Source: Desulfatiglandales bacterium (GTDB lineage: Bacteria > Desulfobacterota > DSM-4660 > Desulfatiglandales > Desulfatiglandaceae). Taken from it: a stretch of DNA of 64,000 nt. Of this stretch, positions 1 to 64,000 are shown in pieces. The DNA lies in contig OY759599.1 in the NCBI GenBank assembly GCA_963662465.1, forward strand, positions 832,001 to 896,000, in the 5' to 3' direction. Position 1 is the first letter of the stretch; each line of letters opens with the position of its first letter. A program made the translations under genes and the position numbers. Under the pieces are notes generated by a model. That model had not been told where the DNA came from and searched no databases. It worked only from the letters and a program-made list of their open reading frames with translations.

Positions 1-405
1 CGGGACTTTGTCTATCAGGGTGAAAACCGGCCCCAAGACCTGGCAACCCGAATAGATGCAATGGTTTTCGAAGCCGCCGGGGTCGCCCGCCTGCCCGTAC
101 TCCAGGCCGGATCTGATTTCGGACCGTTCATGGACCGCGAGGAAGCAAGGCTTAAAGCCATGGGTATCGTAACCATTCAGGTCTGGCTGAACCTGACCTG
201 GCCATGGGTGGAAAAAGCGGTGGCGGAACTACGATGTCGGGGGTTCTTTTTTGGGGGGCTTTTACCGCGGTGGTTCGACGACGACGGGTTGTTGATGCAG
301 AAAATACAAATCCGACCCAACTGGGAAGGCGTGAACCTGCTATACGACCGAGGAAAACAACTGTTCGACCTGGTAAAAAAGGATTGGGCCGAAACAGTTT
401 CCTAA
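1..405 (+). CDS. 3' part of a gene entering the window, possibly a GNAT-fold protein
   Basis: Frame is open from base 1 to TAA at 403-405; the C-terminal GFFFGGLLPRW motif resembles GNAT-associated proteins. Confidence 0.4.
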   Translation, partial: RDFVYQGENRPQDLATRIDAMVFEAAGVARLPVLQAGSDFGPFMDREEARLKAMGIVTIQVWLNLTWPWVEKAVAELRCRGFFFGGLLPRWFDDDGLLMQKIQIRPNWEGVNLLYDRGKQLFDLVKKDWAETVS

Positions 406-459
406 GGCTGGAAAGCAAAAATTCCGCAACCCGCAGGTTCCTTTTATCTATTTCCTGAT

Positions 460-572
460 AGGGTATACCCGCTTTCTTCATCTGTTTCGAATAAACATTG
501 TTTTTCCGGATGATTGACCGAAGCAGCGACAGAACCTCTTTTCCCCGGATATGTTTTTTATTGGCCCCCTTT
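460..572 (-). repeat. Degenerate direct copy of the marR 3' end (matches about 31967-32130); candidate island boundary
   Basis: agggtatacccgctttcttcatctg...gaagcagcgacagaacctcttt occurs at both 460 and 31967; the left copy has an internal deletion of about 50 bp. Confidence 0.85.
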
Positions 573-1150
573 AATGGGCGGCCCTATTTCGACCTTGTCA
601 TAGATTTCGGCAAGGGCTAGATGACAATCAATCGAACTCAGTTCAAGGGCGTCTTCGAGACGATTTGTCTCGGAGAACAACCAGAGTTGTTGGGCTGTTT
701 AACGAAATGCTCCACATGATGCTTGTCCTGAGCAATCAGGACGTACTCGATGAAGGATTCGAGCATGCGGTACTGCTCAAATTTGCCGCCCCGGTCATAG
801 TCTTTGGTTGAGTTGGATAGTACTTCAACGATGAACGTAGGATTAAGGAGCGTGTCTTTATGATCATCATCAAACTGAGGCTCACCACACACTACAATGA
901 CATCAGGATAAGTATAGAGTCCGGTGGCGCTGACTTTCAACCGCAAGTCTGTGGAATAGACAGTGCAGTGCCTGTTTTTCAGTTGCCCATGAAGTTCAGA
1001 CACAACATTCGTCACAATGAGGACGTGTTCCGGCGTTGCGCCGGCCATCGCAAATATTTCACCGTTGAAGTATTCGCTTTTGCACTCGGCTTTCCGTTCG
1101 AGAGTCAAATATTCTACAGAAGTAAATTGCGTTTTAGGTTGTAAAGACAT
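558..1150 (-). pseudogene. Uma2-family endonuclease, frameshifted near 688
   Basis: EYFNGEIFAMAG, YPDVIVVC, IVEVLS and DRGGKF motifs; the typical tail WLFSE...IDCHLALAEIYDKV continues in another frame to a stop at 558. Confidence 0.8.
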
Positions 1151-1300
1151 AATTTCCTCAGTTTTACATGGGGGTCTCGATTCTGACGGGTAATGATAAA
1201 CATTACAAAATTCTGAAAGACATTGATATCAAAAAGTTCCGCCCATAAACCTTCAAAACTTCAGCGAACATCCAGGCGTATCTCTTGCTATGGAAAGTCA

Positions 1301-1996
1301 GCTGAAGCGGTGTACGACCGCATGGCGACGGACATGAGGCGGTTTCGAAAACTGACCACCCTGCGGGGGGCGGGCCTTGGGGATATGCTGGAAGGGGCGG
1401 GTTCCGAGTGGTGGCGGCGCGGGGACGGTATGGCCCTGGATGAATTTTACCGTCGGTGTCTGGGGCAGGGACTGGTCTATCATGAAACCCACGAACGGGG
1501 ATGCCTGCCGGCGGGCTTGGTTGAAGAAATCCGGGCCTTAAGCCAATCGGCCATCCCCTGGGATGTGGAACTGGCGCGCTGGTTTGATGTGCATTTTCTT
1601 CCCGTGGAACAGGTTCGGTCCTATGCCAGGCAAAGCAGACGACAGTCCTCGATCCCAGACCCCGCTGGACGCCCATGCACGGGGCCATGGAGGGAAGAAC
1701 ATTCGGCGTTATTCTGGGTACCTCCGGTTCCATGGATCGAAACCTTCCGGCCAAAGCCCTGGGCGCCATTTCCGGATACAGCATATCCAGAGATGTTCCC
1801 CGGGTTCGGGTGGTTTTTTGTGATGCCGCGACCTATGATCAGGGGTACATGGCGCCCGAAGATATTGCCGAAAGCGTAAAGATCAGAGGCAGAGGCGGAA
1901 CCGTGCTTCAACCGGCCGTCACCCTGCTTGAAAACGCGGCGGATTTCCCAAAGGACGGCCCCATCCTGATCATTACCGACGGATATTGCGATCCCC
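1301..1996 (+). pseudogene. Degraded duplicate of the 3' part of the zincin/vWA gene (30000-30705)
   Basis: Near-identical DNA; a deletion of about 10 bp near 1652 shifts the frame; MIDAS DTSGS is changed to GTSGS. Confidence 0.92.
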
Positions 1997-2011
1997 GAAA
2001 CTTATCGAATA

Positions 2012-3334
2012 TCAAACAATTAGATCTATCCGGCCCGCAGACCCTTCCGATTCCCGGATGATGCCCTCAAGATCCTCCGGGCGCAGCCGATAACGAATAA
2101 CATTGCCTTCATGCAGGCCCCGAAACTCATTTCCTATATAATTGACGATCTCCTCACGATCCGCTTTTGAAATATCAGCCTCAGCGGCCATGGCCATAAT
2201 AAGCTCCGGCCGGAATGCCTTCCAGTTGAGTACGCTACGGCGCACGGCCTTACGAACAAAATCGCGGTAGACCAACGCGGCTTTTTCCGGGATCTCGATC
2301 TCCGCACGCAATGTTCTGTAATTATCAGCCGAAGTCATGTAGGCTTCGATATACGCTTCACGCAGCAGGGAAACATTGTTCAGCTCATAGATTCCGATGA
2401 GACCATCAATATAGGCTCTGTCATCCATGGTGAGAAACGACATAGGCGCTAAATCGGCCTTCAGTAAAGGTATATTGGAGGCAATGCGAGAGGTTCTCTT
2501 ATTAATATCTTCGAAAGCCTGCAAATAAGGGATATGAACGAGAAGAAAGAACGACTGTTCAAACGGATCATTGACGGCCGCCGATTTTTCAATCAGTATA
2601 TCAAATTCTTCCGCGATCGCAAACTGATCGCCAAGGGGCCTGTAGCTTGAATGGGTAATACCGACGGGCATGCGGCGCAGCCGTCCAGTCATAGCGGGGT
2701 TGACCAGAAGGCCGTCAGCGAGCAAAGCGTGAATGTTGAACAGGTCCTGCCGGCTGATTTTGATGGCAGCAAGATGTTCCACGACATACTGAATCGCTTC
2801 TTTGTGATTAAGGATCATCACCGCTTCTTTACGGTCCTTTCCGGAAGCCTCTTGCCCGAAACGGATAAGACGCTCGGTTTCGAGAATATCGTACGTATTC
2901 CCTTCCATGCGTGATGACGCCCATGACAGATCGACCAAGAGCCGTTCAAGAATACGGCGTACATAGGTTCCCGCCGGCAGCGGCGAGCCGGTAGGCGTAC
3001 CGGCTTCATGCAAACGCTGTCGTTCAGCTTCCGTGAGGTAAAATGTCTTGTTTGGAATATAGCGGTCTAAGAATACTTTTTGATACCCAGCCGGCCTGCG
3101 GCGGTTATAAGGCTTCAGTAAATGGGCGCGGATCACGTCGGCGCCCGCAAGGCTGTAGACAGTGGCCGGACCTTTACCTGAAACCTCTAATTTGCCTTCG
3201 CCTACGAGCTTTTTCAGAGCACGCCAGACGGTCGTTTCGCTCGCTTCGGGGACAACTTCTCGGCGGATATTCTCCCGGCGGGCGCCGGGATGGGCCGCAA
3301 TGTAGTCAAGGATGGCCTGGCTAGAGATCGTCAT
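2012..3334 (-). CDS. Fic-family protein with an N-terminal winged-helix region
   Basis: SWASSRMEGN, ILNHKEA and a variant Fic motif LQAFEDINKRTSR. Confidence 0.85.
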   Translation of the reverse strand: MTISSQAILDYIAAHPGARRENIRREVVPEASETTVWRALKKLVGEGKLEVSGKGPATVYSLAGADVIRAHLLKPYNRRRPAGYQKVFLDRYIPNKTFYLTEAERQRLHEAGTPTGSPLPAGTYVRRILERLLVDLSWASSRMEGNTYDILETERLIRFGQEASGKDRKEAVMILNHKEAIQYVVEHLAAIKISRQDLFNIHALLADGLLVNPAMTGRLRRMPVGITHSSYRPLGDQFAIAEEFDILIEKSAAVNDPFEQSFFLLVHIPYLQAFEDINKRTSRIASNIPLLKADLAPMSFLTMDDRAYIDGLIGIYELNNVSLLREAYIEAYMTSADNYRTLRAEIEIPEKAALVYRDFVRKAVRRSVLNWKAFRPELIMAMAAEADISKADREEIVNYIGNEFRGLHEGNVIRYRLRPEDLEGIIRESEGSAGRIDLIV

Positions 3335-3454
3335 TGAAATGATTTCTCAGAGTTATGAAATGAATATGCGATTATAATATAAAGGTATTTCCAGTTTGTC
3401 AAACTATCGTTTCATTTCTTTTGAAACGATAGCCGGAACAGTCCATTACGCCGA

Positions 3455-3694
3455 TATACCCAGAAAGAGCAGTGATAAAACCTATGGTGAAAAGCTGATC
3501 AGCCTGTTTGCGCGACGGGAAGAAGAAAAGGTTATTATCGGGGTACTGTTCGACATTGGTATCGAATATGATGTTATTTTCAGCCCGTTGTTTGCCTCTG
3601 GGGATGAGTAGGAAGGTGGCATATTTACCTGATTCCCTGTTTACGAAGAAATCATGAGAGATGGGGCCATTGTCGCGTGAGCCGGCAGATTATC
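3455..3694 (+). pseudogene. Collapsed chimeric duplicate: WYL gene start (6097-6158) fused to the MNT end and HEPN start (7560-7737)
   Basis: Direct nucleotide near-identity to both segments, with ATG changed to ATA and TGG to TAG. Confidence 0.9.
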
Positions 3695-3715
3695 GCATCC
3701 TTTTTGATTGCGGTA

Positions 3716-5941
3716 TTAAAAGCCAATCGCATTTCCCCCAGCATGGATTTTTTTGACCCTGACCTCTTCCTCCAAAGCCATCACAAGGGTCTGATGTTTC
3801 AATTTCCTTTCGGGGTAAAACCCATATCGGTCCCTCACGGTCTTGAAATCGCCGGGGGATAGATCCACAATCTCCTTCAAGCACTTTTTGTTTTCCCCAT
3901 CCAATGGCGATTTGATCAAGGGTGAGAGGAGTTTTTTGTAAAAGATGACATTTCCCTCCGGGGTGAGAAAATCAAAGTTCAGCTTGTGATTGAACCTTCG
4001 AATGGAAGCCGCATCCAGGTCTCCCATGCGATTGGTGGTGCAGATCAGTATCCCCCTGAAGCGCTCCATACTCGTGAGAAATTCATTGGTGAGGCTGAGC
4101 TCCCAGGAGCGTTGCGCTCGATCTCGGTTAAAAAGCAGGGATTCCGCTTCATCCATGATCAGAATAGCTTCCTCCCGTTCCGCCTCTTCAAAAGCATCCC
4201 GGATGTTCTTTTCACTTTCGCCAACATATTTACTTTGAATGTCGCTGACACGCTTGCAAATGATCTCCCGGTCCAGACGTTCTCCAATGTAGCGAGCCAG
4301 TTCGCTTTTTCCGGCGCCGGGAGGGCCATAAAACAGGAGATTCATATTCACCATCTTACCCTGGGGTGAACTTCTGAGATAAGCGTCAAACACTTCCAAC
4401 TGCGCCATCACCGCATCCATATCCCCCTTGATATTCAAACCGTTCAGAGAATACCGTTTGTCGATCCGGTCACGATCAACCTTCTTCTCTCCGCCGTTTT
4501 TCAGGGTTTCATGGGCCTCCAGGGCCAACTTTACACTTTCTATAAATGCGCCTTTTGTTTTGTGGTCCATCTCCTTTGCTTTCTTGACCGCCAAATCCGC
4601 CGCGCCTGCACTGACCCGGTAAGTTCCTGCAAGGTTTTCAATTTCCGGCTGGGTTAAAAAGCGTTTTGATTGGTTCTTTCTGAGGATGTTTTCCCAGAGT
4701 AAAATGCGCTGGCGTTTGTTAAAAGGCCTGAAATGGAGGCTGAATGCAAACCGGCGAAGCACCGACGGTTCGATATCCTCGATCTGGTTCGTGATCCAGA
4801 TCATCCTGAGTCCGGGTGTTTCCATGAGTTCGTTCATCCATCCTTTATCCTGGGTTTCCCCTCGCATGAACCACGAAAAACGGGTGTTCAAAAGGTTGTC
4901 CGCTTCATCCACCACGATGAGCGACCCCAGTCCCGAATTCGTCATATTGATACAGGCCAGGATCGCGGCCCGCCTGTTACGGGTGGTGTTGGCCTCGCCA
5001 CGGACAATCCCATAAGGAGAAAGACCCGTTTCCCGGGCAACCCCGGCCGCAAAACTGCTCTTTCCTGTTCCCGGCGGGCCGTAAAGAAGAATATGGGTCG
5101 ATGATTTCGGCTTTTCACGAAGGAGGGCCAGGGTGTGCGCGATTTTCTTTTCTCCCAGAAAATGATGGGCCAAGGGAATACTCTTGTGATTCAGGCGAAC
5201 AAAGAAGTTTTTGGATATAAGCTGGGAAGAGGGGTTTTCAAAAAGAGGACGAAAATCATCCTCCAGACCCAAATCATATCTGTCAATTTCAAAAAGGCCG
5301 ATTCTTTCCAGTTTGCCGGTAAGGATATCATTTAAGGCGCTCTTGCTGATATTCAGGAGATTGCAGAGATATCGCCTGCCGCTGAATTTCTGGCATTCCA
5401 AATGGTTGACAAAATAGGCCTCTACCGGGTCATAGTTGGATACAATGAAAAGGAAGGTGCAGAATTGACATTCCTGTTCCGTCAAGCCAAACATTTCCCG
5501 AATGACATCCAGGTTCTTTTCCAGATCCGATTTACCCCTGAATCGAAGTTCCTCAATTTTCAAGGTCAGCAGGCGTTGTACCTCGCGAATCATTTCCCGG
5601 TGGAACCCGAGGGCCATCTTTGAAATGATCCGCCAAAGATCCCCTCCGTATTCGCCATGGTCAGACAGAGATTCAGAAAGGCCTTCCTCAATTTCTTCTC
5701 GGTCTTCATCTTCGAACTGGTTTTCAAGGAATGTGCCCAAACCTTCACGGTTTTGTCCCAGGTTCCAGCAAATCAGCTCCAGCGCTTCCTCATCCAGAAC
5801 CGGATAGCGGTCAAAGTGCCCAATCAGGATAGCCGCCGTATGGCTCAAAACAAACCGTTCATTTTTGTCAGGCATCTGATTTTGACTTCGTCCCATGTTT
5901 TTTCGTCTTCTTTTTCGTCTTAATATCATCGGCATGTTCAA
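3716..5941 (-). CDS. AAA+ ATPase with two AAA modules
   Basis: Walker A GPPGTGKS and GPPGAGKS, Walker B IVVDE and LIMDE, arginine-finger regions LRRF and IRRF, C-terminal IGF; start codon uncertain. Confidence 0.9.
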   Translation of the reverse strand: MNMPMILRRKRRRKNMGRSQNQMPDKNERFVLSHTAAILIGHFDRYPVLDEEALELICWNLGQNREGLGTFLENQFEDEDREEIEEGLSESLSDHGEYGGDLWRIISKMALGFHREMIREVQRLLTLKIEELRFRGKSDLEKNLDVIREMFGLTEQECQFCTFLFIVSNYDPVEAYFVNHLECQKFSGRRYLCNLLNISKSALNDILTGKLERIGLFEIDRYDLGLEDDFRPLFENPSSQLISKNFFVRLNHKSIPLAHHFLGEKKIAHTLALLREKPKSSTHILLYGPPGTGKSSFAAGVARETGLSPYGIVRGEANTTRNRRAAILACINMTNSGLGSLIVVDEADNLLNTRFSWFMRGETQDKGWMNELMETPGLRMIWITNQIEDIEPSVLRRFAFSLHFRPFNKRQRILLWENILRKNQSKRFLTQPEIENLAGTYRVSAGAADLAVKKAKEMDHKTKGAFIESVKLALEAHETLKNGGEKKVDRDRIDKRYSLNGLNIKGDMDAVMAQLEVFDAYLRSSPQGKMVNMNLLFYGPPGAGKSELARYIGERLDREIICKRVSDIQSKYVGESEKNIRDAFEEAEREEAILIMDEAESLLFNRDRAQRSWELSLTNEFLTSMERFRGILICTTNRMGDLDAASIRRFNHKLNFDFLTPEGNVIFYKKLLSPLIKSPLDGENKKCLKEIVDLSPGDFKTVRDRYGFYPERKLKHQTLVMALEEEVRVKKIHAGGNAIGF

Positions 5942-6097
5942 TCCTCCTTCTTTGTGCTTGTTGAAGGGAGTATGGCATGTTAATGTTCCATAGTACGGAA
6001 TGAAGAGTGGCTATTTTTGATAAAGTTCGACAGGCGCTTGAAATGTTTTTGAGGCCCATCGGTATTGTGGCACTCCGTGACTTTCGAAAGGTCGTTT

Positions 6098-7105
6098 ATG
6101 CCCAGAAAGAGCAGTGATAAAACTTATGGTGAAAAGCTGATCAGTTTGTTTGCGCGACTTCTGTTCACCAGAGAACCTCATTCTCTGTCAGACCTGGCCC
6201 GCATGCTGGATTGCTCCAAACAGACGGTCTTGAGGCTGATTGAGGACATTGAAAGGTCCTACAAGGTCCATATCGAATGGTCTATGCAGGGTCGAAGGCG
6301 GTTTTTTCGCCTGAAAACGCTGGGGCAGCAACCACCCACGCTGAACCTGACGGCCACGGAACTGCATGCGCTCTATATGTGCAGATCCTTTGCCGAACAC
6401 CTCCTGGGCAACGGGTTTCTGGAAGAAACGACCCGGGCGTTGGAAAAAGGCCGTACCCTCCTGCCACGGGAGGCAAGTTTTTCCTCCCGCCACTTTGCCG
6501 CTTTCAGGCCGGGAACCATTGATTATACGCCCCAACAGGAATCCATTCGAACCTTACTTGCGGCCATGGAGAAAAGCAGGGTTTGCAAAATTTCCTACCG
6601 GGCCATCCTGGCGAAGAAATCCAAAACCTTCTACATCAAGCCATACCGGCTATTCTCACACCAGGATACGGTTTACCTGCACGCAGGTCTGGCCAGAAAG
6701 CCTGGGGCCTTGTACAAGGAACCCGCGTTTGACCCTCTCCTGGCGGTTCACCGGATTCAAAAGGCTGAGTTGGACGAACGGTTTTTCAAGTTTCCGGAAG
6801 GCTATGATTTTGAAAAAATCTTCAACCGGAACTTTGGCGTGATTAAGGAGGAAGCCTTTGAGGTGAAGGTGGAATTTTTCGGGTTTGCCGCAGGGTTTGT
6901 AGCGGAACGTATCTGGAGCTCGGACCAGCAAATTCAGCAGTTGCCGGAGGGAAAGATCCATCTCTCATTAAGCGCCTCCTCCGAGCCCGAGTTAATGGCA
7001 TGGCTCCTATCATTTGGGGATGAGGCCAGGCTGCTCGGGCCGGATTGGTTGGTGGAAAAAGTGAAGGGACAGGTAGCGCGGATGGAAGAAAATTATAGGG
7101 TTTAA
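6098..7105 (+). CDS. HTH-WYL-WCX transcriptional regulator
   Basis: N-terminal HTH (LARMLDCSKQTVLRLIEDI), WYL core (ISYR...IKPYRL...VYLHA...VHRI), C-terminal WLLSFGDEARLLGP. Confidence 0.9.
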   Translation: MPRKSSDKTYGEKLISLFARLLFTREPHSLSDLARMLDCSKQTVLRLIEDIERSYKVHIEWSMQGRRRFFRLKTLGQQPPTLNLTATELHALYMCRSFAEHLLGNGFLEETTRALEKGRTLLPREASFSSRHFAAFRPGTIDYTPQQESIRTLLAAMEKSRVCKISYRAILAKKSKTFYIKPYRLFSHQDTVYLHAGLARKPGALYKEPAFDPLLAVHRIQKAELDERFFKFPEGYDFEKIFNRNFGVIKEEAFEVKVEFFGFAAGFVAERIWSSDQQIQQLPEGKIHLSLSASSEPELMAWLLSFGDEARLLGPDWLVEKVKGQVARMEENYRV

Positions 7106-7375
7106 ACCAGTGATTTTGGGATACAGATTTCCACAGACGATAAAAAATAGAAGATCAGCGACAACTATCTTCTGAAAAATCGGCGCAAGGTGACCGCAAT
7201 CTATGCTATACTCAATTTTCCGGACCGCTTGATCAATAGGTTGGGAAACGCTCGTGGTGTTTTTAAAACTGAACATTTTACATCTTCTGAATGGCGTGGT
7301 GGGTCTGGCTGAAGTCCCTTCCACGATATTGCGTTATGGATTCCCAAACCGGCGCGTAGGATAAGGAGGGAAAAG

Positions 7376-7723
7376 ATGAAGCCTTTCAAAACGTCTTCGC
7401 TCAACAAAAACGAAAGAAGCGCTATTCGAACTGCTGATGAAATACTCAGAAAGCAATTCCCTATTGACAGTGTAATCCTTTTCGGTTCAAAAGCTCGGGG
7501 CGATTCAGATGCTCATTCAGACATTGACTTGCTCCTCATAACGTCCCGACCCCTTCATTGGAAAGAAGAAAAGTCTATTATCGGGGTACTGTTCGACATT
7601 GGTATGGAATATGATGTTATTTTCAGCCCGTTGTTTGCCTCTGGGGATGAGTGGGAAGGTGGTATATTTACCCAATTCCCTGTTTACGAAGAAATCATGA
7701 GAGATGGGGCCATTGTCGCGTGA
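7376..7723 (+). CDS. Minimal nucleotidyltransferase (MNT) antitoxin
   Basis: LFGSKARGD..SDIDLL motif; overlaps the HEPN start. Confidence 0.9.
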   Translation: MKPFKTSSLNKNERSAIRTADEILRKQFPIDSVILFGSKARGDSDAHSDIDLLLITSRPLHWKEEKSIIGVLFDIGMEYDVIFSPLFASGDEWEGGIFTQFPVYEEIMRDGAIVA

Positions 7724-8060
7724 GCCGGCAGATTATCATGGACTATTGGATGGAAAAGGCGCGGGATGACCTTGCATCCGCACGGGACAATTATACGTCA
7801 GGCAGATATCAGAACGCCGTGAGGGATGCCTATTTTGCCTGTTTTCATGCTTTTTCATCAGTGCTCATAGGAGAAGGGAGAAAATTCAAAAAGCATAAAT
7901 AAGTTCGTTCCATGCTGCATAGAGATTTCATTCGGGTAAAAAAACTTGATGCATCCTGGGGGAAACATTACGACTGGCTTTTTGACAACCGCCACAAAGC
8001 AGACTACCGCCCATTGGTTCAGTTTGATCCTGATCAAGTCAGGGAGGTAATTGACAGAGT
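7720..8060 (+). pseudogene. HEPN toxin with an in-frame TAA (7900-7902), cut at the 3' end
   Basis: KARDDL..A, AYFACFHA and RHKADY motifs lie in one frame broken by a stop; the sequence then runs into the antisense of the helicase fragment. Confidence 0.85.
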
Positions 8061-8914
8061 TCACGAATGCGGGTCATCCGGTAAACGGTATCAAGGCTCT
8101 GGAGCACACCACTGTCAGGATTTTCTCCTGCGGTTTCGACAATGGCCGCGGCTTCGGGCAGTGCGCTGAAAGCGGATGGATTTTCAAGCAAATCCTGTAA
8201 CCACAGGTCCGGTTTTCCAGGGTAATGAATGATCCGGGCCAATTCGGCCGCAGCAAGGGTATCTTCACGATCGACCCACAACCTGAGACCGGCCATCACA
8301 GTCCTGATCTCGGGCGTGGAGAGAAGTCCTGTTCTAGGTAGAATGGCTCTTATGTTGATGCTTTCAAGTGCTTCGGCCACCTTTTCGCAGAATTTGTTGG
8401 TTCGACAGAGGATGCCGATATCTCCCGCTTTCATCCTCCTGATTACCCGGGTTTCAGGGTCCCTGACTTTTGCTTTTGTGTTCCGAAGCAGGGCTTGAAC
8501 ACCGCCCGCAATGGCTGAAGCATCAAGGTCTTTATTACGGGTGTCCAGTTCCCACCATTCCATGAAGTGACCCAGTTCAGGAGGGTTCGATTTTATGGAG
8601 GACTTTAACCTCACCCGTTCCTTTGGAATACCGTGAGGCTTAAAGGCGCGAACGAATATTTCCGAAGTAATGCGTACCAGGGGAGGGCGACTTCGCCAGG
8701 ATTTGTTCAGCGTTTCGGGGGAGTGGTCCTTATTTTTCAGAGTTCCTGGTAAATGACCTTTACGCAACTTAACTGTTTGAAATCGTTATACTGGAGCTTC
8801 TCATAATTTCGTGTGCATTTCAGATTTTAGTGCAGCGTAACTAGCTGAAAATATTAGGTGGGGCAAAATATTTTTTTTATTGACAAATGAAAACTGAAAA
8901 ATTATCTTCAGACC

Positions 8915-11182
8915 ATGATTGTCAAAACAGAAAAAATTAGCGACCTATCCATATGGACCGAGCGGGATTGGAAGGAAAAAATCACTGTTACGGTTTATCA
9001 TGAGTATCGTCCTGTCGTCAGTTTCGATCCTGGGAAGATAAATGATAGGAGACTCGCTGCCGTACAACTTGTCGAGCTTGGTTATTGTAAAAACCGGGTT
9101 GCCGGTAAAATCTGTGGGTTTCACCGCAATACGGTTGGCAAACTGCTTCGCACCAAAAGACTTTTAGGTGTTGAGGCCATATTTGAGGACAACCGTGGTC
9201 CCAAGGCTCCCTGGAAATATATTGGCAGCATTCGCAAAACCATCAAAAAACTTATCCGCGAGAATCCTGACTGGACTGACCAGCAGATTGCAAATGCCGC
9301 GGAAAAGCAAACTGAAACGACTATTTCGAGAAGTGCTGTAGCTCGTATCAGAACCGCGGACCAAGATGCAGAAACTGAAAAGCCTACAAAGCATGACTTG
9401 GAGCAACTGGCTAAAATTGCGGATAGTATTGATTTGAAGCAACACGACGAGCGACAGCTTTCTTTCAACTTTGAGGCTGATTCTGAGTTCAAAAAGAAGG
9501 TAGATGAATTTGCTGATGAGGATACACCCAAGCCACAAACCGATACAGATAAAGTATTCCTGGATTATCTTCAACAGGGACAACGCAATGTCTTTGCCGG
9601 CATGCTTCTTCACCATCTGTTTTTAGATCATATCAACTTCCCAAATGCCTTTGATTTGCCTTCTTATTCCAATAATATGTATGATAATTATGAAGTGATG
9701 GAAACTGTCCTTTTCGGGTTGAACATCGGGTTGCCATCTATCGAATCCCATAAGCTGGTCAACAGTAGGGACATGGGGCTTTTGCTGGGACGAACCAGTT
9801 CCCCCGATGAGACCACTATTCGGTTGCGTTTAAAACAGATGGCCGAGTTCAAGCCCTCAGAGAGCCTGATAGATTATTTCGCAAACCTGTTTCTATCGTT
9901 GGGGTTCATCAACCCAGAGGTGTTTTTTATCGATGGGCACTTCCTTCCCTATTATGGACTGAAAGTTCTATCCAAAGGCTACCATACCGTGAGACGAATT
10001 GTCATGAAAGGAAACGAGATTTATGTTGTCAGCGACCTTGACGGGAAGCCTTTCTTTTCAATTACCGAAGGGTGTGATATCGATTTCAGGCCGATCATCA
10101 TAAGAGCGGCCGACAAGATAATCAGCCTGGGTGTCGACCGCCCCATTGTGGTTTTTGATCGCGGTGGTTATGGTGTTCACTTTTTCAGTCAATTATCGAC
10201 AAGGGCTGACTTTATTACGTGGGCCAGGTATGTGAAAAAAGATGAATTGAAAGACTTGGAATATACGAGCTGCTTGATGTTTAATGGGAAAAGATATCTC
10301 ATTGCCGAGAAAACAAAACTGATTCGTGAATCGATTTCTACAGCTGCCAAAGAAGGCCGAACAGAGGCAACTTCGACAGAAGTACGTATGGTTGTTTTCA
10401 AGGAATTGGACAAGGATAGACCTGTGGCAATATATACCAGCAATCATCAAAAGCCTGCTCCTGATATTGCCGCATATATGCTTTCACGATGGGGAGAGTC
10501 TGAAAACTTTTTCAAAGAGATGATGTCCCTGTACAACTTCAATTATCATCCCGGTTATGATCTTAAAGAACTTGAAGAACAGCCTCTTGTAGATAATCCT
10601 GAGGTAAAAACAATCAAAAAAACGATCAAGGGAATTAAACAAAAGATGGGGCAATTGGCGCTTGCAAAACAACAAACAGAGTCCAAAATAGAAGCACGAA
10701 AAGATCTTCGTCTTAAAAAAAAGCTAAACACGCTCCAGGAAGAGATAGAGAAATACGACAAAGAGCTTGACGGTTTTCAGGCAGCCTTAAAAGAAATGCC
10801 TGACAAAGTATCGATAATTGAAGTGCTGAAAGGCAGACCAATGAACAAGGCAGATCTGGAGAAAAAGAAGCTCTACGACCTGATACAAATGATTGCCTTT
10901 CACTCACGCGAGCATCTGGTTGGCCTGTTCCGTTCATGTTATGATGATCCGCGGGATGTGAAACAGATCCTGACAAAGGTCACAAAACTCCCTGGTTATG
11001 TGAAATTAGTCGGGAAAACACTTGTTGTGCTTTTAGATTGGATAGAGGACAAAAAGCATCGGAAGGCAGCAACAAGATTTTGCCATCTGATAAACACTAT
11101 GTCGCCCAAATTGAGAGGTCGCATGGAGTTCGACCTTTATTTTCGCATCTCCTCAATCCCTCAAGTGGGTTATTGCTGTTAA
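8915..11182 (+). CDS. Large DDE transposase (IS4-superfamily-like)
   Basis: FFIDGH, VVFDRGGY and RWGESENFFK triad motifs; N-terminal HTH region; coiled-coil insert. Confidence 0.85.
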   Translation: MIVKTEKISDLSIWTERDWKEKITVTVYHEYRPVVSFDPGKINDRRLAAVQLVELGYCKNRVAGKICGFHRNTVGKLLRTKRLLGVEAIFEDNRGPKAPWKYIGSIRKTIKKLIRENPDWTDQQIANAAEKQTETTISRSAVARIRTADQDAETEKPTKHDLEQLAKIADSIDLKQHDERQLSFNFEADSEFKKKVDEFADEDTPKPQTDTDKVFLDYLQQGQRNVFAGMLLHHLFLDHINFPNAFDLPSYSNNMYDNYEVMETVLFGLNIGLPSIESHKLVNSRDMGLLLGRTSSPDETTIRLRLKQMAEFKPSESLIDYFANLFLSLGFINPEVFFIDGHFLPYYGLKVLSKGYHTVRRIVMKGNEIYVVSDLDGKPFFSITEGCDIDFRPIIIRAADKIISLGVDRPIVVFDRGGYGVHFFSQLSTRADFITWARYVKKDELKDLEYTSCLMFNGKRYLIAEKTKLIRESISTAAKEGRTEATSTEVRMVVFKELDKDRPVAIYTSNHQKPAPDIAAYMLSRWGESENFFKEMMSLYNFNYHPGYDLKELEEQPLVDNPEVKTIKKTIKGIKQKMGQLALAKQQTESKIEARKDLRLKKKLNTLQEEIEKYDKELDGFQAALKEMPDKVSIIEVLKGRPMNKADLEKKKLYDLIQMIAFHSREHLVGLFRSCYDDPRDVKQILTKVTKLPGYVKLVGKTLVVLLDWIEDKKHRKAATRFCHLINTMSPKLRGRMEFDLYFRISSIPQVGYCC

Positions 11183-11236
11183 AGCCTTGCTCATCGTTTC
11201 AGCCATCCTACGCAGGGTATCGTGTTTCGACCACAT

Positions 11237-11262
11237 GTAGGGGCGAAAAATCTTTCGCCCTA
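11237..11262 (+). repeat. GTAG-type REP-like palindrome, inside the IS
   Basis: gtaggggcgaaaaatctttcgcccta; relatives at 26047, 37205 and 40033. Confidence 0.7.
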
Positions 11263-12579
11263 ATGGCCGAAACAATGATCAAGGCCGCTGTTGAACTAAA
11301 TGCACAATTTGAATTGAGAAAAAACGTCATTTACTATGATGTCTGATTTTTGGACTGTTTCTCAAAAATGCTTTCAATGCACGCATCCATCAAGGCCGGA
11401 TCGGTTCCTCGAAATCCATAGATGGATTGTTTCTGGTCACCGACCCAGACTGTTTCTTTGGAGAGTGATGCCAGTTTTAGAAGGATGGCCAGCTGGATGG
11501 GACTGGTGTCCTGAAATTCATCAACGAGCAGGAGGTCTATGCTTCCTTTCAGGTGTTCTTGAACGGCCGGTTCGTCTAAAAGCGCCAGTGCCAGGACTTC
11601 CTGGTCTGAGAAATCCATCACGCCCCAAATCCGTTTGTGCTCCTGATATGCATTCAAGGTCCCAATGGCCGTATCAAACACCAGCGTTACCGCTTCAACC
11701 AGATCCTTCTTTAATTGCGGGTGCCTGTCATGGCGTGAGGCAACCTGGTTCAGTATCTCAATGTGTTCCTCTGATTTTTTGCCCACGTTCAGACGGTTCA
11801 ATCGCAACCAGTCAGACCAGGACAATGTTCGTCCCTGCCGAAGCATATTGAGGCAAGCAGTCGCCTTTTGAAGGGCACCGGCGGTAACTTTGGTGGTGTC
11901 CTCTTCTGTATCCACATTATTGATAAAGTCGGCAAGTGCGGATTCCAATTTTTTATCTGGATTTCCTTCTTTTCCAAGCGGTTTGCCCAGTAATTCCAAT
12001 ATGCTCTCGGTACTTATCTTTTTGGACGCTTCAAGCGCTTGGGTATCCAAAGCATTATAGCGGGCCAGTTTAATGACCGATTCCACGGTATCAACCCACT
12101 CAAAAGCTTCAAGTCGGCTTTTAAGGTCTGTAAATCGACTGGAGATACCCCCCGTCATCACTGAAGACATGGCGCGTTTTAACTCACGTTTTGCGGCTGT
12201 TTCGTCCAGGACCATCGTTTCGGGAAAAAGCCCTTTTTCAAACACAAAGTCCATTACCAGCCCGCTGCAGATGGAATTAACGGTGCCCAGGCGAGCTGCG
12301 GCCAATCGGTTGGCTTCACCCGTCAGCCCTTCTTTAATAAGCCGTTGCCGAACCCGCTCCTGCAATTCCGCGGCTGCCTTTTTGGTGAAAGTGGTGGCAA
12401 TCACCGCTTCCGGTCGGACTTTCTTAGAAGCGATTTTTTCCTGAAGGAGGGTGGATAACCGATAGGTCTTGCCGCTACCGGCACTGGCGGTAATGATGTG
12501 AATGTTTGTCATGACGCCTCTTTTAGTACCTTATCGCCTGGTTTACTGTCACAAAAAACAAGAAAATCGCTATATGGCA

Positions 12580-12749
12580 TCAGTTGTCAGTTGTCAGTTA
12601 TCAGTAAAAGCATACCCATAACATATTGAAAGTATTTGTACAAATCTGCACATAATTGTGAAGACCTCTTCCATACTTCCAAATCCTCAAATTTCAAAAT
12701 AACCTCCAGTGCTGACAACTGACAACTGACAACTGATAACTGACAACTG
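12580..12749 (-). other. Truncated four-helix-bundle (23S rRNA IVS-type) mini-gene flanked by inverted heptamer tandem repeats
   Basis: (cagttgt)n at 12580-12605 and (ctgacaa)n at 12712-12749; GGAGG RBS then TTG-KFEDLEVWKRSSQLCADLY at 12697-12587. Confidence 0.8.
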
Positions 12750-12779
12750 CGGCTCTGCCGCCTCAGATAGTTTGGGCAA

Positions 12780-15353
12780 TTAAGCACTGAAGGCCTGTCC
12801 GCAAAGAACGGAAAGGTCGCAAAACTTGCATGGTTCCAGGAAAATCCGGTCATCCACCAGTTCACTTTCGGGTGGGCCGTCAGGATCATTCCCACAGGCT
12901 TTGACGCTTCCTTTCCGCAACTCAGACCAGATTTGGTTAAAGCTGTTTTTGAAAGCGTTCCAGGTTTCCTTCGGCGTGGGGCCTTCAATCACGTGGGCAT
13001 CCGGAAAGGCTTCCGGATCAACCGTTATCAGATGCCCGGCTTTCAGCATCAGGTATGCCACAGGCGGAAATGCAGCAGCCTCTTTTTGGCGAACCAGATG
13101 ACCATAAACGGCCAGTTGCAGCCCGACACCTGAAGCCAGTTCACCATGCCTATAATTTACACCGCCTCGTTTAAAATCAATGACGGCTCCTGATTCCTGC
13201 AATACCAGATCAGGACGACCTTCAATCTCGATTCCTATGGAGCGTGCTTTAAGGCTGTATTCTTTTTCAACGGAACGTATGGTGAACCCTCCGGTCTGAA
13301 GCATTCGAAAGAGTTCCAGTGCGGCTGTTTTCACAGACCGTTTCACTTCAGCCCTTAGATCATCAAACCCGGGTTGAAAAAAGGAAGCGGCCAATCGTGG
13401 GCCTTCAGTGTCAAAAATGGACAGGGCCGTTTTTACGGCGGCGTCAGGCTTTTTGATATTCTGAAGCAGCGCCCGAAGCAGAATTTCATGTATCAGCCAC
13501 CCTTCAAGGGTTTCAGGGGAATCCAGAGTAGCGGTGGTGCCGCCCCAGACATTACCCAGATATTGAACCACCCATTTGAAGGGACACGAAACGAGGCTGG
13601 TAAGACTATTGGGGGATTCCTGCTTCCTCTTGGAAATCAAGTGAGGCCCCACTTTCCATTCCGCCACCGGTTCGGGAAGTGCTTTAAAATCCCGCTTTTT
13701 CTTTGCGGGACTTCGTTCGAAAATGAGTTTTTCCCGTTCCAGTTCCTTCAGCCTGGCGCTGTCTTTGACTTTTCCGGCCAATTCATCCCAGAGGGGGTGC
13801 GGGTACTGGGCTTCACCGTCGAGGCCTTGTCGGGGACAGACCAATATCAGATTTTTGCCGGCAAACATGAGAGGACGTTGCCATCTCTCCGCGGCCCAAA
13901 CGGCCTCATCTCCAGGGGTAGGTAGCAAAACGCCTTCTTTTCGAAGCGCTGCACGCTCCTGCGTGGTCAGCAGGTCCGAAGTTATACCGGGTGCCGTAGT
14001 TCGACTGAAAGACCACCAGATCACCTTCTCAGCTTCCCCTGTGATACATTCAGGCGCCCCCACTGTTGCCGGACCCGCCTGCGCTTCATAAAGCGGCACC
14101 GTTCCGCTGCCTTCGGTGATATCGTGAAGCATACGGCGGATCTGGGGGGCGGTAAAATGGGTCAGCCCTGAGATCTCAACGATTCGCCGGCAGTTTTCCA
14201 ACTGCGATGTCAGCGCCTGCCATTGATGGCCGGGTTCATCTTTCGGCATTCTTCCCCGGGTCCACGATCTTAAAAGATCGATACGGGCTTTGATTTCCGT
14301 TACCGGGTATCGATTGCCCGTAAAAATCGAGGCGAAGATGGTGCTAATCCTCTTTTTGAGCCGTTCACGGTCGCGCTCGTTTTCAATGGCGTCAAGACCC
14401 TTTTTAAGCGCCGAATTCCATTCATCAGAGCCGACAGCGGGGTATCTCTGGAGCGCACGGGAAAGCCTGCGGGCGATCCCCCGTGGAACCGGGCTGGTGG
14501 GCAATATGAGCAGTTCAAGCGCGCGCTGCGGGTCCGGCGGGTTCCAGCCCATGGCAAGGGTGAGGGGAAGGATTTGCAGCAGGGCATTATCAAAAACCGG
14601 AATCCCCGCGCCCGTTGTGGGCAGGCCAAAACGATAAAGCGCTTGATCCAGAATACTGTCGGGACCGATGATAACGGTTTTGTTCGCTTGCCTTCCCGTG
14701 GAAAGCCATGCAGCGATTTCGTTGGCCGCCGTGCCGCAGGTGGCGGGTCTCAGCAGCTGAATCGAGCCGTCGCCTTTGGGTTTGAATGACGATTTTGTGC
14801 ATGCTGCCAGATCGCCGGCGGATTTAACGGGTTTCAGTTTTTCTTCAATTATCTTTGTGCCGGCCTTTTTTAGAGACTGAATGGTCGTTTGTAAAACGGA
14901 AGGGAAACGATCAGGTGGTTCCAAAAGGGTCAGTTGTTGAACGGCGTTATTGCCGGACATGAGCGTTTCCGCCACCATCAAGAGACGGTCTGGAAATCCG
15001 GGAGATGCTTTTTCGGTAACTTCCGCAAGGTCCCCCAGCCGTGTGCTGACCGGTTGGAAGCGCCAGCCGTACATTCGAAGCTGATCCCGCCAATCCAGGA
15101 CTCTTTTGGCGGTTCCGAAAGGGTCCACCTGCGCGGAGCGGCTCCAGAATCCGGATACAGCGCGAATCGTTGAAACCAGTTCCGCGGCCCGCAAGGCGTT
15201 TGGGACGGGTGGACCGCTCAGACCAGTCATGGTTTCAAGCAGGCCCAGCAAGCCGGATGGGCCGAGCCAGATTTCCCCGGAAACAGCATTTCTATCCTGC
15301 AAGGGACCGGGCCAGTACCCGCTATCAAAAGCGGGGTCGAATGTAATTTTCAT
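12780..15353 (-). CDS. AddB-like PD-(D/E)XK nuclease, partner of the helicase
   Basis: C-terminal SPNSL..LVSCPF, EGRPDLV, VIDFKRG, QLAVY and CKFCD; lies directly upstream of the AddA-like gene. Confidence 0.85.
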   Translation of the reverse strand: MKITFDPAFDSGYWPGPLQDRNAVSGEIWLGPSGLLGLLETMTGLSGPPVPNALRAAELVSTIRAVSGFWSRSAQVDPFGTAKRVLDWRDQLRMYGWRFQPVSTRLGDLAEVTEKASPGFPDRLLMVAETLMSGNNAVQQLTLLEPPDRFPSVLQTTIQSLKKAGTKIIEEKLKPVKSAGDLAACTKSSFKPKGDGSIQLLRPATCGTAANEIAAWLSTGRQANKTVIIGPDSILDQALYRFGLPTTGAGIPVFDNALLQILPLTLAMGWNPPDPQRALELLILPTSPVPRGIARRLSRALQRYPAVGSDEWNSALKKGLDAIENERDRERLKKRISTIFASIFTGNRYPVTEIKARIDLLRSWTRGRMPKDEPGHQWQALTSQLENCRRIVEISGLTHFTAPQIRRMLHDITEGSGTVPLYEAQAGPATVGAPECITGEAEKVIWWSFSRTTAPGITSDLLTTQERAALRKEGVLLPTPGDEAVWAAERWQRPLMFAGKNLILVCPRQGLDGEAQYPHPLWDELAGKVKDSARLKELEREKLIFERSPAKKKRDFKALPEPVAEWKVGPHLISKRKQESPNSLTSLVSCPFKWVVQYLGNVWGGTTATLDSPETLEGWLIHEILLRALLQNIKKPDAAVKTALSIFDTEGPRLAASFFQPGFDDLRAEVKRSVKTAALELFRMLQTGGFTIRSVEKEYSLKARSIGIEIEGRPDLVLQESGAVIDFKRGGVNYRHGELASGVGLQLAVYGHLVRQKEAAAFPPVAYLMLKAGHLITVDPEAFPDAHVIEGPTPKETWNAFKNSFNQIWSELRKGSVKACGNDPDGPPESELVDDRIFLEPCKFCDLSVLCGQAFSA

Positions 15354-15445
15354 GATGCCTCGATTGGGAATTCATGCCAAGCAGATAAAAATAACGTCTC
15401 CAATCTGCAGCGTGGCTTATGACGTCTGCGGGGAATAGGCCTCCA

Positions 15446-16294
15446 TTAGATTGCCTTTCTACAATCCACGGTTGACGGGCCGTCCTCCAGATTGCCAACG
15501 ACCGGTTCCGCGCCGTAAAAGATCACATCAACCCTGTTGGTAACCCGTGAAAATGGCGGCATGTCCAAAAATCTGAACGTTGTCCGTTCAACTTTCAAAT
15601 CAGGGTTCTTTCTCGCTTCATGCTTTTCTGGAAGGTTTTCCATTTCTTCCGTTGTAAACTTACGATACACCCTATGCTTTTGGATAAATGTTCCTCGTTT
15701 AAAAAAGGCGGGATAATCATTCCAGTTTATACCTTTTTGCCATAGCATTTCCTGCATTTCGGTACCTTTCTTTCTGTAGAGTGCCTTATGCGAATAATAA
15801 CACCGAGCCGCCATGGAAATACTGTTTTTCGTAGCGTCTAATTCTCTCCACAAAAATGTATTGGCTGCCTCTTCCAATGTTGGGACCTGCCATGCGCGAC
15901 TATCAAACAGAGCAAGCCGGTTCTTTTTTTCAGGAATATATTCCGAAATATGCCCATTAAAATAGGCTGTTGCCATCGATGCCAGAATAGATACCATTTT
16001 TTGAATACGCCGGTCAAAAAATATCCGGCTTTTATATTCCCCGCTGTACCACACAAGGTTGATTTCATCTGACTGCGTATAGCCCATATTGGCTTGTGTC
16101 TCTTGCACAAGATAGCGGGTGGTTTGACACATCAAATCGACAAGGCGCTTGTCATAGGGGCGCTCCAGGCCTTTTGTAAATCGACTGAACGATTTCCCGT
16201 CGATACGTGCGCAGACAGGAAGTAATGGAAGAAAACGTCTTGCCCCTTCCACTCTTTCATATTCCTTCATTCTATCGCCAAAGTTTCCCATCAT
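15446..16294 (-). CDS. Thg1-like protein (tRNA-His guanylyltransferase / 3'-5' polymerase family)
   Basis: GDRMKEYE, ARIDGKSFSRFT, YTQSDEINL, FDSR, WRELDATKNS and INWNDYP motifs. Confidence 0.92.
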   Translation of the reverse strand: MMGNFGDRMKEYERVEGARRFLPLLPVCARIDGKSFSRFTKGLERPYDKRLVDLMCQTTRYLVQETQANMGYTQSDEINLVWYSGEYKSRIFFDRRIQKMVSILASMATAYFNGHISEYIPEKKNRLALFDSRAWQVPTLEEAANTFLWRELDATKNSISMAARCYYSHKALYRKKGTEMQEMLWQKGINWNDYPAFFKRGTFIQKHRVYRKFTTEEMENLPEKHEARKNPDLKVERTTFRFLDMPPFSRVTNRVDVIFYGAEPVVGNLEDGPSTVDCRKAI

Positions 16295-16306
16295 TCTTTC
16301 TCCAAC

Positions 16307-16326
16307 TTAATTTCAGCTGAAATTAA
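16307..16326. promoter_or_regulatory. Perfect 20-bp palindrome just upstream of the Thg1-like RBS
   Basis: ttaatttcagctgaaattaa equals its own reverse complement. Confidence 0.5.
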
Positions 16327-16433
16327 ACGCTATCTTCGCATCACTCTCAATACACATGGTTCAATCCGGCCCCTGGTCTATGGGAAAATGATCAGACCTA
16401 GCCCAACCCTCTTCCTTTTATTCCAACCTGCTT

Positions 16434-18613
16434 TCAAAGCCTTGGATCCACCGGCTCGCTTTCCAGTGCCAGCACGCCGAAAACTTCAGGTCGGTCACGG
16501 AATGGACCGGCCAGCAATACCGCCGATAGGCTTCGATGTAACCCTCAACCGATTTCTTCCGGCTTTCGATTTTGTCGAGCAGGTTCGGAAGGTCAAACTC
16601 AAAATTCAGGCTTTCCGATGGAACCCAAAACCCCGTTTCGAGGTCTGTACGGCCAAGTGTCTTTTTGAGCGCATCGGCGGCCGCGTCCAATGAAACCGTT
16701 GCCGCGGCGCCCACGGCGGCATATTGCGATTGAATCAGATCCCGGGCTTTTTCCGACCACGGCATGAGCTCACAATCAAGACATACCCATTTTGTCGAAA
16801 ACGCATCCCAGAATTTTGAAGCATTCAAGGCATTGGCCATTCGCTCCAGAAGTTCTTTTTCCATTTCCCGGCTATTGAAGAATCGTCGGCCCGTCCGGGT
16901 GTAAACGATGCCAACACCATCGTTTTCCACGCCAAAGTGTTTTGCCGCGGCCTCTTCGTTTTGACAGAGGACCACAACAGCGCGGGACCCCATGTGCTTT
17001 TCCTGGCATATCACCCTGGGGATGCCTTGTGATCGAAAATAGGCGAAACCTTCCTCCGGATACTCAAGATATCCTCCCTGTTGGCTGGTCTCGGTTGGAG
17101 ACATGGTCGGCGGCAAATATATGAGCCATTTTGGATTGGCCGCGAATCGGCTCATGACTTCAAGGGCAGCCATTGATTGTTCTTCCCTGATCGTCACGTT
17201 TCGGCGCAAACGCGTAGAGATGAACCGCTTTCTGATGACGTCTTCCGCTTCGAGCAAGTCGTCATATTTCTGCTGCACCGTCAATGGTGAATCAGCGTCC
17301 GCATCTGTTTTCAGGGAACGTACCGGCTCACAATACACTTTTTTTGCTTTGACTGAGACCATCTCCTTTTCAGGATACCGCAACGCTGTGAGCTGACCCC
17401 CAAACACACACCCGGTATCAATGTTGATGGTTCTGTTCAGCCATTCCGGTGTTGGAACGGGTGTATGGCCGTACACCACCGTAGTGTGTCCGCGGTATTC
17501 CGCCGCCCAGTTATATCGGACCGGCAACCCGAATTCGTCAGTCTCGCCCGTGCTTTCACCGAAGAGGCAGAAATCCCTGACCTTGCCGGACCCCCGCCCC
17601 TGCATTTCCTCCTTAAGCCCGGCATGTGCGACCACAAGTTTCGCATTATCGAGCAGGTAGTGGCTCACAAGCGCTCTGATAAATGTTTTCGTTTCCTCCA
17701 TAAAAGCGGACCGTGTATCCGTCGGAAGGGCATCTATTTCTTCAAGGGTTTCAGCGAGTCCGTGTGCCATTTGGACGTCCTTGCCGTTGAGTTTTTTCAT
17801 GAGTTTGATGTCATGATTGCCCGGCACACAAAGGGCGAAACCTGCCTTTACCATATTGAACACCAGTCTGATGGTATCGACGATTCTGTTGCCTCTGTCC
17901 ACGAAATCCCCGAGGAAAATGGCGGTGCGCCCTTCCGGGTGGGAAAAAACAGGCCCGGCCATGGGGCCTTCGTTGGTCCTTATGAAAACCGTGTAACCGA
18001 GCTTATCCAGCAATGCTGTCAGCTTATCATAGCAGCCGTGGATGTCCCCGATGATATCAAATGGCCCGTGCAGATCGGTTTTGTCGTTCCAAAGGGGAAC
18101 GCGCTCAACTGTGGCGCTGTTGACTTCCTCTTCGGAATTGATTTTCCATACCTGCCGGAAGCCTTCTCTTTTAAGCGCCTTTCGCCGTCGCCGCAACTGG
18201 GAATTCTGTTGGCGAATGACGCGCCTTCCGAAGTTCCTGTCAGGGCGGTCTTTGTTCCTCATTTGACAAAGATTCTCCGGCAAATCCAACACGATGGCCA
18301 CCGGAAGCACATGGTATTGCCGTGCCAATGCCACCAGTGGTTTGCGGGCCTCCATTTGGACGTTTGTGGCGTCAATAACCGTCAATTTGCCGGCTTCCAG
18401 CCGTTTGGCCGCAATGAAGTGCATGACTTCAAATGCCGCCGAAGTAACCGAGAGATCGTTCTCATCATCGGAAACAAGGGCGCGACAGTCATCTGATGAT
18501 ATCACCTCCGTCGGCAAAAAGTGCTTTCTCGCAAAGGATGACTTGCCGGCGCCGGAGACCCCTATCAGAACGACAAGCGACAGCTTGGGGAGCTTTATGT
18601 CAATTTGTTTCAT
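16434..18613 (-). pseudogene. pnkp: Bacterial polynucleotide kinase-phosphatase with an internal deletion in the ligase domain
   Basis: Kinase GVSGAGKS, phosphatase GDIHG/GDFVDRG/GNHD, ligase motif I EKHMGSR; after DLK the sequence jumps out of frame to the conserved terminus VFGVLALESEPVDPRL*. Confidence 0.92.
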
Positions 18614-20015
18614 GATCGATGCTCTTGGCTGAAAATGCACATCTGAGTCGGCGCGCCAAGTTTATCATCAGCGGCCCCGACCGGGAGGAACTTTGTGGTA
18701 TAGTTATATGTGTCTGCCATACCGTTGGCCCATGCCTCAAACTCATCGCGAGTCCATTCAAAACGATGGTCTTTGTGACGCAGCTTTTCAGGGCCAATCG
18801 TCTCCCACAGGGAGTTGTACTCATGATTCGGCGTTGTCAATACAATGAGCCCCGGCCTTGCAAATTCAAATAACACGCGCTCAAAAGCCTTGAGACGGGG
18901 TTGATCCAGATGTTCGATGACCTCTATTACTGCTGCCGCATCGAATCCCGCCAACCTTTTGTCCCGGTACATGAGTGAGCCGTGAAGGAGTTCAATTCGT
19001 TGTTTTTGCATGGGCGGCAAATCCTTCATGTGAAGGCGTTCATGGGCGATTTCAAGGGATCTGATGGACACATCAAACCCCATTATTTTTGTGAACTGTT
19101 TCTCTTTCAGGAGCAGCGCTAACAGCTTTCCGCTGCCGCATCCCAGGTCAACGATGGTTTCCGCCCCCGATGCCTTGAGTGCAGCGCGTACCGCGCCCAG
19201 CCGCGCTTCATTGAGATGGACCTTTTCTATCTTTTCTTCGGATGGCGCTTTGGGTTCACCGATGTCATCTTCCCCGGTCGGGTTGATTTCCATGAGACGC
19301 AAGATCGCTTCCAGCGCATAGCTCCGCAGATATTTGAGATACCGTTTGGCAATGGTGTCGCGCTCGGGGTGATCGGACAGCCAACCCTCACCTCTTTTCA
19401 GGAGTTTGCTGATTTCATTTTTATCAATGTAGTAGTGTTTCCGGTTGTCCAAAACAGGAATGAGAACGTAAAGATGGTTAAAAAGCGCCTTTACGCTGGT
19501 CGTCTTTGATAGTTCGACGGTGTAGTAAGGGCTGACGCCCCATTCAGGGAAATGCTCATCCAGGGTATATGCCTGAGCATCCACGCGGTAACCCAAAGGC
19601 TCAAACAGCCGCCTCAAAAACCCCTCCCCACCTCTGCATGGCAGCACGGAAATCTTAACGGTCAGCGGCATCGGTGTCTCAACAAGTTCAGGCCAAACAT
19701 TGCATTTGCCGTTCAATGTTTGGCCGAAAACCCGCGAAAGCGTCATGCTCATGAACGAGGAACACACATAAGGACGGTCATTTACATACGGCTCAATGGG
19801 TACACCCGTATGCTGGTTTCCTTTTCCTCGAACGAGTTCGACAGGATCCACATCCAAAAGGATAGCCAGGGTGCATTTTTCGTCGCTTGCCTCGGGGTAG
19901 AAGATATTCACGATGCCAAAGGACATTTTTTCGCCTGGCATCGGTAAGGATTTTTATGAACAAGATATCCCAAATCAGTGGCGGGTCTATGTGTTGTCGA
20001 AATGGTCAGCAGCAT
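18610..20015 (-). pseudogene. hen1: Hen1 RNA 2'-O-methyltransferase with a 1-nt frameshift in an A6 run (19926-19931)
   Basis: MLLTISTTHRPATDLGYLVHKNP starts at 20015; body has YVNDRPY, DLGCGSG, EVIEHL, TPN and HRFEW; ATGA overlap with pnkp. Confidence 0.92.
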
Positions 20016-20030
20016 TGCCTTTTTTCTCCC

Positions 20031-20219
20031 TCAATCCATTCTTACCACTTTCTTCATCAATTTTTCAAAACCATCCCAATTATTATTCCGACAAAGTTTC
20101 CCCATTTTTTCTGTCTGAGCCTGTGTAGCAGTTTGATAAAATTTAACCATTTCCACAAAACCCACATTATCCGGGCATGATGCTTCCCATAAATTCTTAA
20201 CAATCTGCCTGGTCTTCAT
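20031..20219 (-). CDS. Small hypothetical protein heading the hen1 run
   Basis: 62-aa ORF with an AGAGGA RBS, ending 15 nt before the hen1 start. Confidence 0.5.
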   Translation of the reverse strand: MKTRQIVKNLWEASCPDNVGFVEMVKFYQTATQAQTEKMGKLCRNNNWDGFEKLMKKVVRMD

Positions 20220-20271
20220 GTATCTTTTCCTCTATACGTGTCCCCATGCCATTCTCATGATGACCCAGTTA

Positions 20272-20463
20272 TGTGACATTTTTAGCCACATTTAAAGGAA
20301 AATTCTCAAGAAATCAAAATCTCATATTATTGAAAGATCTGTGGCTAAAAATGACACACTAAACTAACTGTCGAGTAATGCGGTTGCCTTCATGCTATCA
20401 AGCATTTCCGATTTCTTCAAAAACTTCATGATTTTTAAAAAGACTATGGCCAAAGACGTCACA
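20272..20463. promoter_or_regulatory. Three pseudo-palindromic boxes in the divergent hen1 / rtcB promoter region
   Basis: TGTGACATTTTTAGCCACA (20272), TGTGGCTAAAAATGACACA (20340), TATGGCCAAAGACGTCACA (20445). Confidence 0.7.
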
Positions 20464-20557
20464 GTTTCAGAGTAAATTTCGGCAAATCACTTGACAAAAC
20501 AGATCTTTATGGAATTTGATCTGTTTGATAAATGAACACATCAAGTATAGGAGATGT

Positions 20558-20849
20558 ATGCGCGCAAAAACGACCCTGATCGCCTCAGATAAGAGCTGGA
20601 TCGAAGGCGATGCCATCAGACAGTTGGAAAAAACAGCGGAGCTGGAGGGCATGCTGTCAGCCGTGGGGCTGCCGGATCTGCACCCGGGTAAAGGAGGTCC
20701 GGTGGGCGCTGCCTGCGGCACCATCGGCGGCGGAAGCCTACAAAAACATTGAAGCGGTCATTGTGGATATGGGCCAGGCGGGCCTCATCAAGGTTCTGGC
20801 CACCCTGCGTCCGCTGATAACGTACAAGATGAGGATGGAAAAACAATGA
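20558..20849 (+). pseudogene. rtcB: Internally deleted RtcB2-type RNA ligase
   Basis: WIEGDA..PDLHPGKG.PVGAA, then GTIGGG, then AYKNIE..LRPLITYK; only scraps remain. Confidence 0.88.
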
Positions 20850-21262
20850 TACGCCGGCTTCAGATTACATCAGGAAGAGGCCCGGAGGAGTGCTGCTGGG
20901 TGGTCTTTCAGCTGACCCATTTCCTGACGCGATTGGCCGGTCGGAAAGGGCTGAAGACAGACCTGATAGAAGCCATTCCTGGAGATTATCCCAACTCCCT
21001 TAAATCAGCACTGATCTCTGTTGAAGGATCTCAAAAAGTCAACGATTTCGTTCAACATTGGGAGGGAACCATCCAGTGGATCGGTCAAAGCCCCTTTCGG
21101 CCCAACCATAAACGCAAGAGTTGGTTTGTGGGAGTGACGACGCTGACACCCATGCCACCTGAAAGCATAAACAGCCGCGCCTTCCGCATGAACCCGATCG
21201 AAACTCCTCCAAAACCCCCGGCAGGGCTTCCACCAGATACGACGGTAGTGACAACAAGGTAA
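20846..21262 (+). pseudogene. prfH: Peptide chain release factor H, truncated before the GGQ domain
   Basis: LQITSGRGPEEC and GTIQWIGQSPFRPNHKRKSWFVGV; no GGQ motif. Confidence 0.85.
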
Positions 21263-21655
21263 AAGATACCGGAACAGTGCCCCTCTCCATCCTGACCGAA
21301 TGGGTCAGAGAACGGATTTCCGGAAGATTCAAGATCAAAGCGGACGCACAGGGGTGATTCTTTGCGCGCCGCAAACTGGTGGATGGGGATGACCAGGTTT
21401 CCGCTCGATGTCACCTAATCGGTTTCCGTTCGATCGCCGCTTTGATAGGCTTCTTTGGAAAGATCCACTGGAAAATGCCGACGTCTAACGCTTTCTTTAT
21501 TTTTTTCTTTTACCCATAATATTTAGCTATTTTATAGAATATTTTTGGAGGTTCTGTTTTTTGTTGAGCATTCCCCTTTTTGCTGTTAGCATTCAGTTCA
21601 CGTAACAAGTATGACATTTTTGCTCACAATTTCAGAAAAATATGGAAAGGGATTT

Positions 21656-21991
21656 ATGAAGGACAACAAAATCCTGTTTATTGATGCATCGGCCGAATTT
21701 GTGTGGGGAGGAAACAAAAACAAACTGAGCGATGAAAACCGCACCAAAATACTGGAAGCGTTTATCCAGCGCAAAGACATCGCGCATTTTGCCAAACTGG
21801 TAGATAGTAAAACCATTGCGGAAAACGACTACAATATCGCGGTATCCACCTATGTGGCTCAAAAAGACACCCGCAAGGTGATTGATATTACACAACTCAA
21901 CGCCGAGATTGCCGGCATTGTTGCCCGACAAAATGAATTGCGCACGGCGATTGATGAAATTGTCGCTGATTTGGAGGGAAGCCCGCAATGA
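21656..21991 (+). pseudogene. hsdM: C-terminal remnant of type I R-M methyltransferase HsdM
   Basis: ILFIDAS...IAENDYNIAVSTYV...LRTAIDEIVADLE tail; no catalytic core. Confidence 0.8.
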
Positions 21992-23001
21992 AAGAAAAGC
22001 AAAAAACTAATACCCTTATTTATAAAACCGAAGACGGAAAAGCGGACATTACCGTTCATCTTGAAAACGAGGATGTATGGTTAAGCCAACAGCAAATGGC
22101 GGAACTCTACCAAACATCACGAACCAATGTCGTCGAACACATCAAGCACATTTTTGAGGAAGGGGAATTGGCCGAGGAGGCAACCTGTCGGAAATTCCGA
22201 CAGGTTCAAAAAGAAGGAAGCAGAAATGTAGCACGGGAAATCCCTTTTTATAACCTCGATATGATCATTTCCCTCGGGTATCGGATTAAATCCCGTATTG
22301 CCACCAGCTTCAGGATATGGGCGACAAAACGATTGAATGAGTACATCCGCAAAGGTTTTACCATGGATGACGAGCGTCTCAAAGGCGCAGGTGGTGGAAA
22401 TTACTGGAAGGAACTGCTCGACCGTATTCGCGACATCCGCAGCAGCGAAAAAGTGATGTACCGCCAGGTGCTGGACCTGTATGCGACCAGTATTGATTAC
22501 GATCCGAACACACAAGAATCCATACGGTTTTTCAAAACCGTACAAAACAAGCTTCATTACGCGGTCAATAAACAAACCGCGGCTGAAACGATTTATTCGC
22601 GCGCCGATGCTGAAAAAGATTTTATGGGCTTGACGACCTTTGCCGGTGAGATTCCCATAAAAGCAGAAACCAAAATCGCCAAAAATTATCTGAATGAAGA
22701 TGAATTGTTTCGTCTTAATCGCATGGTATCGGCATTTTTTGACCTTGCTGAAATTAAAGCCCGGGAACATACCCAAATGCGGATGAAAGATTGGGTGGCG
22801 GAACTTGATAAATTTTCTGCAATGTATGGCAAGGGCGTGCTGCCGAATGCGGGGAAAATCAGCCACGATGAAGCCATGCAAAAAGCCGAACAAGAATACC
22901 GCCAATATCAGGCAAAAACGCTCTCTCCCGTAGAAAAAGCGTATTTGGATACCATCAGAACCGTACAGAAAAAAGCGGAGAAGAAATGGCAAGGGCCATG
23001 A
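21988..23001 (+). CDS. RhuM-family (virulence RhuM) protein
   Basis: VWLSQQQMAELY, YNLDMIISLGYRI, KGFTMDDERLK, VQNKLH and IAKNYL motifs. Confidence 0.9.
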   Translation: MKEKQKTNTLIYKTEDGKADITVHLENEDVWLSQQQMAELYQTSRTNVVEHIKHIFEEGELAEEATCRKFRQVQKEGSRNVAREIPFYNLDMIISLGYRIKSRIATSFRIWATKRLNEYIRKGFTMDDERLKGAGGGNYWKELLDRIRDIRSSEKVMYRQVLDLYATSIDYDPNTQESIRFFKTVQNKLHYAVNKQTAAETIYSRADAEKDFMGLTTFAGEIPIKAETKIAKNYLNEDELFRLNRMVSAFFDLAEIKAREHTQMRMKDWVAELDKFSAMYGKGVLPNAGKISHDEAMQKAEQEYRQYQAKTLSPVEKAYLDTIRTVQKKAEKKWQGP

Positions 23002-23080
23002 AAAAATTATTGATGAAAACGGAGATTATATTGTTGTTAATTCAAAATTTATCTCAACTGATGGAAAAGTTAAGAAATAT
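22985..23080 (+). pseudogene. Short fragment resembling an HsdS target-recognition domain
   Basis: NGKGHEKIIDENGDYIVVNSKFISTDGKVKKY in an alternative frame; fits the hsdM-rhuM-hsdS gene order. Confidence 0.55.
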
Positions 23081-23303
23081 CGTGCTGACTTCCGGCAGAA
23101 CGATGGTCGGAAATGACACACTTCCCGTTTAAAAATGTTTACGATGCAACATAATGGCCCTGTTTTCTCTCAGAATACGAAAAACCATTGACTTTCTACC
23201 GTTGAATATGCAAAAGACTATTGACTTTCTACATTGATGGCCGAAATGACTATCTACTCGGTTAACGGTTTATAGCTAAGGATTTACAGGAAGGCATTTT
23301 TCC

Positions 23304-24617
23304 ATGAAACGATGGGTAGAAAAACAGGTGATATCCTGGAAGGATTCGTCACGCCGCAAGCCGTTGATCATTCGCGGGGCGCGCCAGGTGGGAAAGACGT
23401 GGGTTGTGGAGAATATCCTTGCCGGGCAATTTGAAAACTTTGTCAAGATCGATTTGGAAAAGCGTCGGGATTTGCATGTTCATTTTGCAGGAAATCTTGA
23501 ACCTCGAACAATACTGAGTTATCTGGAATTGGCCACGGGTCGCATTACGCCGGGTGAGACCCTCGTCTTTTTGGATGAAATCCAGGCCTGCCCGAGAACC
23601 ATCATGGCATTGCGCTATTTTTATGAACAGATGCCGGAACTTCACGTTGTTGCCGCGGGTTCATTGCTGGAGTTTGCGTTTGGCGAGATCTCCATCCCCG
23701 TGGGTCGCGTGCAATATCTGCACATGTATCCCATGACCTTCCACGAATACCTTCTTGCCATGGGCAGGGAACCCATGGCCGAATATGCGCTCCTCTCTCC
23801 GGCCTACGTTGATCAAACGGTCCAAGAGATGATCCTTCATGAATTACGGAACTATTTTTTCGTGGGCGGCATGCCTGAATGTGTCAAAACCTATCGCGAC
23901 TCGGGTTCAATGGTTGAAACCTTCCGGGTTCAGTCGGAGATACTGGACTCCTATCGTGATGACTTTTCCAAATATATGCCGGGCATTGACGCACTTTGCC
24001 TCGATGCGGTTTTCTTGAACGTGGCAAAAAGTGTTGGCGAACAGTTGAAATATGCCAGGCTTAATGATGGCCATTCGGGACAGACCAATCGCAAGGCGTT
24101 TGACCTGCTGGTCAAGGCGAAATTGATTCAGAAAATCCCCGCTTGCGATCCGTCCGGTCTGCCACTGGGGGCAACCGCCAATCCAAAGAAATTCAAGGGC
24201 GCCATGCTGGACATGGGACTCCTGCAACGGCTCTGCCAGGTGCCGGTGGAATTGGAATTGAAGCAGGAAAACCTCCTGTCCATGTATCGCGGGAAACTGG
24301 CGGAACAATTCGTTGCCCAGGAGCTTCTGGCCTGGCATAGTTCGGAGTTGTTCTACTGGGCGCGCGACGCCCGCGGCAGCAATGCCGAAGTGGACTATCT
24401 AGCCGTCCGTGAAGGAAAGATTTACCCCGTGGAGGTTAAATTAGGCACGGGGGGGAGTTTGCGAAGCCTTCATCTCATGCTTGAAAAATACCCCAATTGT
24501 CCCCGGGGGTTGGTGCTTTACAGCGGACCATACAGAAATTTACCTGATCAGAAGATCGAGTTTCTACCATTATACGGCGTGGCCGGCATCGGCGACAAAC
24601 GGCCGACCGTTGTTTGA
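23304..24617 (+). CDS. ATP-binding protein of AAA_14 + DUF4143 type
   Basis: GARQVGKT, FLDEIQ, GGMPE and EVDY...PVEVK motifs. Confidence 0.9.
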   Translation: MKRWVEKQVISWKDSSRRKPLIIRGARQVGKTWVVENILAGQFENFVKIDLEKRRDLHVHFAGNLEPRTILSYLELATGRITPGETLVFLDEIQACPRTIMALRYFYEQMPELHVVAAGSLLEFAFGEISIPVGRVQYLHMYPMTFHEYLLAMGREPMAEYALLSPAYVDQTVQEMILHELRNYFFVGGMPECVKTYRDSGSMVETFRVQSEILDSYRDDFSKYMPGIDALCLDAVFLNVAKSVGEQLKYARLNDGHSGQTNRKAFDLLVKAKLIQKIPACDPSGLPLGATANPKKFKGAMLDMGLLQRLCQVPVELELKQENLLSMYRGKLAEQFVAQELLAWHSSELFYWARDARGSNAEVDYLAVREGKIYPVEVKLGTGGSLRSLHLMLEKYPNCPRGLVLYSGPYRNLPDQKIEFLPLYGVAGIGDKRPTVV

Positions 24618-24781
24618 ATATAGTCCGGCCCGAAAAAAGGCCCCTTTTGTCAACATCATTCGCCGGGCTTGGTCGCCATTCTTATGGAAAACTTCCTTTT
24701 TCCACGGCATCCTTCATAATTAAGCATCCTTAAGAAAATCGAGTTCAACTCTTTTGTAAATACTTTAACTATAAGGATATA

Positions 24782-25909
24782 ATGGAAACTCTCAGAAACT
24801 TGTGCTCGATAAAAATAATTGCTTCCCCAAAAAATTGGATTGAAGGAGAAGCCATTAAACAACTGCAAAACACGGCAAAATTTCCCGGTATGGAGATGGC
24901 CGTAGGCTTGCCGGACTTGCATCCGGGAAAAGGGAGTCCCATCGGCGCCGCATTCTTTACGAAAAACATCTTATATCCATACCTTATCGGAAACGATATC
25001 GGTTGCGGCATGGGGTTGTGGCAAACCGATCTCAAGAAAAATAAAATTAAAAGAGACCGTTGGGTCAAAAAATTATATGCCTTAGAAAACCAACGGGACA
25101 ACGATACAAAAGCATGGTTTGAAAAAGATAATTTAAAATCGAATGAATGGGATGGTTCATTGGGCACAATCGGCGGTGGAAATCACTTCGCTGAACTGCA
25201 AACGATTGATTCCATAGAAAATACGGAGCAATTCCAAAAAACAGGATTGAGTCAAAAGCACCTTTTATTATTGGTCCACAGCGGTTCGAGAGGATTTGGG
25301 GAAGAAATACTTAGAAAACATGTGGATCAATTTAAAAGCAACGGCATACATGAAGAATCCGAAGCCGCCATTCAGTATATGAACGAACATGACCATGCCA
25401 AAAAATGGGCTTTTTCAAACAGAGGGCTCATTGCGCATCGTTTTTTAGCGATACTGGGGACAAAAGGCCATCCGGTTTCAGATATTTGTCATAATAGTCT
25501 GAGTCACATAAAAATAAACAATCATTTCGGCTGGCTGCATCGAAAAGGCGCAGCGCCTTCCGATGAAGGCTTAATCGTCATTTCAGGGTCTCGGGGAAGT
25601 TTCAGTTATTTAGTATCGCCTACCGGAGAACAAAATGACAATTGTTTTTCATTGGCACACGGTGCGGGACGTAAATGGAAACGGAGTGAAACCAGGAGCC
25701 GATTAAAAAACAAATATCCATATCAATCGTTATGGAAAACAAAACTTGGCAGCGTCGTCATTTGCAACAATAAAGACTTGCTCTATGAAGAAGCGCCACA
25801 AGCCTATAAAAATATTGAGATTGTTGTAAATGATCTGCAGGAAGCAGGGCTGATAAAAGTCGTTGCCCTGTTAAGACCCCTGATCACCTACAAAACATGG
25901 AAGCCATAA
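24782..25909 (+). CDS. rtcB: RtcB2-type (PrfH-coupled) RNA ligase, apparently intact
   Basis: PDLHPG, DIGCG, GTIGGGNHF, HSGSRG, HRKGA, AHGAGR and EEAPQAYK motifs. Confidence 0.92.
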   Translation: METLRNLCSIKIIASPKNWIEGEAIKQLQNTAKFPGMEMAVGLPDLHPGKGSPIGAAFFTKNILYPYLIGNDIGCGMGLWQTDLKKNKIKRDRWVKKLYALENQRDNDTKAWFEKDNLKSNEWDGSLGTIGGGNHFAELQTIDSIENTEQFQKTGLSQKHLLLLVHSGSRGFGEEILRKHVDQFKSNGIHEESEAAIQYMNEHDHAKKWAFSNRGLIAHRFLAILGTKGHPVSDICHNSLSHIKINNHFGWLHRKGAAPSDEGLIVISGSRGSFSYLVSPTGEQNDNCFSLAHGAGRKWKRSETRSRLKNKYPYQSLWKTKLGSVVICNNKDLLYEEAPQAYKNIEIVVNDLQEAGLIKVVALLRPLITYKTWKP

Positions 25910-25910
25910 T

Positions 25911-26040
25911 ATGGACTGTTGGGTGCAAATTACATCGGGAAGAGGTCCTGAAGAGTACGGTCGTGCCGTATTTCAAATCATGACAATATTTGCAACGGAA
26001 GCCCATGGAAAAAACGGGCTTGATCATTGTTTCAACCATT
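25911..26040 (+). pseudogene. prfH: prfH N-terminal fragment
   Basis: WVQITSGRGPEE directly after rtcB; similarity is lost after about 35 codons. Confidence 0.75.
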
Positions 26041-26046
26041 TTGAAA

Positions 26047-26071
26047 AGGGCGAAAAATTTTTCGCTCCTAC
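26047..26071 (-). repeat. GTAG-type REP-like palindrome
   Basis: agggcgaaaaatttttcgctcctac. Confidence 0.65.
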
Positions 26072-26186
26072 AGGCGGAGAAAACCAAATGCGGCATCCCA
26101 CTGAAAAAAAATACAATAGGATGAGGCTGCAACTCAACTACATTCTATGCTGGATGGATCTTTTTAATTTTGAAGGAAGGAGACTG

Positions 26187-26384
26187 TTAAAATTGGATAT
26201 CAGGATTATTTGTGACCGGTTCGGACGGAATTTGGCTAAACAAGTTCAAAGCTCCGAAAGTAGCCCTGGGCTGCGCCACGGCCGACTCAATAGCGCCGAG
26301 ATCGCGAATCCCAGAGGCTCCTCCAGATGATTCAATGACACGCCGATGAATCTTTATAACTTCCGATAAGGACAAGTAACGCAT
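26187..26384 (-). pseudogene. Doc (death-on-curing) toxin, truncated
   Basis: MRYLSLSEV..IH...GIRDLG.IESA..QP.ATFG; the catalytic HPF-DGNKR region is absent. Confidence 0.8.
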
Positions 26385-26581
26385 TAAGCAAGCCTTCGAT
26401 AGAGTTCTGTATTCTTTTTCAGAACATACCTGACTGCCTCCTCAAAAGATTCTTCAGGCCGAGCCAGCAGGTCCTTAATGCTGGCGGCGACCAGTTCTTC
26501 AGGAGAGACACGAAGCTGCACGGCAACCTCTTTAAGTCTCGCGAAGCGATCATCAGAAATGCTTACTGTCATATTTATCAT
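26384..26581 (-). CDS. Doc-associated antitoxin / DNA-binding protein
   Basis: 65 aa ending KNTELYRRLA; coupled to doc; GGAGG RBS. Confidence 0.8.
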   Translation of the reverse strand: MINMTVSISDDRFARLKEVAVQLRVSPEELVAASIKDLLARPEESFEEAVRYVLKKNTELYRRLA

Positions 26582-26662
26582 GTGAAATCCTCCTTACGGT
26601 TTTCCTTCGCACAACGGCCGGTAAAAAACGTGGAAATTATTTCCGTTAGGCAAAATGCGGCG

Positions 26663-26772
26663 AATTCCGGGGACACTTTTCTTAATTTTCGTCACTGTGG
26701 AAGACAGGGCCTGGAAATCCAGCGCTGACCCTGCGCCAAAAAGTGAAGATAAGTAAGGTGTCCCTGGAACTT
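26663..26772. repeat. Composite inverted-repeat (REP/MITE-like) element
   Basis: aattccggggacacttttcttaatt ... ataagtaaggtgtccctggaactt, with an inner hairpin. Confidence 0.55.
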
Positions 26773-26938
26773 ACTTGGGGTTAATTGACATATCCCCACT
26801 TTCTGAATTGTGAACTCAATTTTGAGTCCTGATTCCTATCTGTGGAAAAATTAGAAATTGGAAGACTAAACCCAACATGGCGATTTGTCATCAGCGTAAA
26901 AGCATCTATCGCAACATCAAATCGGTCGCTGAACTCGC

Positions 26939-27235
26939 TCAACGCCACTCAACCGAAAGACTTGGCACTCTTTCTGGAATTGGCCGATGGCATGTGGGAC
27001 CTTCACGCAATTGCGCTTCCGTGTATTGTACATCCTGCGTCACATGGATGGGATATGTGGGCGTGCCCAGGCCAAACTCAACGGTATATCGGCCTTCCAT
27101 AATGCTTGTTTCAAGAGTGCCGGTCTCTTTTTGGACCAGGTGGCCATCGTCGTCGCCGAGCCAAATGTCTGTAATCGGTGATGAAGCTGCGATGATGAGT
27201 TTTCGATACACGGGGTTAGTCGGCGTTTTTCTCAT
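26939..27235 (-). CDS. Hypothetical protein
   Basis: 98-aa ORF with a GGAGG RBS. Confidence 0.55.
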   Translation of the reverse strand: MRKTPTNPVYRKLIIAASSPITDIWLGDDDGHLVQKETGTLETSIMEGRYTVEFGLGTPTYPIHVTQDVQYTEAQLREGPTCHRPIPERVPSLSVEWR

Positions 27236-27268
27236 GGTTATCCTCCGAAGGTTCCCAAAATACGCCTG

Positions 27269-27586
27269 TCAAAAAGGCAAGTCATCCTCGTCGACACTGC
27301 CGGCCTTTTCCAAATCAGGTTCAAGCACCGACTGAGAACTCTCTCGATTTTTCTTCTGTCCCTGTTGCTGTTCCCATTCGTACAATTCCTCGTACGACTC
27401 GTTTTGAAAAAGCCAGATAGGATCAGCATTCCTTCTAATGAATTCATCAACTGGGAGGCCTTCGATGGTTGGAGGGCGCTTAATTCGCTTTTGCTTCCCA
27501 TTTATGAAAATGGTCATATACTCCTGACGCCGTCGCTTCTTTTCAGCCTTTTCCGCGGGCGTAAGCTTTCTTTTGTGCTTCACCAT
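27269..27586 (-). CDS. Hypothetical protein with a basic N-terminus and an acidic DDLPF tail
   Basis: 105-aa ORF with an AAGGAG RBS. Confidence 0.6.
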   Translation of the reverse strand: MVKHKRKLTPAEKAEKKRRRQEYMTIFINGKQKRIKRPPTIEGLPVDEFIRRNADPIWLFQNESYEELYEWEQQQGQKKNRESSQSVLEPDLEKAGSVDEDDLPF

Positions 27587-27659
27587 GATGGATATTACTC
27601 CTTAGAACAACCGCGGCAATTAACAGATCCGCCATTCGACATAAGAAACACCCTTTTAA

Positions 27660-27771
27660 GGTGACATTTTTGTTCACGGTTGGGAAGAAAAAAAAGTTAA
27701 AATATCACTTTTTCGAACATAAGTATGGCCAAAAAACCTGGGGCTTTGTACAAGGAGCCCAAGTTTGATCC
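27660..27771 (+). other. Pseudo-palindromic box (27660-27678) plus a short scrap of a WYL paralogue (27723-27771)
   Basis: GGTGACATTTTTGTTCACG; the scrap encodes AKKPGALYKEPKFDP versus ARKPGALYKEPAFDP at 6687-6735. Confidence 0.65.
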
Positions 27772-27939
27772 GCGCTACCCGCTGTTTCAAGCATCATAAG
27801 GGGTCTATATTCCATAAGGCGGAATCAATGTCATCATTGGTCGAAACGATGATCAGGACCTGTGCCAAATGCCTCTTCATTCCTTGCAATGGAACGTCCC
27901 CATGCGATATTGTCTGAAATCGCAAAGGAGGAATGCTAC

Positions 27940-28992
27940 ATGAAAGGACACATCACACTGACGCAACGGCAGGTATCGGAGTTTTTGCTGCATGTGGCCA
28001 TTGTGCGACCCGTCTTTATCTGGGGGCCGCCCGGCATCGGCAAGTCGTCGCTGGTGGCGCAGTTCGCAGAATCCGTTGGACTGACATGTGTATCATTGCT
28101 GGGCAGCCAACTGGCCCCTGAAGATATCATCGGCGTACCGCAGATAATTGACGGCAAAAGCCGCTTCTGTCCCCCCACGCTCATCGCAAAGGATGACGCC
28201 TACTGCCTGTTTTTAGATGAACTGAATGCCTGCTCCCATGAGGTGCAAAAGGCCTTCTACAGTTTGATTCAGGACAAACGGATCGGGGATTATCACCTGC
28301 CCGAAGGGTCCATCATTGTGGGGGCCGGAAACCGGGCCCAGGACAGCGCCATTGTCAAACCCATGTCTTCGGCCCTCATGAACCGGTTGGTTCACATTCA
28401 TTTGAAAGTCTCCCATCGGGACTGGCTCGCCTGGGCCGGCCAAAACAACATTCACCCCTGGGTCATGGAATACATTCAAAACCGTCCGGACCATCTGTGG
28501 GCTCAGCCGCCTAAAACCGAGCAGCCCTTTTCCACACCCCGTTCCTGGCACATGCTGAGCGATGCCCTGCACGAAATGGGGGAGGATATTTCCAATGAAA
28601 TGCTGGAAATTCTGTCCTTCGGCTGCCTGTCGCCCCACCATGCCGGTCAGTTCAAGGGGTTTATCAAACAGATTCGCAATCATTACGCATTGTCCTCCAT
28701 TCTTAAAGGTCAGACCCGGTGGCCGGATCATCCGGAGGACCGGGACGTACTCTATTTTCTGGCCCAGTCATTCCGGGCCCATCTCATTAAGGAACTGCCG
28801 CCACAAAAAGTTCAACAGAGCGGTTCCGTCAAAGATCTGGCCTACCGGTCCAAAGCCCTGATCAAACAGCTTGCCGCCATCAGCCTGGAAATTGCGCAGA
28901 TGGTGGTGTTGAAAGATGATCATGATGAGGGATTGCCCGACTGGTTCATGGTTGAAATCGCCAGGGACCTGCCAAGGATTGTGGTGAGATGA
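27940..28992 (+). CDS. MoxR-like AAA+ ATPase
   Basis: PVFIWGPPGIGKS, LFLDELN, AGNR, ALMNR and TPRSW; AAGGAGG RBS. Confidence 0.9.
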   Translation: MKGHITLTQRQVSEFLLHVAIVRPVFIWGPPGIGKSSLVAQFAESVGLTCVSLLGSQLAPEDIIGVPQIIDGKSRFCPPTLIAKDDAYCLFLDELNACSHEVQKAFYSLIQDKRIGDYHLPEGSIIVGAGNRAQDSAIVKPMSSALMNRLVHIHLKVSHRDWLAWAGQNNIHPWVMEYIQNRPDHLWAQPPKTEQPFSTPRSWHMLSDALHEMGEDISNEMLEILSFGCLSPHHAGQFKGFIKQIRNHYALSSILKGQTRWPDHPEDRDVLYFLAQSFRAHLIKELPPQKVQQSGSVKDLAYRSKALIKQLAAISLEIAQMVVLKDDHDEGLPDWFMVEIARDLPRIVVR

Positions 28993-30794
28993 TGGGTGGA
29001 AAAGACAAAAAAGGATGGGACCCCGCTACAAAAGCTTTTATGGAGGCTCTTCGTCTCCTGGAGGACGTCCCCATGCTTTCAGGATTGATGCGTCACGCCC
29101 ATGTGATGCGCAACCGGAGCATGCCCTACCCGCCGGGAAAATGGGCTTTGGGGACCTCCAACGGTGACATTTTCATCCATCCAACCCGCCGGGCCGAACC
29201 CACCGAATGGGTCTATATTATTGCCCATTGCCTGCTGCATCTGGGATTTGACCATTTCAGGGAACATGAACACTTTAATCTGTGGAATGCGGCCTGTGAC
29301 TGCTTTATCGCCCGTTTCCTGTTCCATCTAAAGCTCGGCAAACCGCCCGTTGAAATGGCAGGCGCCGTCTCATTTGCGGCCGGTTCCGAAGAGGCCCTTT
29401 ACCGGGAGTTTGCGGCACAGGGTGTGCCTTCCGAATTACAGGTTTTCAGCACAGCGGGTGCGGGCCATAACGACCTGATTCTGGAACCTGCCAAGAAGCG
29501 TTATTTTGGCGGGGACCCGGACTGGCAGAAACTTTTCAGCAGGGGTCTCTGCATGGCGGTTTCACAGGTGATCAGCGATGCCGCAAATGTTTATGACGAT
29601 GATCAGGGGGATGAAAAAGAACTGACCAAAGCCCAGAAAGCCAGAAGGTGGTTTATTTCCAGCTATCCGCTTCTGGGGTCTCTGTCCGCTGATTTCAGGC
29701 TTATTGAAGACCCGGTTCTGTGCGTCCGCATGAGGGTGAGCGTGGCCGCCGTGAACGCGGAATTAAAGGAAATCTATGTCAATCCCGCGGCTGCTCTGGA
29801 TGAGGCCCAATGCCGATTTGTTCTGGCCCATGAACTGTTGCACGTGGGGTTGAATCATCACTCACGAAGCGAAGGGCGGGATTTCTTCTTGTGGAATGTG
29901 GCCTGCGATTTCGTCATCAACGGGTGGCTTGTGGAAATGAACGTGGGCGACATGCCGGATCGCGGCACCTTGTATGACCCTGAACTGAAGGGGCTTTCCG
30001 CTGAAGCGGTGTACGACCGCATGGCGACGGACATGAGGCGGTTTCGAAAACTGACCACCCTGCGGGGGGTGGGCCTTGGGGATATGCTGGAAGGGGCTGG
30101 TTCCGCGTGGTGGCGGCGCGGGGATGGTATGACCCTGGATGAATTTTACCGCCGGTGTTTGGGGCAGGGACTGGTCTATCATCAAACCCACGAACGGGGA
30201 TATCTGCCGGCGGGCCTGGTTGAAGAAATCCGGGCCTTAAGCCAACCGCCCATCCCCTGGGATGTGGAACTGGCGCGCTGGTTTGATGTGCATTTTCTTC
30301 CCGTGGAAAAGGTTCGGTCTTATGCCAGGCAAAGCAGACGACAGTCCTCGACGCCGGATATTCCCAGACCCCGCTGGACGCTCATGCACGGGGCCATGGC
30401 GGGAAGAACATTCGGCGTTATTCTGGATACCTCCGGTTCCATGGATCGGAACCTTCTGGCCAAAGCCCTGGGCGCCATTTCCGGATACAGCATATCCAGA
30501 GATGTCCCCCGGGTTCGGGTGGTCTTTTGTGATGCCGTGGCCTATGATCAGGGGTATATGGCGCCCGAAGATATTGCCGAAAGCGTAAAGATCAGAGGCA
30601 GAGGCGGAACCGTGCTTCAACCGGCCGTCACCCTGCTTGAAAACGCGGCGGATTTCCCAAAGGACGGCCCCATCCTGATCATTACCGACGGATATTGCGA
30701 TCCCCTTCGAATAAGAAGAGAACACGCATTCGTGATTCCCAGGGGCCGGCGCCTGCCCTTTGCTCCCAGAGGGAAGGTGTTTTATATGGATTGA
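28989..30794 (+). CDS. DUF2201-type protein: two zincin-like domains plus a C-terminal vWA domain
   Basis: AHCLLH..WNAACD, AHELLH..WNVACD, DTSGS, GRGGT and ITDG. Confidence 0.88.
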   Translation: MMGGKDKKGWDPATKAFMEALRLLEDVPMLSGLMRHAHVMRNRSMPYPPGKWALGTSNGDIFIHPTRRAEPTEWVYIIAHCLLHLGFDHFREHEHFNLWNAACDCFIARFLFHLKLGKPPVEMAGAVSFAAGSEEALYREFAAQGVPSELQVFSTAGAGHNDLILEPAKKRYFGGDPDWQKLFSRGLCMAVSQVISDAANVYDDDQGDEKELTKAQKARRWFISSYPLLGSLSADFRLIEDPVLCVRMRVSVAAVNAELKEIYVNPAAALDEAQCRFVLAHELLHVGLNHHSRSEGRDFFLWNVACDFVINGWLVEMNVGDMPDRGTLYDPELKGLSAEAVYDRMATDMRRFRKLTTLRGVGLGDMLEGAGSAWWRRGDGMTLDEFYRRCLGQGLVYHQTHERGYLPAGLVEEIRALSQPPIPWDVELARWFDVHFLPVEKVRSYARQSRRQSSTPDIPRPRWTLMHGAMAGRTFGVILDTSGSMDRNLLAKALGAISGYSISRDVPRVRVVFCDAVAYDQGYMAPEDIAESVKIRGRGGTVLQPAVTLLENAADFPKDGPILIITDGYCDPLRIRREHAFVIPRGRRLPFAPRGKVFYMD

Positions 30795-30856
30795 GGGGGG
30801 GCTTCCTTCTTAAACCAAACCACATGAAGTCACAGTTGGCTGCTTCCAAACGCCGG

Positions 30857-31324
30857 CTATTTTAAACGGGGGTCAAAGGACACGGAATACGGACCGTCAA
30901 TAAAGAGCCTTTCAAAATAAGGGTGTTTGGGATTGATGAGAAAGGTTTTTTCAACGGGGTTCAAGGTGCTGGGAACTTCCAAAATTAAAGACGACATCTC
31001 TTCCGACCATTTATCTCCGATCCGTTTTGTTGATGATGACGCAGGATAGTTATTCCAGTTGGCAGGGAGGTTTTCCCGGGGGAGTTTAAGAATCAGATCC
31101 ATCGGCGCTTCCACCTGAAAGAACACATAGGAAAGCCCAAGCATGCGCTCATCCAGATGAACCAGCATTTCAAGCATAGCCAGGGAAAGCGACTCGGCCG
31201 CGTAGACCATGGGGAACAAGGCTGAATTCCAGCGTCCCGGGTTCTGCTTCGCACCCATTCCGTTAAAAGCCGCCGCAGGTGTGCTTCCAAACTTCCTTTT
31301 ACAGATGCGGTAGAGCTTTTTCAA
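30857..31324 (-). CDS. RES-domain toxin
   Basis: LYRI, GRWN, VYAAESLSLAMLE, VPS and LINP.HP motifs. Confidence 0.9.
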   Translation of the reverse strand: MKKLYRICKRKFGSTPAAAFNGMGAKQNPGRWNSALFPMVYAAESLSLAMLEMLVHLDERMLGLSYVFFQVEAPMDLILKLPRENLPANWNNYPASSSTKRIGDKWSEEMSSLILEVPSTLNPVEKTFLINPKHPYFERLFIDGPYSVSFDPRLK

Positions 31325-31749
31325 CTAAACACCCCATGTTCCAGACGTCCGATCAGGGTCATGACCTCATGAGCACCCGGCTCCGTATCCGCATATTCGA
31401 GCGGCGTTTTTCCGCAAAGTGCGGGTGCAGGTTGAGCCAGCCATGCCTTTGCCATGTCGATATTCCCTTCCATGAGGTCAATTGCCCGATCTACGATCCT
31501 GCCGATGCGAAGCAACCGTTCCGATTCATCACTCTGAAACTTATGTTCTTTTTTCCGTCGAGATAATGTTCGATGATTCACGTTGATGGCCTGGGCTAGT
31601 TTTTTTTGCGGGATATCCACCGCTTTCTGCAAGGCCTCAAATGAGCTGTAAGGCAGGCCATGCTTGATTTGATGGATAATAGCGTCCAGATTATCCGCTC
31701 TTACCCCCAGTGAATGACTTCCATAGTCCGTCATTTCTTTATTCAACAT
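31321..31749 (-). CDS. Xre/MbcA/ParS-type antitoxin
   Basis: RTLSRR..SERLLR..AKAWL..P.PAL.GKTPL..LIGRLEHGVFS; GGAGG RBS. Confidence 0.9.
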   Translation of the reverse strand: MLNKEMTDYGSHSLGVRADNLDAIIHQIKHGLPYSSFEALQKAVDIPQKKLAQAINVNHRTLSRRKKEHKFQSDESERLLRIGRIVDRAIDLMEGNIDMAKAWLAQPAPALCGKTPLEYADTEPGAHEVMTLIGRLEHGVFS

Positions 31750-31760
31750 TATGCACCTCC

Positions 31761-31800
31761 TGTCGTCATATGACAAAGGTAGCATCGCCATGTGGCGATG
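31761..31800. promoter_or_regulatory. Two palindromes upstream of the xre-res operon (candidate autoregulatory operators)
   Basis: gtcatatgac and catcgcca-tg-tggcgatg. Confidence 0.55.
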
Positions 31801-31994
31801 TCAATGGGATGTTACATACAGAACCCGGTCCGCCTCTTTGATATACGCTTCTGCGCTTTGGGCTAAAATTAACGGATTGGCGGATTGGGAACCACCGTTG
31901 GTTCGGATTGAAGGGCCGAGGGCGCGACTCCCTCAATGGGAGGGAATCGTTGCTTTAAAGCGGTTCAGGGTATACCCGCTTTCTTCATCTGCTT

Positions 31995-32453
31995 CTAATA
32001 AACATTGTTTTCCCGGATGATCGATCGAAGCAGCGACAGAACCTCTTTTTTTTGTTCATCGGAAAAATGTTTCATGTAGCGGGCAATGTTCGCGTCCTTT
32101 TCCCTGGATATGTTTTTTAATTGTTCCCTTCCTTTCGGTGTAATCTCCAGCAGGGTTATCCGTTCATCATTGGGGTCGCTTTTCCTTAAAAGAAAACCAT
32201 TTTTTTCAAGCCGTTTGGCGATTCCCGTCATATTGGCGCCCGAGACCAGCATGATTTTGCCCACATTGCTGATGGTATTCTGCCGGTTTTCGGAGCTGTC
32301 CAAGACCCGCAGAACGTTGTATTGTGGAAATGTAAGGGCATAGTTCTTGAAAATATTGGCGGAATTCTTCTTGAAAAATTCCGCCAGTCGAACGGTGACC
32401 ATCATGACCTTTTCATCGAGACTCAAGTCGTTTGTATATCCGCTATCAACCAT
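31995..32453 (-). CDS. MarR-family regulator
   Basis: LTFPQYNVLRVL and RLEKNGFLLR..DPNDER...ITPKG. Confidence 0.9.
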   Translation of the reverse strand: MVDSGYTNDLSLDEKVMMVTVRLAEFFKKNSANIFKNYALTFPQYNVLRVLDSSENRQNTISNVGKIMLVSGANMTGIAKRLEKNGFLLRKSDPNDERITLLEITPKGREQLKNISREKDANIARYMKHFSDEQKKEVLSLLRSIIRENNVY

Positions 32454-32487
32454 TATTGATCCTTTTTGATTTATATTATTTGTAAAT

Positions 32488-32701
32488 TGTAAATACATTA
32501 AATATAATATTTCATTCTGTCAACATGTTAAATAAAAAAATTCTCTTAAAAATGCTATTTCTGACGCTATTCCAGGGGCGCTAATTTCTTTCAGGGAGAC
32601 TTTTCGCTCCCATTGCAAGAAAAAGAAAATATAATTCCAGAAAAAGCTTGACAAATGGCGTCCATTTGCCATATCAAGGATTTACTTAATACATTAAATA
32701 T
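32488..32701. promoter_or_regulatory. Divergent promoter with a repeated AATACATTAAATAT box (32492, 32688) and TTGACA at 32648
   Basis: The same 14-mer occurs near both divergent starts; AT-rich pseudo-palindrome compatible with a MarR operator. Confidence 0.55.
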
Positions 32702-32783
32702 CAACATCGAGATGATCATCGTATTGAGAGTTTATCTGTTTATGACTTTTATGACTAACGAAAATTAAAAATGGAGGTTAACC

Positions 32784-34241
32784 ATGGACGTTAAAGCCAA
32801 ACTGTCTGAAGTTGTCGGGGCCGATAATTTTTCCGATGACCCAACCCAGTTGCAAGCCTATGCGACCGATTTCAGCTATACGCCTTCGGGAATGCCGAAT
32901 TATGTCGTAAGGCCCGGGTCTTCCGAAGAGGTGTCGCGGGTTGTGACATTCTGTAGTGAAAACAGTATTCCCGTTGTGCCCGTCAGCTCAAAGATTCATT
33001 TTTACGGCGCCACAATCCCCAGGGAAGGGGGGGTGATGCTGGATATGGCCCGAATGGACCGGGTGCTGGAGATCGACCCCGATAACCGGCGTGTGCGATT
33101 CGAGGCCGGGGTGACCTGGGAAAAACTGACCGAAGAATTGGCCAAGGAAGGCTTTCGGGTCATTATGCCGCTGACGCCGCCGGCGGAGCGGTCGGTTTTG
33201 ACGGACTTTATGGAGCGCGAAGAACCCACCAATCAGGTTTACGATTACGGGGAGCCCCTGGAGGCCATGGAGGTCGTGTGGCCCACGGGGGAATTGTTCA
33301 GAATGGGGTCGGCCAGCGTCAACGGTTACCCCGACTCCCCGTCCAAGGGAGGGAATCCTTCGGGTCCGGGGCTTGATTTCTACCGGTTTTTCCAGTGCGC
33401 CCAGGGGACATTCGGCGTGGTCACCTGGACCAATCTGAAAATCGAATCCATTCCCAAAATGGACAAGGTGCTGTTTGCCCCCGTTGACGATCTGGAATAC
33501 GTCACCGATTTTCTGTACCGGATTCTGCCCCGTCGCATCGGCCAGGAAGTACTCCTTTTAAATAATGTGGATCTGGCGGCGATACTGGCGGAAGACTGGC
33601 CCGCCGATTTTGAGAAACTAAAAAAGACGCTGCCCCCCTGGACCCTGATTCTGGTGGTCAGCGGCCTGTTGAGACGCCCGGAAGAGAAAATCGCCTACGA
33701 AGAGAATTTCCTGGCGGAAGTGTTGAAGAATGAATTTTCCGATCTGAAACTGGGGGAAAGTCTTCCCGGGTTTCCCGGTATGCGAAACAAAGTCCTCCCC
33801 ATGCTTCGAAAACCCTGGCCCGCAGACAAGCCCTATTGGAAGAACAGCGTCAAGGGCGCCTGTCAGAGCCTTTTCTTCCATACCCGGCCGGTTCTGGCCC
33901 AGCAATTCGTTTACCTGGTGGAGGAGATTGCGGCGCGCCATGGATACCCCATCAGCGACATCGGCATGTACATTCAGCCCATTGAGCATAACCGCGCTTG
34001 CAGACCCGAATTCAATTTCTTCTATGATCCTGATGATGCTGCCGAAGTGGCTTCAATTCGCGCCCTCTACAATGAGTTGGCCAAGGTGCTGTTGAATGAA
34101 GGGGCGGTCTTTACGAGACCCTACGGAGATCTGGCGCCCATCGTTTATGAGAAAGCCGCTTCCTACGCGACGCATCTCAAGCGGTTGAAGAAAGTCTTTG
34201 ACCCGAACAACATTATGAATCCCGGGAACCTGTGCTTCTAA
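32784..34241 (+). CDS. FAD-binding oxidoreductase (GlcD/VAO family)
   Basis: PNYVVRP, QGTFGVVT and LKKVFDPNNIMNPG. Confidence 0.88.
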   Translation: MDVKAKLSEVVGADNFSDDPTQLQAYATDFSYTPSGMPNYVVRPGSSEEVSRVVTFCSENSIPVVPVSSKIHFYGATIPREGGVMLDMARMDRVLEIDPDNRRVRFEAGVTWEKLTEELAKEGFRVIMPLTPPAERSVLTDFMEREEPTNQVYDYGEPLEAMEVVWPTGELFRMGSASVNGYPDSPSKGGNPSGPGLDFYRFFQCAQGTFGVVTWTNLKIESIPKMDKVLFAPVDDLEYVTDFLYRILPRRIGQEVLLLNNVDLAAILAEDWPADFEKLKKTLPPWTLILVVSGLLRRPEEKIAYEENFLAEVLKNEFSDLKLGESLPGFPGMRNKVLPMLRKPWPADKPYWKNSVKGACQSLFFHTRPVLAQQFVYLVEEIAARHGYPISDIGMYIQPIEHNRACRPEFNFFYDPDDAAEVASIRALYNELAKVLLNEGAVFTRPYGDLAPIVYEKAASYATHLKRLKKVFDPNNIMNPGNLCF

Positions 34242-34254
34242 GGAGGGTGCTAAA

Positions 34255-35580
34255 ATGGCCAATGAATCAAATTTCAGATATTACAAGCCAAAAGAGGAAT
34301 TCAGTCTCGATATCACTGATATGGAGAACTTTGTTTACGATATGAGCCGGTGCATCAAATGCAAGGGATGCACCTGGGTGGAGCATACTTACATGCCCGG
34401 CGCCAAATTCATGACCCGGTGCCCCAGCGCCGCCAAATACGAATTTGACGCCTACGGCGCCTACGGCAAAATGAGAATCGGCCACGCCATGGCCGAAGGG
34501 AAGCTGGAGTGGAATGAAAAGGCCCTGGAAGTGATCTACGCCTGCACCCTTTGCGGGGCCTGCGATGTGGGTTGCAAACGGAACCTGGATCTTGAAATTG
34601 AATTATCCCTGGAATCGCTCCGGGTGAAGGCGGTACAGGACGGTGTGGGACCCATGCCGGCCCACAAAAAGGTGGCGGAAAAAATCGACAAAACCCATAA
34701 CTGCTTCGGGTCTCCCCATGAAAAACGCACCGACTGGTTGCCCGAAGGGATAACGCCCGCCCAAAAGGCGGATGTGCTGTACTTTGTGGGTTGCACCGCT
34801 TCCTACATCAACAAGGAGATTGCCCAGTCCACGGTAAAGATCTTCAAGGCCGCCGGCACGGATTTCATGCTCATGCCCGACGAATGGTGTTGCGGCAACA
34901 CGGTGTTTTCCGTGGGGCTCTATGACGAGGCCAAGGCCATGGCCGAGCGGAATGTGGAAGAGATGCGCAAAACAGGGGCCAAAACCCTCATTACCAGTTG
35001 CGCTGAAGGATACCGCATGTGGAAGGTGGATTACCCGAAACTGCTCAATATTTCTACCGCTGAACTGGGATTTGAGGTGCTTCATCTGGTGGAGTACGTG
35101 GATGAAATGGTGAAGAGCGGCGCACTGGAAATGAAAAAATCGTTTGATACGCGCATGACCTACCATGACGCCTGCAGCCTGACGCGTCTCTCCGAACCCT
35201 GGACCCCTTATGAAGGAAAACGGGGATGGATGGGGTGCGTCGAGCCGAGGCTGAAGCGACGGCGCGGCCAAAACGGGGTGTATTCACAGCCCCGGGATAT
35301 CTTAAACGCCATTCCCGGCGTAAATCTGGTGGAAATGCCTCGGACGAGGGAGAACGCCTTCTGCTGCGGCGCGGGACGGGGAACCCAGGCAGCTTTCCCG
35401 GATTTTTCCACTTGGGCCGCGAAACATCGTTTGGAAGAAGTCAGGGAAATCGGTGCTGAAACGCTCGTATCCACATGTCCCTGGTGCAAAAATAATTTCG
35501 CCAATGCGGTTAAAGCCAATGGCGATGATGTGCAGGTTCTGGATATTTCGGAAGTCATCTGTGCGTCCATTGAGGGTTAG
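34255..35580 (+). CDS. Fe-S oxidoreductase with CCG domains (GlcF/HdrD-like)
   Basis: CIKCKGC, CTLCGACDVGC, WCCG, YHDAC, FCCGAG and TCPWC. Confidence 0.9.
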   Translation: MANESNFRYYKPKEEFSLDITDMENFVYDMSRCIKCKGCTWVEHTYMPGAKFMTRCPSAAKYEFDAYGAYGKMRIGHAMAEGKLEWNEKALEVIYACTLCGACDVGCKRNLDLEIELSLESLRVKAVQDGVGPMPAHKKVAEKIDKTHNCFGSPHEKRTDWLPEGITPAQKADVLYFVGCTASYINKEIAQSTVKIFKAAGTDFMLMPDEWCCGNTVFSVGLYDEAKAMAERNVEEMRKTGAKTLITSCAEGYRMWKVDYPKLLNISTAELGFEVLHLVEYVDEMVKSGALEMKKSFDTRMTYHDACSLTRLSEPWTPYEGKRGWMGCVEPRLKRRRGQNGVYSQPRDILNAIPGVNLVEMPRTRENAFCCGAGRGTQAAFPDFSTWAAKHRLEEVREIGAETLVSTCPWCKNNFANAVKANGDDVQVLDISEVICASIEG

Positions 35581-35597
35581 GCGAAAGGAGGAACATT

Positions 35598-37199
35598 ATG
35601 GCCATATCAAAAGAAATTTATAGTGTGATGGAAGCCGTTGTCGGCGCCAAAAACATTTCCGACGACCCGGTTATCTGCGAATCATACCGCAGCGGTCCGG
35701 GGGGCTATGAAAACGGGTTGGGGTATGAGCGCGTTATGACGACCATTCCGGGGTGCGTCATCATGCCCAACAATACCGAAGAGGTTCAGAAGATCGTCAA
35801 AGTCTGCTACCGAAACGATATCCCCTATGTGCCCTACAGCACGGGGTTTTATGGACCCCGATCCCATCCCCACGTGGAAGATGCGCTCCTGATTGATCTC
35901 AAGCGCATGAACGATTTTGAGCTGGATGAGAAGCATTTTTACGTGGAAGTGGGTCCCGGCATGGTTTATTCGCCCATTCAGGAAGAGTGTATGAAGCATG
36001 GGGCCTATGTGGTGATCGGCGGGGGCGGGGCACAGGCATCCGCCATCGCCAACTTGATCGGGGATGGATGGTCTCCCCTGAGCCACCGAATCGGGTTGCC
36101 CCACCGGCGTATTCTGGGCACCGAAGTGGTAATGCCCGATGGTGAGATTCTCCGAATGGGTTCCCTGGCCACGGGCGACGATCCCTTCTGGGGCGAGAGT
36201 CCGGGACCCGATCTGAGGGGAATGCTTCGAGGCTATACGGGCCTTCGGGGTTGTCTGGGCATTGTGACCCGGATGGCCATCAAAACCCTCCCTTTCCAGC
36301 CGGAGCGGCTTGTCCCCACGGGGATTTCCCCGGATACGGCCCTGGCTTTGCCGGAAAAACGAATCAAGTGGATCAATTTTACCGTGCCCTCCAAGGAGGC
36401 CCAGGTGACCGCCATGCGGGAAATCGGACATGCCGAAATCGGCGGCGCCGTCACCAAGGTGCCCCTTTTCTGGCGGTCCATTGCCAAAGCCGAGTGCAAG
36501 GAGGAATTCTGGGATTTGTGGGGAAAGGAAACCGAGGAGTCCATTGCCAACTTCTTTATCGTTCGGGTACTCCTCATCGGCTTTACCTCCGAGGAACAGA
36601 TGATCTACGACGAAAATGTGCTCATGGACATTATGGAACCTTTGGGCGGCATTGCGCGCCGTACCAAGCCGTCGGATGAGTCCTGGATCAAAAACGCCGA
36701 TTCCGCGGGCATGTGGCTCATGTGCGGCGGGTATGTGTCGGTGGATTACGTTATTGAAACCCTGACCCAGTCCGTTGAACACGGTCCCTCTTACGCGGAA
36801 GTGAAAAAGAAATACACTCCGCCGCTGATGCCCGACTATGGGGATCCGGGCTGGTTCCAGAGTTTTGAAATGGGTCATCAGGGGTATTCGGAATTCCTGG
36901 TCTACTGGGATCCGGACGACAACACGGACGGCGTGGACCAGTTCTATCTGGATACTTCCAAAATGAACATTCAGAATCGGACCTACACCTCTTTGCTGGG
37001 TCCCCATCAGCCCCTTTACCTGACCGGGCCTAAATATGGTCCCAATTACCATGAGTTTCTGTTGAAGGTGAAGGACGAGTTCGATCCCAAATGGATGAGT
37101 CACCCGCCCGTGCCCCTGGCCCACGATGTTTTTGTGGAACGGGCCCCGTGGATGCAGAATATGAAGGACTGGGAATCACCGGCGGATCTGCCGAAATAG
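35598..37199 (+). CDS. Second FAD-binding oxidoreductase subunit
   Basis: VIMPNNTEEVQKIVK, GPDLRG, GCLGIVT and KDEFDP. Confidence 0.85.
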   Translation: MAISKEIYSVMEAVVGAKNISDDPVICESYRSGPGGYENGLGYERVMTTIPGCVIMPNNTEEVQKIVKVCYRNDIPYVPYSTGFYGPRSHPHVEDALLIDLKRMNDFELDEKHFYVEVGPGMVYSPIQEECMKHGAYVVIGGGGAQASAIANLIGDGWSPLSHRIGLPHRRILGTEVVMPDGEILRMGSLATGDDPFWGESPGPDLRGMLRGYTGLRGCLGIVTRMAIKTLPFQPERLVPTGISPDTALALPEKRIKWINFTVPSKEAQVTAMREIGHAEIGGAVTKVPLFWRSIAKAECKEEFWDLWGKETEESIANFFIVRVLLIGFTSEEQMIYDENVLMDIMEPLGGIARRTKPSDESWIKNADSAGMWLMCGGYVSVDYVIETLTQSVEHGPSYAEVKKKYTPPLMPDYGDPGWFQSFEMGHQGYSEFLVYWDPDDNTDGVDQFYLDTSKMNIQNRTYTSLLGPHQPLYLTGPKYGPNYHEFLLKVKDEFDPKWMSHPPVPLAHDVFVERAPWMQNMKDWESPADLPK

Positions 37200-37204
37200 G
37201 GTGT

Positions 37205-37232
37205 GTAGGGGCGATCCACGGATCGCCCCTAC
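37205..37232 (+). repeat. GTAG-type REP-like palindrome
   Basis: gtaggggcgatccacggatcgcccctac. Confidence 0.75.
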
Positions 37233-37265
37233 TACGCTGCAAATCGTACGAAAGGAGTATCTCTT

Positions 37266-38825
37266 ATGTCTGTGGGCGACATGATCCGGAGAAGCGCGGA
37301 TAAATTTCCGGAAAAAACCGCTTTGATCTTCAAAGAAAAAAGGATCACCTATGAGGCGTTGAATAAACGGGTGAATGCTTTGGCAAACCGTCTTCTGGAT
37401 ATGGGCGGCAAAAAAGGAGATCGTGTGGCGGTGATTCTGCATAATTGCCCCGAATACATCGAAGCCTATTTTGCCTGTGCCAAGTCGGGACTGGTGTTTG
37501 TCCCCATCAACAACCTGCTCAAACAGGGAGAATTGACCCATATTATTCAATATATTGAACCCCGCTTTCTGCTGGTGGATTCTGATTTTGAGGACCTGAT
37601 TTTAAAAACGACCCATGGGATGGCGTTTGTTGAGTTCAAGATCACCTTGGGCGTATCCCAAGGCGCCTCTTTTATTGCCTATGAGGATACCCTTGCCGAG
37701 GGCAGCACGAAAGAACCGAAAGTGGAAATCTCAAAAGACGATGTCATGAGTATTTTCCTTACCTCCGGCACCACAGGACTTCCCAAAGGCGCCATGCGGA
37801 CCCATCACCACAATTTTCAGAACGCCCTTGTCTGCGCCCTGGAAATGAAACTGGATGTGAACGATCGCACCATCCTCCTTTTTCCCCTGTACCATGTTAC
37901 CTTTGAGGACCATACCCGCCATTTCCTCATGGGCAACACGGTTTACATTCGACCGGAGGGGACCTTTGATCCCAAGGAGGTGTTGGGGATTCTTGAAAGG
38001 GAGAAAATCACCACCTGCCAGTTTGTGCCCACCATGGTGAATGCCATGCTGCAGGAAAAAACCATCGAAGATTATGACTTGAGCCATCTCAGACTCATTC
38101 CCTACGCGGCAAGTCCCATGCCCGTGGAACTGCTGAAACAAGCCATGAAGCGGTTCCAATGCGGCTTCATTCAATTTTACGGCCAGACGGAAACCGGTCC
38201 CCTGACCACTGTCCTGCCTCCCGAGGCCCATGTTCTGGAAGGAACAAAGGCCCAGTTGGATCGACTGGCTTCCGCCGGTCGCGCGGTCTTGAATTACGAG
38301 GTGCGGATCGTGGACGAAGGGGGCAAAGACGTTCCCGTGGGAGAGGTGGGGGAGATTGCCGTCCGCAGTGAGGCCATGACCATCGGGTACTGGAACCTTC
38401 CCGAACAAACCGCCGAAAGCATGAAGGACGGTTGGCGTTTTACCGGGGATTTCGGGAAATTCGACTCGGAAAAAAACGTCTATATTGTAGACCGTAAGAA
38501 CGACATGATCATCAGCGGGGGAAAGAATATTTACCCCAGGGAGGTGGAAGAAGTCATTTACAGCCATGCGGCTGTGCTGGATGTGGCGGTGCTGGGTGTT
38601 CCCGACGACTACTGGGGGGAATCGGTCAAGGCCATCGTGGTGCTGAAGAAGGGTATGACCGCCACCGAGGATGAAGTGATCGGCATCTGCCGGGAACGTC
38701 TCGCCAGTTACAAAAAACCCAAGAGCGTGGAATTCAGGAAGGAACTGCCCAGAAGCCCCACCGGCAAGATTTTAAAGCGAAAGATTCGGGAGGAATTCTG
38801 GGAATCCAGGGATCGGCGGGTTTAA
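37266..38825 (+). CDS. Acyl/aryl-CoA ligase (AMP-binding)
   Basis: TSGTTGLPKG, YGQTE, TGD, DRKNDMIISGG and PTGKILK. Confidence 0.93.
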   Translation: MSVGDMIRRSADKFPEKTALIFKEKRITYEALNKRVNALANRLLDMGGKKGDRVAVILHNCPEYIEAYFACAKSGLVFVPINNLLKQGELTHIIQYIEPRFLLVDSDFEDLILKTTHGMAFVEFKITLGVSQGASFIAYEDTLAEGSTKEPKVEISKDDVMSIFLTSGTTGLPKGAMRTHHHNFQNALVCALEMKLDVNDRTILLFPLYHVTFEDHTRHFLMGNTVYIRPEGTFDPKEVLGILEREKITTCQFVPTMVNAMLQEKTIEDYDLSHLRLIPYAASPMPVELLKQAMKRFQCGFIQFYGQTETGPLTTVLPPEAHVLEGTKAQLDRLASAGRAVLNYEVRIVDEGGKDVPVGEVGEIAVRSEAMTIGYWNLPEQTAESMKDGWRFTGDFGKFDSEKNVYIVDRKNDMIISGGKNIYPREVEEVIYSHAAVLDVAVLGVPDDYWGESVKAIVVLKKGMTATEDEVIGICRERLASYKKPKSVEFRKELPRSPTGKILKRKIREEFWESRDRRV

Positions 38826-38931
38826 ATCGAGAGGGGGTGATTCGGGAGAACAAATCACATGATAAAATCAGAGGTGCGTTGAAAAGGAAAATTTTCGGTT
38901 CATAACCCAGGTCCAAAAAAGGAGATTTGAA

Positions 38932-39945
38932 ATGAAAAAGGCATTATGGTTGGCAGTGGCTGTTTTCTTTGTGATGGGGTTTGCGGCGACCCATGCGCAG
39001 AGCGGTCCCATCGTTATCAAGGCGTTAACGGCGTTTCCGAAAAATCACCTGAACAATGATCCGGTTCCTATCTTTATTCAGAAGGTCAACGAGCGGGCCA
39101 AGGGACGGCTGAAGATTGATTGGATTGGGGGTCCCGAGGTTATCAAGACCTTCGACCAGATCCATGCCCTCAAGGCCGGCACCATCGATATGATTCTGTA
39201 TTACCCCTTCGGCTATATGAAACCGGTGATGCCTGAAGCATGGGCCAAGGGATTGACGCTTTTGGCGGAATGGGAAGAGCGAAAAACCGGTCTCTATGAT
39301 TTGTGGTGCGAGATTTTTGCCAAAAGAGTGAACGCCAAGTATCTGGGAAGATTGCACAGTCTGGTTCCCTTCACGGTTTTTTCCAATAAGAAAATCACCA
39401 AGGTGGAAGACTTCAAGGGCTTGAAGATGCGCGTCATGCCGCTCTACATCCCCGCCCTGAAGGCATTGGGTGCGACGCCGGTCACCATTCCCCCCACGGA
39501 AATCTATACGGCCATGGAGCGCGGCGTGGTGGATGGTTTCATGTGGCCCAATGTGGGCATGATCAGCTGGGGTCTGCAGGAAGTCACCAAGTATCAAATG
39601 AAACCCGGCGTTTTCGCCATGGAACCGGCTACCATGATCAATTTGGACAAGTGGAACAAAATCCCCAAGGACTTGCAGGAAATGATCATGGAGGTGATGA
39701 AGGACACGGAATATATCGCCACCATGCGCACCATCATGATTGAAAAGAAAGAAGAGGCCGTCCGAAAGGCCGCCGGCATGGAAATCATTACGCTATCGCC
39801 CGAGGAGGCCCAGAAATTCCTGACCATCTGTTATGACAAAACCTGGGAATATGTGACGGGAATGGCCCCTGAGTATGGTCCTAAACTGAAAGAATTGTCT
39901 TCGCCCAAGGCATTGCCTAAGGGAAGTTTCCCCTGGCAGCAGTAG
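38932..39945 (+). CDS. dctP: TRAP transporter solute-binding protein
   Basis: Signal peptide; DFKGLKMR and EIYTAMERGVVDG. Confidence 0.9.
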   Translation: MKKALWLAVAVFFVMGFAATHAQSGPIVIKALTAFPKNHLNNDPVPIFIQKVNERAKGRLKIDWIGGPEVIKTFDQIHALKAGTIDMILYYPFGYMKPVMPEAWAKGLTLLAEWEERKTGLYDLWCEIFAKRVNAKYLGRLHSLVPFTVFSNKKITKVEDFKGLKMRVMPLYIPALKALGATPVTIPPTEIYTAMERGVVDGFMWPNVGMISWGLQEVTKYQMKPGVFAMEPATMINLDKWNKIPKDLQEMIMEVMKDTEYIATMRTIMIEKKEEAVRKAAGMEIITLSPEEAQKFLTICYDKTWEYVTGMAPEYGPKLKELSSPKALPKGSFPWQQ

Positions 39946-40032
39946 GGACGTTATTCAGCGGACCTGAAAAGGTTCCGAAACAGGCGGAATACGGGACGTT
40001 CTTTCTTTTGGGCTGAATTACCGTTTCGGCCG

Positions 40033-40060
40033 GTAGGGGCGAAGAATTTTTCGCCCCTGC
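40033..40060 (+). repeat. GTAG-type REP-like palindrome
   Basis: gtaggggcgaagaatttttcgcccctgc. Confidence 0.7.
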
Positions 40061-40096
40061 TTTTAATGAGGCATGATGGGTTGTTGAGGGATTGAG

Positions 40097-40588
40097 ATGA
40101 AGAGAAAAGGGCTTTTTGACCGGTTAATCGATTCCATGGCCTTCCTGGCCGGCATACTCCTTGTGGGGGCGGTGCTGATCGTATCACTTGAAATCTGCAT
40201 GCGCTACTTTTTTCAAAAGCCGCAGATATGGACAGTGGAGGTATGCGAATTTATCCTGTTTATTTTGACCTTCCTGGGAGCACCGTGGCTTCTAAAAAAA
40301 GGGGGACACGCCAGCGTCGATATCCTGGTGGAAAGGATGAGTCCCGTGCCGAAGCGGTATGCCGGCCTCTTCGCAAGCGCCGTGGGAATATTGGTGTCGC
40401 TGGTGCTTGTCTGGTTCAGCCTGGCCACCAGCTGGCAATGCTACGCCGACGGCGTGGTGCTGACTAAAACCCTCACGGTTTCCAAATACTATTTTCTGCT
40501 GTTTATTGCACTGGGCTATTTTTGTCTTCTGATTGAATTCGGCAGGCAATTCATTCGGCTTTTCAGGCATGGCAAGGAGGTCTCCTGA
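40097..40588 (+). CDS. dctQ: TRAP small permease
   Basis: Four hydrophobic segments, MRYFF and GHASVD; lies between dctP and dctM. Confidence 0.88.
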   Translation: MKRKGLFDRLIDSMAFLAGILLVGAVLIVSLEICMRYFFQKPQIWTVEVCEFILFILTFLGAPWLLKKGGHASVDILVERMSPVPKRYAGLFASAVGILVSLVLVWFSLATSWQCYADGVVLTKTLTVSKYYFLLFIALGYFCLLIEFGRQFIRLFRHGKEVS

Positions 40589-41901
40589 TGGAATGGTGGA
40601 TTCCGCTTCTTTTCATTGTCGGCATCTTTCTGGTGCTTCTGGCGGTTGGTCTTCCCGTATTTCTGGCGTTCACGGTGGTGGATGTTCTGGGGATTTATTT
40701 TCTATGGGGGGGCAGCGCCGGTTTAAGCCAGCTCATCCACTCCATTTTTTCCTCCATTAGCAGTTTTGTGCTATTGCCGGTGCCGCTTTTTGTACTCATG
40801 GGGGAGCTGCTGTTTCAATCCGGCGTCTTTGTTCGGGCCCTGGATACCCTGGATAAATGGATGGGGCGTCTGCCGGGCCGGTTGTGCATCCTCAGCGTGG
40901 GTGGGGGAACGCTTTTTTCCACTTTGAGCGGCTCCAGCATGGGCACCTCCGCCATGCTGGGTTCCCTGCTGCTGCCCGAGATGGAAAAAAGGGGATATCA
41001 CAAGACCATTGCCATTGGGAGCTGCATGAGTGGGGCCCTGGCCATGATTATCCCCCCCAGCGCCCTGGCCGTGATCATGGGAAGCCTGATGGAAGTTTCC
41101 ATCGGGAAACTGCTCATATCCGGCGTGGTCCCCGGCCTTCTCATGGCGGCCATGTATATTACCTATATTGTGGTTCGGTGTACGGTTCAGCCGAGTCTTG
41201 CGCCGGACTATTCCCCCGAAGAAACGCCCTGGTCTGAAAAAATCAGCGCTTTTGTGAAGCACGTACTGCCCTTCGGCACCATTATTTTTGTGGTGACGGG
41301 CCTGATCTTTGCCGGTCTGGCCACACCCACGGAATCCGCGGGCATGGGGGTCGTGGCGACAGCCGCGGTGGTGGCGGCCTATAGACGGTTATCGATTGAT
41401 ATCATTCGTAAATCCGTGGAATCCACCCTGCGCATTACGGTGATGATGTTCATGATTCTCACAGGCTCCACCGCTTTCAGCCAGATTCTGGCCTTTACGG
41501 GCGCCAGCCGCGGCCTGGTGGAACTGGTTGTGAGTTTTCCCTTTCCGGATATCATGATCGTCGGCGTCATGCAGTTCCTGATGATTGTTCTGGGAACCTT
41601 CATGGAGCCGGTTTCCATCATGATGATCACCTTTCCCGTGTACATGCCCATCGTGAATGCCTTTGGGTTCGACCCCATTTGGTTTGGGCTGCTCACCCTG
41701 ATCAACATGGAAATCGGCATGAAAACGCCGCCCTTCGGAATGGTGCTCTTTGTGATGAAGGGGGTGGTGCCGCCTAAGACCACCATGATGGATATTTATC
41801 GGTCGGTGACGCCTTTTGTAACCATTGATATGGCAGCCATGCTGTTGATCATGATTTTCCCCACCATTGCCACCATTCTGCCGAGCTTGATGAAGTATTA
41901 G
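40588..41901 (+). CDS. dctM: TRAP large permease
   Basis: VPLFVLMG, IIPPS, ATPTES and TPPFG motifs. Confidence 0.92.
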   Translation: MEWWIPLLFIVGIFLVLLAVGLPVFLAFTVVDVLGIYFLWGGSAGLSQLIHSIFSSISSFVLLPVPLFVLMGELLFQSGVFVRALDTLDKWMGRLPGRLCILSVGGGTLFSTLSGSSMGTSAMLGSLLLPEMEKRGYHKTIAIGSCMSGALAMIIPPSALAVIMGSLMEVSIGKLLISGVVPGLLMAAMYITYIVVRCTVQPSLAPDYSPEETPWSEKISAFVKHVLPFGTIIFVVTGLIFAGLATPTESAGMGVVATAAVVAAYRRLSIDIIRKSVESTLRITVMMFMILTGSTAFSQILAFTGASRGLVELVVSFPFPDIMIVGVMQFLMIVLGTFMEPVSIMMITFPVYMPIVNAFGFDPIWFGLLTLINMEIGMKTPPFGMVLFVMKGVVPPKTTMMDIYRSVTPFVTIDMAAMLLIMIFPTIATILPSLMKY

Positions 41902-41904
41902 AAG

Positions 41905-42648
41905 ATGGTTGTGAAGATGATGAACCGCCGTATCAGTGCATATGAAAAGAAAATTGTTGAATTTACGACCCTGCTGGCCGAGAATAGAATCCTGATCCCC
42001 TCTTTTCAACGGGAATTTGTATGGGACCAAAACGGGATCATCAAGCTCTGGGAGAGCATCTATCGATTCTATCCCATCGGCAGTATCCTTTGCTGGGAAA
42101 CGGACATTCGCTTGAACATTCATCGCAAAATCGGCGGATTTATTTTGAATAACAACGGGACGGCCCTTCCGAAACAAACCCGGTGGGTGTATATCCTGGA
42201 TGGGCAGCAGCGGGCCACGGCCCTGCTGATGCCCCTGTTGGGGGGGAAAGGGAATGTCAGGACGGAAAGGGATTTTGATTACGCGCTGTATTTTGACGCA
42301 GTAAACGAAAATTTCTTTTTTGCCCACGACCTCAACCGCCGGAAACGAAAGGTGAATCCGGTATTCCTGATCCCCCTCAGCCATATGATTGACGGCGCCG
42401 ATCAAGTCCTGGAGAGCGTTTTGCGGGAACCGGGGGGCTGTCCCATGATCGAAAATCACATCAAGCAACTGGCCCATGTTTTTTCAAACTACAATTTATC
42501 ATTAATCCACATGAAGGGGTTTGACATCCCGGCGGTTCGGGAGATATTTGAGCGTATCAACCGGGAAGGAAAAGCGTTAAGTTCAATGGACGTCATGATC
42601 GCAAGAACCTTCCGGAATTATGAGTGCCTGGTTGAGGAGGATTTGTGA
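41905..42648 (+). CDS. Stand-alone DUF262 (GmrS-like) domain protein
   Basis: IPSFQREFVW, YPIGS, ILDGQQR and IFERIN. Confidence 0.85.
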   Translation: MVVKMMNRRISAYEKKIVEFTTLLAENRILIPSFQREFVWDQNGIIKLWESIYRFYPIGSILCWETDIRLNIHRKIGGFILNNNGTALPKQTRWVYILDGQQRATALLMPLLGGKGNVRTERDFDYALYFDAVNENFFFAHDLNRRKRKVNPVFLIPLSHMIDGADQVLESVLREPGGCPMIENHIKQLAHVFSNYNLSLIHMKGFDIPAVREIFERINREGKALSSMDVMIARTFRNYECLVEEDL

Positions 42649-42679
42649 GGCGCTTGCGTCCATGTCATGAGAGGAGCCC

Positions 42680-43216
42680 GTGAACATGAACAAAGCAGAA
42701 GAAAAAAATGATGAAAGACGCATTGTCCACCTCATGGTCAACCAAAAGTCCTATGACCTTGCGGTAGGCCATACGGTTGGAGGGGTTGCCCCAACGGATA
42801 CGCTGGCCCATACCCTTCGAGAGACTTTAGGGCTTACGGGAACCAAGATCGGCTGTGACCAGGGATCATGCGGATCATGTACGGTACTGATGAATGGAAA
42901 ACCGATTTTATCCTGCATGACTCTGACGGTGGAATGTGATAATGCTGACATTACCACTGTTGAGGGGCTGGAGGATCAAAAAACAGGCAGGCTGCACCCG
43001 CTGCAACAATCCTTTATCGATCATACCGCTTTTCAGTGCGGTTTCTGCACCCCGGGCATTCTCATGAGCGCCAAGGCGTTGCTGGACAGGGAAGCGAATC
43101 CCGGTGAAGATGCCGTAAAACAGGCCCTGGCAGGACATTACTGCCGTTGCATTTCACACTACGAGGTGGTCCGGGCGGTATTGGATGCGGCAAAAAATGA
43201 AAAATATCAAGGCTGA
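42680..43216 (+). CDS. Molybdoenzyme 2Fe-2S subunit (CoxS/XdhC type)
   Basis: GCDQGSCGSC, QCGFCTPG and CRC. Confidence 0.92.
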   Translation: MNMNKAEEKNDERRIVHLMVNQKSYDLAVGHTVGGVAPTDTLAHTLRETLGLTGTKIGCDQGSCGSCTVLMNGKPILSCMTLTVECDNADITTVEGLEDQKTGRLHPLQQSFIDHTAFQCGFCTPGILMSAKALLDREANPGEDAVKQALAGHYCRCISHYEVVRAVLDAAKNEKYQG

Positions 43217-45470
43217 AAAATACCGATATATTGGAAAAGAAACGCCTCGCAAGGATGCCCGTGACATTGTTACCGGCAGGGCGAATTATATTGACGACAT
43301 CAAGCTTCCGGGAATGCTTTTCGGCAAGGTCCTTCGAAGCCCCCATGCACACGCCAATATCAGGCATATCGATTGCTGTCGCGCCAAATCCCTGCAAGGC
43401 GTGAGGGCGGTGCTGACCCATAAAGACATTCCGGTCTGGGAGTGGGGGATCCCCAAGGCCATCCGAATACTGGATGGCAAGGTCCGTTATGTGGGCGACG
43501 GGGTGGCCATGGTGGCCGCGGATTCCCCGTGCATCGCCGAAGCCGCTTTGGCGTTGATCGAGGTGGACTATGAAGTGTTGCCGGCAGTGTATGATGTGGA
43601 AGAATCCATGCGAGCCGATACCCCGCCCATATACCGGCAATTTCCCCATAACGCGTATCCCGGGGAGCCACCCATATATGAACCCAAGTTGCTGAACGGT
43701 CTTCATATGGGGAATGTGGATCAGGGATTTGCCGAAGCCGATGTCGTGGCTGAAGGAACATGCGGTTACGAAATATTCCCCAATCCGCTGCCCCCGGAAC
43801 CGCCGGGCGTCATTGCGACCTGGGAGACCCCGGACCGGCTGACCATTTACACCCCAAGCCAGTCCATCGCCTTTAACCGCTTTATCGGCATCCCTTTCAT
43901 CGGGATGGCCGACATGAGGGCTATCAGCACCCATTGCGGCGGCAGCTACGGTTCAAAAAATGCTAACTTAACGCCGGTGGGGTATGCGGCGCTTCTCTCT
44001 CGCACGACGGGCCGGCCGGTCAAGATTTATTATACCAAGGAGGAGCATTTTCATTCCTATTCTCTACGGCTGGGTTCCCGGATTCATGCCAGGGTGGGCA
44101 TGAAGCAGGACGGAACCCTTACCGCCATATCGGGAGAATGGCTGGTGAATACGGGATCGGGGTCGGAATCGGGTCCCTTCCAGATTGCCGTGGGCTGCGG
44201 CGAGCTGCAACTGGTATTGCGGTGCGCCAACTGGGATTTGAACCCCAAACTGGTTTGCAGCAACCGATCGCCTTCCGGCATCATTCGGGGTTACGGCGGC
44301 CAGGAACTGGAAAGTTCCATCCTTCCCATCGTATCCCTGGCCATGGAAAAAGCAGGCCTTGATCCCATTGAATTCTTTAAAAAGAATATGGTAAAAACCG
44401 GAGAGGGCTATTTTTGGCGGGAAGGCAACTGGTGGACTTACCGAGGCATCGATTTTAGAAAGGCCATCGAAAAGGGCGCCGAGACCTTCGGATGGAAGGA
44501 AAAATGGCGAGGGTGGCGGAAACCCACTGCCATAAATGGGATCAAACGACGGGGCGTGGGCGTGGGCGTTCACAGCAACGCCGATGTGGGAGAGGACGCA
44601 TCCGAGGCCCTGGTAAAATTGACCCCGGACGGACGGGCAGTGGTGTACTGCTGTGTTTCCGAATCCGGGCCGGGGCAGCGCAGCAGCCTGTGCAAGATGG
44701 CGGCTGAAGTGCTGAAGTTGCCCCTGGAACAGGTCAACATGTCTCCTCCCGATACCCATGTGAATCCCTTTGAATTCGGGCTCATGGGGTCCCGGGGTAC
44801 CTATGCGGTGGGGTCGGCCGTAATCGCGGCGGCGGAGGATGCTCGGCGTCAACTGCTGGAAATGGCGGCGCATCCCTTTGAGGCCACGCCCGAACAACTG
44901 GATACCGAAAGCGGCATGGTATATTCAGTGGGACGCCCCGAGAAGAGAATCCCGTGGCGCCGGGTCACCGGGATAACCCGAACCTTGACGGGCAAGGGAC
45001 GGTTTGATCCGGATTACTCCCTCTGCAATTTTCTGATGACCTTTGTTGAAGTGGAAGTGGATGCGGAAACGGGGCGGGTGAATCTGATTAATGTGGTTAA
45101 TGCCACAGATTGCGGCCGTATTATTTCTCCAATGGCTCTTGAGGGGCAGCTTCACGGCGCTTTGGGGGCGGCTGGATTGGATACCGCCATTTTCGAGGAA
45201 ACGATTCTAGACAAAAAAACCGGGCGTATGTTAAATGGCAATATGGTGGATTACAAATGGCGCACCTTTGTGGACATGCCTGATTTTACCAATGTAATTC
45301 TGGAAACACCGGCGCCCACCCACCGCTTCGGCGCCATCGGCGTGGGTGAAATTGCCACCTCGCCGGGTCCCAGTGCCGTACTCATGGCGGTTAATAATGC
45401 CATCGGAGCCCGAATTATGGAATATCCCTTGACCTCCGATAAAATCCTGAAAGCCTTGGGCAAGATATAA
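43197..45470 (+). CDS. Xanthine-dehydrogenase-family molybdopterin subunit
   Basis: RSPHAHA, GGSYGSK, RGYGGQE, DCG.IISP...EGQ and GVGE. Confidence 0.92.
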   Translation: MKNIKAEKYRYIGKETPRKDARDIVTGRANYIDDIKLPGMLFGKVLRSPHAHANIRHIDCCRAKSLQGVRAVLTHKDIPVWEWGIPKAIRILDGKVRYVGDGVAMVAADSPCIAEAALALIEVDYEVLPAVYDVEESMRADTPPIYRQFPHNAYPGEPPIYEPKLLNGLHMGNVDQGFAEADVVAEGTCGYEIFPNPLPPEPPGVIATWETPDRLTIYTPSQSIAFNRFIGIPFIGMADMRAISTHCGGSYGSKNANLTPVGYAALLSRTTGRPVKIYYTKEEHFHSYSLRLGSRIHARVGMKQDGTLTAISGEWLVNTGSGSESGPFQIAVGCGELQLVLRCANWDLNPKLVCSNRSPSGIIRGYGGQELESSILPIVSLAMEKAGLDPIEFFKKNMVKTGEGYFWREGNWWTYRGIDFRKAIEKGAETFGWKEKWRGWRKPTAINGIKRRGVGVGVHSNADVGEDASEALVKLTPDGRAVVYCCVSESGPGQRSSLCKMAAEVLKLPLEQVNMSPPDTHVNPFEFGLMGSRGTYAVGSAVIAAAEDARRQLLEMAAHPFEATPEQLDTESGMVYSVGRPEKRIPWRRVTGITRTLTGKGRFDPDYSLCNFLMTFVEVEVDAETGRVNLINVVNATDCGRIISPMALEGQLHGALGAAGLDTAIFEETILDKKTGRMLNGNMVDYKWRTFVDMPDFTNVILETPAPTHRFGAIGVGEIATSPGPSAVLMAVNNAIGARIMEYPLTSDKILKALGKI

Positions 45471-45487
45471 GGGGGGGATAATACACG

Positions 45488-46483
45488 ATGAAACCTTTCC
45501 GGCACACGGATGCCAAAACGCTATCCGAGGCCATGAGATTGTTGATTGAATATGGGGAAAAGGCCCAATTGCTGGCAGGGGGAACCGACCTGCTCGGCCT
45601 GCTCAAAACAAAAGCGCCGGCAGTTTATCCGGAGCTGTTAATCAATATCAAAAGTATCCCCGGTCTGGATTATCTTAATCAGAATGAGGCGGGATTAAGG
45701 ATAGGGGCCTTGACCCAACTTGCCGATATTGTCGATTCTCCGGAAGTCAAAAAAGATTACCCCATTCTCGCTGAGGCCGCCCTGTCGGTTGCCATGCCGC
45801 AAATCCGTTATATGGGCACTATCAGCGGCAATCTGGCTCAGGAGACGCGCTGCTGGTATTATCGCTATCCCCATGAAATCGGTGGTCGCATCATGTGCAA
45901 GCGCAAGGGTGAAGGTCCATGCCTGGCGGTTGCGGGAGATAACCGATACCATGCTATTTTCGGGGGCAAAGGTTGCTTTGCCGTCTGCCCGTCGGACACG
46001 GCCGTTGCCCTGGCGGCCCTTGATGCGAAAATTCGAATTGTCGGGCCGGACCGCGAACGGCTTTTGGATGTCATGGATTTTTATAACCCCATGGGGAATG
46101 CACTGATGCCCGATGAAATCATTACGGAAATTCAGATTCCCCGTCCGCCGGCTGAAAACCGGCAGGTGTTTATCAAGCACCGGGTTCGAGAATCCATTGA
46201 TTTTGCTATTGTAAGCGTGGGTCTGGTCACGGTTTTCAGGAAAGGCATTAATTCTTTTGCCAGGATTGTGCTCGGCGCCGTGGCGCCGGGGCCTTACCGG
46301 GCTTTGAAAGCCGAGGCGTTTCTTTCCGGTAAAGCCCTGAGCCCAGAAACCGTCGAAGCCGCCGCCCGGGTCTCGGTGGCAGGGGCCGTAGCGCTCAGTA
46401 AAAACGCCTATAAAATTGAAATCGTCGGAACCCTGGTCAAAAGAGCGCTTCTCGCCGGTGATAAAAAGGAGAAAAAGGAATGA
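45488..46483 (+). CDS. Molybdoenzyme FAD subunit with a Cys-rich insert
   Basis: AGGTDLL, QIRYMGTISGN and RCWYYR..C..K...C...C..VCPSD (HcrB/PaoB-like Fe-S insert). Confidence 0.9.
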   Translation: MKPFRHTDAKTLSEAMRLLIEYGEKAQLLAGGTDLLGLLKTKAPAVYPELLINIKSIPGLDYLNQNEAGLRIGALTQLADIVDSPEVKKDYPILAEAALSVAMPQIRYMGTISGNLAQETRCWYYRYPHEIGGRIMCKRKGEGPCLAVAGDNRYHAIFGGKGCFAVCPSDTAVALAALDAKIRIVGPDRERLLDVMDFYNPMGNALMPDEIITEIQIPRPPAENRQVFIKHRVRESIDFAIVSVGLVTVFRKGINSFARIVLGAVAPGPYRALKAEAFLSGKALSPETVEAAARVSVAGAVALSKNAYKIEIVGTLVKRALLAGDKKEKKE

Positions 46484-46965
46484 CCGATAGGTTGAAAGGA
46501 AAGAGAGTTCTCATTGTGGATGATGAGATGGATGTGTTGGAAACGCTTTCAGAGCTTCTCTCCATGTGCCAGGTGGTTGAAGCTTCCACTTTTGAGAAGG
46601 CAAAAGAAAAGTTGGAAAGCGAGCATTTTGATATGGTGATTTTAGACATCATGGGCGTTGATGGATATGCATTGCTTAAGATTGCCAACCAGAAAAATGT
46701 GATTGCCGTGATGCTGACCGCCCATGCCCTGAGTGTAAAGGATACGGTTAAATCCTTTAAGGGAGGCGCCGCCTCTTATATCCCAAAAGAAGAGATGATG
46801 AACATCACCGTCTTTTTAAACGATATTCTGGAGGCGCGCGAAAAGGGCAAGAGTGTCATGGGACGATGGTTTGATCGGCTGGCGTCTTACTATGACAAAA
46901 GATTTGGCCCGGACTGGAAAAATGAAGACAAGGAATTCTGGGAAAAATTCAAATATTGGATGTGA
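46480..46965 (+). CDS. Single-domain response regulator
   Basis: VLIVDDE, ILDIMG, MLTA and YIPK. Confidence 0.88.
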   Translation: MTDRLKGKRVLIVDDEMDVLETLSELLSMCQVVEASTFEKAKEKLESEHFDMVILDIMGVDGYALLKIANQKNVIAVMLTAHALSVKDTVKSFKGGAASYIPKEEMMNITVFLNDILEAREKGKSVMGRWFDRLASYYDKRFGPDWKNEDKEFWEKFKYWM

Positions 46966-46995
46966 AAGCGTCTGAGTGCAAAAAAATACCGTCTG

Positions 46996-48783
46996 ATGGG
47001 GATATCAATGGAAATGAAACGAGACGTGCGTAAGCTGGCGGATGTGGCATTGGGAAAGCATCCCGCGGATCTGGTGATTCAGGACGGGGTGCTGATGGAT
47101 GTGTACACCGGGCGTGTGCTGCCGGGCCGTTCGGTCGCCATGGTGGACGAATGGATCAGTTATGTGGGGCAGGATGCTGCGCACACCATCGGGCCGGATA
47201 CCCGGGTGATCGATGCGGGCGGTCGCACCATGTGCCCGGGTTTCATCGATGCCCACACCCATTTAATCAACTACTTCAATATGCCCGAATTCCTTTCCTA
47301 TGCCATTCCCTCGGGCGTCACCACCCTGGTGACGGAAGTGGAAAGTTATGCAACGGTTCTGGGCGCCAAAGGGGTTAACATTTTTCTGAATCAGATGGAT
47401 TCCTGCCCCATCAAGATATACGCTCTGGTCCCGCCCATGATCTCCTTGAGCCCGGCAGTGGCGCCCCTGATGACGTCAACACAACAGTTGGCCCGGCTTT
47501 TTGAAGACGCCAGGGTGATCGGATTGGGGGAATCCTTTTGGCAGGGCGCGATTTTGACATCCGACAGCCGGGTGCTGGACCTGATCAGTGCGACCCAAAA
47601 TGCTGGAAAGTCCGTTCAGGGCCACGCCGCCGGCGCCTTTGACCGAAAACTGGCCGCTTATGCGGCCACCGGTGTGGAATCCTGCCATGAGGCCATTTCC
47701 ACCGAAGACGTCCTCAACCGTCTTGAGATGGGAGTTTATGCCATGATCCGGGAAGGGGACATCCGCCGCGATCTGGAGATCATCCTTCCCTTGAAAGATA
47801 CCATTGATTTTCGCAGGATAATCCTGGTGACCGACGGCACCAACCCCAGCCTTTTGATGCAACGGGGGTATATGCGGGATGTGGTTCAAAAGGCGGTGGA
47901 CCTGGGCATCGACCCCATGGACGCGGTCCGCATGGCGACCCTCAATCCGGCCGAACACCTGGGACTGGACATGTTCATCGGGGGCATTGCGCCCGGTCGT
48001 CACGGGGACATTCTGTTGCTCTCTGAACCCCGCATCATGAAACCGGAGGTCGTTATTTCTAAGGGACGGGTGGTTGCGGAGAAGGGGCAAATGAGGGTGC
48101 CGATTCCCGCGGCGACCTATCCTGACCGACTCATGAATACGGTCAAGGCCCCGCCCATCTTGCCGGCTGATTTGAGGGTTTCCGAATCCCTTGCGGACGG
48201 GGAAGGGAGGGTCAGGACCCTGGATATTCAACCGGGCGGACTGGTAACCCGAGAGGGGAGGGCGGCCCCGAGGGTGGTGGCTGGACAATTGACGGTCGAC
48301 CCCGAAAATGATCTGCTGAAAGTCGTTTTTATGGAGCGTATCAGCGGTAGCGGAGAAAAATTTATCGGGTTTGTCCGGGGATGGGGGCAGAAACGGGGCG
48401 CTGTTGCCACCACCCTGTGCTGGGACGCCGGCGCCATTGTGGGCATCGGGGCCACCGATGAAGACCTGGCGGGCGCCATCAACCGTGTCATTGAAATGCA
48501 GGGGGGCACAGCCGTTGTTGTTGACGGGACCCTGAGGACGGATATTTCCCTTCGAGCGGGAGGATATGTTTCGGAGTTGAAAATGCCGGAACTTGCGGAG
48601 CGGCTGAGCCGGTTCCAGGGATCGATGGCATCCCTGTGCGTACCCCATGATTTCGCCCATCTGACCCTGAGTGTTTTGACCACGCCTGCCATTCCTTTTA
48701 TTCGGATGACGGAAAAAGGGTATTATCGGTTCAGGGAAGACGATTTTGTGGGGCTTGCACTACGGCATTCTGTCACAAATTAA
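46996..48783 (+). CDS. Adenine-deaminase-like amidohydrolase
   Basis: PGFIDAHTH, GHA, SCHE, IREG, MATLNPA and GIAPG. Confidence 0.8.
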   Translation: MGISMEMKRDVRKLADVALGKHPADLVIQDGVLMDVYTGRVLPGRSVAMVDEWISYVGQDAAHTIGPDTRVIDAGGRTMCPGFIDAHTHLINYFNMPEFLSYAIPSGVTTLVTEVESYATVLGAKGVNIFLNQMDSCPIKIYALVPPMISLSPAVAPLMTSTQQLARLFEDARVIGLGESFWQGAILTSDSRVLDLISATQNAGKSVQGHAAGAFDRKLAAYAATGVESCHEAISTEDVLNRLEMGVYAMIREGDIRRDLEIILPLKDTIDFRRIILVTDGTNPSLLMQRGYMRDVVQKAVDLGIDPMDAVRMATLNPAEHLGLDMFIGGIAPGRHGDILLLSEPRIMKPEVVISKGRVVAEKGQMRVPIPAATYPDRLMNTVKAPPILPADLRVSESLADGEGRVRTLDIQPGGLVTREGRAAPRVVAGQLTVDPENDLLKVVFMERISGSGEKFIGFVRGWGQKRGAVATTLCWDAGAIVGIGATDEDLAGAINRVIEMQGGTAVVVDGTLRTDISLRAGGYVSELKMPELAERLSRFQGSMASLCVPHDFAHLTLSVLTTPAIPFIRMTEKGYYRFREDDFVGLALRHSVTN

Positions 48784-48796
48784 GATGGCCCCATTC

Positions 48797-49354
48797 TCAC
48801 CCCCATAAGTTAGCCAGTTCTATTTCTATTTCCTGAAAAGGCTCGGCGCGGACTTTATCATTTTCGGTATAAGAATTGATGATGGTCCACTTTTTGTTTT
48901 CCAGTCGCAGTACGTCCAAAGTCTTATGAACAGGATCAACCAGCCAAAAAAACGGCACGCTATATTGTGCATAAATTGGCATTTTTTTAGTCTTATCCAG
49001 CCTTGCCGTACTCGGGGAAAGAATTTCACAAATCCAGTCCGGCGGCACGGCAATATAATTTGTCTCCGGCAGTTCAGGCAGTCGCTCCTTTTTCCATCCG
49101 GCCAGATCGGGCACGAGAATATTTTTCCCCAATTGCAGCTCCACTTCATCTAGTATCAGCCATCCCCCGGGACCGCCTCTCCCGATTTGATAGGGTGACC
49201 CTATTTCAATTCCTAGTACTGACGAAGCCTTGCTGTGTCTTGGCGAAGGTCTGGGCATGGCGTATAGTTCGCCATCTATAATTTCTCCTACCATATTTTC
49301 CGGAACCGTATATAAATCATCGTAGGTGGCTTCCTTTCTTGCAGCTTCACCCAT
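48797..49354 (-). CDS. Uma2-family endonuclease
   Basis: EIIDGEL, VPDLAGW, PDWICEILSPST and WLVDP. Confidence 0.9.
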   Translation of the reverse strand: MGEAARKEATYDDLYTVPENMVGEIIDGELYAMPRPSPRHSKASSVLGIEIGSPYQIGRGGPGGWLILDEVELQLGKNILVPDLAGWKKERLPELPETNYIAVPPDWICEILSPSTARLDKTKKMPIYAQYSVPFFWLVDPVHKTLDVLRLENKKWTIINSYTENDKVRAEPFQEIEIELANLWG

Positions 49355-49581
49355 ATTTCCGCCTCCTTGAGTTATAATATGGGACCATCCTGATGGGACT
49401 AATGGGATGCCCCAAATGCGTAGGTTCTATATGATACAATATTTATTTCGCAGTGGGCGATAAGACTTTGCTTTTTTTAGTGCTGACTATGCCGAAAAGT
49501 AAATTAAAAGTATAGGAATTTCGGTTAATGATATCTTGTTCATCACTGAATTCGTCAACAATAATCGTGGAAAGGATACAT

Positions 49582-50235
49582 ATGGCATATAAGGCAGGCA
49601 TTTTCGACTTGGACGGGACGTTGCTCGATACATTGGAGGATCTTGCTGACACCATGAATCGCACTTTGGAAGAGAGGGGCTTCCCGACACACCCCGTTTG
49701 GGCCTATCACCATTTCGTCGGCAACGGCGCCGCGAAAATCGTAGAAAGGACTCTGCCGCCGGAGAAGCGAAATAGAGCGTTAATGGCAGATTGTTTAAAG
49801 GCATTCCTCAAGGAATATGCGCGGAACTGGAACAGGAAGACCAAACCTTATGACGGCGTACCGGAACTGCTGGATGCCCTCACTTCAAAACAGATCCCCA
49901 TGGCCGTCTTTACCAACAAACCTCATGATTTCAGCGAACTCTGCATTCAGGAGTTTTTCTCCAACTGGGAGTTTAAAGCGGTATTTGGCCAGCGGGAGGG
50001 ACATCCCATGAAGCCTGATCCGGCGGTTCCGCTTAAGATAGCAGAACACCTGAATATACCCCCACAGCAGTTTCTCTATCTCGGCGACAGTGACGCCGAC
50101 ATGAAAACGGCGGTTAACGCCCACATGCTTCCGGTCGGGGCCCTCTGGGGGTTTCGTTCGGAAAAAGAATTGCGCGAGTCCGGCGCCGTTGAAATAATCC
50201 GTCGGCCGGCGGAACTGTTGGCGTTGGTGAACTGA
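49582..50235 (+). CDS. HAD-family phosphatase (phosphoglycolate-phosphatase-like)
   Basis: FDLDGTL, TNK, KPDP and GDSDAD. Confidence 0.9.
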   Translation: MAYKAGIFDLDGTLLDTLEDLADTMNRTLEERGFPTHPVWAYHHFVGNGAAKIVERTLPPEKRNRALMADCLKAFLKEYARNWNRKTKPYDGVPELLDALTSKQIPMAVFTNKPHDFSELCIQEFFSNWEFKAVFGQREGHPMKPDPAVPLKIAEHLNIPPQQFLYLGDSDADMKTAVNAHMLPVGALWGFRSEKELRESGAVEIIRRPAELLALVN

Positions 50236-50299
50236 GGCCTCAGCAAATGAAATTACGGAAATTGATGCTCAAGCTTCCTGTCTTTGTCCAAGCCCTGTT

Positions 50300-50466
50300 G
50301 CCGGCAGCGACTTTAGCGTCTGCATTTTCGCTTGCGACGTTCCCGTACCATAAATTTTCAGGATAGATTACCATCACGGGTCCGTTGTCGCACTGTTTCA
50401 TGCAGCCGGTGCTGGTCAAGAGCGCGTCTATTCCCCGATCGAATATTTCACCCTTGATGTAGGGGT
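50300..50466 (-). pseudogene. C-terminal fragment of a thioredoxin-like 2Fe-2S ferredoxin
   Basis: Minus frame reads TSTGCMKQCDNGPVMVIYPENLWYG; no start codon. Confidence 0.65.
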
Positions 50467-50473
50467 AGGGCGT

Positions 50474-50645
50474 CTAAAAACCGCCTTTTCCGATCTGACT
50501 CACGTTGGTTTTGTTCAAAGCCGTTTCATGACTGATCTTGCTTGCATGTGTCAAAAGCTCGCGTCCGGTCATGCTCAGGAATTGATGCAGACGTTCAATC
50601 CAGTCCTGCATGGTCATCGGGTTATGGTTCAATGCCTGGGATAGG
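50474..50645 (-). pseudogene. RhuM-family C-terminal fragment
   Basis: PMTMQDWIERL..FL...LLTHASKISHE resembles the end of 21988-23001. Confidence 0.65.
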
Positions 50646-50730
50646 GTAATTTTCTCTTTGCTCAATTGTGACGTCCCTCGCCTTTATTTGTTAACAGGCA
50701 TTCTAACCACAAGCACCATAACTCCTTATT

Positions 50731-51174
50731 CTATAATGGATTCTTTGTATCAATAAACGTGAATTCCTCAAAGTCTTTGGTGTTGACGGTGTACAGCCCA
50801 GCAATACCACAATCTTTCAACGTAGCAACCAGTGCCACATCAAAGATTTTCTTTCGTGTCGTTACAGATTTGAGCAAATTCAGCAAGGTTGCAAGCTGCG
50901 TCGGTTGGGGATAGAGGATCGTCACGCCAGTATCAAGATAATCGTGTAGCACCTGAATGGCATCAGGTAACGGCAGGGGCGCTTCAAGTCGATGCCATGT
51001 GATGACATTCAGAAACTCCATGAGGATTTGTGCCGGAAAACAGATTGAGAGCTGTCCATCAGGATTCCGTGCGTTCATCACCTGCTCGACAAACACCTTG
51101 GCGGACGCATGATATGGGGATTTTATGTTATGAGCATAGACGAGAAGGTTCGTGTCAAGTGCATACATTTTCAC
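50731..51174 (-). CDS. PIN-domain (VapC-type) toxin
   Basis: LDTNLLVYA, EF, IFD and N.KDF motifs. Confidence 0.85.
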   Translation of the reverse strand: MKMYALDTNLLVYAHNIKSPYHASAKVFVEQVMNARNPDGQLSICFPAQILMEFLNVITWHRLEAPLPLPDAIQVLHDYLDTGVTILYPQPTQLATLLNLLKSVTTRKKIFDVALVATLKDCGIAGLYTVNTKDFEEFTFIDTKNPL

Positions 51175-51404
51175 ATTCCCCTTTCAGCATACATCTCTTC
51201 CCGATCACAGGAAATATCGCGTCCGAGATCAAAGGTTCGAACCCGAAATGGTGCAGAGCGCACCTGACGAGATTCTGTATGAATGATGTCATGTTTCAGC
51301 GATTCAAGAAGCACCTCGATCACCTGTATACGGTCTGCCACCGGGGCATGTTGAAGCTGTTGTACCGTTTCTTGAGCAATCATCTGTTTTTTCCTCATAT
51401 CCAA
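51171..51404 (-). CDS. Putative antitoxin upstream of the PIN gene
   Basis: 77 aa; 4-nt overlap with the toxin start. Confidence 0.6.
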   Translation of the reverse strand: MDMRKKQMIAQETVQQLQHAPVADRIQVIEVLLESLKHDIIHTESRQVRSAPFRVRTFDLGRDISCDREEMYAERGM

Positions 51405-52026
51405 TATTTGAGTTCAACGTCACATCAACGTTGCCCCCTTCTATAGCGATCCTACGTCATTTGTATCATAGCCTTACTCCAACCCTGCCAGGGTTTCAAC
51501 CCCCTGGTAGGGTGAAGAACTGATACAACTCATGTAGGATTGCTATACTTTCTCTCCCACGCACCAGTCTTTTTACGGTTTCCCCTCCTGATACATGGCC
51601 CTTTCTTTATTAACATATGGGGTCGTGAAAGGCAAAAGGTAGCTTAAGGTGAATCAAATTATTTGATTTTTTTGGCATCTTTTAAAAAATCGCAAAAGTA
51701 GTTTACATTTTACCATGAAAATACAGCCGTTAGCAGTTAGCTATTAGCCGTTAGCTTAAAAGCGGTAGATGTTATTTTCATCCGCAGGGGTGGCAAATCC
51801 CCTTGTCATGAGGGTTTACCATGCAAACACCTTCAGTTTCACTCGGTTCTATCTGTGAGAGAGGTTTTCAACCTCGACTATCGCGGCGAAACGCCGCTCC
51901 CACAGGGGAGTTTCCATGCTTGGAAACGAGATACATGGGGGCAAAAGTGTAAACTGGAAAATGAAGGATGCCGTATTTTTATTTGCCGGCCTCTTGGCAC
52001 CACAACGAACGTCTCCTTTTTTCCGC

Positions 52027-53520
52027 TTATCCCATTGGCAAAGCCAAATCCTTTGCTATGGTCAGGTAGAAGACCGTTTTTTTGCCGGGTTCCGAGCTGA
52101 CCCGAATTTCTCCCCCATGGCGGTGTGCCACCTCCCGGACGATGTTAAGGCCGAGTCCGGCGCCCTCAATCCCTCCGGAGCCGGCATTTCGCTCAAATAG
52201 CTCGAATATCTTTTCCTTATTTTCCGGTTTGATGCCTACGCCGTTATCTGTAACGGAAAGGATATGGAACTGCTCGGTAGAATCATACCCTATCCGGATT
52301 CGGCTTAAGTTGGCGCCACCATATTTCAGGGTATTATCCACCAGGTTGCGTAAAGCGCGGATAAACGACAATTGATCCGCATGAATTTCAACGGACATAC
52401 GGGGTTCAATCCATTCTATCTCCCTCACGCTGAGTCGGGTGGAAAATTCGTCTTTTATTATCCGTAACATCTTGTTGATGCTAATTTCCTCTATTGCCAA
52501 CGGTGCTTCTTTACTGACGATGTAATGGTTTATTTTTTCCACCAGCGTGGCAATATGCTCGCAGGCCTTGACAATTTGATCGCAGTAAGTTTGACCGTTT
52601 TCATCGACGATCTCACCATATTTTTTTTGCAGCAGTCTGGAGAGTCCGTGGATTGCGATGGCTGGGCTTTTGAGGTCATGCACGACGGAATAGGCAAATC
52701 GCTTGAGGTCTTCCGAACTCTTATATAAAGCTTTTTCCGCTTTCTTTCGTTCTTCGTTTTCCGTTTTCAGGTTTTCGTTGGCAAGTGCCAATTCGAAGGT
52801 ACGCTCCCGGACTCTTTGCTCCAATTCCTTTTTTGCCTTACGCAATGCTTCCTGAGTGTGTACCCGCTGAATAGCGGTTCCGAGTCCCATGGCCGCTGTT
52901 TCCAAAATCTCCACATCTTCCAGCGGGATCATATTTTCTCGCTGGTCGGCGACATGGATCAGACCTACAACCTGATTTTCGAGGCGGATCGGCAACAAGG
53001 CAATTGACTCATATCCAAAACGGTTGCACATGTTGCGGGTGGCGCCCTTTTGGTCTTCCGCCACGTTGGCGAGGAAGCGGCTGGTGCCGTTGATATAAAA
53101 TGAGCCGTACGGCGTGAAAAATTCTAAATCCGGATCGATATTCTGAGTAATTACATCGATACACATGCACTGGTCGGTCTTGATCGACAGCGGGCTCTCC
53201 AGTTCATAAAACTCACTGCTGAACCCATAATACGCCTGATAAGGGATATCGCCCTGTTCATTCAGAATACGAATTCCTGCTGCCGGGCAGCCTGTGAACT
53301 GTTTGATCTCTTCCAGAGACTCCCGCAGCAGCACCGGCATTTCATTGTTTCTGTTGCCGATCTCAAGAAAGCGATGCGACAGCTTCAAGGCCCGTTGATT
53401 GTGTGTGCGCTTGCTGATATCTCGGGTAATCCCCCGGTAGCCCAACAGCGCGTCATGCCCGTTAACAATCGGCACGGCATTGGTCTCCACAGTCACTTCA
53501 TGACCATCTTTATGAACAGC
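52027..53520 (-). pseudogene. Sensor histidine kinase (partial PAS, GAF, HisKA, HATPase), 5'-truncated
   Basis: HDLKSP, NLVDN, DNGVG and GAGLGL; the N-terminus is fused to unrelated scraps. Confidence 0.75.
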
Positions 53521-53610
53521 CACCACTGCCGCGATTCCCCCGCCCATCTCAAGCACCCGGTTTACGGCGGCGGCCATGGCGTCCGGACTGCGGCCGATCA
53601 CAACGATTTC
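53520..53610 (-). pseudogene. Scrap resembling an adenine deaminase C-terminal segment
   Basis: IVVIGRSPDAMAAAVNRVLEMGGG resembles IVGIGATDEDLAGAINRVIEMQGG in 46996-48783. Confidence 0.55.
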
Positions 53611-53611
53611 C

Positions 53612-54393
53612 GTTGAGGAGCTGGCCACGGTGAATGTGGAGCTGCAAAACAAGGTGGATGAATTTTCCAAGGCCAATGACGACATGCACAATCTTTTGGC
53701 CGCAACGGAAATCGTCTCCCTGTTTTTGGATACCGACCTTCACATTAAACGCTTCACCCCTGCCGCGGCCAACATCATCCGGTTGATTCATACGGACGTG
53801 GGCAGGTCCTTAAATGACCTTAAAACCTGTTTTCCTGCAGTCGATCTGGTCAGTCTGGGGGAAAAGGTGCTGAAAGATCTCAATATGGTGGAGATGGAAA
53901 TCTGTCAACGGATTTGACCTGGTATGCCTTGAAGATCCTGCCCTACCGAACTACCGGAAATGTCATCGACGGTGTGGTCATGACCTTCCTGGATATACAC
54001 ACCGTCAAGCAGGCGGATAAGGTCCGGCGCTTGGCCACTGTCCTGGAAGATGCCAATGACGCCATCACCGTGCTGAATAAGAAGGGCCGGATTCTGCCCT
54101 GGAACAAGGGGGCGCACGAGCTGTATGGATGGACCGAGCCGGAGGCCCTGCAAATGAATTATGCCGATCTTTTCCCAAAGGATCGTGAAAATGACTTTCA
54201 AGACATCATCCATGAATTGACGAAAAACAAAACCATCAAATCCTTCAAGACCCGGCGCATGACAAAAGACAGCAGCATTTTGAGCATCTGGCTGACCGCC
54301 AGCGCCTTGAGCGATGAAAACGGTGAGATGGTGGAGATAGCGATTACGGAACGGGATTTGGCGTGGCTGGTGGGAATGGAGGATCGTCACTGA
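53612..54393 (+). pseudogene. C-terminal PAS part of a CheB/CheR-fusion-like protein, frameshifted near 53910
   Basis: EELATVN.ELQ.KV, LFLD..L.IKRFTP and PYRT..NVIDGVV.TF. Confidence 0.7.
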
Positions 54394-54399
54394 AGCGAA

Positions 54400-54590
54400 T
54401 CTTACCGCTGCCACTATATCCTTCCCCCACAAAAACCGCAGTTCTTAAGGTCAACAGAAACTTACGCCAATTATGGCGAGGGTTTTTCAGCAACTCATAG
54501 GCGACATTTTTCCTGAACGACAGACTAGCATTGGTGACTATCCCTCTGTAAGCAAACACGACATTTTTTCCGTCTTGATCCGCTTGTGAG
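54400..54590 (-). pseudogene. Possible IS4-like transposase scrap
   Basis: KNVAYELLKNPRHNWRKFLL. Confidence 0.4.
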
Positions 54591-54700
54591 CCTTTTTGTT
54601 AAAAGGTTGCCGGCAGCATTAAAATTGCTGAGAGCGAAAAACTTCCTTGACATCCCAATCGGACAGCTATATATTTCCTTAATTGCATATAGGCGCTCAA

Positions 54701-55043
54701 ATGAAAAAATTTATAGAAGTGATGAAAGCCCTTTCCGATCCCAACCGGGTCAGAATCTTGAAGATGCTACAGCACCGCCCCATGTGTGTGTGTGATTCAG
54801 GAAGGACTGGGAATTTCGTAGCCCACCGTGTCCAATCACCTGAAAAATCTCGAAAGGGCGGGTTTGGTTTCTTTTGAGAAAGACGGCCTATGGGTGGACT
54901 ATTTTCTCGCTGATGGAAGTGAAAGTCCATACGCTGGAGTCCTTCTTGGGAACCTGAGACACTGGCTTGAAGACGATGAGGCAGTTTCCCGACTCCTCAG
55001 AAAACTTCCTTCAATACGGAGAGAAAAAATCTGCAAAAAATGA
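54701..55043 (+). pseudogene. ArsR-family regulator with a frameshift and a TAG stop
   Basis: KALSDPNRVRIL..MCVC, frameshift near 54794, TAG at 54819, then PTVSNHLK.LE.AGLV. Confidence 0.85.
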
Positions 55044-55204
55044 TTTTTTTTGTGCATAACATATCGACATATAACTATGTATAGATTATTAGCGTGGCTA
55101 CTTGGCCGTAAGAATGAAACCTGTCGGTGAAAGGATTATAAACTGAATTTTTATCGCAAGATACGAAGAGAGCAAAGAAAACATAATCTTTTGGGTGAAT
55201 AAGG

Positions 55205-55717
55205 ATGGAGGCAGAAATGTCGCAGGAGGACATAGTTCAGATCAGGGTGGGCAATTGGCCTGTCGGCATTATGGGACTCAAGACTGTGATAGAAGATATG
55301 CTCGGAGAATACGTGGACAAGCCTGATCAGGAAGTTATGGAAGAACTTCTGAGGCGCCTGGGAAAAAGGAATTACATTCCGCAAACGGTACGAGAGAATT
55401 ATGGGACGGCCTTTCTGAGGGAATTTAAGAAATTTTCTGGGAAACCCGTGGAAGATGCGAAAGAACAGGGGCTGGTAATCAAAGTGCTGGGGCCGGGGTG
55501 TGCTCAGTGTGATCGACTGGAGCAGGAGCTCATGCAGGTCATGAGTGAAACCGGTATGATGGCCGATATAGAACATATTAGAGATATCAAGGAGATTGGT
55601 CGCCACGGCGTGATGGGATCGCCGGCCCTAATAATCAACGGTAAAGTCAAAGCGGTGGGAAAGGTTCCGCCGCGAACTCAACTAATTCAATGGCTTAAAG
55701 AAGCGGATGGCAGATGA
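55205..55717 (+). CDS. Thioredoxin-family protein with an N-terminal extension
   Basis: IKVLGPGCAQC and GVMGSPALIING. Confidence 0.85.
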   Translation: MEAEMSQEDIVQIRVGNWPVGIMGLKTVIEDMLGEYVDKPDQEVMEELLRRLGKRNYIPQTVRENYGTAFLREFKKFSGKPVEDAKEQGLVIKVLGPGCAQCDRLEQELMQVMSETGMMADIEHIRDIKEIGRHGVMGSPALIINGKVKAVGKVPPRTQLIQWLKEADGR

Positions 55718-55751
55718 AAGATTAACAAAACAATGAGAAAGGATTTGCGAT

Positions 55752-55991
55752 ATGGAGATCAAGATTCTGGGACCTGGATGTCCCAAATGTGAGCAGACGG
55801 AAAAACTGGTGAAGGAAGCGGTTAAGGAGTCTGGTATGGAGGCCTCTGTGACCAAAGTCAAGGACATCATGGAAATTGCCAAGCAAGGAGTTTTTATGAC
55901 TCCCGCCGTTGTTGTGGACGGCGAAGTGAAGAGCGTGGGGAAGGTTCCTTCCAAAGAAGATATCAAGGGATGGATAACCAAAAAGATGTGA
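55752..55991 (+). CDS. Small redox-active disulfide protein (thioredoxin_3 type)
   Basis: IKILGPGCPKC and TPAVVVDG. Confidence 0.9.
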   Translation: MEIKILGPGCPKCEQTEKLVKEAVKESGMEASVTKVKDIMEIAKQGVFMTPAVVVDGEVKSVGKVPSKEDIKGWITKKM

Positions 55992-56254
55992 ACGAATATT
56001 TATCAGTGACTTTTTTTGGGGAGAGTGAAGAGATGGCTGAAGAATGTTGTACGCCGGGAGGAAACGTCATGATCCTTATTATCCCGGTCCAGGTCTTCTA
56101 CAATGCCAAAGGGAAAGAGGTTTTCAGGCACAAAGGGTTCTATGCGGAAAAAGACGTCCTGAAACAGCTGAAAAAGATGGACGTTAGCTGATCTAATATC
56201 CATCATTACAATATATAGAGGACTGCAAAGCTTCGCATTGAAATACGGAGAACA

Positions 56255-56965
56255 TTGATGCTGGAATCGTTTTTTCTGACCGTCAACGAATGGATTGCAG
56301 GCGGCACGGCCATCGCCGCTGTGGGTTGTTTTATCTGGGGCATGATCAGCGTGGTGTTCAGCCCCTGTCACCTGGCTTCCATTCCTTTGATCGTCGCTTA
56401 TGTGGGCGGGCAGGAAGAGCTCTTGAAACCGAGACAGGCCGCATGGTATTCCGTGGCCTTTACCGTGGGGCTCTTTGTCACCATCTCACTCATCGGGATC
56501 ATCTGCGCGTTGTTAGGAAGAATGCTGGGGGACGTGGGCAACTACTGGCAGATCCTGATTGGTCTGGTCCTGGTTTGGGTGGCATTGGGTATGCTGGGTG
56601 TGGAAAAATGTTCCATGTCAGGAAACCTTCTTTCAAAGGTGAAAATTCGCGGCATGGGAGGGGCACTGGTTCTGGGTCTGGCCTACGGGGTCCTTTCCGG
56701 ATCCTGCACTTTCGGGTTTATAGCCCCCATTCTGGCTATTGTGACCGTGCAGGAAAAAGTGGTCACGGGGATTTTGTTCATTCTGCTGTTTGCCCTTGGC
56801 CACTGCCTTCCTATTGTGGTTGCGGGCAGTTCCACCGCAGCGGTAAAGCGCGTGATGGAAAGCAGCCGCTGGCAGGGGGCCGGCAACTGGTTTCGAAAAG
56901 GGGCCGGTGTGGTAATTGGATGCCTGGGTCTCTATTTTATTTTTAACCCGTTTTTTGTGGTGTAA
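56255..56965 (+). CDS. CcdA/DsbD-type membrane disulfide transporter
   Basis: FSPCHLASIP and GSCTFG; several hydrophobic segments. Confidence 0.85.
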   Translation: MMLESFFLTVNEWIAGGTAIAAVGCFIWGMISVVFSPCHLASIPLIVAYVGGQEELLKPRQAAWYSVAFTVGLFVTISLIGIICALLGRMLGDVGNYWQILIGLVLVWVALGMLGVEKCSMSGNLLSKVKIRGMGGALVLGLAYGVLSGSCTFGFIAPILAIVTVQEKVVTGILFILLFALGHCLPIVVAGSSTAAVKRVMESSRWQGAGNWFRKGAGVVIGCLGLYFIFNPFFVV

Positions 56966-56991
56966 AACCCATTTCAAGGAGGTAAAGAATC

Positions 56992-58340
56992 ATGTCGGAC
57001 GCACGTTTATTGGCGGAATGGTTTCCGGAGTTTGCTGAACATCTGGACAAAATGGATGAAACCTACAAGGAAAAGCGGACCATAGATGAAAAACTCGCGT
57101 TCATGAAAGAAGCCGTGCCCTTGATGACGGAGATTTCCGGAAACGACCCGCGGAAGATGATGGCCGAAATAATACCCTTCTGCATGGACATGGATAAGAT
57201 GCCGGCCATGATGAAGGGCATGATATAGTAACCGGAAGGGTTGAATATGTCGCAGCATGAAGATCATATATCTAAGAAACCGGCGGATCTATCACAATGT
57301 ACAAAATTTTTATTACTGAATGAAGAGAAAGGCTGAAAAGATGGATGAGCCATCCCTCAACCGGCAGTTGGCCGGCGCTTGCTGAAATTTCCTGATGATT
57401 CACAGATCGGTGTTATGGGTCTCGACGATATTATGGCTGAACTTTGCTCCGAAGACAGAAAGCCGACCGATGAGACCGCCGAAGAGATCATCAACAGGCT
57501 GGAAGAAAAAAAGAACTTTATTCCCTCGTCTGAACGTGTCCGTAGAGACTACGCTTATGTCCTGCTGAGGGAATACAGAAAGTACATGAAGGATCACCAC
57601 AAGTCGGGGGTGATTAGCGGGCAATGAAAATCCTGTATGTCTCAGGGAGTCCGAGAAAAGACAGCAATACGGACTTGGTTCTAACTTCGCCCACTTAGAC
57701 GGAGAAACGAAAAAAGTTTAATTTGAGAAAGTGCAGAACATTTTAAGTCGACGGGGAGTCTGCATGCATCTCAGGCCTGAAGGGCCGTTACATGTTGACG
57801 AGATCGCTGTTCGTATAGTGGTTATAGCATCGGGGGATATCACTTTCTTGTGCTGAGGTGGTTAGCATGATTACGGGTATTCTCTTCAAGACGGGATGGT
57901 TTTTCACCTGTTTCAACACCTCTATGCCATCGATGCTCGGTAGTTTGATGTCGAGTAAAATCAGGCATTGCGAACCATATCTCTCTCTGTCCGAATACGT
58001 CCCACACGGTTGAACGGATAATCCAATGCTTCCTCGCCATTGATAACGACGTCAATTCGGTTCACGTTACCGGTCTTCGAAATTGTCCGTTTGGTCAGTT
58101 CTGCATGGGCTTCCTCGTTTTCCACAAGCAAGATCGTAGAGCAGCTTGAACCGTTCATGTATCACGCCTCTCGTCGTTAAGGGCGAAAAAAAAGGTGCTT
58201 CCTTTCCCTGACTCCGACGTCAACCAGACTCTCCCGCCATGATGTTCGATGATTCACTGTACGATGGTCAGGCCGATACCGGTGCCTTCCTTGACCTTCC
58301 CCGACCTTCACTGCCGACGGGAGCCTTTGAAAGATCTGGA
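56992..58340. pseudogene. Series of gene scraps: unknown ORFs, a flavodoxin-like start, response-regulator and kinase remnants
   Basis: MKILYVSGSPRKDSNT at 57624; ILLVENEEAHAEL...NGEEALDY on the minus strand; EGTGIGLTIV on the minus strand near 58260-58290. Confidence 0.55.
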
Positions 58341-58459
58341 GTACTCGTTCACGAAACCCACAGTATAGGATTTTTCATCTTACGAACCGGGAAATAAATA
58401 TTTTTCTTGACATGGCGGAAAAAATAGGTTTACATGCCAACCGTGCGGCAGGTAAGGTT

Positions 58460-59038
58460 ATGAATAGAGAAGATCGATTAGAAAAAATATACGAGAAGGC
58501 GCTCGAATTGTTCGTGGCCAATGGTTACGACCAGACCGCATTGTCCCAGATCGCAAAAGCCTTGGGTCTGACGAAAGCCGGCCTTTATCATTATTTCAGC
58601 AGCAAGGAAGATCTCCTGTTTTTTATTCATGAAGGACACATGAAGCGGGTTTTTATCCCCATTCTTGAAGCGGCTGAAAAAATCTCCGATCCTGAAGACC
58701 GGCTTGTATATTTTATTAAAAATTATACCCTGAAAGCCATGACCCGGGACGCTTCAGCCCGTGTACTCGTTCATGAAACCCACAATCTGAAAACGGAAAA
58801 CCGGAAAAAGATAAACGCTGTGTGGCGAAAAGGATTAGATCTCATCCGGGATAGCCTTTCCGAGATGGAAAGCCAGGGAAAGGTGTTGAATATCAACAAA
58901 ACTTTCGCCGCTTTTGCGTTGATCGGGATGTGCAGTTGGACGTTTTACTGGTTTGATTATGAGCAGCAAGCGTCCGGTGAGGAAGTTGCGGACACCTATG
59001 CAAGGATCTTTTTGAAAGGCGTCTTAAATACGCCTTAA
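58460..59038 (+). CDS. TetR-family regulator
   Basis: ALELFVANGY..IAKALGLTKAGLYHYFSSKEDLL. Confidence 0.92.
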   Translation: MNREDRLEKIYEKALELFVANGYDQTALSQIAKALGLTKAGLYHYFSSKEDLLFFIHEGHMKRVFIPILEAAEKISDPEDRLVYFIKNYTLKAMTRDASARVLVHETHNLKTENRKKINAVWRKGLDLIRDSLSEMESQGKVLNINKTFAAFALIGMCSWTFYWFDYEQQASGEEVADTYARIFLKGVLNTP

Positions 59039-59080
59039 AAAAACAATGTCGAAAGAAAAGAAAAGTTTTTTTGACCGAAA

Positions 59081-59100
59081 AACCGACCGTGCGGCCGGTT
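59081..59100. promoter_or_regulatory. Candidate TetR operator, with a second copy at 58435-58454
   Basis: aaccgaccgtgcggccggtt near-palindrome after TTGACC; tgccaaccgtgcggcaggta upstream of tetR. Confidence 0.6.
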
Positions 59101-59119
59101 GTGATTGGGGAGGGGAGGC

Positions 59120-60537
59120 ATGACAAAATTCATACTCAAGGAACTGTCCCGTTACGCCATCGGCACCTATGGCGACATCATTTATCGAAACGCATTGCTT
59201 TATCCTGAAAATACCGCCTTTAAGTGCGGAGCGGAAAGCCTCACCTTTTTTTAAGTTCAATGAGCGCGTCAACCGCCTGATTCATGCTTTAAAATCGCAT
59301 GGGGCCGAAAAAGGGGATGTGCTTGGGATTTTGGCCTGGAATTGTCTTGAGTTCACCCAGGTTTACGGGGCTGCCATGAAGGGCGGTTTTATCGCCTCGC
59401 CCCTGAATGCCCGGTTGCAGGCGGACGAACTGGACTATCTGATCAACTATTCCGAGACCCATACCCTCTTTGTGGGGCCGCAACTGGTGGATCTGGTAAA
59501 TGTTCTGCGGCCCAGAATTCCGATGGTCAAACACTTTGTTTCAATCGGATGTACCGCGCCGGGAATGATCCCCTATGAGGACTTCATTGCCGGCCATTCG
59601 GAAGCGGAACCGGATGTGCGGGTGGATGAAGATGATCCGGTTTTCACCTTTTATACCAGCGGCACTACGGGCGTTCCCCGGGGGGCGCTCTACACTCAGG
59701 GACGTGCCATTGACGACACAAGGCGGTTTCCGGCGGCCCTCTGTGTGGAGCAGGGGGATAAACAGGTTCAAATCATGCCGCTTTTTCATGTGGGCGGGGC
59801 CAAGAACCTGTGGGGGTATTTTTTTGTGGCGGCAACGAACATCATCATACCCCAAATATCATTTGATTCTGAAGCGACGCTTCAGATCATCCACGACGAG
59901 AAGGCCACCGACATTCACATCGTACCCACGCACCTGGGCATTTCTGGCGTTGCCCCAGGTAGACGACTATGAGCTGGGAAGCCTCAAACGCATGTTTTAC
60001 GCCGCCTCCCCCATGCGGATCGTTTTGGAATCGGGCGTTGATGCTGCTCCCGGCGAGGTGGGAGAGATCGTGGTCAAGAGTAAGGCCACCATGCTCAAGT
60101 GGTGGCGCAAACCTGAAGAGACGGCCCAAACCATTGTGGATGGATGGGTGCATACTGGCGATATGGGCGTCTACGATGAAAGCGGCTATATCTATATTGT
60201 AGACCGGAAAAAAGACATGATTGTATCAGGGGGTGAAAACATTTTTCCCCGGGAGGTGGAGGAGATTTTCTATCAGCATCCTGCCGTTCTGGAGGCGGCG
60301 GTGTTCGGAATCCCAGATCCCTACTGGGTGGAAAAAGTGCATGCGGTGGTGGTGCTGAAGGCCGATTATGATCCCACGGAACAGGAGATCATCGATTTCT
60401 GCAAGGAAAGGCTGGCGCGTTTCAAGGCGCCCAAGAGTCTTGAATTTGCATCGGATATCCCCAAAAATCCGGCCTGAAAAATCCTCAAGAAACAACTCAG
60501 GAGCAGATATTGGGAAGGCGTGGACCGGAAGATTTAA
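59120..60537 (+). pseudogene. Acyl-CoA ligase pseudogene
   Basis: YTSGTTG and HTGD motifs; frameshifts at T7 (59246-59252) and near 59938, an internal deletion near 60015, and TGA at 60475. Confidence 0.88.
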
Positions 60538-60559
60538 AAACACAAAGGAGGGGTGGAAT

Positions 60560-61438
60560 ATGTCCATATGTTACAGGCGGTTGCCGAGATTTGACTATGT
60601 TAAACCCAAAGATGTTTCCGAAGCCTTGGAAATTATAAGGGGAAACAAGAATGGCAGGTTTAAGGTGTATGCAGGGGGAACGGATGTGATCCCCAAAATC
60701 AAGGGGAGGGTGATACCGGCACCGGAAGCGCTGGTGGATCTCAAGGGAATTCCGGAATTGGATTACATCTCCCACGATGAAAAGGATGGGTTGCGGATTG
60801 GGGCCCTGGCCAGCATCCATGATGTGGCCCACGACCCTGTCGTAAAAGAGAAATTCTCGATGTTGGCCCACGCTGCCGCAAGCATTGCCTCCATCCAGGT
60901 GCAGAACCGGGGCACCATTGCCGGCAACATCTGCAACGCCGTGCCATCGGCGGATTCAATCCCAGCGCTCCTTTGCCTGGGTGCTAAAGCGCTGTGCGAG
61001 GGAAGTCAGGGGGAGCGTGTTATTGACCTGGAAGCACTTTTTACGGGACCCAGCAGGACGGTTCTGGGTGAAGACGAATTGTTGAAAGAAATCCATATTC
61101 CCTCCATTACGGGCAAAGGCGTTTATCTTAAACTTTCCCCTCGAACCCGTATGGATCTGGCGGTGGTAGGCGTAGGGGTCTTCGCGGATGTGAAGGATGG
61201 CATATTCAAGGATGTTCGCATTGGTTTGGGGGCGGTTGCGCCCACGCCCATACGGGCGAAGAAATCCGAAAAACGGCTTATGGGGGAGCGTTTAAGCGAC
61301 CAGTTGATTGAGGAAGCCGCGGAAATGGCTGCTAAAGAGGCAACGCCCATCGACGATCATCGTGCCTCCGCCGAGTACCGTCGCATGATGGTGGCGGTTT
61401 TGGTGAAAAGAGCCATTGGACAGATCATATCCAATTAA
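60560..61438 (+). CDS. Molybdoenzyme FAD subunit (CoxM type)
   Basis: AGGTDV, QVQNRGTIAGN and PIDDHRASAEYR. Confidence 0.9.
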   Translation: MSICYRRLPRFDYVKPKDVSEALEIIRGNKNGRFKVYAGGTDVIPKIKGRVIPAPEALVDLKGIPELDYISHDEKDGLRIGALASIHDVAHDPVVKEKFSMLAHAAASIASIQVQNRGTIAGNICNAVPSADSIPALLCLGAKALCEGSQGERVIDLEALFTGPSRTVLGEDELLKEIHIPSITGKGVYLKLSPRTRMDLAVVGVGVFADVKDGIFKDVRIGLGAVAPTPIRAKKSEKRLMGERLSDQLIEEAAEMAAKEATPIDDHRASAEYRRMMVAVLVKRAIGQIISN

Positions 61439-61501
61439 AGAACGGCAAAATGCCGGTTTTTAAGCGAAAGATCAAGGAGAGTGAAACAAGGAGAATGAAA
61501 C

Positions 61502-61981
61502 ATGGAGATGAAAGCCATTAAATTTGTCTTAAACGGAGAGACGCATGAATGTCTGGTTTCCCCTTGGCGGACCCTTTTGGAAATGATCCGGGAAGATTTT
61601 AAATTAACGGGCGCCAAGGAAGGTTGCGGTCAGGGTGAGTGCGGTTCCTGCACTGTGATCATGGGCGGCAAAAGCGTCAACAGTTGTCTCGTTCCCGCGG
61701 TTGAGGCGGATGGTCAGGAGATTATCACCATCGAGGGCCTTAAAAAAGGGGAAACCCTTCATCCCATCCAGGAAGCCTTTGTGGCCCATTCGGGGATGCA
61801 GTGCGGTTTTTGTACCTCTGGAATGATTATGTCCGCCAAGCATCTGCTGGATGGCAACCCTGATCCCACATTGGAGGAGATCCAGGAGGGCGTTTCCGGT
61901 AATTTTTGTCGTTGTACCGGATATACCAAAATTTTTGAATCCATCGGTGCGGCAGCAAAGGCCATGAAAGGGGGAGAATAA
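61502..61981 (+). CDS. Molybdoenzyme 2Fe-2S subunit
   Basis: GCGQGECGSC, QCGFC and CRCTGY. Confidence 0.92.
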   Translation: MEMKAIKFVLNGETHECLVSPWRTLLEMIREDFKLTGAKEGCGQGECGSCTVIMGGKSVNSCLVPAVEADGQEIITIEGLKKGETLHPIQEAFVAHSGMQCGFCTSGMIMSAKHLLDGNPDPTLEEIQEGVSGNFCRCTGYTKIFESIGAAAKAMKGGE

Positions 61982-61984
61982 AAA

Positions 61985-64000
61985 ATGGAAGATTATTCTG
62001 TCATTGGGAAAAGAATCCCTCGTGTTGACGGCTTGGCCAAGGTCACGGGGGAAGCAAAATATGCGGCGGATTACGAAATGCCCGGCATGCTTTGGTGTAA
62101 GATTGCCAGAAGTCCATATGCCCACGCGAAAATCCTCAATATTGATACCTCCATGGCCAAACGGCTTCCCGGCGTGAAAGCGGTCATTACGGGAGAGGAT
62201 TTCAAGGGATGGAAATGGGGATGGATGCCCAAAACCCGTGAAGAAGAACCTTTGGCGGCCGAACGGGTTCGCTATCTGGGAGAGGCGGTAGCGGCGGTGG
62301 CGGCCATCGACGAGGATACGGCGGAAGAGGCGGCTCAGCTCATTAAGGTGGAATACGAAGAATTGCCGGGGGTGTTTGACCCGGAAGAAGCCATGAAGGA
62401 TGGCGCTTTTCAGATCTATGACCATGCCAAAAACAACATCAGCTGGGATTTTCACATGGACTTCGGCGATGTGGAAAAGGGTTTCCGGGAGGCGGACCTG
62501 GTCCGCGAAGACCGCTTCGAAACGGGCCGGGTGATCACGGGGTATCTGGAACCCCCGGCGGCGGTGGCCATGTACGATTCATCGGGCATCACCATCTGGG
62601 CCGCCAAACAGAGTCCTTATTTCGTTTACCGGCATCTGGCGGCGTGCTTTGGATTGCCGCTCTCCAAAGTCAGGGTGATTCAGCCCTTTATCGGCGGGGG
62701 GTTCGGCGGCACCAAGAACGATTCTCTGGCGGGAGATTTTTGTTCGGTGCTTTTTTCCAAAATGACCGGGAAGCCGGTAAAATTCGTTTACACCATGGAA
62801 GAAGTGCTTATGACCTGCCGACGTCGCCACAACATGATCGTCTTCAACAAGATGGGCATGAAAAAGGACGGCGCCATCACGGCCATGGAAAGCCGGGTGA
62901 TCGCCGACGGCGGGGCCCATACGGCTATCGGCCCATTGACCATGTATCTGACCGGCTGCATGAGTACGCTCCCCTATAAACTGCCCAATTTCAAGCATGA
63001 CGCCTATCGCATGTACACCAACAACCCCATCGGCGCGGCCATGCGGGGGCACGGGGTCACCCATACCCGGTTTGCCGCCGAGCTTCAGATGGAGATGATG
63101 GCGGAGGAACTGGGAATCGATCCGGTGGCGGTGCGGCTCAAAAATGCCATTACCGCACCCCACGAAACCATCAATAAGGTCACGGTGAAGTCCTGCGGTC
63201 TGGTGGAAGGGATAGAGACCATCGCCGACAGCCCAGTGTGGAAGGACCGTGGAAATAAAAAGCAAAAGGGTCCCATCGCCCATGGCGTGGGCATGTCGGC
63301 CACCTCATACCTGGGAGGCGCCCGTCAGCGGGGGCATCAGTCCTGCGCGGCAGTTATACGGTTGTGTGAAGACGGCAGCGTGGATTACCTGACCGGTGCA
63401 ACGGATTGCGGCCAGGGATCGGATACGGTTCTGGTGCAGATGGTGGCGGAGGAACTGGGCCTTGGCATGGCGGATGTGGACATCAAACGGGTGGACACGG
63501 CCGTGACCCCCTGCGACGCGGGAAGTTACGGCAGCCGGGTCACCGTTTTGGCTGGCAAAGCAGCCCGAAAAGCGGCCCAGGATGTAAAGCAACAGCTGGC
63601 TGTGTTTGCGGCGGAGAAATGGGAAGCGGCGCCCGAGGACATTCTTTTTAAGGACCGGCGGGTGAGCGTCAAGGGACAACCCGAGAAAACCATGCCATTT
63701 GACCAACTGGCCAAGATCGCCTGCTACTCCGGATCGGGCGCCGTGATTCTGGGTCGGGGATATTCCGACTACGGCATCGATATCCTCGATTTTGAAAAGG
63801 GGATCGGCAACTGCGGCACATCCTATAGCTTTACCAGCCAACTGACGGAGGTGGATGTGGATCTGGAGACGGGGTTTTTAAAGTGTACCGATATGTTGAT
63901 CGCTCACGACTGCGGCGTTCCCTTGAATCCCATCAATGTAGAGGCCCAGAACCAGGGCGCCGCCATGCAGGGGATGGGGCAGGCCATGTATGAGGTGTTC
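61985..64000 (+). CDS. Molybdopterin subunit of the XDH / 4-hydroxybenzoyl-CoA-reductase-alpha family, partial
   Basis: Own translation: MEDYSVIGKRIPRVDG..RSPYAHA, GGGFGG, AMRGHG, GSYGSR, AHDCG; open to the window end. Confidence 0.88.
   Translation, partial: MEDYSVIGKRIPRVDGLAKVTGEAKYAADYEMPGMLWCKIARSPYAHAKILNIDTSMAKRLPGVKAVITGEDFKGWKWGWMPKTREEEPLAAERVRYLGEAVAAVAAIDEDTAEEAAQLIKVEYEELPGVFDPEEAMKDGAFQIYDHAKNNISWDFHMDFGDVEKGFREADLVREDRFETGRVITGYLEPPAAVAMYDSSGITIWAAKQSPYFVYRHLAACFGLPLSKVRVIQPFIGGGFGGTKNDSLAGDFCSVLFSKMTGKPVKFVYTMEEVLMTCRRRHNMIVFNKMGMKKDGAITAMESRVIADGGAHTAIGPLTMYLTGCMSTLPYKLPNFKHDAYRMYTNNPIGAAMRGHGVTHTRFAAELQMEMMAEELGIDPVAVRLKNAITAPHETINKVTVKSCGLVEGIETIADSPVWKDRGNKKQKGPIAHGVGMSATSYLGGARQRGHQSCAAVIRLCEDGSVDYLTGATDCGQGSDTVLVQMVAEELGLGMADVDIKRVDTAVTPCDAGSYGSRVTVLAGKAARKAAQDVKQQLAVFAAEKWEAAPEDILFKDRRVSVKGQPEKTMPFDQLAKIACYSGSGAVILGRGYSDYGIDILDFEKGIGNCGTSYSFTSQLTEVDVDLETGFLKCTDMLIAHDCGVPLNPINVEAQNQGAAMQGMGQAMYEVF

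Follow-up and report, generated by a model that had tools for sequence, protein, structure and literature searches.

It is a long-standing argument that RecBCD and AddAB enzymes act against foreign DNA, and their essential role in repair makes any part in defence hard to separate from it. Bacillus-type AddB carries an N-terminal Walker A motif. Pairings of an SF1 helicase with a PF12705 nuclease are already reported from defence loci as UvrD-Cas4-like systems, sometimes with a WYL gene and in genomes that also encode RecB, in the available portion of that study (PMC5704561). Similarly, the available text of PMC2904730 reports that bacterial Thg1 adjoins P-loop polynucleotide kinases and RNA ligases, and makes no mention there of Hen1 or a helicase next to Thg1.

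We analyzed a 64,000-nucleotide stretch of a Desulfatiglandales genome (the window) in which genes of these kinds lie close together. Profile searches of its open reading frames recovered in place every gene that an initial annotation had named, among them a minus-strand run in the order small ORF, hen1, pnkp, thg1-like, addB-like and addA-like, with spacings of 15 bp, an overlap, approximately 140 bp and 92 bp. The region is very probably a decaying defence (conflict) island of independent, shuffled modules in a sediment bacterium, in which the RNA-repair genes, the regulator and the DNA-degrading pair would be separate modules that share the island by chance. Below, L-labels denote comparison loci, G-labels genomes and X-labels short-read runs. 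The DNA-degrading pair and its surroundings comprise:

7376-7902, plus strand: MNT/HEPN toxin-antitoxin-type pair (PF18765/PF01909 and PF05168), missing from the initial annotation
8054-8737 within 8039-8767, minus strand: middle part of addA-like, equivalent to L001 residues 388-615 (PF13361; tblastn with the intact 1044-aa L001 AddA)
about 8738-11345, plus strand: insertion sequence inside addA, with a 755-aa transposase (PF21804) and a 6-bp target duplication
11343-12512 within 11334-12512, minus strand: addA-like N-terminal piece, SF1A motor, residues 1-390 (PF00580; 95% identical to L001 AddA)
12523-12763: 240-bp repeated-sequence insert between addB and addA, missing in relatives
12780-15353, minus strand: addB-like gene, intact (PF12705), encoding an inactive helicase-like scaffold and a RecB-type nuclease with four Fe-S cysteines

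By its motifs and modelled fold, this pair is a compact AddAB-type helicase-nuclease. The structure model of the AddB-like protein (pLDDT 91) finds its best fold match in B. subtilis AddB (4ceh_B, E 4.5e-21, TM 0.59), followed by AdnA and RecC; residues C590, C842, C845, C851, E696, D715, D726, K728 and Y750 are invariant across 49 aligned rows, and an N-terminal Walker A was seen in 0/49. Across 53 full-length rows, the AddA proteins of intact relatives keep every motif of the SF1A motor and end in a RecB-type nuclease, and the intact L001 AddA scores far below the curated AddA cut-offs (179 vs 708 for TIGR02785 and 172 vs 861 for TIGR02784). Relative to the L001 protein, addA in the window has lost residues 616-1044, and with them the nuclease and what remained of the helicase, and the MNT/HEPN pair sits between the WYL gene and addA, where that lost 3' part should be. 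The HEPN gene is itself broken by a stop at 7900-7902, and short-read contigs read this junction and the stop without difference. The insertion sequence has at least 11 full-length copies in the genome at 98% identity or more, and the joint free of it (8731/11346) was seen in runs X1 (as a minor form) and X4. The 240-bp insert, with 10 blastn matches in the genome including itself, is skipped in L001, L010 and L011 and in runs X4 and X21. As to known defence systems, neither Gabija nor any other PADLOC 2.0 system was recognized: for AddA, the match to GajB is confined to part of the motor, and AddB had no match at E 1e-10.

Beside the pair lie a regulator and its neighbor, with related sites further along the island:

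3716-5941, minus strand: double-AAA ATPase, intact (two PF00004 domains, two Walker A/B pairs)
5986-6000: imperfect 15-bp palindrome between the WYL and AAA genes, candidate operator of the WYL regulator
6098-7105, plus strand: wHTH-WYL-WCX regulator, intact (PF08279, PF13280, PF25583; PADLOC WYL models match)
27810-27894: two operator-like sites before a MoxR-type ATPase and DUF2201/vWA operon (operator scan)

The WYL gene, which has a 95% identical copy in L001, is divergent from a double-AAA ATPase in L001, L097, L108, L117, L119 and a Desulfosarcina plasmid, and it belongs with the ATPase as a fixed divergent partner. The palindrome is present in 6/6 of the WYL/AAA gaps that define it and in a seventh, unseen pair (L145), giving 7/7, and its motif has three strand-matches in the window where 0.19 are expected; from conservation only, we take it as a candidate WYL operator and infer regulation through it. 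The two sites before the MoxR-vWA operon are the third and fourth best in the whole genome (18.3 and 17.9) and lie beside a WYL gene scrap (approximately 27723-27773) that matches the WYL gene of L001. Otherwise, the operator was found only before addB in L003 and L036. Contrary to the WYL control of the RNA-repair run that had been proposed, it is absent from the leader of that run, where the best score is 1.1 against 23-29 for true sites, and none was found in the gaps inside the run. The regulator most likely resembles BrxR/CapW in that it would hold its own promoter and the ATPase until single-stranded DNA frees it, and the MoxR-vWA operon is probably under the same hold; activation in the manner of DriD/PafBC is the less likely alternative. 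Among solved WYL proteins there was no significant sequence match (best PafC, E 0.41). We also rejected the ATPase as IetA of IetAS (105 against a cut-off of 510, with no protease family among the flanking ORFs).

What, then, might the AddAB-type pair do? Where approximately 500 bp or more of downstream DNA is available, the addA-like gene comes after addB in 70 of 71 loci (70 of the 89 addB-like loci overall), and it was present in all 14 plasmid loci opened. The addB-like family occurs on 26 plasmids, of which 17 were typed conjugative, and in three of 400 phylum genomes (G137, G287, G297), with intact addBA copies in cultured rhizobia and methanotrophs. The host also carries RecB and RecC above cut-off; addBA is therefore an additional copy, in line with the dedicated pair of the initial annotation, and with the family in only 3/400 genomes the role of a host's own, lineage-conserved end-resection enzyme does not fit it. 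Named defence systems lie within approximately 5 kb of 12 of the 31 well-flanked loci (a raw count with no control set), and the other 19 have no clearly named system. The pair is most likely an accessory DNA-end-degrading module of defence or repair, which, by analogy with AddAB, would load on free double-stranded DNA ends, translocate by the AddA motor and cut both strands. From its sporadic, plasmid-borne, defence-island distribution we infer, leaning only slightly this way over a repair role for mobile elements, that its task is to degrade linear or cut DNA of invaders, not housekeeping repair. Tentatively, addBA might even be an undescribed stand-alone anti-phage/anti-plasmid system under unrelated WYL regulators, its own ssDNA products amplifying addBA and neighboring defence cargo. 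WYL genes do recur next to the pair, in line with the link proposed initially (4/57 contig loci with at least 1 kb upstream, 4/14 plasmids opened); the pair repeatedly stands beside unrelated WYL genes, and the two loci named above place addB behind the operator described here.

Somewhat less likely, in our view, is that addBA is a back-up end-resection enzyme that mobile elements use for their own repair or recombination, such as rescue after restriction or CRISPR cuts, which would make it a DNA-damage module and no weapon, and that it lies in islands as integration hot spots. The AddAB architecture is kept in both subunits, the conjugative plasmids would suit such a role, and one plasmid locus of the pair also encodes SSB and an SOS-associated peptidase. 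However, RecBC or another long AddA-type gene is present in 5/5 carriers tested, and the pair's neighbors are for the most part defence genes (restriction, abortive infection and others) and not recombinases. Broken copies are common, a pattern known from costly defence genes; examples are this window, L068, and L128 and L129, where the genes are annotated as split. No addB-like copy was found among viral contigs, with a match in one unannotated phage record.

The RNA-repair genes and their leader are arranged as follows:

15446-16294, minus strand: Thg1-like 3'-5' nucleotidyltransferase, intact, conserved motifs kept (PF04446 111 bits, cut-off 29)
16437-18640, minus strand: pnkp, encoding kinase, phosphatase and ligase (TIGR04075 1073 bits, cut-off 750)
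18610-20015, minus strand: hen1, 2'-O-methyltransferase, intact (TIGR04074 623 bits, cut-off 340)
20031-20219, minus strand: 62-aa ORF, first gene of the run, family-less
20220-20360, minus strand: leader of the run, containing an inverted repeat of its own (blastn and alignment)
20558-21262, plus strand: first copy of rtcB2-prfH, pseudogenes (TIGR03073 and TIGR03072 both below cut-off; compared with L017)
24782-25909, plus strand: second rtcB2, full-length, then a prfH stub (TIGR03073 482 bits, cut-off 272), outside the region annotated initially

The decay that the initial annotation had reported proved true of pnkp, addA, rtcB2 and prfH, and extends to the HEPN gene, but not of hen1. The base absent from the assembly at 19925 is present at full depth in all three covering runs (X1, X3, X4), so we reject the frameshift there as an assembly error and regard hen1 as intact. 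Short-read contigs of the best-holding run have letters identical to the assembly at the pnkp, rtcB2, HEPN and addA-truncation junctions, and the decay is therefore real at these. Pnkp aligns to positions 2-683 of the 851 in TIGR04075; approximately 150 ligase-domain codons are deleted at 16478/16484 and the last 16 codons are out of frame (compared with L104 and L095), a deletion for which X1 shows the same letters and X3 an undeleted end. The first rtcB2 keeps residues 1-52 and 333-372 of 372, with approximately 280 codons gone, and the first prfH ends before the GGQ and is fused to a scrap of an AAA_14/DUF4143 gene; a full-length RtcB2 followed by a GGQ-bearing PrfH was found at neither copy in the window. 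Since only hen1, thg1, addB, the WYL gene and the double-AAA ATPase are intact, the helicase-nuclease and Pnkp ligation are both non-functional in this strain.

The leader was found upstream of addB, its inverted repeat conserved (blastn and alignment), in three close relatives (L001, L007, L009), where leader and small ORF stand directly before addB; a 58% identical counterpart of the 62-aa ORF, for which Pfam and NCBIfam searches gave no match, precedes addB in L007 and L009. In six close relatives, other genes occupy the leader-to-addB site. The direct junction in three relatives makes hen1-pnkp-thg1 exchangeable cargo at that site, and whether it was gained here or lost in the relatives is argued from parsimony only. 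In L015, a 97% identical thg1 and then a sirtuin gene immediately precede an addB of 74% identity, and L017 carries a divergent rtcB2-prfH 3.3 kb upstream of addB, so that RNA-repair genes arrived at the site more than once. Nor is the cargo private to this strain, because run X4, from another study, spans the small ORF to hen1. Given the tight gaps in the run, hen1-pnkp-thg1 is probably co-transcribed with addB here by read-through. It is unlikely that the site is a regulated expression slot, whose leader repeat would bind a second putative regulator, drive any stress or defence genes placed ahead of addBA and so co-induce RNA repair and addBA with no fixed system: the conserved repeat, the different cargo in each relative and the WYL genes of another family (one divergent from addB in L011, one at the head of the run in L001) agree with such a slot, but the leader motif did not turn up ahead of addB in L011, L012, L013, L017 or L019, a consensus promoter scan gave no excess (17 sites vs 19.3 in shuffles) and no recombination-site or integrase evidence was found.

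Were these genes ever one system, as the initial annotation had claimed? They do not co-occur elsewhere. A neighborhood search on the addB-like gene found hen1 in 0/89 loci, pnkp in 0/89, thg1 in 1/89 and rtcB2-prfH in 1/89, on upstream flanks that reach at least 1 kb in 57 loci and at least 4 kb in 30; the metagenome loci include many that are redundant or short, and several of the genomes compared are not complete. Hen1, pnkp, thg1 and rtcB2-prfH were found in 0/14 opened plasmid loci of addBA, and the plasmid records with an addB-like gene include none of those listed for pnkp or thg1. In the phylum sample (n=400), hen1 occurs in G186, G275 and G391 and thg1 in G094, G157, G187 and G273, and the addB-like, hen1 and thg1 genomes form disjoint sets. 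Moreover, addBA occurs without pnkp in G426 and G567, G492 combines the ATPase with an 87% identical hen1-pnkp but gives no addB-like match, and G468, G528, G565 and G582 have the ATPase without an addB-like match; a Skermanella plasmid carries rtcB2-prfH near hen1-pnkp. It is highly improbable that the helicase-nuclease makes an ssDNA signal by which this WYL protein induces Hen1-Pnkp, Thg1-like and RtcB2-PrfH, even though the run is co-directional and closely spaced, L015 and L017 bring RNA-repair genes near addB, WYL/AAA lies beside addBA in the closest relative (L001) and, in the available portions of the literature, CapW induction is partly RecB-dependent and DriD is proposed to read AddAB products, for hen1 or pnkp beside addB was seen in no other locus, the families occupy disjoint genomes and plasmids, leader and gaps lack the operator, the WYL gene is found downstream of the run, oriented towards it, and host RecBC could supply the signal without a spare pair.

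Such a coupling of RNA repair to DNA resection would have joined two damage responses; we judge the assembly to be chance, with hen1-pnkp and thg1 as ordinary RNA-repair genes whose link to addB is local. A dispensable second AddAB-type enzyme, on plasmids and among defence genes, is a direct way into the RecBCD/AddAB defence question, and if it does act on invaders, a housekeeping end-resection machine has been turned into a mobile agent that destroys free DNA ends. The conserved candidate operator is a concrete handle on the unstudied WYL/AAA pair and the island's MoxR-vWA operon.

Each module has a described counterpart. With the Pnkp-Hen1 pair (TIGR04075/TIGR04074), adjacent here and both above curated cut-offs, the window shares gene order, overlap and catalytic motifs, whereas a complete ligase domain is absent through partial deletion in this strain and thg1 follows pnkp, which it does not in five plasmid loci opened or in L104. 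Relative to the Thg1 neighborhoods of PMC2904730, kinase and ligase are here a fused Pnkp. RtcB2-PrfH (PMC9304027) has in common the known two-gene unit, which is present twice, incomplete both times. Like the BrxR/CapW repressors (PMC9122601, PMC11662680), the regulator has wHTH-WYL-WCX architecture, a divergent promoter, an inverted repeat by the gene, a mosaic defence island around it and a second site elsewhere in that island, comparable to R-BOX2 of BrxR, but its partner is an uncharacterised double-AAA ATPase. The UvrD-Cas4-like systems, in the available portion of PMC5704561, consist of one fused protein, or of UvrD with a small nuclease, whereas the present pair has the size of AddAB and two subunits, each with its own nuclease. 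Finally, AddAB of Bacillus subtilis (PDB 4CEH, 3U44) and mycobacterial AdnAB share the addB-addA gene order, and as in the Bacillus enzyme, AddA combines an SF1A motor with a nuclease and AddB a helicase-like scaffold with a four-cysteine Fe-S nuclease; the AddB-like subunit is approximately 290 residues shorter than the solved AddB chain and, unlike AddAB, the family is sporadic, comes in addition to the host enzyme, occurs on plasmids and sits among defence genes.

It is very probable that this locus is a decaying mosaic. The genes named in the initial annotation are all present in the ORF map and family scans, and their surroundings, from about -4 kb to 32 kb of the window, form an island of gene scraps:

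Some 3-4 kb to the left of the window, and 1298-1996: two degenerate copies of a vWA gene
3455-3694: second WYL-MNT-HEPN copy, with an internal deletion that joins the start of WYL to the end of MNT; its identity to the 6097-7737 copy is 94-96%
3716-5935, minus strand: double-AAA ATPase (ORF map, family scans)
6098-7105, divergent from the ATPase: wHTH-WYL-WCX regulator (family scans)
7376-7902, between the WYL gene and addA-like: MNT/HEPN pair
Minus strand: addA-like gene, in two pieces around an IS
12523-12763, between addB and addA: 240-bp repeated insert
12780-15353, minus strand: addB-like gene
Beyond addB-like, left to right, minus strand: thg1-like, pnkp, hen1 and a 62-aa ORF
Right of the 62-aa ORF, plus strand: rtcB2-prfH remnants
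21611-24617: type I methylase scrap, rhuM (PDC-S05) and AAA_14/DUF4143 (PDC-S01), island cargo
24782-26330: second, full-length rtcB2, then a prfH stub interrupted by a toxin-antitoxin pair of the Fic/doc type
27723-30794: operon of a MoxR-type ATPase and DUF2201/vWA; ahead of it, the WYL operator twice and a 50-bp scrap of a WYL gene

The second rtcB2 shares 55% identity with the rtcB2 family to which the first copy belongs, and Fic genes are also among the island contents. We take the two-gene pair at 30860-31791 to resemble a RES/Xre toxin-antitoxin, and the short reading frame in the 12523-12763 insert presumably resembles four-helix-bundle proteins. The island edges showed neither an integrase nor a tRNA, and a scan for sigma-70 promoters and terminators returned matches at chance level.

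The breaks were tested by comparing contigs of four sequencing runs over 3300-21700. Run X1, which has the best coverage, is probably the source sample and hence a check of the bases only; one 5715-bp X1 contig spans 15103-20816 with zero letter differences, and its only gap is one additional base at 19925. As the same base occurs at full depth in runs X3 and X4, the frameshift in hen1 is an error of the assembly. Otherwise the description of this copy as decaying was borne out by short-read contigs, in which the deletions in pnkp (residues about 696-847 of 863, numbered on the protein of relative locus L104) and in the first rtcB2 are real and the HEPN stop and the truncation of addA at 8053 are identical. 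The IS in addA is a recent insertion, because X4 contains the empty-site joint (8731/11346), a minor form in X1, and the host genome has at least 11 near-identical copies. The helicase-nuclease pair is dead in the window strain and its Pnkp is unable to ligate; loose letters at 16481 in X3, which on visual inspection correspond to the lost part of Pnkp, point to an undeleted pnkp in a sister population. RNA library X21 yielded 90-95% identical pieces across the region, in contigs of up to 62 kb and with possible DNA content, and is therefore evidence of neither transcription nor co-transcription.

Do RNA repair and the AddAB-like pair form one system, as had been proposed? The gene-neighbourhood check was negative: among 89 addB-like loci (6 from genomes by a single-protein query, the best 80 of 125 from metagenomes and 3 from a phylum sample; some redundant, with at least 1 kb of upstream DNA in 57, at least 2 kb in 42 and at least 4 kb in 30), hen1 and pnkp occur in none, Thg1 and RtcB2/PrfH in one each and the ATPase family in four, and AddA follows addB in 70, the contig stopping within 209 bp of addB in 18 of the other 19. 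On plasmids, where 26 records contain an addB-like gene, an AddA-like gene lies behind it in 14 of 14 loci examined, and none of the 14 has hen1, pnkp, thg1 or rtcB2-prfH; the 26 share no accession with 17 Pnkp or 29 Thg1 plasmid records. A weak plasmid match to the Hen1 methyltransferase domain was rejected as a generic methyltransferase. Across 400 genomes of the phylum, addB-like was found in three, hen1 in three (one partial) and thg1 in four, with no genome common to them, and Thg1 is present in one of 200 genomes of the order. Among close-kin assemblies, which are 66-98% complete, G426 and G567 have addBA and no pnkp, G492 gave no addB-like match but contains the ATPase and a hen1-pnkp of 87% identity, and G468, G528, G565 and G582 have the ATPase without addB. 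Viral contigs gave no addB-like loci, and over the genome, metagenome, plasmid and phylum samples RNA-repair genes were found beside addB-like only at L015 and L017.

The stretch 20033-20360, made up of the leader and the small ORF, has its match immediately ahead of addB in relative loci L007 and L009, and in L001 the leader alone matches ahead of addB; the leader's inverted repeat (20270-20360) is conserved in L001, L007 and L009, and a fragment of the DNA found upstream in the relatives occurs again at 23090-23143. Other close relatives have other genes at this site, namely a WYL gene (L011), HTH/IrrE/SET genes followed by rtcB2-prfH and McrBC (L017), thg1 and then a Sir2-family (sirtuin) gene directly before addB (L015:1-1188), or genes of no recognised kind (L008), and hen1-pnkp-thg1 is therefore one of several cargoes. 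That this placement was pure accident is an alternative against which three cases count: the thg1 of L015 is 97% identical to that of the window (addB 74%), rtcB2-prfH is divergent in L017 as it is in the window, and X4, from a different study, contains sequence that spans the junction of the small ORF with hen1. Such islands are therefore visited repeatedly by RNA-repair genes, which fits the known clustering of these genes: a Skermanella plasmid has hen1-pnkp near rtcB2-prfH, and Thg1 adjoins kinases and ligases, according to PMC2904730. The 62-aa ORF of the window has no visible homology to that before addB on Sinorhizobium plasmids.

The AddB-like family retains four cysteines and the RecB-type active site, and the AddB-like model (pLDDT 91) has B. 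subtilis AddB as its best fold match, followed by AdnA and RecC; in intact AddA-like proteins (53 rows) every motor motif is retained, as is a nuclease at the C terminus. Both proteins fall far below the curated AddA/RecB cut-offs, and no PADLOC system matched them as a pair. Since RecB and RecC exceed the cut-off in the host, G426 and G137, and a different long AddA-type gene is present in G297 and G287, addB-addA is an extra copy in five of five carriers. Host recB and recC lie 170 kb apart (G000:C1:5531368-5535000 and 5705429-5708773); they are adjacent in G426 and G137. At L003, L011, L057 and L069, and on four plasmids (one from Variovorax and three from Sinorhizobium that carry copies of a single cassette), a WYL gene lies upstream of addB at a distance of no more than 1 kb; the mutual identity of these WYL genes, 24-28% or less, indicates independent recruitment. 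The Sinorhizobium cassette (L124, L133 and L134, on three plasmids of cultured strains that are not pathogens), comprising WYL, a divergent 62-aa ORF, addB and addA, is the best test system.

Neighbours were surveyed at the 31 loci that have 6 kb or more of flanking DNA, 153 of 179 ORFs being scanned against PADLOC (the remaining 26 were WYL, ATPase, IS or previously annotated genes) and promiscuous kinase, reverse-transcriptase and PDC-S01 matches being left out of the count. In raw, uncontrolled counts, a named defence gene or system lies no more than about 5 kb away at 12 loci, 7 have partial or candidate matches only and 12 have none. The named systems, several at some loci, are Azaca (2), Shango (2), AbiE (3), McrBC (2), type I and type III restriction, GmrSD, Druantia-like, SoFic and type I-G CRISPR, the last at L102 (G137:C1:740000-760000), where addB-addA lies between cas1/cas2 and cas3. 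On plasmids, the genes nearby include CBASS, ThiF/ubiquitin-like genes, phospholipase D-helicase, SIR2 and DUF262. Beyond gene content, breaks, linkage statistics, conserved motifs and fold, which are established, the pair would, like AddAB, load onto DNA ends, unwind them with ATP and cut both strands, leaving ssDNA by-products. Its distribution suggests that it may act in defence against linear or cut foreign DNA, and we tentatively regard accessory addB-addA as a candidate for an undescribed defence module, at rather less than an even chance; that it is a repair function of mobile elements is a close rival.

The WYL gene and the ATPase form a divergent pair in the window, L001, L097, L108, L117, L119 and a Desulfosarcina plasmid, and the WYL gene is absent from three of eight other ATPase loci (an IS interrupts one of the three and a contig end truncates another). 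As a unit, the divergent pair (3716-7105) is conserved in islands of Desulfobacterales and on one plasmid; its ATPase belongs to a widespread family (Atlas clusters). A 15-bp palindrome, the candidate operator, occurs in six of the six WYL/ATPase gaps that defined it, and in a weight matrix built from 7 sites the training sites score 23-29. We found no sign of the proposed WYL induction of RNA-repair genes: the best score in the leader (20220-20560) is only 1.1 and gaps inside the run score below zero. In the host genome the next best site, 20.2 at G000:C1:6191150, has no WYL or AAA context and is unexplained or chance; scores of 18.3 and 17.9 both lie ahead of the island's MoxR-vWA operon. 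A scan of 147 loci (1.6 Mb) for non-training sites scoring at least 12 gave matches between addB and a decayed gene of the window WYL's family (L003, 28.4), 484 bp upstream of addB (L036, 20.1), at the ATPase start (L101, 15.8) and inside the WYL/ATPase gap (L145, 13.9). Mid-score matches at L099, L146 and L108:977 lack WYL/AAA context and are likewise unexplained or chance. Because operator matches lie there, the WYL protein most likely controls its own gene along with the ATPase and moxR-vWA, with addBA as a further likely target in some relatives; the MoxR-vWA operon is probably regulated in trans by WYL at 6098. We infer, by analogy with BrxR and CapW, that it would act by repression relieved by ssDNA: BrxR has inverted repeats and a second box in its island (PMC9122601), as does the window WYL, and CapW is released by ssDNA, partly RecB-dependently (PMC11662680). 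DriD-type activation (PMC9186387) is a possible alternative. An integrated WYL/RNA-repair/AddAB system is very improbable.

Neither such a system nor accessory AddAB in defence islands was reported in the full-text literature searched, which comprised main texts and few subscription journals. RtcB2-PrfH has already been described (PMC9304027), and the nearest published likeness to addB-addA is the UvrD-Cas4 fusion family (PMC5704561).
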